Shown: positions 1-20,000 of the stretch, piece after piece
Position numbering within the stretch: position 1 is the first letter of the stretch
Layout of the letters: each line of letters starts with the position of its first letter
From: an uncultured virus (IMG/VR IMGVR_UViG_3300033170_000307)
Taxonomy: Duplodnaviria > Heunggongvirae > Uroviricota > Caudoviricetes
Length of the DNA: 20,000 nucleotides
Reading direction: 5' to 3' (one strand)
Virus record (IMG/VR): IMGVR_UViG_3300033170_000307
Notes under the pieces: model-generated
What the model was told of the DNA's origin: nothing
Seen by the model: only the letters and a program-made list of their open reading frames with translations
The model's database searches: none
Program-made: the position numbers and the translations under genes

Positions 1-72
1 CCAACTGCCGCCGGCCGGGCCACTCGATAGGAGAGTGAAAGGAGGTCACGATGAACTATCTGTACCAACCGT

Positions 73-402
73 CTATCTGACCAGCTCCAGGTGCTGCCGG
101 CTGTCGAGCGTGTCGCTCCAGTACAGGCCGATGTCTACCCAGTGCTCGTACTGCCGGAACACGTCTACGGTGACATGGGGCAGGACGATTTCCTCGGCCT
201 GGCGCTCCAGGTCCAGCAGGTGGTCATGGAGGGTGGCGCGCAGGACCCTGGCCCAGTAGCGCATCCGGTCGTCGGTCTGCGGGTGGGCGATTAGCTCGTG
301 GAGCATCTGTTCGAGCAGTTCATCAAAGAGCCCCTGGGCCTGGGCCGTGAGGAGCTCGGGCAGCTCAACGCTTGCGGGCCCGACAGGCGGGCGACGGTAC
401 AT
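73..402 (-). CDS. hypothetical protein, 109 aa
   Basis: Protein-like helical composition; AAGGAG ~11 nt upstream of the ATG; part of a tightly packed minus-strand run. Confidence 0.6.
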   Translation of the reverse strand: MYRRPPVGPASVELPELLTAQAQGLFDELLEQMLHELIAHPQTDDRMRYWARVLRATLHDHLLDLERQAEEIVLPHVTVDVFRQYEHWVDIGLYWSDTLDSRQHLELVR

Positions 403-649
403 ACGGGCATCCGCTCCTTGAGCAAGGAGGGACGCTCGGTGGCGCCGGCCGGTTCAGCAGGGCGCGCAGGAAGCCCTGCAGGAACCACAGCAGCACGAGG
501 CCAGCAAACAGCCCGAGCCAGGGGTAGCCGAGCACGTTGCCCAGCCCGCACATGGCGGTGACAAAGAACAGGCTGACGAGACAGCCGCAGCCATCAAGCA
601 GGATGCCGATAGCCCCCATCAAGACGAGACAGAGCAGGATGACTTCCAT
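365..649 (-). CDS. small membrane protein, ~94 aa (MEVILLCLVLMG...)
   Basis: Two to three hydrophobic segments; start moved to ATG 649, 5 nt after the stop of the upstream gene. Confidence 0.6.
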   Translation of the reverse strand: MEVILLCLVLMGAIGILLDGCGCLVSLFFVTAMCGLGNVLGYPWLGLFAGLVLLWFLQGFLRALLNRPAPPSVPPCSRSGCPYVPSPACRARKR

Positions 650-654
650 GGCAC

Positions 655-987
655 TCAGTCCCCAATCGCGCGCCGGTAGCGCTCGTCTTCGTCCAGCTTG
701 TCCAGCAGTTTGGCCACGACCCGGTAGGGGTCGGCATCGGCCGGAAACCCGAGGGCCGGCAGCCGGGCATAGACGCTCTCGATGCGCACGCCGCCCCACG
801 CCATCAGGTACAGGGTGATGCTGGCCCGCGACTTGCCGGCCGGGGGTTCGTTCTGGCTGCGCACCGTGAGCTGGTGCCGGTACTGTACCCCATGGAGCGG
901 ACTGCGGACGGAGACAGCCGCCGTGTGGCACTCGTAGCCGAGCCTGGTGAGCAGTTTGCACAGGTGCTTGAGGTTGTTGGCGGTCAT
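655..987 (-). CDS. hypothetical protein, 110 aa (MTANNLKHL...)
   Basis: GGAG upstream of ATG 987; ATGA overlap with the upstream stop at 984-986. Confidence 0.65.
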   Translation of the reverse strand: MTANNLKHLCKLLTRLGYECHTAAVSVRSPLHGVQYRHQLTVRSQNEPPAGKSRASITLYLMAWGGVRIESVYARLPALGFPADADPYRVVAKLLDKLDEDERYRRAIGD

Positions 988-1438
988 ACCGGCTCCGCTC
1001 CCTGGCTGACGACGATGAAGGTGGCGGTTGGTGAGTGGAACTGGGCCGTCTTCCAGGTCCCGGCCGCGTAGGCTTTGAAGCGCCCGTTGGTCAGGCGCAA
1101 GAGCAGCTCGCCCATGGCACTGACTTCGACAGCGGTGATGGCGGCCTGGATGCCTCTGCGCCCACTGGCGTGGGAGATGGCGGCCTGCGCCCACTGGCGT
1201 GGGAGATGGCGGCCTGGGGTCCCAGGCGGTGGACCATGTGGGAGAAGTTCTCGGACGCCCACTGCCCCCGGCCGGGCCGTGAGCCCTGGGCGATAGCCAG
1301 ATGAGCGTCAATGGGGGGAGAACAGACAGCGCCGTAGACGGTGACGCCCCGGAGGCTCCAGGCATGGTACTCGACTTGGGCTGCGTGCAACGGGGTGATG
1401 AAGAGAACAAGCAGCAGTGTGATGAAGAGTAGGCGCAT
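984..1438 (-). pseudogene. signal-peptide-bearing protein frameshifted by a 29-bp tandem duplication
   Basis: GGAGG + ATG 1438, N-terminus MRLLFITLLLVLFITPLHA; QAAISHASGRR is read in two frames; removing one repeat copy joins the frames and ends the ORF at 984. Confidence 0.6.
1156..1216. repeat. 29-bp tandem duplication with internal hairpin
   Basis: CTGCGCCCACTGGCGTGGGAGATGGCGGC at 1156 and 1185. Confidence 0.95.
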
Positions 1439-1466
1439 TGGTACCTCCCTGGTCCAAAGGGGGTAT

Positions 1467-1958
1467 CTATGCGCTCTGCGCCCTTCTTTGCGCCTGTCGC
1501 TCCCGAAAGCAAGGCTTGCACTCGGCAAAGGGCACGCCGGTGCCAGTGACTTTGTAGAACTCGCTCAACGGGAGAACCTTCTCGCACTTCTTGCAGGGCT
1601 TGGCCGCCCATTCGCCATCCTCGCCCATGACCCAACCCCCAGCTTGGCGGTCAAGGAAGTGATGGAGACTGATGTGCTCTTCATGAGGCATCGAGCGCAA
1701 GTTCTCCAGGCGCCAGTCCAGTTTGTTCTGGTTGATGTGATGCAGGTGGAAACCAGGGGGCAAAGGCCCGTAGTGCTTCTCCCAGACAAGCTGATGCACC
1801 TTGCGGTAGCGTTTGCCTCTGCGTTTGCCATCGGGTCCCCAGCGTGTGGCCGGCACGCACACGACGGGATAGCCATGTTCGTCCACGCGTACCTTGCCCT
1901 CGATGGGCTCGCCAAAGAACGGGGGATAGCCAGGGACTTGGTTGGGGTGTTCAGACAT
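1467..1958 (-). CDS. HNH endonuclease (phage HNH_3-like) with C-terminal Cys zinc-binding motif
   Basis: KVHQLVWEKHYGPLPPGFHLHHINQNKLDWRLENL matches the H-[RQ]-L-V-W...HH-I-N-x-N-K-x-D-x-R-x-E-N-L pattern; CKKC...CKPC; GAGG RBS. Confidence 0.85.
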   Translation of the reverse strand: MSEHPNQVPGYPPFFGEPIEGKVRVDEHGYPVVCVPATRWGPDGKRRGKRYRKVHQLVWEKHYGPLPPGFHLHHINQNKLDWRLENLRSMPHEEHISLHHFLDRQAGGWVMGEDGEWAAKPCKKCEKVLPLSEFYKVTGTGVPFAECKPCFRERQAQRRAQSA

Positions 1959-2190
1959 GAGTGCCTCGATGAGAGCTGCGATGAACCGGCATGGTAGTGG
2001 TTCTTGGAGAACGTGTCAAGAAGGCAACCGAATCGGTTGGGCGAAAAACGGGCTAGCTTTATGTCCGTGGGTGCCATAGTCTGAGAATGGGCGCGAGTCG
2101 TTTCCAACGAATAAATGCCCCTGGTCTATAACCTGTTTATACTTCGTTGCGTGCTATCCTGCGCGTATGATGCGCGCAATCCTGTGCACC

Positions 2191-2239
2191 AAAAAACTGA
2201 AAAAAAGGTCTTGACTAATGCCGGATATGGTGGTATGGT
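2191..2239 (+). promoter_or_regulatory. sigma70-type promoter with A-tract UP element and extended -10
   Basis: TTGACT (2211-2216), 17-bp spacer, TGn-TATGGT (2234-2239); A-tracts at 2191-2206. Confidence 0.75.
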
Positions 2240-2395
2240 AAGGCGTTTCAAGCAACAAGGGCACCTTGACAACGCAGGAAGGGCGCACTCCTGCTGCATA
2301 GCAGATACGCAAGAAACCTGACGTTCCTGCGCTATTGGCGCAGGCATGGTTTCCCTTTCGCAAGACGTTACACCTGTCGCATGAAAGGGAAGTCA

Positions 2396-3442
2396 ATGAA
2401 GGCACAGCAGCAGTATCAAGATGAGTATCGCAACGAGCATCTAGCGCGCTATGCTGACGCTCCAGAGGGGTACGTGCAAGGGGTACGGCAGAAGGGTATC
2501 CTGAATCCGAAAGCATACCTTGTGGCGCTTTGGTGTGGGGATGGACTCCGCGCCCTCCGCGCCCTTGAGGGGGAGGAAAAGAAGCGCGCCTCCCGCGCCT
2601 TCCGAAGGACTGAGGCAAAACTGAGGGAGGGTGGCACCTTTACGGCATCTTCCCTCCTCGCGTGCATTAAGGCGGCGTTCCTCGCCCTAACGGCGGTCCC
2701 CTCCTTGTCACAGGACTTCGCTTCCGAAGTGGAGTTCGTGGCAAAGTCGGCAGACCTCGCCGACAAGGACCTTGGCGAGACCATTCGCCTCCTCGCTGGT
2801 TACAGAGGGTGTGGAGGAAAGTCCTCACGAGGCGAGGACTTGAGCGACGAGGGAAAGAGGGGGCAGGCTTACATACGCGCATGTCGCGCGGTAAACGGCA
2901 TCGCAGGCAAGCCGAGAAATATCCTGCGCAAGACACAGGTTATCCGTAACCTGTGCCAAGACTCGCCCTTCGGCGAGGCCTTGTGCGAGGTGGTCCTGTA
3001 CCTCGTAAAAGTGAGGCAAGCAATGGAGCTGTTTCTCTCCTGCCTCACAAACCCGGACGTTTCCGCCGATGTGACCGCTGAGGCTTGCGCTGAATACGTG
3101 ACGCTGAGGCTAGGGGTCGCCGAAGTCCTGCAGGAGTTCAAGACGCGAGGCGGGGCCCTCTACGACGCGTATATTGAAAAGGCCAAGGAAAAGCGCGCTG
3201 AGGTCCTGCAGGAGAAGGCGGAGGCGGAGGCGGAGGTGGGTACAATCAAGTTCCGTAGGTCCCTTGACGGAGGGCGGACTTGGACTGACGAGGAGGTTCC
3301 GCTGAGCAAGCCGCAAGGCAAGATGCGCAACCGTAGGCGAGTCCACGGAATCCAGACAGTCTCGTGGGAAGTCCTGCAGGAGAAGGCGTGGAGGCAGGAA
3401 GAGGCGCTGCAGGAAGCGGAGGAGGAGGCAGTCTGGGAGTAG
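2396..3442 (+). CDS. hypothetical helical protein, ~348 aa (alternative start 2381)
   Basis: Long ORF between a promoter and a terminator; AAAGGGA upstream of ATG 2396; no family recognised. Confidence 0.85.
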   Translation: MKAQQQYQDEYRNEHLARYADAPEGYVQGVRQKGILNPKAYLVALWCGDGLRALRALEGEEKKRASRAFRRTEAKLREGGTFTASSLLACIKAAFLALTAVPSLSQDFASEVEFVAKSADLADKDLGETIRLLAGYRGCGGKSSRGEDLSDEGKRGQAYIRACRAVNGIAGKPRNILRKTQVIRNLCQDSPFGEALCEVVLYLVKVRQAMELFLSCLTNPDVSADVTAEACAEYVTLRLGVAEVLQEFKTRGGALYDAYIEKAKEKRAEVLQEKAEAEAEVGTIKFRRSLDGGRTWTDEEVPLSKPQGKMRNRRRVHGIQTVSWEVLQEKAWRQEEALQEAEEEAVWE

Positions 3443-3446
3443 AGAC

Positions 3447-3485
3447 AAAAAGGGCCCGCGCCGAGAGGCGCGGGCCCTTTCGTTT
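3447..3485. terminator. intrinsic terminator, probably bidirectional
   Basis: 14-bp stem AAAGGGCCCGCGCC-GAGA-GGCGCGGGCCCTTT with A-run before and T-rich run after, at the convergence of + and - genes. Confidence 0.85.
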
Positions 3486-3736
3486 GTGTAGCCAGGTGTT
3501 GGCGTTAGAGGCTGAGCTGCTGCTGGGGGTGGGTGGGGATGATTGCGGATGGGGCATGAACTGAACGGCAATCATCCTGGAGCCAAGTTTCCTGAACGGT
3601 CTTGGCGTTAGAGCCCAGCCCCTGCCCCCGCTGCTGTGCGCAGGATTGCGGGTTGGTCTTGATATGAACGGCCCGTCTCTCGGGCCCATGTTTTCCTGTC
3701 TACACTCTACGGCGCACGATTGCGGGTAGGAATAGC

Positions 3737-3764
3737 AACGGGCCGGCCCGAAGGCCGGCCCGTT
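3737..3764 (-). terminator. hairpin after the 113-aa gene
   Basis: 12-bp perfect stem with a C-UUCG-G loop on the minus strand; weak U tract. Confidence 0.6.
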
Positions 3765-3773
3765 CGTCCGTGG

Positions 3774-4115
3774 TTAGGCGACGGCCTCCGCGTTGGCGCC
3801 GAGTGCGATAGCGGCCCGTTCGTGGGGATAGCGGCCGAAGTTGGCATTGAAGACTTCGGCTTGCGCGCGGATGAAGCTGAGGGCGCGCGGCCCGGTGAAG
3901 TTGGGGTATCGACCGAAGGTGCGCCGATACCAGTTGCGATTGGCGTGGTCATCGCCATAGGGCGCGACGGCGAGGAGGTCCAGCGGCACGCCGGTGTAGA
4001 CTTCGGCGACGGGTTTCGGGTGATTCTTCGACGGCCCCTGCTGGTACAGGTCACCCTTGCGGAAATTGACCTGCGCGTTCGGCTTGTAGTACACTTGGTT
4101 CGGGTTCGTGCGCAT
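3774..4115 (-). CDS. hypothetical protein, 113 aa
   Basis: Fills one motif A unit; purine-rich leader; followed by a hairpin. Confidence 0.75.
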   Translation of the reverse strand: MRTNPNQVYYKPNAQVNFRKGDLYQQGPSKNHPKPVAEVYTGVPLDLLAVAPYGDDHANRNWYRRTFGRYPNFTGPRALSFIRAQAEVFNANFGRYPHERAAIALGANAEAVA

Positions 4116-4278
4116 AGCCTATCACTTCCCTATGGTGTGTTGTACGTCCGTCCTACACTACTGTGCGCATGATTGCGGGCCGACCTCCTCGGCCCTACAG
4201 AAGAGAGTTTAGCATAGCAGAAGAGTTGTGTAAACTACTTTCTTACACTACGTATGCGCACGATTGCGGCCCGGTCGT

Positions 4279-4338
4279 CTACCCAAAGAGTGCGGCGAGT
4301 CCTAACATCACGAGTCCGATGAGTGCGAGTGCTATCAT
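4279..4338 (-). CDS. 19-aa hydrophobic microprotein MIALALIGLVMLGLAALFG
   Basis: GGAGGT 5 nt before the ATG; fills one motif A unit; translated by hand. Confidence 0.6.
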   Translation of the reverse strand: MIALALIGLVMLGLAALFG

Positions 4339-4533
4339 AGGCGACCTCCGAAGTGTAGTTGGTACACTACCCGGCGCACGATTGCGCGGCCCTTGGCGTT
4401 AGAGCCCAGCCCTGGCTCACGGCGGCGCTGGATGATTGCGTTTGTGACTTTCGCTGAACGGCACTGAACAGGGAGCCATGGAATCAGGAGGGGCCGAAGT
4501 CCCTCCCTACATCACTGGGCGCACGATTGCGGG

Positions 4534-4797
4534 CTACTCTGCGTCGAGCTCTACCCGTCCGGTCATATCGGTGAGCTTGCGCTGGCGCAGGATTGCGATG
4601 CGCGTCTGCGCGTGCTGGGCGCGCAGGGCGGCGACCGCCTGCGTGAAGGCGACAATGAGCACGGCGGCGGCCAGGGCGCAGCAGCCGGGGATGATGTCGC
4701 CCCGCTGCAGGTCGTGGGCCTTGAGGAATTGGTAGTAGTGGACCGAGAAGACACCGACCAGTGCTGTGATGATGTGGCTGATGATGAGTCGTGTCAT
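4534..4797 (-). CDS. two-TM membrane protein, 87 aa (MTRLIISH...)
   Basis: GGAGG RBS; two hydrophobic stretches; stop abuts motif A. Confidence 0.7.
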   Translation of the reverse strand: MTRLIISHIITALVGVFSVHYYQFLKAHDLQRGDIIPGCCALAAAVLIVAFTQAVAALRAQHAQTRIAILRQRKLTDMTGRVELDAE

Positions 4798-5056
4798 GCG
4801 TCTGCCCTCCGGCATGTTTTTGGTGCGTACACAGCTATGCGCACGATTGCGGGGGCGGGGGCGGGGGCGACGGTGCCCCCGGCTCCCCGGCACGACTTCC
4901 ATACGCTTCCGCCACCACTTACCCCGCAGGGCCTCTAGAAGGCGGGTGGCGGACAACGTAGCAACACTCAGCGCATAGGCATCACCTTTGGTAGGGGGAG
5001 TTGCCGGAGGTTCGCGTTCGCTTACTCCGTACACTACTCTGCGCACGATTGCGGCC

Positions 5057-5125
5057 CTACTGCCGGGGCGGCGGGTAGCAGTAGGACATCAGGTTGAGCA
5101 GCAGCGCGACTATGTACATCGGCAT
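5057..5125 (-). CDS. 20-22-aa microprotein (MP)MYIVALLLNLMSYCYPPPRQ
   Basis: GAGGTG upstream; stop 2 nt from motif A; translated by hand. Confidence 0.45.
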   Translation of the reverse strand: MPMYIVALLLNLMSYCYPPPRQ

Positions 5126-5156
5126 CACCTCACACGACTGGGCGCACGATTGCGGC

Positions 5157-5237
5157 TCACTCACCTGCCGGGAAGAGCCACGCGAGGAAGTCGAGTGTCT
5201 TCTCCAGACAGACGGGCAGCATCACCAGCAGCCACAT
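5157..5237 (-). CDS. 26-aa microprotein MWLLVMLPVCLEKTLDFLAWLFPAGE
   Basis: Fills one motif A unit, stop 1 nt from the motif; no clear SD. Confidence 0.4.
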   Translation of the reverse strand: MWLLVMLPVCLEKTLDFLAWLFPAGE

Positions 5238-5369
5238 AGGGCATCACATCATGCCATTGTGCGCATGATTGCGGCCGGCCGCAGTGCCTGGCGTTAGAGC
5301 CCAGCCCCTGCCCCCGCTGCTCTGCGCACGATTGCGGTTAAGACTTCGATTGAACGGCTGAACAGAAGA

Positions 5370-5403
5370 GCCAAGGGAAAGCAGGTGTGAGCCTTCCCTT
5401 GGC
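5370..5403. terminator. hairpin beside motif B copy 4
   Basis: GCCAAGGGAA...TTCCCTTGGC inverted repeat. Confidence 0.4.
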
Positions 5404-5752
5404 CCTCCGGTGTACCTGTGTGCCTTCCCCGGAGAGGGCGGAGGCGTTGAGTTAGGCGCCTCCGGCAGCCGCTAGTCTGCGATGCCGGGACGGTGGGTAG
5501 CTCACCTTTGCAGGTGCCCGAACCTCTCTAGAACCCACCAAGTTCATCTTGGGATAGGCAGCAGGATTACTCTGTACACTACTCTGCGCAGGATTGCGGG
5601 TGGCTTTGGCGCTGGTCTGGCGCCGCTTTTGAGCCCGCTTTTCGCCCGATTGAGACGGCGAGCGTCTCACGCGATGTTTCTGGGCGCCACCCGCTTCATA
5701 CACTACTGTGCGCATGATTGCGGGGGAGGGGTTGTCTCCCCCGCGCACCTGT

Positions 5753-6145
5753 CTACATACTGTCGGCGGCGACCATTCCGGTCGTGGCCACGCCGAAGCG
5801 CGCCTGCAAGACCTCGGCGTGCTTCTCTTGCGCGCGGCGCTGGTCGTGCTCCACGGTGCGGCGGTACCCGGTGTCATGCTTCATGCGATAGTCGTGCAGC
5901 GCCTGCCACGCGGTCTTGTAGACCGCTTCCGTTTCGGCGGTGCGGTTGCGCATCATGGCGTGGAAGGCGCGGACTTCCGCCTGCTTGAGGTCGTGCACCG
6001 GGTCCGCTTCCGCTTCCGCCTGCCGGGCGGCGAGGTGGCGGCGCTTGGAGGCGGTGAGCCGAGCGCAATACTGCTCAAACTCCCCCTCCTCATACTGGAA
6101 GTTGTGACGGGAGTCGGGCTTGAGGGTCTTCTGCACGCGTTTCAT
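5753..6145 (-). CDS. hypothetical helical protein, 130 aa
   Basis: AGGTGAGG RBS; fills one motif A unit. Confidence 0.75.
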   Translation of the reverse strand: MKRVQKTLKPDSRHNFQYEEGEFEQYCARLTASKRRHLAARQAEAEADPVHDLKQAEVRAFHAMMRNRTAETEAVYKTAWQALHDYRMKHDTGYRRTVEHDQRRAQEKHAEVLQARFGVATTGMVAADSM

Positions 6146-6332
6146 GTTGCCTCACCTGTTAGGTGGTATTGGTCAGGTTGACACCTGACACTACTCTGCG
6201 CACGATTGCGACACAATTACCCCTTGGGATGATTGGCTCTGGCGTTAGAGCCCGGCGCCCCGGCACGGCAGGGGCACGATTGCGGATGTGTGCAATCGAT
6301 TGAACGGTCTTGAACTGGGACCCATGAAATGG

Positions 6333-6358
6333 AAAAGCCCCCGGCTCTCACCGGGGGC
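6333..6358 (-). terminator. intrinsic terminator
   Basis: GCCCCCGG/CCGGGGGC stem followed by UUUU on the minus strand. Confidence 0.7.
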
Positions 6359-6386
6359 CCTTCCGCAATCATCTAGCCGCGCCGCA

Positions 6387-6533
6387 TCAGCGTGCCTCCT
6401 TGGGTATGAGTGGCTGCACACGCCACTTCGGGCGCGTGATGTTCTGGTTCGGGCGGTTCCACGCGCAGCCAACGCTGCAGCCGACTTGGCCGCAGCGCGG
6501 GCACTTGCCTTCGTCACTCTGCCTGTAGGGCAT
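6387..6533 (-). CDS. 48-aa Cys-rich protein (CPRC...CSVGC)
   Basis: GGAGGT RBS, ATG 6533. Confidence 0.65.
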   Translation of the reverse strand: MPYRQSDEGKCPRCGQVGCSVGCAWNRPNQNITRPKWRVQPLIPKEAR

Positions 6534-6564
6534 ATCCAACCTCCAGAGTAGCTGGGTTCTTACA

Positions 6565-6861
6565 CTACTCTGCGCAGGATTGCGGCTTCGCCCGCCAGTG
6601 CCTGTCGCGCACAAGCGTGCGCATACGCAGGGCGGGGTGCTCCGTGATGCGTTCGTCTACCATCCGCGCTTCTTCGTCGCTGGCAGTGAAGACCAGGACC
6701 TCCGGCTGATTCTCCCAGCCGTGCTCGTGCTCCCAGGTGGGGTTCGGCCTCTTCAGGCCGGCCAGCAGGACCTCCCAGTCCACCGGCTCCTGCACCGGGA
6801 AGGTGATGCCCGTCTTGTCATAGCCGGTGCTGCCCGTCGCCCGTATGTATCGCCGTCTCAT
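6565..6861 (-). CDS. hypothetical protein, 98 aa (MRRRYIRATG...)
   Basis: GGAGGT RBS; reads through the motif A core and stops at its TAG. Confidence 0.75.
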   Translation of the reverse strand: MRRRYIRATGSTGYDKTGITFPVQEPVDWEVLLAGLKRPNPTWEHEHGWENQPEVLVFTASDEEARMVDERITEHPALRMRTLVRDRHWRAKPQSCAE

Positions 6862-6925
6862 GATGCAACCTCCACAGCGTAGTGGGTTCTTACACCACTC
6901 TGCGCACGATTGCGGGGCAGAGCCC

Positions 6926-7366
6926 CTACCCGTTGGGGTCGGGGGGCTCCACCTCTGCCGGGATGATTTCGCAGTAGACCTCATCGAGTTCGCCCTCGTC
7001 ATTCAGTTCGTCGGGGCGGTGCTCCTGAATCCACTCCTCCATGATTCTGTAGCACTCCTGTTCGGCGTGCGCCGGCATCACGTTGCTGCAGAAGACCGCG
7101 ACCGTGAGCTTGACGTAGCCGCTGCCGATGTGGAACATATAGGCGGGGTCGGGCTCGGGGAAGTCGGGCGTCTCGCTGGCGCGCTGCTTGAGCCATTCAT
7201 CGCGCGCGAGATTGCGGCGCCGGGCGTACTCTGCGCCGCGCTCCCATGAGGGCAGTTCGTCCAGGTCCTTGCCGCCAGGGAAGGGTACTTCGTCGCCGGC
7301 CTGATTCAGGTAAATCATGGCGACCGCCTGCCGCGCTTCGTCGCTGTGCAGTCCGGGTGTGGGCAT
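6926..7366 (-). CDS. acidic hypothetical protein, 146 aa
   Basis: GGAGGT RBS; fills one unit. Confidence 0.8.
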   Translation of the reverse strand: MPTPGLHSDEARQAVAMIYLNQAGDEVPFPGGKDLDELPSWERGAEYARRRNLARDEWLKQRASETPDFPEPDPAYMFHIGSGYVKLTVAVFCSNVMPAHAEQECYRIMEEWIQEHRPDELNDEGELDEVYCEIIPAEVEPPDPNG

Positions 7367-7420
7367 GTGAGACCTCCAGAAGTGAGTGGTTACACTCCTA
7401 TGCGCACGATTGCGGCCGCC

Positions 7421-7759
7421 CTACGACGGCGGCCAGATGTCGTAGCAGCGGGTATTGCCGCAGCGCCCCACAATGAGGTGCAGGGGAGCGAGCGCCGGGT
7501 ATTCGGGGAAGCCGTAGAGCGTGCAGAAGACCGCCCGCATGACATCGGGCGTGCCACGGCGCAGCTTCTGATTGCGCTTCGTCGCTTCGGGGTGCTCCCA
7601 GACCTGTTTCTCCTCAGGCGTCCACGTATGGCGGCCCGACTCGATGCGGAAGCCCGCGTTCGTCAGAGCATCAATCGGGTGGATGATGTGGCCGGGCGCC
7701 AGTTCTTCTGTCTGCTTGAGTGCGGCCAGCGCAGCCGCGAGCGCTTCGTCGTAGGACAT
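7421..7759 (-). CDS. hypothetical protein, 112 aa, CxxC...CxxC
   Basis: GGAGGTCGCATC-ATG; CTLY and CGRC motifs in the C-terminal part (only one full CxxC). Confidence 0.75.
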   Translation of the reverse strand: MSYDEALAAALAALKQTEELAPGHIIHPIDALTNAGFRIESGRHTWTPEEKQVWEHPEATKRNQKLRRGTPDVMRAVFCTLYGFPEYPALAPLHLIVGRCGNTRCYDIWPPS

Positions 7760-8142
7760 GATGCGACCTCCACAGTGTAGTGGGTACACTCCTCTGCGCA
7801 CGATTGCGGGGCACACGCCGACAGCCACTCTTTCTCCCCGTGCCTCTGCTTCGCCTCATGAGGGGCACTCCACAGAGCGAACACTTGGGAGCGAGAGGAT
7901 TGGCCTGCCGGCGTCTGCCTCGCCATCTGGCGTTAGACCTGGGCCCCTGGTCCACACGTCTGCGCATGATTGCGGGTCGGATTACGATTGAACGGCAACT
8001 GAACGGGGACCTAGAAAACTGCGACCGGACGGCGCACTGGGCATTGCTGCTCCCGCTGCTACGCCCCTGTAGCCGGCTACGGGGTTCGCTGCTGTTACTC
8101 GGGATGCGCCGTCCGCTCACATCTCTATGCGCACGATTGCGG

Positions 8143-8469
8143 CTACCCCTCGTCGCCGAGGGGCACCACTATCATCACGCCACTGAGCACGAGCACCGGG
8201 GTGGGCTCGGGCACGCCGTAGACGTGGGCATACGTCTGCAGCGCGGGGTCGGTGCTCAGCAGGCTCACGTCGCGTACCCAGTCCTTGCCACTCTCACCGA
8301 TGATAGTGCAGAGGTGGGCGCAGCACTGCACGGGGCAGGTGAAGCGCGCGGCGTTGCAGCGCACGCACACTTGGTGCATTCGGTCGAGCTTGGCCAGTTC
8401 GTCAACGTCCGGGCCGTTCAGGTAGCCGTGGTTCCTGACAATCTTCTCCAGTAGCTTCTGCAGGGGCAT
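8143..8469 (-). CDS. Cys-rich hypothetical protein, 108 aa
   Basis: GGAGGTCGCATC-ATG; CVRC...CPVQCC; stop directly abuts motif A. Confidence 0.75.
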   Translation of the reverse strand: MPLQKLLEKIVRNHGYLNGPDVDELAKLDRMHQVCVRCNAARFTCPVQCCAHLCTIIGESGKDWVRDVSLLSTDPALQTYAHVYGVPEPTPVLVLSGVMIVVPLGDEG

Positions 8470-8541
8470 GATGCGACCTCCCGGTATGGGGTTGGGGGCA
8501 GGTCACCCTGCCCCCTATACTACTCTGCGCACGATTGCGGG

Positions 8542-8766
8542 CTACTTGATGGCGTACTTCGCGTGGAAGCGCTCGGTGTGGCTGAAGCTCTGGGTGATGC
8601 AGCGGCCGATGCGCACGGCCCCCGCGTTGCCCACGAAGACCTTGCGGTCCTCGCTCATCTTCGGGTGCGTGAAGCAGCGGTACTTGCGCCCTCTGGTCTG
8701 GGTCTCGGTGTACCCGAGTTCCTGCAGCTTGGCGATGACCTGCTCCGTCTTGGTCAGCTTGGCCAT
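8542..8766 (-). CDS. basic hypothetical protein, 74 aa (MAKLTKTEQ...)
   Basis: GGAGGT RBS; stop abuts motif A. Confidence 0.75.
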   Translation of the reverse strand: MAKLTKTEQVIAKLQELGYTETQTRGRKYRCFTHPKMSEDRKVFVGNAGAVRIGRCITQSFSHTERFHAKYAIK

Positions 8767-8842
8767 GGGTGCGACCTCCATAGATGTGATGGATACGTGG
8801 GGAGCACTGCGGCTCCCCACGATACTCTGCGCACGATTGCGG

Positions 8843-9127
8843 CTACCGTATCGTGCGACCGGGGCGCTGGTCCACAGCCTCCTGAATGTGATGGCCCACG
8901 TCGTCGCCGAGTTGCTCGGCGATGGGCTTGGTCTTGTCGTCGCCTGCAGGCAGCCCGGCCTTCTCGCGGAAGGCGGACTCCACTGCGCCGATAACGCTGC
9001 TGGTGGCATAGACGTGCCCCTTCTGGCGGGGGAACTTCTCGCCGCGCAGGGTCACCTGCATACCCTGAAAGACGCCCATGTACCAGACCTCACGGACGCG
9101 ACACGCTTCCTTCTGAATGGGTCTCAT
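8843..9127 (-). CDS. hypothetical protein, 94 aa (MRPIQKEA...)
   Basis: GGAGGT RBS; stop abuts motif A. Confidence 0.75.
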   Translation of the reverse strand: MRPIQKEACRVREVWYMGVFQGMQVTLRGEKFPRQKGHVYATSSVIGAVESAFREKAGLPAGDDKTKPIAEQLGDDVGHHIQEAVDQRPGRTIR

Positions 9128-9327
9128 GACGACCTCCCTGTCGGGGTGTGTGCTACACTGTTGTGCGCACGATTGCGGCAGGCTTGTCGTGTACCGCCAA
9201 CGGCCTTCCTGCTGGTCGGTGCCAACCGTAGCCAGTTGGAAGTGGCAATGCCATTGACGATACCCGACAAGCCTGGCGTTAGAGCCAGGCCGGCCGCTCT
9301 CCACACATCTCTGCGCAGGATTGCGGC

Positions 9328-9356
9328 AAGGGAGGCCGCCTGAACGGCCTCCCTTT
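9328..9356. terminator. hairpin inside motif B copy 7
   Basis: AAGGGAGGCCG-CCTGAA-CGGCCTCCCTT, just past the stop at 9363. Confidence 0.55.
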
Positions 9357-9362
9357 CGGGAC

Positions 9363-9806
9363 CTAGAATGTGGGAACCGTCTCGAAGCCGCGCCCCGTGA
9401 AGATGGGGACGCTCGGCTCCGGCTCCTCCTGCTCCTCCCACAGGTGCCGGGGCTGCAGCGGCCACCCGCTCTTGTCATAGAGTTGGCCGCAGTTGTCGCA
9501 GCAGGACGTGAAGTCATCGAGAGTCACTTCGGCTCTGCACACTACACAGCGCGCGATTGCGGGCTCGACGTAGCTCCATTCATACTTCTGCACGTAGATG
9601 GGGAAGCGCTTGGCGCCCGTGATGAAGTCGGTGACGACCTTGCGATAGTTGTCAAGCCACGTCTGGGACTTGCCCTCGAAGTCCACACAGCCGCGCTCGT
9701 CGGACTTGAAAGCGAAGCCGGAGCCGCGCCCGTGCACATCGCACGCCAGACTGTACTCCACGCAATCGACCGGCTTGGCCTCACTGATGATTTCCGCCTG
9801 GGGCAT
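9363..9806 (-). CDS. zinc-ribbon-like protein, 147 aa
   Basis: GGAGGT RBS; CVVC...CDNC. Confidence 0.8.
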   Translation of the reverse strand: MPQAEIISEAKPVDCVEYSLACDVHGRGSGFAFKSDERGCVDFEGKSQTWLDNYRKVVTDFITGAKRFPIYVQKYEWSYVEPAIARCVVCRAEVTLDDFTSCCDNCGQLYDKSGWPLQPRHLWEEQEEPEPSVPIFTGRGFETVPTF

Positions 9807-9841
9807 GGTACGACCTCCTGAGTTCATGGTTCGTGCTTACA

Positions 9842-10015
9842 CTACTCTGCGCACGATTGCGGAGACAGGACTGGCTTGCCGGCGCGCACGACTCGGTAAG
9901 TGCCGCTGAATTGGGGGTGCTTGCCTGCCACGGCCAGCCGCGCATAGCGCATGTCGGACTCGTCGCGGATGGTGGCGAAGTCCATATAGGGCTCCAGGAC
10001 CACATCATCGGGCAT
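9842..10015 (-). CDS. 57-aa protein MPDDVVLEPY...PQSCAE (not in the ORF track)
   Basis: GGAGGT RBS; translated by hand; stops at the TAG inside motif A. Confidence 0.65.
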   Translation of the reverse strand: MPDDVVLEPYMDFATIRDESDMRYARLAVAGKHPQFSGTYRVVRAGKPVLSPQSCAE

Positions 10016-10087
10016 GGTACGACCTCCTGTGAATCAGGGTGCGGGGAGGGTTGCCCCTCCCCGATACTTCTCTGCGCACGATTGCGG

Positions 10088-10369
10088 CTACTCGATGGGC
10101 GGCGGGACCGGGATAGACCATGCCGCTTGGATGACGTTGGCCGGAGCGTCCGGGTACTTGCGGTCGGGAATCTCGAAGCCCTTGGCGGCGAAGTTGAGTT
10201 CGCCATTGGGCAGGGTGGGGACTTCCACCACGTCACCGCGCCGGGGCACGTTCAGGTCGTTGGCCGCGACCTCGTAGAAGTGGCCCTCCTGCGTGAGTAG
10301 GCGCACACCCAACATACCAAAGTCATTGCGACTCTCTGAGACGCCGAAGCACTTCATCTCGACTGGCAT
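10088..10369 (-). CDS. hypothetical protein, 93 aa
   Basis: GGAGGT RBS; stop abuts motif A. Confidence 0.75.
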   Translation of the reverse strand: MPVEMKCFGVSESRNDFGMLGVRLLTQEGHFYEVAANDLNVPRRGDVVEVPTLPNGELNFAAKGFEIPDRKYPDAPANVIQAAWSIPVPPPIE

Positions 10370-10443
10370 GAGACGACCTCCTGTGAGACAGGGTGCGGGG
10401 GCGGTTGCCCGCCCCCGATACTACTCTGCGCACGATTGCGGGG

Positions 10444-10803
10444 CTACCGTTCCCGCATCTGCACGTCATCGAGCGAGGGCGTATCCTCGCAGGTGCATTC
10501 GCTGTCATAGTTGCCGCAGCGGCGGCAACGGCCATCGCGGCCCCCGTCTTCGTCTTCGTCGCTCTTGGGCTTGGCGGGCTGCCATTCGCCGTCAATCAAG
10601 ACGCCGAGGAAGGTGCGCCCCCCGCTGCCCCCGCTGCCCCCGGTGGCGTAGACGTTGAAGTGGTCCTGCCCGCCGCCGTGGTGGGCGACAACCTCGATAC
10701 CGCAGTGCCAGCCGTTGACGTGGGCGGTGAGCCCCGTCTGCTTGTCACCGAGCCGCGACGCTTCGCCACGACCGCCCCGCAAAGTCCCTCTGAACTGTGC
10801 CAT
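10444..10803 (-). CDS. Gly-rich hypothetical protein, 119 aa, C-terminal Cys cluster
   Basis: GGAGGT RBS; MAQFRGTLRGGRG...; CRRC...CTC. Confidence 0.75.
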   Translation of the reverse strand: MAQFRGTLRGGRGEASRLGDKQTGLTAHVNGWHCGIEVVAHHGGGQDHFNVYATGGSGGSGGRTFLGVLIDGEWQPAKPKSDEDEDGGRDGRCRRCGNYDSECTCEDTPSLDDVQMRER

Positions 10804-10876
10804 GTGCGACCTCCCGTGAATTGGGGTGCGGGGAGGGTTGCCCCTCCCCGATACTACTCTGCGCACGATTGCGGGG

Positions 10877-10948
10877 CTACTTCCACGCTGCGCCCAGACC
10901 CTCCTGCATGATGTCCTGCACGGCCTTGACCTGAGCGGCGACGCTCAT
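10877..10948 (-). CDS. 23-aa peptide MSVAAQVKAVQDIMQEGLGAAWK
   Basis: TAATG overlap with the upstream stop; stop 2 nt from motif A. Confidence 0.45.
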   Translation of the reverse strand: MSVAAQVKAVQDIMQEGLGAAWK

Positions 10949-11157
10949 TAGGACACCACCTGGCCCTGGCGGGCGGCGCGGTTGCGGACGCGGCGGCCTG
11001 CGGCGCGGTGGTTGAGCATGGCCTGCGTGTCGGCGAAGGTGAGCTTGCGGGCGTTGCCGTTGCGGTCCTTCGGGGTGCGGCGCTGGCTGCAGGAGCTGCA
11101 GTTGGGCGTGCCGTTGGGGCGGGAGCAGGTGTTCGCATTGCACGTCGAGATGACCAT
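10948..11157 (-). CDS. Cys-containing basic protein, 69 aa
   Basis: GGAGGT RBS; C-x4-C...CSSC. Confidence 0.65.
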   Translation of the reverse strand: MVISTCNANTCSRPNGTPNCSSCSQRRTPKDRNGNARKLTFADTQAMLNHRAAGRRVRNRAARQGQVVS

Positions 11158-11232
11158 GGGTGAGACCTCCAGAGGTATGGGTTGGGGCAGCAGATGCTGC
11201 CCCGTTGTACACTTGTCTGCGCAGGATTGCTG

Positions 11233-11601
11233 CTACCCGAACTTCGTGGGGTTGGCCTCCACGAGGTCGCCCCAGCTACCGACCCAGAAGCGGCCCTGCC
11301 GAGCGTCATAGAGCAGGGTGGCGTCGTAGGTCTCCCCGGTGTTGCAGTAGTACACACCGTGGCCGAGGGTCTCGACCCCGAAGGTGCCGAGCAGGTGGTC
11401 GGCGATGAGGAGAATGTTGCTGCTGCGGTTGCCCGCAGGCAGGTAGTCGTGCTTCCCCGGCTGCACACCGAGCATATCGGCGACCGGGATAGACTTGACC
11501 TCGCGCTTGATGAGGGCCCGAAGCAGTGCCAGCTTGCAGGTGGCTATCTTCGGGAAGAGAGCCTGCAGAGTCTTCATCGAAGCGAAGCCGTGCTGTGCCA
11601 T
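11233..11601 (-). CDS. hypothetical protein, 122 aa
   Basis: GGAGGTCGCATC-ATG; stop next to motif A. Confidence 0.8.
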   Translation of the reverse strand: MAQHGFASMKTLQALFPKIATCKLALLRALIKREVKSIPVADMLGVQPGKHDYLPAGNRSSNILLIADHLLGTFGVETLGHGVYYCNTGETYDATLLYDARQGRFWVGSWGDLVEANPTKFG

Positions 11602-11629
11602 GATGCGACCTCCATGCTGTGATGGGTGC

Positions 11630-12139
11630 TTACACTACTGTGCGCAGGATTGCGCGCAGGTCGCTGGCGTGATGGCGGGTGCTGGCGGAGACGGCGGCGT
11701 CAGAGGGCATGGCCTGTCCTTCGGGCATGTTGTCCAGCACCTTAGCGTTCGCTTCCCACCTGTCCGCGAGCTTCTCCAGTTCCTCCTCCAGCGTGGGAAT
11801 GCTGTCGCCGAAGTTGATGCAGCCCCGAAGCTGGATGGGGTTCAGGACCTCGGGTCCGTGCTGCTCGCAGGCGTCCGTGACGATGTGCTGCGCCAGTTCG
11901 TAGGCGGACGCTGGCGGCAGGTCGGTGCGGCGTGTGAGCAGTTGTGTATCCTGCAGCGTGGGCGTCTTGTCTTCCCCGGCCAGATGCACGCGGCCGGCAG
12001 TGACGCAGCCCAGTTCGTGCCGGATGAGGACGAAGCCCGGCTTGCCCACCTGCTCCTCGTCCACTTCCTGCTCGGGCAGCCAGAGGCAGCCCACGTCGTA
12101 CTTTGTCGCCGGGTCGTTCCCCGGCTGTCCGCTGACCAT
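11630..12139 (-). CDS. hypothetical protein, 169 aa (MVSGQPGND...)
   Basis: GGAGGT RBS; C-terminus runs through motif A. Confidence 0.75.
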   Translation of the reverse strand: MVSGQPGNDPATKYDVGCLWLPEQEVDEEQVGKPGFVLIRHELGCVTAGRVHLAGEDKTPTLQDTQLLTRRTDLPPASAYELAQHIVTDACEQHGPEVLNPIQLRGCINFGDSIPTLEEELEKLADRWEANAKVLDNMPEGQAMPSDAAVSASTRHHASDLRAILRTVV

Positions 12140-12191
12140 GATGTGACCTCCATGCGGTGATGGGTACACTGCTCTGCGCAGGATTGCGGGC

Positions 12192-12701
12192 TCAGCCATA
12201 GACTTCGGACTGCGCCCGCTTGTGGAAGTCTTCCGGCGTCTCGCTCCAGTGCTGCTTGAGAAGCCAGTCCCGGCGCTTGCCGTCGCGTACCTGGTAGGCC
12301 AGCAGGCCACAGTAGGCGGTGATTTCGTAGCCCAGCCAGTACATGGTGATTGCGGCGTTGCCGCAGAAGTCCCCGGCGCGGCTCATGCTGTACTGCGGGC
12401 CGGGAGGTGTGGCGAGTTGCGGGTCAACGTCCCTCGATTCGCTGGTGGTCTCGACGCCCGTGGCATACAGGCGCTCGATGACCCAGAGCGTATCGCCAGA
12501 CAGCAGCTTGTAGCAGGTCTGCTGGCGCGGGTAGCTGCTGTAGTAGTAGATGCCTGCGGCGTCGTGCACGTGAGCGTGCAGCGTCTCGGCGCTCTCCAGC
12601 TTGGCCGTCGCCATCTGGCCCCTGGCCTGCTGTGCCGTGATGTAGCTCTTGGTGCCGTCTGGCCCCTCCAGCAGGTAGACCTTGCGCGTGTACGTCCTCA
12701 T
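12192..12701 (-). CDS. hypothetical protein, 169 aa (MRTYTRKVY...)
   Basis: GGAGGT RBS; stop 2 nt from motif A. Confidence 0.8.
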   Translation of the reverse strand: MRTYTRKVYLLEGPDGTKSYITAQQARGQMATAKLESAETLHAHVHDAAGIYYYSSYPRQQTCYKLLSGDTLWVIERLYATGVETTSESRDVDPQLATPPGPQYSMSRAGDFCGNAAITMYWLGYEITAYCGLLAYQVRDGKRRDWLLKQHWSETPEDFHKRAQSEVYG

Positions 12702-12873
12702 GAGCGACCTCCCGTGAATTGGGGTGCGGGGAGGGTTGCCCCTCCCCGATACTACTCTGCGCACGATTGCGATGGGCCTGGCGTTAGAGCCCGGCCGGCC
12801 GGCGCCCGCGCGTGCGCGCGATTGCGGGTTGGGAATCGTCTGAACGGCAACAGAACAGGGAGCCAGGAATACG

Positions 12874-12910
12874 AAAAGCCCCCGGCCATTGCGTCTTCAG
12901 GCCGGGGGCT
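12874..12910 (-). terminator. intrinsic terminator
   Basis: GCCCCCGGCC/GGCCGGGGGC stem followed by UUUU on the minus strand; beside motif B copy 8. Confidence 0.65.
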
Positions 12911-12985
12911 CTCTCATTTCTGTGCTCAGAAACCTGACAGTCTGCTTATTGAGCGCGCTGCCTGCGCTGGGGGGCTGGGGCTTCG

Positions 12986-13180
12986 TCAGCCATACCCTGT
13001 CGGGTACAGGGGAATGGGCCTCACCTCCAACGGTTCGACTGCGCTGCCTTGACTTAGTAGATGGCAGCAGGACAACGGCTTGGACAGCAGCGCGTCAGTG
13101 GGCGCCACGTCTTGTGGGGGCAGAGCAACGAAGCTCAGGCCAACCAAGACAACCGTCATTACTACCATGCGCAGCCTCAT
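12986..13180 (-). CDS. possible 64-aa protein with hydrophobic N-terminus
   Basis: Follows a degenerate motif A; no clear SD. Confidence 0.35.
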   Translation of the reverse strand: MRLRMVVMTVVLVGLSFVALPPQDVAPTDALLSKPLSCCHLLSQGSAVEPLEVRPIPLYPTGYG

Positions 13181-13225
13181 CCCGCAGTGATGTACAACTC
13201 ACGTATCTGAGCGCTTGATTGCGGC

Positions 13226-13525
13226 TCAGGAGTTTGCTACGGCGTCCACGTCCGTGACGTGCAGGCGCTTGCCGCGCAACTGCAGGCGCACGTGGATGGG
13301 GAGCTTGGCGGGCTGGCCGATGGCGCGGTACTTGACCGTGGCGCTGGTGTTGCCACTCGGGAGCACCAGAGCGTGCTTGCCCGTGGTGGCCACGTCATCG
13401 AGCTTGTAGAGCGCATCGCTCAGGACGAACTGCTCGGGCAGGGCGGTGCCGGGCTTCTTGATGTGCTCGGCTACGTCGGTGAGGCTACGGAAGACCAGAG
13501 CCAGCGTCGGCTTCTTTCTGGGCAT
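13226..13525 (-). CDS. hypothetical protein, 99 aa (MPRKKPT...)
   Basis: GGAGGT RBS; stop abuts motif A. Confidence 0.75.
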   Translation of the reverse strand: MPRKKPTLALVFRSLTDVAEHIKKPGTALPEQFVLSDALYKLDDVATTGKHALVLPSGNTSATVKYRAIGQPAKLPIHVRLQLRGKRLHVTDVDAVANS

Positions 13526-13577
13526 GTTCAACCTCCACAGCGTGTAGTGGGTTACACTACTTGGCGCACGATTGCGC

Positions 13578-14042
13578 CTATGCTATCGCGACCAGCGGGG
13601 TGCCGTCAACCTGTTTCGTGCTGGCGCTGGCCACAGCGGCGCGAGCGCGGAGCATGAGACCGGGTACGAACTTGGGCGCGCCCATGCCCGCAGGCACACC
13701 GGCGGCTTCCTGAACGGTGCCTTCGATGACCCGCAGGAGTAGGGGCTGGGTGTAGCCCACACGGTCCTCGGCCCATTGCAGCGTAAGGTCGTACATACTG
13801 TCGGTGTGAGTGGCCTTGGCGGTGAACGCGTCCAGCAGCGGAGCGCTATGCACAGTGCACAGGTACACGCCTTCCATGGTGCGGCCGTCTACGGTCAACT
13901 GCCGGGTGGAGCGAGCGTGTGGCGTGCGGGTGTACTCACGCATCCACGGTTCCAGCTTCTCGAACGGCACGAAGTAGTGCGCATGGCCGGAGCACAGCTT
14001 GCAGGTGTGCCTGGCCTGCCTCATCCGGGGAGGCATTGGCAT
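13578..14042 (-). CDS. hypothetical protein, ~154 aa, CxxC...CxxH
   Basis: Fills one unit; CKLC...CTVH; start uncertain. Confidence 0.7.
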   Translation of the reverse strand: MPMPPRMRQARHTCKLCSGHAHYFVPFEKLEPWMREYTRTPHARSTRQLTVDGRTMEGVYLCTVHSAPLLDAFTAKATHTDSMYDLTLQWAEDRVGYTQPLLLRVIEGTVQEAAGVPAGMGAPKFVPGLMLRARAAVASASTKQVDGTPLVAIA

Positions 14043-14118
14043 TGGGCATCATCCCTTCGGGGAAGAAGTGTGGGGGCAGGTCTCCCCGCCCCCTACATCT
14101 ATCGGCGCACGATTGCGC

Positions 14119-14649
14119 CTACTTCTCGGGGACGACCCACTCGTCCTCGGGCTCGAAGAGCCCGTCCTCGATGTCGTCGAGCTTGGTCAGGATGAAGTGG
14201 GTGATGCAGGTACCCTTGTCCTGCACCAATGCGGTGAAGTCCATCTGCAGCTTCGTCATGTTGCGAATGGTGGCGGCGGTGATGCTCTCCGGCTCGTGGC
14301 CCTCACGCTGCAGGACGAACTCAGCCTCGTCGGGCATGTCGGCGGGCAGGTTGATGATGCCCTGCTCCAGAGCCACCATGCTAAGGTTCCAGATAGCGTC
14401 ATGCACGCGCTTGACCTGCTCGCGCATCTGCCGGGCTTCCATCTGGACGCGCTCATAGCTGTCGCTCGGCGACCAGTCGTCGTTGGCACAGCCCTCTGCC
14501 AGCGCCATCCGCTTGGCCCGCTGCCAAAGCGACTTGGCCGGGAAGAGTAGCCCGGCGATGGTGGCGGCGAACTCCTTGCCGAACTGCTCGCGCAACACCT
14601 CGCCATTGGGCATGATGTTGACGCTGCCGATGACCTTCTCTCCACTCAT
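14119..14649 (-). CDS. hypothetical protein, 176 aa
   Basis: GAGGT RBS; stop abuts motif A. Confidence 0.8.
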   Translation of the reverse strand: MSGEKVIGSVNIMPNGEVLREQFGKEFAATIAGLLFPAKSLWQRAKRMALAEGCANDDWSPSDSYERVQMEARQMREQVKRVHDAIWNLSMVALEQGIINLPADMPDEAEFVLQREGHEPESITAATIRNMTKLQMDFTALVQDKGTCITHFILTKLDDIEDGLFEPEDEWVVPEK

Positions 14650-14724
14650 GTCTCGTACCTCGTTAGGGTTAGCGGTCGGGGGCGGTCGCCCGCCCCCGTT
14701 ACACTTCTGTGCGCACGATTGCGC

Positions 14725-15171
14725 CTACAGCCAGCCGCGCACCCGCTTCATCAGCAGGCAGTCATCGTGCCGCCGCCCAGACCCCTTGCGGTGCAGGTAG
14801 TTCTGGACGAAGGCATTGAAGGTGATGCCCACGCTCTGCCCGTACTTCGCAACCGTGTCGAAGTCGTGACCCTCGACCAGTTGGCAGAGGCAGTATATGC
14901 TCTTCTCGGTGACCTCGAAGAAGTCGCCGTCGTCGTCGGTGGGGAAGCCGGCCCAGTCGGGGTCAGTCTCAGCCGCCATCTGGCCGGGGTGCTTCAGTTC
15001 GTGAGCGAAGCCAAGGTCCAGCCGGTCGCCCTCGCGGGCTGCGAGCAGGGCCTGCACGTCGCTGGGGTCGAGGTGCTCGCCTTCCTTGAAGTTGACGATA
15101 CACCAGACCTTGTAGTTGCTCCCGTCGCGGTAGAGCACGTTCATCTGTACGCGATGCTTCTGTTCAGGCAT
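14725..15171 (-). CDS. hypothetical protein, 148 aa
   Basis: GGAGGT RBS; stop abuts motif A. Confidence 0.8.
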   Translation of the reverse strand: MPEQKHRVQMNVLYRDGSNYKVWCIVNFKEGEHLDPSDVQALLAAREGDRLDLGFAHELKHPGQMAAETDPDWAGFPTDDDGDFFEVTEKSIYCLCQLVEGHDFDTVAKYGQSVGITFNAFVQNYLHRKGSGRRHDDCLLMKRVRGWL

Positions 15172-15204
15172 AGGCAGGTGACCTCCGGCCGATGAAAGGT
15201 TGTA

Positions 15205-15708
15205 CTACTCAGCGCAGGATTGCGCTTTGGCCTTCTCCCCGATGGCCTCGATGGCGTCGGTCGGCTCTTGGCTGGCGCTGAATTGCCTCAGACACAGGAG
15301 ACCGTGCTCGATGCTGGCGAACGCGCTGGCGATGAGGTAGCGCTGGCTGACACCATCCCCCTCCTTGACTTCCTGCTGCACCTGCCCGGCGCTCAGGCGG
15401 TAGGGCTTGAGCCAGAGGCTCAGGCCCGCTTTCAGTTCATCGAGGTTCTCAATCATGACGTGCACATTGGTCTCGGCGCTGAAGCGGCCCCCGAAGGTGC
15501 ACGAGACGTACTCAGGCGAGACGTAGACCTGCTGCTCGGCGGGCACGTCTTTGAGGTGGCTGTACCAACTGCCATGACTGTGGTCCCAGACCCGGTAGCC
15601 CAGCGGCTGGGTGCGGCACTTCTCACAGAAGCACAGGGTCGCGGCGTGGTAGCAGTGCACGGAGCACGGCACCTGGGGTGTGCAGGACTTGCGGCGCCGG
15701 ACTTTCAT
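15205..15708 (-). CDS. hypothetical protein, 167 aa, Cys/His-rich N-terminus
   Basis: GGAGG RBS; CSVHC...CFCEKC; stops at the TAG inside motif A. Confidence 0.75.
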   Translation of the reverse strand: MKVRRRKSCTPQVPCSVHCYHAATLCFCEKCRTQPLGYRVWDHSHGSWYSHLKDVPAEQQVYVSPEYVSCTFGGRFSAETNVHVMIENLDELKAGLSLWLKPYRLSAGQVQQEVKEGDGVSQRYLIASAFASIEHGLLCLRQFSASQEPTDAIEAIGEKAKAQSCAE

Positions 15709-15756
15709 GTTGCGGCCTCCTCGGTAGGGTTGTACTCCTCAGCGCACGATTGCGGC

Positions 15757-16239
15757 TCAGTAGTCCATCGAAGCCAGTGCCCCGCGCACCCGGCGCTCAG
15801 GGTCAGGCGAGCGCATATCATCCAGCGCCTGCTGGTGCTGCGCCCGGTCCTTGGCATTGCTGTCGAGGATGACGTTGCACAGTTCCACGAACTTCTCGAT
15901 GGCCGGGGCCTTGGACCTGAAGACGAAGACGGTACGGGTCCCTGCCGGGTCGTTCGGCACCCGGTGGATGCGCTTGCGCAGGAAGGCCTTCTGCCTCTTG
16001 TCGGCCAGCCCGAACCGGTCGCGGGCTTCGTACTGCTTGAGCACCTTGCGTACTTCTTCGGCCCGCATTTCGGGCCCGACAGTCCAGAGTTCAGTGGGGC
16101 AGTTGACATGCGCGAGGGAGGGGCGAAAGCCGGAGTTGATGCAGCCGTAGGGTTCCGGCCCGCCGAGGATGGCACCTCTCTTCAGGCGACCATGCTTGCG
16201 CACGTCATCAGCAGTGAAGGGCTTGCGTTGCTGAGACAT
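15757..16239 (-). CDS. basic hypothetical protein, 160 aa
   Basis: GGAGGT RBS; stop abuts motif A. Confidence 0.8.
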   Translation of the reverse strand: MSQQRKPFTADDVRKHGRLKRGAILGGPEPYGCINSGFRPSLAHVNCPTELWTVGPEMRAEEVRKVLKQYEARDRFGLADKRQKAFLRKRIHRVPNDPAGTRTVFVFRSKAPAIEKFVELCNVILDSNAKDRAQHQQALDDMRSPDPERRVRGALASMDY

Positions 16240-16454
16240 GGGGGGCGACCTCCATTGGATGATGGGTACACTACTGTGCGCACGATTGCGGAGCGGGCGG
16301 CCTGCCGGGATGTCGGTCGGCAGGCCCCCGCCGCGCTGTAGTCCCTACCAAGGACAGCTTGATGGCGTTAGAGCCGCGCCCGGCGCGCCGGCAGGGTGGC
16401 AGGGAACCCTTTGGGAGGCCCTGAACGGCCTCGCTCTTGGAGCCATGATTTCCG

Positions 16455-17096
16455 TTAGCCGCTCATCGCGTCAATGAGCATCTGCATGACTTCGGGCAGT
16501 TCCTTGCCGCAGTGCGGGCAAGCGTAGCCCTCGTGGTTGATTTCGCCACCCATGTCGCCGTCGTCCATGCTGTCGTAGCTGTACTCGAAGCGCCCATCCA
16601 CCAGTTCTTCGCACTCCAGCGTCACGCCCTAGTCGGTCGTCACCTTGTCGGCTTCGAGCGTGTCGAGCACGTCGCCACAGTGCGGGCACTTGGGGTAGCC
16701 CGTCTCGTCGTCCACGTCGAACTTGAACTCGGCGGCTGCGTGCTTGAGAGCGATGTCGAGGATGTGCTGCACGTCGTTCATGTGGCCGCGCAGAGCCATG
16801 ATGAAGCAACCGAGGACCTCGGTGCCCTTGTTGCCCCTCGCACCCTGCCACGCGCTGTCTACGACCTTGGCGAGCAGGTGGTCGGCCAAGCGCTTGCCCC
16901 GCGCCACGTTGCTCGGCTCTTCGATGTCACGAGTGGTCACCTCGAAGTGCGAGATGGCCTCCAGAGCGTGCTGGACGCTGGCCGGGAACTGGATGATGTC
17001 GCCGGAGAGCGAGCTCCGGTCATTGGACGCGATGCGCTCCGCCTCACGAAGCACTTGGTTGACCTTGCGTTCATCTGCGGGTGGTCTCTTGGGCAT
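16455..17096 (-). pseudogene. zinc-ribbon protein (213 codons) with an in-frame TAG at 16629-16631
   Basis: AAGGAGG RBS; CPHC...KVTTD*GVTLECEE...YACPHCGKEL...MSG-TAA continues in frame. Confidence 0.7.
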
Positions 17097-17231
17097 GTAG
17101 CCCTCCTTGGTAGGGGAATTTGATGGGGGAGGGAGGAGTGCGCACTCAACGAGCCGTGGGTAGCTGCTAGGACTACCAAGTCGTCTCGCTGTCGCCCTCC
17201 CCATCCAATACTCTGCGCACGATTGCGGCGC

Positions 17232-17975
17232 CTACTCGGTAGCAGGCCAACCCTCGCGCGATGTCTGGTACAGGTCGTCGGGGTCCCCCGCCGCCTCCAG
17301 CGCTTCCATCCGGTCGCGCTCCGTCACCATCTCCTCCGCGTCCTCGTCATAGCGCTCAGGAAGCCCGTACATCTCTCCCATGTAGGCGCCTTGGGAACTG
17401 GAGCGCCCTCCGAACTCGCTGCTCAGCAGGAAGAAGGGCACTGTGATGAACTCGTCGCCTTGGTACAGCCGGATTTCGGCGTCCCAGAAGGTCTCGTCCA
17501 CGTAGCCGCTGCCGCTGTGCGAGCAGAAGACCACGACTTCGAGGCCCTCGGCGTCCGCCAGCATCTTGAGCGCTCCGATGAAGATGCTGTAGTACGGTTC
17601 GGCATAGTCTTCCCGTAGCTCCATCTTCTCCCACTCGAAGCCCAGGTCTTCGATGTAGAACTCGTCTTCCTCCTGCAGGACTTCGAGCACCACGTTTAGG
17701 TACTCGTGGACAGCCGCCAGCTTGAACTCCTGGGCCTTGTCGAAGCGCCAGCGCAGCAGACGGCACAGTTCAGCAGAGCCACCCAATTCCATCATCTGCC
17801 CGAGGCACGACGCGTTGGAGTAGCTGCGCCGCTGCTTGTCCGTGGGCTCCTTGCCCTTCTCCTTGGGCCAGCGCTCGATAAGTGCGTGCGCCCGCCGTTG
17901 GAGCTTCTGTGTCTCGTGCGCCGCCAGCAGCCAGTGCCGCGCAAAGGTGCCGGCCGGCAAAGTCAGGTCGCTCAT
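17232..17975 (-). CDS. acidic hypothetical protein, 247 aa
   Basis: AAGGAG RBS; fills one unit. Confidence 0.85.
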   Translation of the reverse strand: MSDLTLPAGTFARHWLLAAHETQKLQRRAHALIERWPKEKGKEPTDKQRRSYSNASCLGQMMELGGSAELCRLLRWRFDKAQEFKLAAVHEYLNVVLEVLQEEDEFYIEDLGFEWEKMELREDYAEPYYSIFIGALKMLADAEGLEVVVFCSHSGSGYVDETFWDAEIRLYQGDEFITVPFFLLSSEFGGRSSSQGAYMGEMYGLPERYDEDAEEMVTERDRMEALEAAGDPDDLYQTSREGWPATE

Positions 17976-18058
17976 GTCATGCTCCTTGGTAGGAAGTAGT
18001 GTATGGTGTCGTCCGCCGACACCCTACACCCCTCTGCGCACGATTGCGGCGTGGTATC

Positions 18059-18778
18059 TCAAGCATTGCGCACTTCCCACTCCGCCGCATAGGCCGTGCG
18101 GTAGCAGTCGACCCATGCTCCCGGCTGCCAGTGGTCGGGTACAAAGCGTGGCCACCCGGCCGGGTCGTCGAGAAGCTCGCCTACCGCAATGTCGGCCGCC
18201 TCCTCGGCGTCGCGCAAGTCCTCGTGGCGGTGAGGCCAGTCCTCGGCCGCCTGCGCGATGGCCATGGCCTGCGGCTCCCGCTGGTCTTCATCGGCCTTGC
18301 GCGGCCATGTGACGCCACCGGGCCATTCAACGTGCGAGGCGTCCCCTCGTGCGGGCGCCTCGTCGTCGCTAAGGTACCAGACGGGCTCACAGTCATCATT
18401 GTCGGCCGTGGCGCGGAGCACCACATACCCGTCTTCCGCGTCGAGTATCTCGCTAACCACAGCCAGCTCGTCGGCTGTCAGTTCGCGGTCCGTGCCCGGC
18501 TCTGCGTTCTGCAGGGCCATCAGTTCGTCGTATTGCTCCGTGCTCTCCGTCACGAGTGCCCTGTGCATCATGCTCGCCTCCCGCCGCCCGTGGCGGCTAG
18601 TGTGTTGTTCCACTACGCGTCGCCGTTCTGCACGCGCCCTGCCTCTCCTCTTCAGCGCGTGATGATTGCCCATACGACGAACAACAGCCCTACTGCGGTG
18701 TATGCTGCAACCTGAGCGACGATGCGGTGGCCGGGGTCGGCCATCCAGCCTGAAAAGAACTGGTCTGCTACTGGCCAT
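18059..18778 (-). CDS. hypothetical protein; start 18778/18781 or internal start 18571 (170 aa)
   Basis: GAGGAG near 18781 and GGGAGG before ATG 18571; the acidic part from 18571 looks clearly coding. Confidence 0.7.
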   Translation of the reverse strand: MASSRPVLFRLDGRPRPPHRRSGCSIHRSRAVVRRMGNHHALKRRGRARAERRRVVEQHTSRHGRREASMMHRALVTESTEQYDELMALQNAEPGTDRELTADELAVVSEILDAEDGYVVLRATADNDDCEPVWYLSDDEAPARGDASHVEWPGGVTWPRKADEDQREPQAMAIAQAAEDWPHRHEDLRDAEEAADIAVGELLDDPAGWPRFVPDHWQPGAWVDCYRTAYAAEWEVRNA

Positions 18779-18868
18779 CACTCCTCGTGGGTTGGTATAC
18801 TACTTCTTCAGACGAAACGTGTCAAGCTATTTCTGACACCCTACACCACTCGGCGCAGGATTGCGGGC

Positions 18869-19459
18869 CTACTTCTTGCCCGCCCGCTTCTCCAAGATAC
18901 GTTCGAGAAGCGCCGACAGTTCGTAATCGGGCACGCAGACGGGGCGGGCCTTGGGGTCGGGGTCATCCCATGCGATGGGCAGTCCGGTGTTGCGGTCGCG
19001 CACGTAGAAGATGAAGTGCGGGTCCTGCGCGGACAAAGCGCGGGCCGCGTCAATGTCCTTGGCGTACTTGCCGCAGGCGTCACACTTCTGGATGGTGCGC
19101 CGGAACAGGCCCTCGGACGGGTCCACGTCCGTCAGGATGCCGGAGCCGTCGCAGGAGCCGCACACGTCCGTCTCGCGCTCCAGTGCGCCTTCGAGGCTCA
19201 CGTCGTGGGTGGGGTATTCCTGCGTGATGTCGGACCAGATGCGCACCATCGGGTGGCCGTCATACTGCTCGATGAGGATGGGGTCGCCATAGCCATCGAA
19301 CTCCACGCGGATGCCCATGCGGGTGACGCGGATAGCCACGTCCACGCCGGGGCCTACCATGTCCGCGCTGTCGTTCTGCTCGTCCAGCCGGGTGCGGATG
19401 GTGATGGGCTGGTTCGGCAGGACCCGGCCCAGGCGAATGTCTTTCTCGTTCTGGTGCAT
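18869..19459 (-). CDS. hypothetical protein, 196 aa, with CxxCxGxG...CxxC zinc finger
   Basis: AAGGAGGT RBS; CGSCDGSG...CDACG. Confidence 0.8.
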   Translation of the reverse strand: MHQNEKDIRLGRVLPNQPITIRTRLDEQNDSADMVGPGVDVAIRVTRMGIRVEFDGYGDPILIEQYDGHPMVRIWSDITQEYPTHDVSLEGALERETDVCGSCDGSGILTDVDPSEGLFRRTIQKCDACGKYAKDIDAARALSAQDPHFIFYVRDRNTGLPIAWDDPDPKARPVCVPDYELSALLERILEKRAGKK

Positions 19460-19541
19460 GAAGCACCTCCTTGGTAGGTTGTACTCCTATGCGCACGATT
19501 GCGGACAGCCCCCACCCGATGCGTTGGGCAGGGGCCGGCCG

Positions 19542-19859
19542 CTACTCCTTCACGACGAACGCGGGTCCGTCCTTGGGCAGCAGGTGGTTAGGCAGGTCGG
19601 GGTCATCATCTTCGGGCACGTTGAAGCCCGTCATCATGATGCCGTCCGTGCTGAACTCGATGGGTTTGTCATACAACGCTTCGTTGTTGACGGTGTGACC
19701 CTCGCCGATTACGTCGTCGCCATAGGCGGCGACCAGCGAGCGCACGGTCGTCCCGTTGTCCACCGCCGGCGCCTCGATGCCGTTCTCGGTCATCACCAGC
19801 AGTTGGGCCAAGCCGGAGCCGTGGCTCCCGGCGAACCCCACGATGCGTCCCTTTGTCAT
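19542..19859 (-). CDS. acidic hypothetical protein, 105 aa
   Basis: GGAGGT RBS; fills one unit. Confidence 0.75.
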   Translation of the reverse strand: MTKGRIVGFAGSHGSGLAQLLVMTENGIEAPAVDNGTTVRSLVAAYGDDVIGEGHTVNNEALYDKPIEFSTDGIMMTGFNVPEDDDPDLPNHLLPKDGPAFVVKE

Positions 19860-19912
19860 GGTTGACCTCCAGAGTGGTTCTTACACCACTGTGCGCACGA
19901 TTGCGGGGCTAT

Positions 19913-20000
19913 CGCCCGCGCCAGCGGGCGTTCTATCCGCCGCCCGCGCCAGCGGGCGTTCTATCCGCCGCCCGCGCCAGCGGGCGTTCTATCCGCCGCC
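19913..20000. repeat. 28-bp perfect tandem repeat, at least 3 copies, truncated by the window end
   Basis: CGCCCGCGCCAGCGGGCGTTCTATCCGC at 19913, 19941, 19969. Confidence 0.95.

Follow-up and report, generated by a model that had tools for sequence, protein, structure and literature searches.

Introduction

The middle promoters of phage T4, as outlined in PMC2988021, carry a MotA box that is centred at −30 and 12 bp away from the −10; a double-wing monomer reads it together with AsiA. For phage P1, 11 late promoters sharing a 9-bp inverted repeat bound by the activator Lpa have been described (PMC10695390). The mycobacterial PafBC, a host HTH–WYL heterodimer, serves hybrid promoters in which a −10 and an element at −23 to −28 are present but a −35 is lacking, according to PMC8635444. 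The PeSL cassettes of T4-type phages, in the account of PMC2839356, are promoter and stem-loop repeats standing before orphan genes and acting as recombination seams. In the terminal small-gene cluster of SIRV2, a shared early upstream sequence was reported, with repression proposed for Aca8, whose own gene carries this sequence (PMC11065993).

Here we analyzed a 20,000-nucleotide stretch of DNA from an uncultured tailed phage (the window), in which a short motif, motif A, is repeated in an array ahead of dozens of small genes and the array end faces a gene for a 348-aa protein. The locus resembles the T4 middle system in that numerous promoters combine a sigma70 −10 with a phage box replacing the −35 (at type A sites a predicted pattern), possibly with an early phage reader. 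Unlike the MotA box, the dyad stands here 4 nt from a −10-like hexamer, and the candidate reader is a mostly helical protein of 348 aa; no AsiA-like gene was found in the 132 kb examined. The inverted repeat of the P1 late promoters is positioned near −22, close to the −23 that we infer for motif A, and in each system a set of promoters shares a short inverted repeat. Unlike P1, there are about 40 sites before small non-structural genes, the dyad spans 12–14 bp and no match to the Lpa family was obtained. A −10 without a −35, accompanied by a factor-specific element, is shared with PafBC, unlike which no HTH or WYL match was found here. In the SIRV2 cluster, too, the upstream sequence of the small genes recurs before the gene of a candidate regulator; the promoters there are of the archaeal TATA/BRE kind and the repressor is a 55-aa wHTH protein, as against an orphan of 348 aa from a bacterial phage in our case. 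PeSLs are presented as complete sigma70 promoters that work without a phage factor (PMC2839356), whereas the type A sites lack a −35.

Genome Setting and Promoter Classes

The window is the last part of a 132,027-bp virus record (linear, 85% complete according to CheckV), and its DNA is also contained in a 215,187-bp metagenome contig, with 21,044 of 21,044 bases identical. The genome-wide counts cover the 132,027-bp record, with ~83 kb of the contig lying outside it. Terminase, tape measure protein, DNA polymerase III alpha, DnaB, ligase and TnpB elements are encoded by the record, and the sequencing runs containing the phage DNA came from sludge, wastewater and digesters.

Three promoter classes were predicted in the 132-kb record: sigma70-type (17 sigma70-like patterns), motif A and a late box. 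The late-type box, CGGAATACTTC, was found 11 times without a mismatch, for the most part ahead of genes for virion and packaging proteins. Its likely reader is the product of a 203-aa sigma-like gene in the replication block (record 12285–12896, minus strand; PHROG sigma, E 6e-5; Pfam Sigma70_r4, E 0.03). Since the late box could occupy this protein, motif A would be left without an obvious reader. A 305-aa HTH protein is encoded in the same genome.

Several other features were recorded during the survey. The late-type box, exact or with one mismatch, heads four TnpB/IS605-like copies (record 5021(−), 6971(+), 38350(−) and 78729(−)), as if these elements carried, or inserted behind, a phage late promoter. 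A Ro60/TROVE-like vWA gene (record 22044–23777, plus strand) has next to it a gap of 1.6 kb containing a sigma70-type promoter, and a Y-RNA-like partner is conceivable. At the end of the record (window 19913–20000), a 28-bp unit occurs three times and forms a GC hairpin closed by GCCA; we take this unit to resemble the stem of a type I-E CRISPR repeat, and the triple repeat could be an assembly artefact. In a distant phage (terminase 29% identical), AGCAGGGAGGG words number in the dozens over the two strands and frequently stand directly 5' of start codons, where they look like an extended ribosome-binding signal.

The Motif A Array

The array occupies positions 3500..19906 on the minus strand and comprises 48 core copies, with 42 type A sites and the type B units. 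The core of motif A is a dyad, CGCA-N4-TGCG. Exact matches to GCAATCVTGCGC number 45 in the 132,027-bp record, of which 44 are minus-strand array copies, as are four of the seven matches with one mismatch. Outside the array only four core matches were found: the two upstream of the 348-aa gene, one exact match at record 77907 and one more at 35869.

The type A layout consists of the core, 4 nt and a TAGTGT-like (TAnnnT-like) hexamer, with no −35. The A2 and T6 of a −10 hexamer were found together in 25 of the 42 type A sites at register +4 after the core, and only there (0–4 sites in other registers); T at the first −10 position is likewise present in only 25 of 42. No type A site had more than three of six matches to TTGACA at the right distance upstream. 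As a −10-like register is present and the −35 is missing, a non-standard reader seems to be needed at these sites, and the pattern suggests that motif A is a hybrid promoter with its dyad centred near −23. The TAGTAT hexamer is used as a −10 by a full sigma70-type promoter at 18825. Hairpins begin 10–12 nt after the core in 8 of the 19 sites with a stem, so that transcription starting at GTGTA itself, and with it a phage sigma factor or polymerase, would fit too. Searches with the full motif A gave 8 single matches in the GTDB species genomes and 65 in IMG/VR, with no array and no genome with two matches in either collection. The fact that all these matches are single argues against a widespread host regulon.

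The type B units, nine by their own anchor word (window 3500–16450, minus strand), contain words at fixed spacing: CCGTTCA, 15 nt, GCAATC, ~28–35 nt and CTCTAACGCCA. Three of them lack the right half of the dyad, and no Rfam match was obtained for these units, which could be small RNAs or a second class of sites. At the array sites 4267 and 18864 (minus strand), a type A element is followed 21–27 nt on by a full sigma70-type promoter, an arrangement predicted to constitute tandem promoters of two classes.

Control Region of the 348-aa Gene

The preliminary description had placed two core copies, inverted relative to the array, upstream of a sigma70-like promoter of the 348-aa gene. Both were located as claimed: GCTATCCTGCGC (2153–2164, copy 1) and CGCAATCCTGTGCA (2175–2188, copy 2, with its core at 2176..2187) each differ by one mismatch from the core and lie on the plus strand, the array copies being on the minus strand. 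The pattern TTGACT-17-TATGGT with a TG extension is present downstream of them at 2211–2239 and, together with UP-like A-tracts, makes up the stretch 2191..2239 (plus strand). Taking the start site as 2246, 7 nt after the −10, the dyad centres of copies 1 and 2 would fall at about −88 and −65, the latter copy ending 23 nt before the −35 hexamer. The region is divergent: a second sigma70-type promoter, TTGACA-17-TACCAT (1991..2019, minus strand), points leftward from 2019 and is predicted to drive a free-standing HNH endonuclease gene (1467–1958, minus strand) and further leftward genes. The gene for the 348-aa protein (2396..3442, plus strand) was correctly described as convergent with the array end, and between the two lies a hairpin with A/T runs on both sides (3449..3480), a predicted bidirectional terminator.

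Among 20,000 dinucleotide shuffles of this 437-bp intergenic stretch, 2 contained two core matches and 250 contained one; the test was post hoc on a chosen region, and the value becomes ~0.0025 allowing for 25 intergenic regions. None of the 24 remaining intergenic regions outside the array contained such a pair of core copies. Given this rarity in shuffles and uniqueness among intergenic regions, the pair is probably related to motif A. The upstream copies and the promoter pattern are real sequence features, beyond chance.

The position, strand, promoter and gene given earlier all held; the copies nevertheless depart from the array-type sites in ways not mentioned there. Copy 1 alters an A and copy 2 a C, each of which is invariant in 48 of 48 array copies, and copy 1 is also without the C at −1 that 47 of 48 array copies keep. 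With a weight matrix, copy 2 scored 15.5 bits and copy 1 less than 8 bits, the array copies ranging from 12.8 to 27.0. The AGAGTAGTGTA tail, the −10-like part of the array copies, is absent after both. With invariant bases broken and the −10-like tail missing, the copies do not appear to be array-type promoters. Copy 1 overlaps an ordinary extended −10 word, TG-C-TATCCT, and may be only that. Four TGYGY half-sites (2148..2187, plus strand) are spaced 12, 11 and 12 nt, on one helical face, a pattern found post hoc and without a chance test.

Of the 17 sigma70-like promoters, only two, including that of the 348-aa gene, have a core copy (one mismatch allowed) within 70 nt upstream; the other one is inside the array, which makes the promoter of the 348-aa gene the only one outside. 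A core copy 21–40 nt ahead of a sigma70-type promoter was also found at three array sites (4 of 52 copies overall), and the layout is therefore not peculiar to this gene.

Related strains were compared through contigs of four runs, with 40 of 225 differences listed, so that the comparison does not resolve conservation at the level of single bases. In strain X6, whose gene segment is 84% identical (89 other letters in 555), the alignment starts at 2179; 5' of this point, a core-like word at the proximal position is followed by unrelated DNA. Strain X8 covers 2092–2219 at full depth, that is, without a deletion. Hence, at least one copy seems to have been kept at the same distance from the promoter.

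The 150-nt leader (2246..2398, plus strand) has a folding z-score of −2.84 and matches no Rfam family. It contains a predicted hairpin hiding the ribosome-binding site and the start codon (2345–2398; z −3.13 for 2340–2405). The stretch 2345–2398 is replaced by another sequence in strains X4 and X6.

Properties of the 348-aa Protein

The gene is real, with ten homologues (86, 84, 67, 42, 38, 28, 27, 26 and 26% identity, and one 121-aa fragment), all encoded on contigs of at most 21 kb. The suggestion that the protein could be a new family was upheld, as profile libraries, Pfam and PHROG among them, assign it to no described one; no Pfam, PHROG or PDB sequence match and no similarity to MotA were found. 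By the tests run, it does not appear to be a member of the MotA, Lpa or PafBC families.

A structure model built from nine sequences (pLDDT 70.9, pTM 0.49) is mostly helical and consists of a helical N-terminal domain, a long helical hairpin (191–279), an Asp-box beta-hairpin (283–302) and an acidic C-terminal helix. The fold comparison proposed at the outset was performed and returned only generic helical-hairpin matches, which barely covered the N-terminal domain and assigned no fold. The net charge is near zero. At positions 155, 161, 164, 172, 179 and 184, on two adjacent helices, 8 or more of the 10 aligned sequences have lysine or arginine. Outside the Asp-box, neither an acidic nor a histidine residue is conserved in the ten sequences, and no catalytic-type set was seen. 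The basic patch 155–184 fits a non-enzymatic nucleic-acid binder.

Profile, sequence and fold searches revealed no DNA-binding fold or family. HTH and RHH profile searches gave no consistent match; one family member matched a PHROG repressor at E 0.077. A sigma70-family factor was rejected, as none of nine members matched a Sigma70 profile at E up to 5, and hhalign against the phage's own sigma-like protein gave a probability of 0.1%. A sialidase/BNR-repeat propeller was also rejected, only one Asp-box being present in an otherwise helical model. The same applied to tyrosine recombinases (HxxR unaligned or absent in the ten sequences, no conserved His) and serine recombinases (N-terminal YxRxS absent in nine of ten, with one non-aligned match at 140).

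Discussion

The regulatory role proposed in the preliminary description kept its main supports, namely an orphan family, a host-type promoter, upstream copies and a basic patch, and lost its recombinase option. The form of it that we favor, tentatively, is that the 348-aa protein is an early, host-transcribed, MotA/Lpa-like activator of the motif A promoters, with feedback sites at its own gene. In such a circuit, the host sigma70 polymerase would transcribe the gene at once from the predicted promoter, and the product would bind the motif A dyad, replacing the absent −35 contact at the array promoters, perhaps through the conserved basic helices 155–184. The two weak sites, centred at about −65 and −88, would tune its synthesis only at a high protein level, and the leader hairpin might further limit translation. 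In favor of an activator are the need for a reader, the adjacency of the gene to the array, its sigma70-type promoter, the improbable and unique pair of upstream copies, the core-like word kept in strain X6, the conserved basic residues and the confinement of the motif in the GTDB and IMG/VR scans. The absence of a match to a DNA-binding fold, the near-zero net charge, the degenerate copies, the same layout at three array sites, the hairpins beginning close to the core, the rival readers and the ~83 kb outside the record count against it, and the activator reading is a fair lead. It is rather doubtful that the protein founds a new fold class of activator which, from a dyad near −23, directs host RNA polymerase to ~40 hybrid promoters, controls itself by way of the weak upstream sites and the translation-blocking leader, and acts as the master switch of the 16-kb cassette array of orphan genes.

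Another protein may read motif A, be it the phage sigma-like or HTH protein, the product of a gene in the ~83 kb outside the record or a host activator; the 348-aa gene would then be a member of the regulon, and its product would act early in some other way, e.g., in host takeover. This is conceivable, if on the whole unlikely. Upstream-activator sites in class I activation are usually found near a distance such as −65, which is where copy 2 is predicted to lie, and the occurrence of a core before a sigma70-type promoter at three array sites, the sigma-like and HTH genes of the same genome, the size of the contig outside the record and the lack of a recognizable DNA-binding fold in the 348-aa protein all suit another reader. 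The sigma-like gene, however, sits in the replication block and has a distinct late box available, no core copy precedes the HTH gene (best 5 mismatches), and no GTDB genome has more than one full-motif match, though the host may be missing from that collection. The two copies could also be decayed relics that bind nothing, left by a former cassette gene or by a seam gained through inversion or local duplication, the gene having later come to be driven by sigma70. The broken invariant bases and lost −10 tail speak for such decay, as do the appearance of the copies as a local 23-bp duplication and the unrelated upstream DNA of strain X6. The gene also touches the array, where seams recombine on the PeSL precedent as given in PMC2839356, and its GC3 is 0.71, lower than in any of the 30 called array genes (0.79–0.97). 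The low GC3, on the other hand, also speaks against a typical cassette gene, and a core-like word is kept at the proximal position in a strain 84% identical in the gene; we consider relics improbable.

A shut-off repressor of the Aca type, under which the motif A promoters would fire early unaided and the protein would later silence them and itself, appears quite improbable. A dyad just 5' of the −10 could block polymerase, the leader hairpin would delay translation, and SIRV2 Aca8 offers a precedent, as described in PMC11065993. The type A sites, lacking a −35 and with the first −10 T in only 25 of 42, are nevertheless unlikely to be strong unaided, and the upstream copies lie at least 23 nt beyond the −35, a placement poorly suited to repression. 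That the protein is a site-specific recombinase for motif A or B is given hardly any weight. The gene does adjoin a cassette-like array, and type B units carry rearranged joints in strain contigs (loose ends 3603 and 3651). No conserved HxxR, YxRxS or HUH motif is present in the ten sequences, though, nor was any recombinase family matched, and homologous recombination between repeats would suffice for shuffling, to judge from the PeSL account (PMC2839356).

Were the activator reading false, a small family of orphans next to promoter copies that have decayed would be left. If it is true, the reader for a large array of repeated promoters in an uncultured phage would be identified, and an activator family without sequence kinship to MotA, Lpa or PafBC would be gained. 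One protein and a 25-bp promoter would form a compact, directly testable switch. The 348-aa family could in that case also mark arrays of early orphan genes; anti-defence genes are found in arrays of this kind in other viruses. Should the protein, in addition, prove to be a master switch with a new fold, similar arrays built on different motifs would be expected beside its distant homologues.

Follow-up and report, generated by a model that had tools for sequence, protein, structure and literature searches.

An oriented 25-bp element before small genes at one end of a 215-kb contig: a candidate phage-specific transcription start signal

What does a 25-bp element do that recurs, always in one orientation, between small genes that do not resemble one another? 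An initial annotation had read such an array as a modular cassette system, with the element as a recombination or capture site, a per-gene promoter or operator, or an RNA processing site. We followed this up in the window, a stretch of 20,000 nucleotides whose reverse complement is found at positions 1955-21954 of a metagenome contig of 215 kb. The first ~18 kb of this contig are taken up by the array, which extends 1.95 kb past the window end, up to the contig start. The contig encodes an HNH homing endonuclease and one PHROG family common to mycobacteriophages and these, with the style of its genes, are slender hints that it may derive from a phage.

The element and the units it heads

Collected with the core expression GCAATC.TGCG, the element CCGCAATCnTGCGCAgAGtAGTGTA has 44 copies in the window, every one on the minus strand; the plus strand has none, and the chance expectation is 0 (Table 1). 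Of these, 43 lie within 3701-19906 and one more lies at 3627-3651; subtracting the four within the larger B repeats leaves the 40 standalone copies originally counted, and their single orientation is confirmed. When up to three mismatches to the 25-mer are allowed, 28 matches are found, again all on the minus strand, compared with 0 in 200 dinucleotide-preserving shuffles. The position matrix of the copies gives CCGCAATCgTGCGCAgAGtAGTGTA, where the 11 core positions are invariant because the expression selected the copies; no conservation was found at positions -30 to -3. The conserved block is a contiguous 25 bp in which the GC-rich invariant part comes first and a tail with 4/11 G+C follows, the strongest part being a 14-nt GC-rich core, in a genome of 63% GC. 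The imperfect palindrome that had been pointed out in the core, CGCA-N4-TGCG, is there, though it has just 4 bp per arm.

An exact 24-mer version has 13 matches on the 215-kb contig, all in the first 17.8 kb. With one mismatch allowed, the extended 21,954 bases contain a further nine forward and three reverse weak sites. Searches of IMG/VR and of species genomes returned 60 and five single matches, respectively, about our chance estimate in both cases, and to judge from these the motif does not appear to be a host regulon site within the collections searched, an origin that had been put forward as a possible objection.

The order within a unit is stop codon, motif, leader of 20-50 nt, GGAGGT and ATG. 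Among the 31 genes with coding GC3 (0.79-0.97) 27 start 43-74 nt past the core G, and in 21 the stop codon lies within the motif or at most 7 nt upstream of it; the Shine-Dalgarno sequence (SD) of the cargo genes is GGAG(G). This is the layout first described, and the cargo genes, about 31-35 small ORFans, are likewise mutually unlike, with no pair at E<1e-3 in an all-against-all blastp and no Pfam or PHROG family above thresholds for 36 of the 38 proteins scanned. The statement that there is nearly one copy per gene is only partly borne out: about 31 of the 44 copies front genes, two precede mini-ORFs (20-22 aa), four are part of B elements, one is internal to a gene (4574-4598) and the rest (about seven without a gene behind them) front non-coding stretches. 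B is a second, larger repeat with nine elements, and the four motif copies that it contains have a non-consensus tail. Both these four and the roughly seven geneless copies were counted against a promoter function.

A GC hairpin of at least 7 bp begins 0-5 nt past the tail in 11 of 47 copies, and a hairpin ends just upstream of the motif in nine of 47. Near-identical 73-nt modules of motif and leader precede unrelated genes, that of gene 12192-12701 having 99% identity with 10801-10873. At the contig start, four tandem units in reversed orientation carry core-only copies of the motif.

Table 1. Features of the array, in window coordinates and in the direction of its transcription.
Feature	Coordinates	Strand	Gene behind or remark
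Whole array	3627-19906	-	44 motif copies, ~31 small ORFan genes, 9 B elements
28-bp tandem hairpin repeats	19913-20000		directly upstream of first motif copy
Motif	19882-19906	-	19542-19859 (105 aa)
Motif, tail GAGTACA	19480-19504	-	18869-19459 (196 aa)
Motif	18842-18866	-	consensus sigma-70-like site, then 18059-18778
Sigma-70-like site, TTGACA-17-TAGTAT	18797-18825	-	consensus; separate from motif
Motif + GC hairpin	18025-18049	-	17232-17975 (247 aa)
Motif	17204-17228	-	16629-17096 (155 aa); 130-nt long leader
B element	16355-16465	-	motif core degenerate
Motif	16267-16291	-	15757-16239 (160 aa)
Motif	15731-15755	-	15205-15708 (167 aa); cassette missing from X17/X18
Motif	15201-15225	-	14725-15171 (148 aa); its TAG ends upstream gene
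Motif + GC hairpin	14700-14724	-	14119-14649 (176 aa)
Motif + GC hairpin	14094-14118	-	13578-14042 (154 aa)
Motif	13553-13577	-	13226-13525 (99 aa)
B element	12771-12881	-	preceded by terminator-like hairpin + T run
Motif + GC hairpin	12748-12772	-	12192-12701 (169 aa)
Motif	12165-12189	-	11630-12139 (169 aa)
Motif	11631-11655	-	11233-11601 (122 aa); TAA in tail ends upstream gene
Motif + GC hairpin	11208-11232	-	ORF 10948-11157 (69 aa)
Motif + GC hairpin	10850-10874	-	10444-10803 (119 aa, phrog_5927)
Motif + GC hairpin	10417-10441	-	10088-10369 (93 aa)
Motif + GC hairpin	10063-10087	-	9842-10015 (57 aa)
Motif, exact consensus	9838-9862	-	9363-9806 (147 aa)
B element	9266-9376	-	
Motif in B	9302-9326	-	
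Motif	9154-9178	-	8843-9127 (94 aa)
Motif + GC hairpin	8818-8842	-	8542-8766 (74 aa)
Motif + GC hairpin	8516-8540	-	8143-8469 (108 aa); lost in L006, substituted in X3/X5
Motif	8118-8142	-	non-coding stretch; second end of L006 deletion
B element	7920-8030	-	
Motif in B	7951-7975	-	
Motif	7785-7809	-	7421-7759 (112 aa)
Motif	7391-7415	-	6926-7366 (146 aa)
Motif	6891-6915	-	6565-6861 (98 aa)
Motif	6561-6585	-	ORF 6387-6533 (48 aa); its TAG ends upstream gene
B element	6232-6342	-	preceded by terminator-like hairpin + T run
Motif	6187-6211	-	5753-6145 (130 aa); end of X3 skip
Motif	5699-5723	-	no coding ORF after
Motif	5575-5599	-	no coding ORF after
B element	5281-5391	-	
Motif in B	5313-5337	-	
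Motif	5250-5274	-	63 nt past B-internal copy 5313-5337
Motif	5131-5155	-	mini-ORF ~22 aa, end at 5057
Motif, exact consensus	5030-5054	-	no coding ORF in next 140 nt
Motif	4828-4852	-	4534-4797 (87 aa)
Core only, tail absent	4574-4598	-	inside gene 4534-4797
Motif + hairpin	4508-4532	-	B element next
B element	4386-4496	-	
Motif	4363-4387	-	SD + mini-ORF ~20 aa
Motif	4245-4269	-	then sigma-70-like site 4234-4206
Motif	4154-4178	-	3774-4115 (113 aa); opposite end of X3 skip
Motif	3701-3725	-	preceded by 12-bp hairpin
B element	3595-3705	-	
Motif in B, last copy	3627-3651	-	
B element, last	3492-3602	-	core degenerate
Closing terminator-like hairpin, 14-bp stem	3449-3480		strong; array end

Possible functions of the element

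Of the three functions first suggested, the evidence favours a regulatory one (promoter or operator) over recombination or capture. The motif is a compact, oriented block at a fixed distance from SD and ATG, and the array is bounded by the contig start on one side and closed by a strong terminator on the other. In the shortest units about 21-28 nt separate the motif end from the ATG and there is therefore no space in the leader for a separate -35/-10 promoter. With moderate confidence we take the 25-bp element to be a phage-specific transcription start signal of an early 'host-takeover' block. In RNAP-encoding jumbo phages, as described in PMC7598289, a motif computed upstream of early operons was each time an early promoter.

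The promoter activity, reader, early timing and phage identity that we infer would fit together as follows. The element would serve as a lineage-specific promoter, or would define promoters for a factor specific to the phage, recurring before nearly all genes of an early block that lies at one end of an uncultured wastewater phage of ~215 kb. Specificity would reside in its GC-rich half, CCGCAATCnTGCGC(A), and melting and start of transcription in its AT-richer half, AGAGTAGTGTA. Transcripts would begin at the tail or directly past it, giving leaders of 15-50 nt that bear the SD; about a quarter of these leaders would also have a GC hairpin close to their 5' end. The host sigma-70 holoenzyme by itself is probably not the reader, and a likelier candidate is an activator, a sigma-like factor or an RNA polymerase encoded by the phage. 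In the 22 kb of contig that was read we detected neither an RNA polymerase nor a sigma factor nor a DNA-binding protein. A standard sigma-70 promoter was also tried as a description of the motif and rejected, the -35 not being conserved and TANNNT and ANNNT occurring in 16 and 25 of 47 tails, respectively. Good sigma-70-like sites occur apart from the motif, with only about four decent ones on the gene strand.

It is unlikely that the motif is instead an operator or stoperator-like site, where a phage protein on the asymmetric core after each gene would block or time transcription initiated at other places, such as the few sigma-70-like sites, with silencing or early shut-off as the outcome. 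The motif is asymmetric, intergenic, oriented with transcription and often in touch with the stop codon (21/31 genes), all features reported for the Cluster A stoperators (PMC4351075). The small dyad in the core and the sigma-70-like sites near some copies also fit, and a pure binding site permits the core-only copies in the B elements and in the four reversed units. However, about 47 sites in 18 kb, in one block of a 215-kb genome, are unlike genome-wide stoperators, the conserved tail and the fixed distance to SD and ATG would be superfluous for a roadblock, and the decent gene-strand sigma-70-like sites are few for more than 30 genes. An L5-type stoperator word gave 0 matches at up to two mismatches and no repressor or integrase was seen among the proteins scanned.

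Still less probable is a signal in RNA, by which a long polycistronic early transcript would be cut or bound ahead of each of its cistrons for processing, stability or translation control. The array is poor in terminators and one upstream promoter could therefore in principle transcribe everything. Several contigs from two metatranscriptome runs cross motif copies uninterrupted (13240-13748, 6239-6812 and 18354-19378), as would read-through RNA or contaminating DNA; contigs cannot show starts, and no transcript 5' end was seen. These points also count against the start-signal reading. While the GC hairpins after 11 of the 47 copies could protect processed 5' ends and one-strand orientation suits RNA and DNA signals equally, the motif is nearly unstructured (a 4-bp stem) and matches no Rfam family, its distance to the SD, 20 to 100 nt, varies too much to suit translational control well, and the four reversed tandem copies are hard to reconcile with such a role. 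An apparent covariation in a tail-to-leader hairpin failed the permutation test (p=0.78), so that tail and leader show no copy-specific covariation, and the hairpin is uninformative on the start position of transcripts. Phage RNases are not known to recognise a linear site of 25 nt.

Exchange of cassettes among natural variants

We compared the array with a second contig, L006, and with contigs from other wastewater samples (X3, X5, X17 and X18). L006 is without cassette 8143-8469 and the junction falls inside the motif. The joints 15197>15728 and 4149>6187 of other samples lie 3-5 nt past the tail, X3 skipping 2037 nt through the latter, and a joint 8540>8784 is also present. In another sample the stretch 7378-8489 is replaced; the X5 crossover at 8489 is in the leader, just 5' of the SD. 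The 119 nt upstream of copy 7785-7809 are replaced by 16 nt in L006, X17, X18 and X5, and some crossovers fall at B elements. Ten of 18 well-supported endpoints are at most 10 nt from a motif, where about 12% would be expected by position (binomial 1e-5). The modular picture of the initial annotation is upheld by this comparison of gene order, since near-identical relatives differ by whole cassettes, singly lost or replaced, with breakpoints in or adjoining the motif.

A dedicated site-specific recombination or capture site, making the array an integron-like phage cassette system, is nevertheless very improbable, for although cassette-sized gains, losses and replacements end in or adjoin the motif, the cargo is unrelated ORFans in a single orientation and identical 73-nt modules stand before unrelated genes, the crossovers are scattered (motif, 3-5 nt past the tail, leader, B elements) as homologous recombination would leave them and cleavage at a fixed site would not, the 38 proteins scanned include no tyrosine or serine recombinase, and 25 nt with a 4-bp dyad offer no attC-like hairpin and no GTTRRRY core. 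As a repeated signal the putative promoter is also a recombination seam: ordinary homologous recombination between copies would delete, insert or replace single cassettes of motif, leader and gene, and looks like a by-product of the repetition.

Comparison with known systems

Integron attC sites are folded sites of 55-140 nt. An integron array shares with this one the unrelated small cassettes running one way with a repeated site between them, but here no integrase or attI is seen, expression signals belong to every single cassette and crossovers occur at varying points, and the analogy originally drawn is not supported. The SPO1 terminal-redundancy host-takeover module (Bacillus phage) and the T5 first-step-transfer region are sets of small early genes at genome ends, each gene with its own strong promoter, of the host sigma-A/sigma-70 type, and strong SD. 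The array similarly has many small genes with their own signal and SD, at what is a candidate genome end, but its repeated signal is not of the sigma-A/sigma-70 type. Promoters of the T7/T3/SP6 class are contiguous over ~23-25 bp, with an upstream specificity part, an AT-richer initiation part and no -35/-10 split, and T7-type genomes have about 10-20 of them. The motif has the same two-part contiguous plan with no evident sequence likeness; unlike T7-type genomes the array has about 47 copies in 18 kb, and no RNAP gene was seen in the 22 kb read.

The early motifs described for jumbo phages (PMC7598289) are also phage-specific, computed and of non-host consensus in jumbo-sized genomes, though they are ~10 nt, AT-rich and centred at -10 compared with the 14-nt GC-rich core here, and the density of about one per gene sets the array apart. 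Stoperators, the Cluster A mycobacteriophage sites described in PMC4351075, are asymmetric, 13 bp long and spread over whole genomes of temperate phages. They resemble the motif in being asymmetric and numerous, in lying within short intergenic spaces and in following the direction of transcription; the motif differs in its one block, its second conserved half and its lack of the L5 word.

The closest analogue is the promoter-early stem-loop (PeSL) cassettes of T4-type phages (PMC2839356; Comeau et al, 2014, PMC4122927), minus the sigma-70 consensus. Arbiol et al (2010, PMC2839356) describe PeSLs with the layout stop, promoter, stem-loop, SD and start and with gene shuffling. Only PeSLs have the E. 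coli sigma-70 -35/-10 consensus and an AT-rich region upstream of it, whereas the array has a 25-bp block with a GC-rich core, no -35 and few TANNNT tails; a stem-loop in either placement is found at only about 20 of 47 copies, and in the 63% GC genome nothing T4-like was seen. The PeSL analogy suggested initially thus fails as membership and stands as behaviour. As the sources describe them, PeSL regions are likewise plastic, with dozens of copies among small ORFan genes, a stop codon, promoter element, variably placed stem-loop, SD and start, and relatives in which single genes have been inserted, deleted or replaced through recombination in the element. With the same 25-70 bases repeated about 47 times in a single orientation, the array acts like these regions.

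The oriented array and its genes

The array of a 25-bp oriented element proposed in the initial annotation is real. With the core expression GCAATC.TGCG the window contains 44 copies of the motif on the minus strand and none on the plus strand, which confirms the single orientation, and the 25-mer itself, allowing up to three mismatches, matches 28 times, 28/28 on the minus strand, against no match in 200 dinucleotide-preserving shuffles. The position matrix gives the consensus CCGCAATCgTGCGCAgAGtAGTGTA, in which 11 core positions are invariant by construction because the copies were collected with the expression; upstream, from -30 to -3 (28 bases), the matrix shows no conservation. The tail has a G+C of 4/11 in a genome of 63% GC, and the dyad, with 4 bp per arm, folds into a 4-bp stem only. 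A pattern scan of metagenome contigs placed the window on a contig of 215,187 bp, where it covers positions 1955-21954 in reverse complement, and the array runs on to the first bases of this contig with three more forward copies of the motif, making 47, and one degenerate copy. Allowing one mismatch, a scan of 21,954 bases of the contig added nine forward and three reverse weak sites. The exact 24-mer pattern matches the 215-kb contig 13 times, always within the first 17.8 kb.

The genes of the array are all on the minus strand and their coding ORFs are recognisable by a GC3 of 0.79-0.97 (n=31). The expected order of stop codon, motif, leader, Shine-Dalgarno (SD) sequence and ATG was found: the upstream stop codon is inside the motif or no more than 7 nt from it for 21/31 genes, the start lies 43-74 nt after the core G of the motif for 27/31, and the SD, GGAG(G)T, is placed between the two. 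From the end of the motif to the ATG there are about 20-50 nt, and only ~21-28 nt in the short units. At 63% GC the dominant stop codon would normally be TGA, and the preference for TAG, which ends 21/31 array genes (TGA 7, TAA 3; window 3774-19859), is unusual. In three genes the stop is a TAG within the motif, and the protein then ends in ...QSCAE. Of the 44 copies, about 31 stand before a gene and a further two before mini-ORFs of 20-22 aa, which may encode tiny membrane peptides; the remainder comprise four in the larger repeat B, one core-only copy inside a gene and others before non-coding stretches. A GC hairpin of at least 7 bp starts 0-5 nt after the tail in 11/47 copies; 9/47 have a hairpin immediately before the motif, and the other copies have neither by the same criterion. 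Two 73-nt leaders consisting of motif, hairpin and SD (10801-10873 and 12699-12771) are 99% identical with unrelated genes behind them, and the leaders at 10014-10086 and 10368-10440 are 79-89% identical to this pair. In these leaders a regulatory module has been duplicated or kept as the gene behind it was exchanged.

That the cargo genes are mutually unrelated was borne out, with no similar pair in an all-against-all blastp at E<1e-3. Of the 38 proteins scanned, 36 have no Pfam or PHROG family above threshold, one of these showing a sub-threshold match to the DnaJ zinc finger; matches were obtained for two, an HNH endonuclease encoded outside the array and a 119-aa protein (phrog_5927). The latter has matches in 56 Mycobacterium phage records at <60% identity, its first 66-73 residues being ~45-50% identical to hypothetical proteins, and no other cargo protein has relatives in isolated phages. 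Shared with mycobacteriophages, this protein gives a weak hint that the host may be actinobacterial. Judging from the HNH homing endonuclease, which has phage relatives, the mycobacteriophage-like protein and the densely packed ORFans with strong SDs, the source element looks like a phage.

Just outside the array, the region of the HNH gene and a 353-aa ORF (1335-3442) may be a mobile insertion; contigs from run X3, one of those compared with the window, do not cover 2002-3335. Neither expression nor absence was deduced from depth or coverage holes, except as a hint where noted. Contigs of X3 and of a second run, X18, have a 29-letter gap at the pair of 29-bp units, so that the copy number of this repeat varies between samples. 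At the contig start are four 41-bp units in which the motif runs opposite to the array, pointing off the contig end; possible explanations are a divergent control region, iterons like those of an origin, or a longer repeat in which the assembly broke off. The 28-bp hairpin units separate the window's first motif copy from a 234-aa gene.

A megablast search with 8.3 kb of the sequence found no match in a phage collection, and neither did tblastn with four proteins. The 25-mer pattern has no locus in IMG/VR; the 17-mer core pattern has 60 there and the motif has five in 185,579 species genomes, every one single-copy, and neither collection holds an array. We estimate these single matches to be at about chance level, that is, noise. 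For a 247-aa protein no relative was found in viral contigs, and a protein search returned two relatives only (70-81% identity, the extra length being C-terminal). No tRNA genes were found and no Rfam family scored above threshold, the three weak hits falling on the terminator (3445-3515). A literature search with motif strings, judged by title and abstract, returned nothing relevant, and the genome paper of phiCbK, a 215-kb high-GC phage, contains no similar motif.

Features in and around the array, with window positions except where L001, contig sequence reaching past the window end, is given; X3, X5, X17 and X18 are runs, L006 is a variant contig from another metagenome, and a>b means window position a joined to b in a variant
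Feature	Position	Strand	Remarks
Motif array	first copy 19882-19906 to last 3627-3651	minus	core regular expression
Terminator closing array	3449-3480		14-bp stem
B copy	3492-3602	minus	
B copy	3595-3705	minus	
B copy	4386-4496	minus	
B copy	5281-5391	minus	
B copy	6232-6342	minus	
B copy	7920-8030	minus	
B copy	9266-9376	minus	
B copy	12771-12881	minus	
B copy	16355-16465	minus	
B copy	L001 168-278		
Sigma-70-like site	18797-18825	minus	perfect -35, TTGACA-17-TAGTAT; beside motif copy
Sigma-70-like site	4206-4234		beside motif copy
Sigma-70-like site	13580-13609		beside motif copy
Mini-ORF	4270-4332	minus	~20-22 hydrophobic residues; SD and motif copy; TAG directly before next motif
Mini-ORF	5057-5125	minus	~20-22 hydrophobic residues; SD and motif copy; TAG directly before next motif
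Gene of 119-aa protein	10444-10803	minus	phrog_5927
HNH homing endonuclease gene	1467-1958	minus	sigma-70-like site at 2019-1991
353-aa ORF	2381-3442	opposite to HNH gene	no family, no phage match; local GC 56%
Tandem 29-bp units	1156-1213		two, exact
Tandem 28-bp units	19913-20000, continuing L001 1925-2040		at least four, each a 7-bp GC hairpin
Tandem 41-bp units	L001 1-166		four, at contig start, 1.8 kb past window end; each with reverse motif and small GC hairpin
530-nt skip	motif 15731-15755 to motif 15201-15225		X17, X18; sides 124-138 nt
2,037-nt skip	motif 6187-6211 to 5 nt past motif 4154-4178		X3
Skip	8540>8784		X17
Replacement	7378-8489		X3; by ~720 other letters
Different gene start behind retained leader	8489		X5; loose end
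119-to-16 nt replacement	upstream of motif 7785-7809		also in L006

What may read the motif

The motif does not have the features of a host sigma-70 promoter: no -35 is conserved, and for the hexamer at positions 16-21 TANNNT is found in 16/47 copies and ANNNT in 25/47. A scan with a sigma-70-like consensus found 10 sites, all away from the motif's own position, and those beside motif copies are candidate immediate-early promoters for the host polymerase. Readings of the motif or of B as sigma-54, ECF-type or LexA-box sites were also set aside, as by eye the spacings do not fit.

In the short units the distance from motif to ATG leaves no room for an independent promoter, so that if the genes have a start signal of their own it is the motif. 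Promoters recognised by phage-specific machinery have this shape, 25 contiguous bp divided into a GC-rich half for specificity and a half richer in AT. In jumbo phages that encode an RNAP, the motif computed ahead of the early operons has in every case proved to be the early promoter (PMC7598289). Given this precedent, the non-host shape of the block and the lack of room for another promoter, we regard the motif, on balance, as a putative start signal for transcription, specific to this lineage and serving an early block of the host-takeover type. Its reader could be an RNA polymerase of the phage, or else a sigma-like factor or activator; the 22 kb of contig seen contains no RNA polymerase gene.

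Three observations keep other readings alive. Contigs from two metatranscriptome runs in some cases run across motif copies; terminators within the array are few, making read-through from a few promoters possible; and a hairpin between tail and leader, which to the eye resembled covariation and was considered as evidence for the start site, was discarded as pairing with the own leader was no better than with swapped ones (p=0.78, permutation test). An operator- or stoperator-like role for the motif is nevertheless unlikely, and a role at the RNA level more doubtful still.

Cassette turnover in natural variants

The phage or close variants of it are present in 20 runs of 13 studies, from sludge, wastewater and digesters. 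L006 and contigs of four runs were aligned to the window. L006, with 1,050 nt ~98% identical to window 9230-7660, is without exactly the leader and gene at 8143-8469 and its junction is inside a motif. Taking the joints with sides of at least 30 nt plus L006, 10/18 endpoints are no more than 10 nt from a motif, where ~12% would be expected (binomial 1e-5), and the remaining 8/18 are in B elements, genes or leaders. Joints with sides of 21-25 nt, which is just the shared motif, were left out of this count (3520>3755, 3999>10989, 4852>16271, 6586>8489, 9327>18025 and 15257>17494), as was 3655>4279 (side 22). The 530-nt skip has no shared 31-mers of the kind that could cause a mis-join and only nine of its letters are ambiguous. 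Two joints that go back along the window (8017>4501 and 19860>9293), which bear on excised mini-circles, have sides of 35-37 nt and are ambiguous. Gains and losses with breakpoints at the motif, as anticipated for cassettes, are thus seen.

The B element also serves as a rearrangement point in other samples. It is ~105 nt long, occurs in 10 copies in one orientation and has the fixed boxes GGCTCC..GCCGTTCA..N14..CCGCAATCnTGCGCA..N22..GGGCTCTAACGCCA, holding the motif core without its usual tail. The copies are found in larger gaps, often behind a terminator-like hairpin and directly ahead of a standalone motif. B contains no tRNA and has no Rfam match or consensus RNA fold; it was dismissed as a structured RNA, RNAalifold giving a 3-bp stem only and no covariation.

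The proposal of modular cassettes is supported in so far as variants differ by single cassettes. Among the roles it offers for the element, that of a dedicated recombination or capture site gains no support, as the crossover differs from case to case and may lie within the motif, beyond its tail or in the leader. Such variability fits homologous recombination between the repeats rather than a site-specific enzyme, and the best explanation of the mobility is that it follows from the repetition of a regulatory word. We would give very little weight to a more elaborate reading, in which the motif would serve an undescribed transcription machine of the phage as promoter and, at the same time, be the place where an active cassette-exchange system encoded by the phage works, with the ~18-kb block an integron-like, constantly re-assorted host-takeover library of wastewater jumbo phages worldwide. 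A dedicated recombination site at the motif is the least credible alternative, with crossovers at differing positions and no recombinase family among the 38 proteins.

If the start-signal reading holds, one compact regulatory word would do two jobs in a high-GC uncultured jumbo phage outside the T4 group, giving every accessory gene an expression signal and the genome a built-in gene-swapping seam. It could represent a new promoter class, a non-sigma-70 word pointing to a polymerase, sigma factor or activator specific to the phage, and the motif is long and exact enough to fish out its reader. The rate and mechanism of ORFan turnover could be measured from public data, since 13 studies contain the phage and single-cassette differences are already seen among its variants, and the 25-mer offers a handle for early genes of the lineage, likely involved in host takeover or anti-defence.

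Comparison with known systems

The attC sites of integrons are imperfect inverted repeats of 55-140 nt with RYYYAAC and GTTRRRY cores. The motif differs in being conserved over 25 nt, with a 4-bp dyad and without GTTRRRY; no recombinase that could be an integron integrase, nor attI, was found for the 22 kb, and with no attC-like fold or core either this analogy was abandoned. The start-associated sequences of Cluster K mycobacteriophages are 13 bp long and overlap the ribosome-binding site, a few bases 5' of the start codon. The motif stops ~20-50 nt short of the ATG and stands apart from the GGAGGT SD, so this likeness does not hold.

The consensus of L5-type stoperators has 13 bp, and in this form it gave no matches with up to two mismatches. 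Cluster A stoperators are intergenic and oriented with transcription (PMC4351075). The motif resembles them in being asymmetric, intergenic and oriented with transcription (44 vs 0). Stoperators spread through the whole genome of a temperate phage that has a cognate repressor, whereas the exact 24-mers are confined to one end of the contig. A promoter for a phage RNA polymerase (T7-like, jumbo vRNAP) would be a contiguous phage-specific block at the start site, unlike the host consensus; of this, the motif shows the block and the non-host character.

The closest parallel is in the PeSLs of T4-type phages, in which the layout is stop codon, promoter, stem-loop, SD and start (PMC2839356), with ~50 per genome ahead of ORFans in plastic regions and the indels of relatives ending in the element (PMC2839356, PMC4122927). 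The motif likewise sits in a plastic region between an upstream stop (21/31) and the SD and start of an ORFan (27/31), and indels and replacements end in the elements, as in the L006 junction and the 10/18 endpoints. In PeSLs a stem-loop is joined to the promoter; here hairpins follow the tail in 11/47 copies and precede the motif in 9/47. Promoter and terminator activity and excised mini-circles are further traits of PeSLs. The analogy drawn in the initial annotation is thus sound for layout and cassette turnover but not for the defining sigma-70 consensus (-35, -10 and AT-rich upstream region), which is absent from the motif, with TANNNT in the 16/47 copies and no -35. The array behaves as PeSL cassettes do, while membership fails on this consensus, and the motif itself appears to be a non-canonical, undescribed promoter-like signal.

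Follow-up and report, generated by a model that had tools for sequence, protein, structure and literature searches.

Large phages carry dozens of tiny unknown genes in variable regions, and wave-wise switching of such genes is known for few groups. The locus analyzed here, a 20,000-nt window from the contig of an uncultured sludge phage, raises the question of how a long array of small genes may be divided into transcription blocks. The array (3701..19906, minus strand) is built on motif A, which consists of CGCAATCGTGCGC plus a AGAGTAGTGTA tail and is present in 40 copies in the window and in 44 copies when the extension by L046, a longer identical assembly, is included. Most copies lie ahead of a ribosome-binding site and a short ORF to which no Pfam family could be assigned, and none of 32 proteins scanned, 31 of them from the array, reached the Pfam cut-off. 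A second repeat, motif B, was read in the initial annotation as a terminator followed by a minus-strand, non-sigma70 promoter that restarts each block, with a structured RNA family and a recombination site as alternatives.

Recounting confirmed nine copies of motif B in the window (starts at 3500, 3603, 4394, 5289, 6240, 7928, 9274, 12779 and 16363; all matched on the plus strand), which are all intergenic and share a single orientation, and a scan of the 132,027-bp contig detected no other site carrying both box 1 and box 2. A tenth copy forms the head of the array at L046:176-270, 1.7 kb past the right end of the window. The module spans ~90 bases and combines a hairpin that varies with three boxes of fixed sequence; on the gene-sense (minus) strand the order is A/T tract, box 3 (CWWGG..CC), box 2 (CCGTTCA, invariant in 10/10 copies), usually the motif A core, and box 1 (TCTAACGCCA, invariant). 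Box 1 is the longest invariant part and includes an invariant stretch of 10 bases, UCUAACGCCA. The core GATTGCG is indeed embedded in eight of the nine window copies and missing at 16363; in the tenth copy the core is inverted, the rest of the interior not being flipped. A match of 47/49 positions between the box 1 halves of copies 5289 and 3603 (5289-5337 versus 3603-3651) was likewise reproduced. Of the box distances, described as conserved, only that from box 3 to box 2 proved to be tight (16 nt in 7/10 copies, 17 nt in two and 15 nt in one), whereas that from box 2 to box 1 is loose, i.e. 49–57 nt. Expressed as offsets from the first T of box 1 to TGAACGG on the plus strand, the nine window copies give 62, 62, 61, 62, 61, 61, 67, 62 and 59, respectively, corresponding to the 58–66 counted in the initial annotation, followed by 16–18 nt start to start from TGAACGG to box 3.

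By chance, 0.18 occurrences of box 1 alone are expected per contig, and 1e-4 of boxes 1 and 2 at the observed spacings. A profile made from the nine copies recovers the same nine, by construction, at E values of 1.7e-20 to 9.4e-13, and the next matches in the contig are only motif A cores with E values of 0.004 or worse. In leave-one-out scoring box 3 of every copy ranked above the 99.6th percentile of 5000 random sites, and the 4 nt upstream of box 3 are A or T at 35/40 positions compared to 36% across the array, with the definitions of box 3 and of the A/T tract set after inspecting the copies. What speaks against a promoter is that the contig has no comparable site outside the copies: the best one scored 17.8 and resides inside an ORF, compared to 25–33 for the copies.

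The hairpins listed previously in or beside most copies exist, but in those at 9328 and 16415 box 2 lies within the stem and not next to it. In the direction of the genes, the copy lacking the A core (16363..16447) begins 8 nt past a stop codon and has a 6-bp stem enclosing box 2. Copy 12779..12867 lies immediately past a 14-bp hairpin with a U run (about 12874-12913) and is followed by the next A after 7 nt. In the longest copy (9274..9366) an 11-bp stem (9328-9355) encloses box 2, and box 3 overlaps the stop codon of ORF 9363-9806. Copy 7928..8014 is preceded by a long structured leader (8013-8125, z -4.13), copy 6240..6326 sits immediately past a 14–15-bp hairpin with a U run (about 6331-6364), and copy 5289..5375 has a 13–16-bp stem (about 5366-5406) overlapping box 3. 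Motif A 4519 and a 7-bp hairpin precede copy 4394..4480, which has the next A 7 nt downstream. Copy 3603..3690, located 12 nt past motif A 3701-3725, contains a 6-bp stem between boxes 3 and 2 and is followed by the last copy of the array (3500..3587), in which a 10-bp stem (3537-3577) encloses box 2 and which has no downstream gene. A bidirectional terminator-like hairpin (3449..3480, z -6.38) 20 nt past this copy ends the array. Stems of at least 10 bp within -70 to +35 of box 2 occur in 5/10 copies, compared to 4/42 A sites (p 0.008) and 14/300 random sites (p 1e-4); they sit at a variable place, upstream of, overlapping or enclosing boxes 3 and 2. In four copies the stems measure merely 6–7 bp, and one of these (7928) has a longer-range stem of 12 bp. 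By a different hairpin measure the excess was not significant (4/10 versus 8/43 A sites, p 0.21).

We tentatively favor a stop-and-restart module, in which motif B is a terminator plus an alternative-sigma promoter with the A core as downstream operator, a reading that we hold to be plausible with somewhat less than even confidence. The boxes, their spacing, the hairpins, the position in the array and the modularity between strains are observed, and from these we infer every functional step. A stem-loop at variable position would halt incoming transcription of the early-type gene array. Boxes 3 and 2, 16 ± 1 nt apart, could then serve as -35 and -10 elements for an alternative sigma factor, with transcription predicted to start about 5–7 nt past the GTT of box 2. 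The A core would thus come to lie at about +10 to +24, i.e. at an operator position, so that a protein binding motif A would damp motif B; its inversion in the tenth copy and its absence at 16363 would suit an operator that is orientation-free. Box 1, at about +46 to +63, may function within the transcript to signal pausing, factor loading or an RNA end. The non-sigma70 promoter proposed earlier stands as the best reading, but it would comprise just boxes 3 and 2, the core and box 1 being located inside the transcript. The terminator component holds in part: several copies follow strong hairpins, but a classic hairpin with U run precedes only two of ten (6240 and 12779), ending 1–3 nt before the copy. 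Together with the tenth copy, which stands at the head of the array and has no A of its own strand ahead of it in the L046 sequence covered, these two would be hard to transcribe from upstream. Restart of a following block agrees with this head position, but not with copies 3603 and 3500, which lack a downstream cassette and face the terminator. Box 1, or a short RNA with its end there, is therefore likely to be of importance; all 17 invariant bases are nevertheless kept in both copies.

The closest known layout is that of the PeSL (promoter-early stem-loop) cassettes of the T4-type phages RB49, phi1, PST and nt-1. According to the available parts of the two sources (PMC2839356, PMC4122927), PeSLs share with motif B that they recur between the small unknown genes of a variable region, that they are A/T-rich upstream and that strains differ at the modules; the stem-loop may lie upstream of, between or over two boxes (PMC2839356). 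The stems at motif B measure at least 10 bp in 5/10 copies, 12 bp at long range in a sixth and 6–9 bp in the rest. The sequences L045 and L048 differ at A leaders and B edges, which might reflect gene gain or loss by recombination at the motif. In contrast to PeSLs as described in these excerpts, no sigma70-type site maps onto boxes 3 and 2, the 3’ end lacks a ribosome-binding site and a start codon, a further invariant box follows about 50 nt downstream, the core of a far more numerous second repeat is included, and two copies face no gene. Downstream of each copy lies a motif A, a further B or the terminator. Should motif B merely be a PeSL-like terminator-promoter for another sigma factor, this known layout would be extended to non-sigma70 promoters.

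Which sigma factor might read the boxes was addressed by comparison with known promoter classes. Sigma54 promoters carry GG and GC 10 nt apart (TGG-N9-TGC), and this pattern is present in 0/10 copies on either strand. Promoters of ECF sigma factors have a spacer of about 16–17 nt, and in motif B it is 15–17 nt in 10/10 copies. Like group 4 ECF promoters in the accessible part of PMC8103513, motif B has two short boxes about 16 nt apart with a near-invariant -10 and CGT, the hallmark -10 triplet, in the downstream box, which in motif B holds CGT in 10/10 copies. The difference is that AAC, the hallmark of the ECF -35, is missing from box 3 and occurs just upstream in 2/10 copies only, there 19 nt from CGTT; the promoter role of motif B is a prediction. 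The one phage sigma factor found is SigH-like and a better fit to a separate GGAATACTT motif, and the literature search yielded no SigH consensus.

The opposite strand of box 2 reads TGAAC and thus has the AAC, which renders the direction ambiguous. It is possible, if unlikely, that motif B is a plus-strand promoter (TGAAC as -35, CCWDG and the A/T tract as -10) that fires into the upstream block in antisense, or a non-promoter DNA platform; the core and box 1 would be factor sites upstream. The 16 ± 1 spacing would apply here as well, melting would take place at the A/T tract, and an inverted core could be tolerated at an upstream site; moreover, boxes 1 and 2 form an imperfect inverted pair of one motif, which one protein might bind. 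However, nine copies would point antisense to their neighbors and the tenth in the sense direction, while the minus-strand reading is uniform, and four copies would run into a hairpin within about 10 nt. The spread of 49–57 nt covers three quarters of a helical turn and is poorly suited to phased binding.

Another explanation, which we consider possible but doubtful, is that the ten copies represent small paralogous RNAs, or signals acting at the RNA level, that have little fold in common. Their boxes would be single-stranded recognition motifs, often in hairpin loops, and the CCA of box 1 may mark the end of the RNA. In favor of this, the unit A3712, B3603, B3500 and terminator contains no ORF, and three further copies follow an A without intervening gene. 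Conservation ends exactly after this CCA, both among paralogues and among strains (L048), with strain joints at 7928, 6239 and 12777. Stems of 10–11 bp enclose box 2 in 2/10 copies compared to 0.6% of shuffled controls, and box 1 is within a hairpin of at least 3 bp in 8/10. The loops of boxes 1 and 2 are complementary over GUU/AAC and could form a kissing contact, which, like pseudoknots, the folding programs used cannot score. However, no conserved fold spans the boxes: consensus folding of either strand yields one 3-bp hairpin without any compensatory change, only 2/10 interiors fold better than z -2, and a helix between boxes 1 and 2 has a probability of at most 0.016 in 10/10 copies (RNA parameters) at a cost of 1.5–17.6 kcal/mol. 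In addition, two copies sit just past terminators, and no Rfam family or tRNA was detected in the window. The suggestion of a structured RNA family thus fared worse than that of a promoter.

Returning to the stop-and-restart module, box 1 was compared with known leader signals. Motif B resembles RfaH ops, as given in the available part of PMC7819879, in having a small hairpin. Its likeness to the ops sequence is on the opposite strand, and no NusG paralogue was found in the 132-kb contig. As in lambda and rrn boxA (available part of PMC2724277), a short invariant sequence lies about 50 nt into a predicted leader, and GCTCT is present in 8/10 copies. However, CUUA/CUUUA is missing, the likeness to boxA falls outside the invariant part, and neither boxA CGCUCUUA nor UGCUCUUUA, as listed in that part of PMC2724277, is matched by box 1, which reads GCTCTAAC in 8/10 copies and has other bases in two. 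It is conceivable, albeit rather questionable, that motif B is the self-contained unit of a two-tier circuit, in which an alternative-sigma promoter is repressed via the A core and the invariant, previously undescribed UCUAACGCCA in the transcript either loads an antitermination factor onto RNA polymerase or is the functional end of a new multicopy small RNA. The two nested repeats with a common core (44 A, 10 B) would provide testable wiring, as one protein could activate A and silence B. Should box 1 represent a novel leader signal or the end of an RNA, a class of antitermination or small-RNA elements would be added.

We consider it very improbable that cassette blocks are moved by site-specific recombination or inversion at motif B, with motif A as its remnant. 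Boxes 1 and 2 resemble the L box pair of the integron attC bottom strand with one unpaired G. Integron attC sites, as far as described in the accessible part of PMC5027507, have in common with motif B an inverted GTT/AAC pair with one extra G, a variable interior and a cassette array; strain differences also end at the edges of box 1 and box 3. However, R'/R'' boxes are present in 0/10 copies, a long hairpin is missing when folded with RNA parameters, and there are 10 sites for more than 30 genes. Residual boxes were not detectable at the 44 A copies (4.93 versus 4.98 and 3.55 versus 3.44 matches), and A has its own tail. The tenth copy flips only its core, not the interior, and A leaders are sites of exchange too (L045), as would be expected from plain homologous recombination. 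No integrase or other tyrosine or serine recombinase was found in the 132 kb covered of the 215-kb record; controls worked, and a host enzyme could act instead.

Between strains the module behaves as a unit: copy 7928 recurs in another sample with one substitution and both flanks replaced. Searches for relatives gave isolated hits only, i.e. 32 single matches to the pattern of boxes 1 and 2 (best profile E 0.37) and 0 and 16 to two motif A patterns in viral contigs, 26 single matches in unrelated taxa of GTDB genomes, and one 42-bp match (E 0.5) in INPHARED. A capsid search found no relatives, motif B is absent from two distant phages (G001 and G002, about 30% terminase identity), and no phage element appeared by title among the literature matches listed for exact motif strings. 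Matches from RNA runs are contigs without strand or ends, and RNA-labelled rows of small share (X18–X20) are no evidence of expression.

Further identities were rejected. Coding by motif B was dismissed as reading from start codons in box 3 places boxes 2 and 1 in mixed frames, TAG occurs there in two copies and synonymous variation is lacking. An invertible promoter does not fit the core-only flip, and by eye the flanks of four tnpB genes share nothing with motif B that would point to a TnpB guide or insertion-sequence end. Likenesses to pistol and HDV ribozymes, bulge-helix-bulge, T-box, LexA and PhoP boxes and 16S helix 3 were dropped after inspection by eye. The Ro60-binding Y RNAs were excluded since the GNCGAAN0-1G motif, as given in the available part of PMC4201824, and tRNA-like arms are missing. 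Of note, the phage has Ro60 plus its own Y-like RNAs beside Ro60.

Convergent with the array lies a 348-aa ORF (2396..3442, plus strand). The protein has no assigned family and no Atlas match, its predicted model (pLDDT 47) does not resolve a fold, and three relatives share 66–85% identity. A lone A-like core on the plus strand (2175) is located 36 nt ahead of the sigma70-type promoter of this gene (2211-2239), the pair spanning 2175..2239.

The window forms the right-hand end of a 132,027-bp contig (GC 62%) that carries tailed-phage genes for terminase, tape measure protein, DNA polymerase III alpha, DnaB, NAD ligase and Ro60 and also encodes four TnpB genes. The stretch was found in runs from sludge, wastewater and digesters (20 of 24 rows, 13 studies; two rows are possibly the source). 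From position 3701 to its end, short unrelated ORFs follow each other on the minus strand, the majority with motif A in front. Two sigma70-type promoter matches within the array (18797-18825 and 4206-4234, minus strand) each lie shortly after a motif A, and a motif A-like sequence at 9538-9564, in frame within ORF 9363-9806, is perhaps a fused cassette boundary. The longer metagenome record L046 (215 kb) is identical across 17,222 bp and extends 1,954 bp beyond the contig, which breaks at a 28-bp tandem repeat (19913-20000) that in L046 comes after a 234-aa ORF. At L046:1-166, four tandem 41-bp units, each with motif A reversed, stand back to back with a tenth copy of motif B, pointing to either a second arm that runs the other way or a break in the assembly.

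Motif B is real: all nine copies reported in the initial annotation were recovered, starting at 3500, 3603, 4394, 5289, 6240, 7928, 9274, 12779 and 16363, intergenic and in a single orientation, while the 132,027-bp contig, where the chance expectation of box 1 plus box 2 is 1e-4, contains no others. The tenth copy, at the head of the array, comes from L046. On the gene-sense strand each copy comprises four A/T-rich nucleotides (A/T at 35 of 40 positions), box 3 (C-W-W-G-G-N-Y-C-C), box 2 (CCGTTCA), an interior and box 1 (TCTAACGCCA); boxes 1 and 2 are identical in all ten copies, and the interiors share a mean identity of 56% vs 42% in shuffles. The conserved box spacing claimed earlier holds for boxes 3 and 2, with 16 nt from box 3 to the GTT of box 2 in seven copies, 17 in two and 15 in one, but not for boxes 2 and 1, which are loosely spaced at 49-57 nt. 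As described before, the A core is embedded in eight of the nine window copies, 21-23 nt from box 2, and missing at 16363; in the tenth copy it is inverted. The A tail is poor in B, with 0-8 of 11 matches (seven copies scored) vs a mean of 8.1 in motif A.

Among other strains of the phage, L048 has copy 7928 with a single substitution between two exchanged flanks, a different hairpin leader standing on the upstream side; L045 lacks five cassettes and has an unaltered copy 12779 attached to another A leader. Joints at 7928, 6239 and 12777 coincide with the box 1 edge in contigs of two RNA-labelled runs belonging to one study, which were matched at 85% likeness, some with short sides, and carry no strand or transcription information. 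Therefore, B is a conserved module that extends from box 3 to the CCA of box 1. Beyond close strains of the phage, searches of viral contigs, GTDB genomes, INPHARED and distant phages, and a capsid-based search, turned up no relatives.

Because of their tight spacing, boxes 3 and 2 were taken as a pair, and 16 +/- 1 nt is the -35/-10 geometry of the sigma70 family. We tentatively favor B being a terminator plus gene-sense promoter, a reading that we hold at somewhat less than even confidence. The spacing required of a sigma54 promoter was found in none of the ten copies. Like promoters of ECF (group 4) sigma factors, B has a CGT in its putative -10, box 2; unlike them, it lacks AAC in box 3, these being the typical ECF -10 and -35 signatures according to PMC8103513. 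Transcription would start 5-7 nt past the GTT of box 2. This would put the A core roughly between +10 and +24, a position from which a bound protein would act as a repressor whichever way the core points, and box 1 roughly between +46 and +63. In motif A the core directly precedes a TAGTGT-like element and no -35 is conserved, an arrangement that would fit binding by an activator; the sigma70 promoter of the convergent 348-aa gene likewise has a lone core in front of it. One factor could thus switch A on and B off. The boxes also make sense as promoter elements of the opposite strand; an antisense promoter, or another kind of DNA platform, is an unlikely alternative to the gene-sense promoter.

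The surroundings of the copies vary. Copies 6240 and 12779 begin 1-3 nt past a 14-bp hairpin with a U run; 7928, 5289, 4394 and 3603 are preceded by motif A, with a hairpin leader or next to nothing between; 16363 and 9274 are preceded by stop codons; and upstream of the tenth copy an inverted A lies at a distance of 10 nt, with a same-strand A absent from the sequence examined. Motif A comes 7-119 nt after eight of the ten copies. Copies 3603 and 3500 follow each other in tandem, and 20 nt after them comes a bidirectional terminator, with no gene downstream. Promoter geometry fits the earlier idea of a promoter restarting each transcription block, but this terminal pair faces no gene and keeps every invariant base, so restarting a cassette is not the whole function; either a short transcript bearing box 1 matters, or transcription from the pair passes the terminator and runs against the 348-aa gene.

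Stems of at least 10 bp occur near boxes 3 and 2 in five of ten copies, compared with 4 of 42 sites of motif A and 14 of 300 random positions. Under stricter criteria, counting only hairpins that end immediately upstream of box 3, four of ten copies scored; A sites had 8 of 43 (p 0.21) and random sites 2 of 60 (p 0.003). An RNA family is an unlikely reading of B, a little ahead of the antisense one; an RNA-level role is kept alive by copy-specific stems: several copies have box 2 in the loop, two of ten on a stem of 10-11 bp vs 0.6% of controls. A shared fold for the small structured RNA family suggested earlier was not borne out: consensus folding of the ten copies, on both strands and on the interior alone, gave one 3-bp hairpin and no compensatory changes, and the inverted boxes thought to flank the core pair with a helix probability of at most 0.016 in every copy. 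No copy matched an Rfam family or tRNA, and mixed frames led us to reject B as coding sequence. A structured leader RNA lies upstream of copy 7928 (8013-8125, z -4.13), and its counterpart at L048:255-360 differs in sequence and has a similar long stem (z -1.62); by eye, a long stem runs from just past the CCA of copy 9274 to just before the next motif A (9180-9273).

That B is a recombination site with motif A as its remnant appears highly improbable. The 44 A copies left after dropping four in-ORF look-alikes match boxes 1 and 2 at chance level at the expected offsets, and with working controls no tyrosine recombinase or resolvase was detected in the contig. The R boxes of an integron attC site were present in none of the ten copies.

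Searches of the contig for NusG and RNA polymerase beta, with working controls, gave no match; a search for a single-subunit RNA polymerase, run without a working control, came up empty, as did a Pfam scan of 87 ORFs. A sigma factor such as the initial annotation proposed to look for does exist, as a 203-aa protein encoded at C1:12285-12896 of the contig (PHROG E 6e-5; Atlas 0.97; SigH-like relatives; TIGR02937 E 5e-6, below cut-off). The motif GGAATACTT accounts for 13 of 18 GAATACT sites; 12 of the 13 share the strand of the structural genes, and the array contains none. A motif search placed it at C1:586, 5019, 28061, 38348, 39143, 71768, 74637, 77452, 78727, 81434, 83335 and 87679 on the minus strand and at C1:21152 on the plus strand, mostly a short way upstream of structural and tnpB genes. 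GGAATACTT is a candidate late promoter of the SigH-like sigma. Since SigH recognizes GAAT and the motif lies mainly on the structural strand, not in the array, a late role is the likelier one for the phage sigma.

Four stand-alone tnpB genes form two pairs (C1:3856-5022, 6984-8171, 37228-38361 and 77489-78682), none with a transposase beside it; three have the GGAATACTT late motif at their start, and a possible fifth remnant lies near C1:49000-49187. A 27-bp imperfect palindrome recurs several times in an A/T-rich gap by the replication genes (C1:20650-21105), a candidate iteron origin. Five tandem Y-RNA-like units (C1:21285-22010) are flanked by a sigma70-type promoter on one side and the Ro60 gene (C1:22044-23777) on the other; in the third, the T arm precedes the D arm and Rfam YrlA matches at E 0.0011, below the gathering score, while the remaining four have only the end boxes in common.

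Exact-motif and topic searches of the openly accessible literature brought up nothing on B among the papers listed. The closest analogy is the promoter-early stem-loop (PeSL) cassette of T4-type phages, for which PMC2839356 describes five positional classes. In the copies of B that have a long stem, its position likewise varies and fits these classes; unlike PeSL, B has neither sigma70 boxes nor a 3' ribosome-binding site. By this analogy B would act like a PeSL, yet it is not one. The distant phage G001, which has terminase, portal-like and capsid-like proteins in common with this phage, carries dozens of intergenic copies of AGAGTAGCAGG in both orientations, and the motif A tail equals the first seven bases of that motif.
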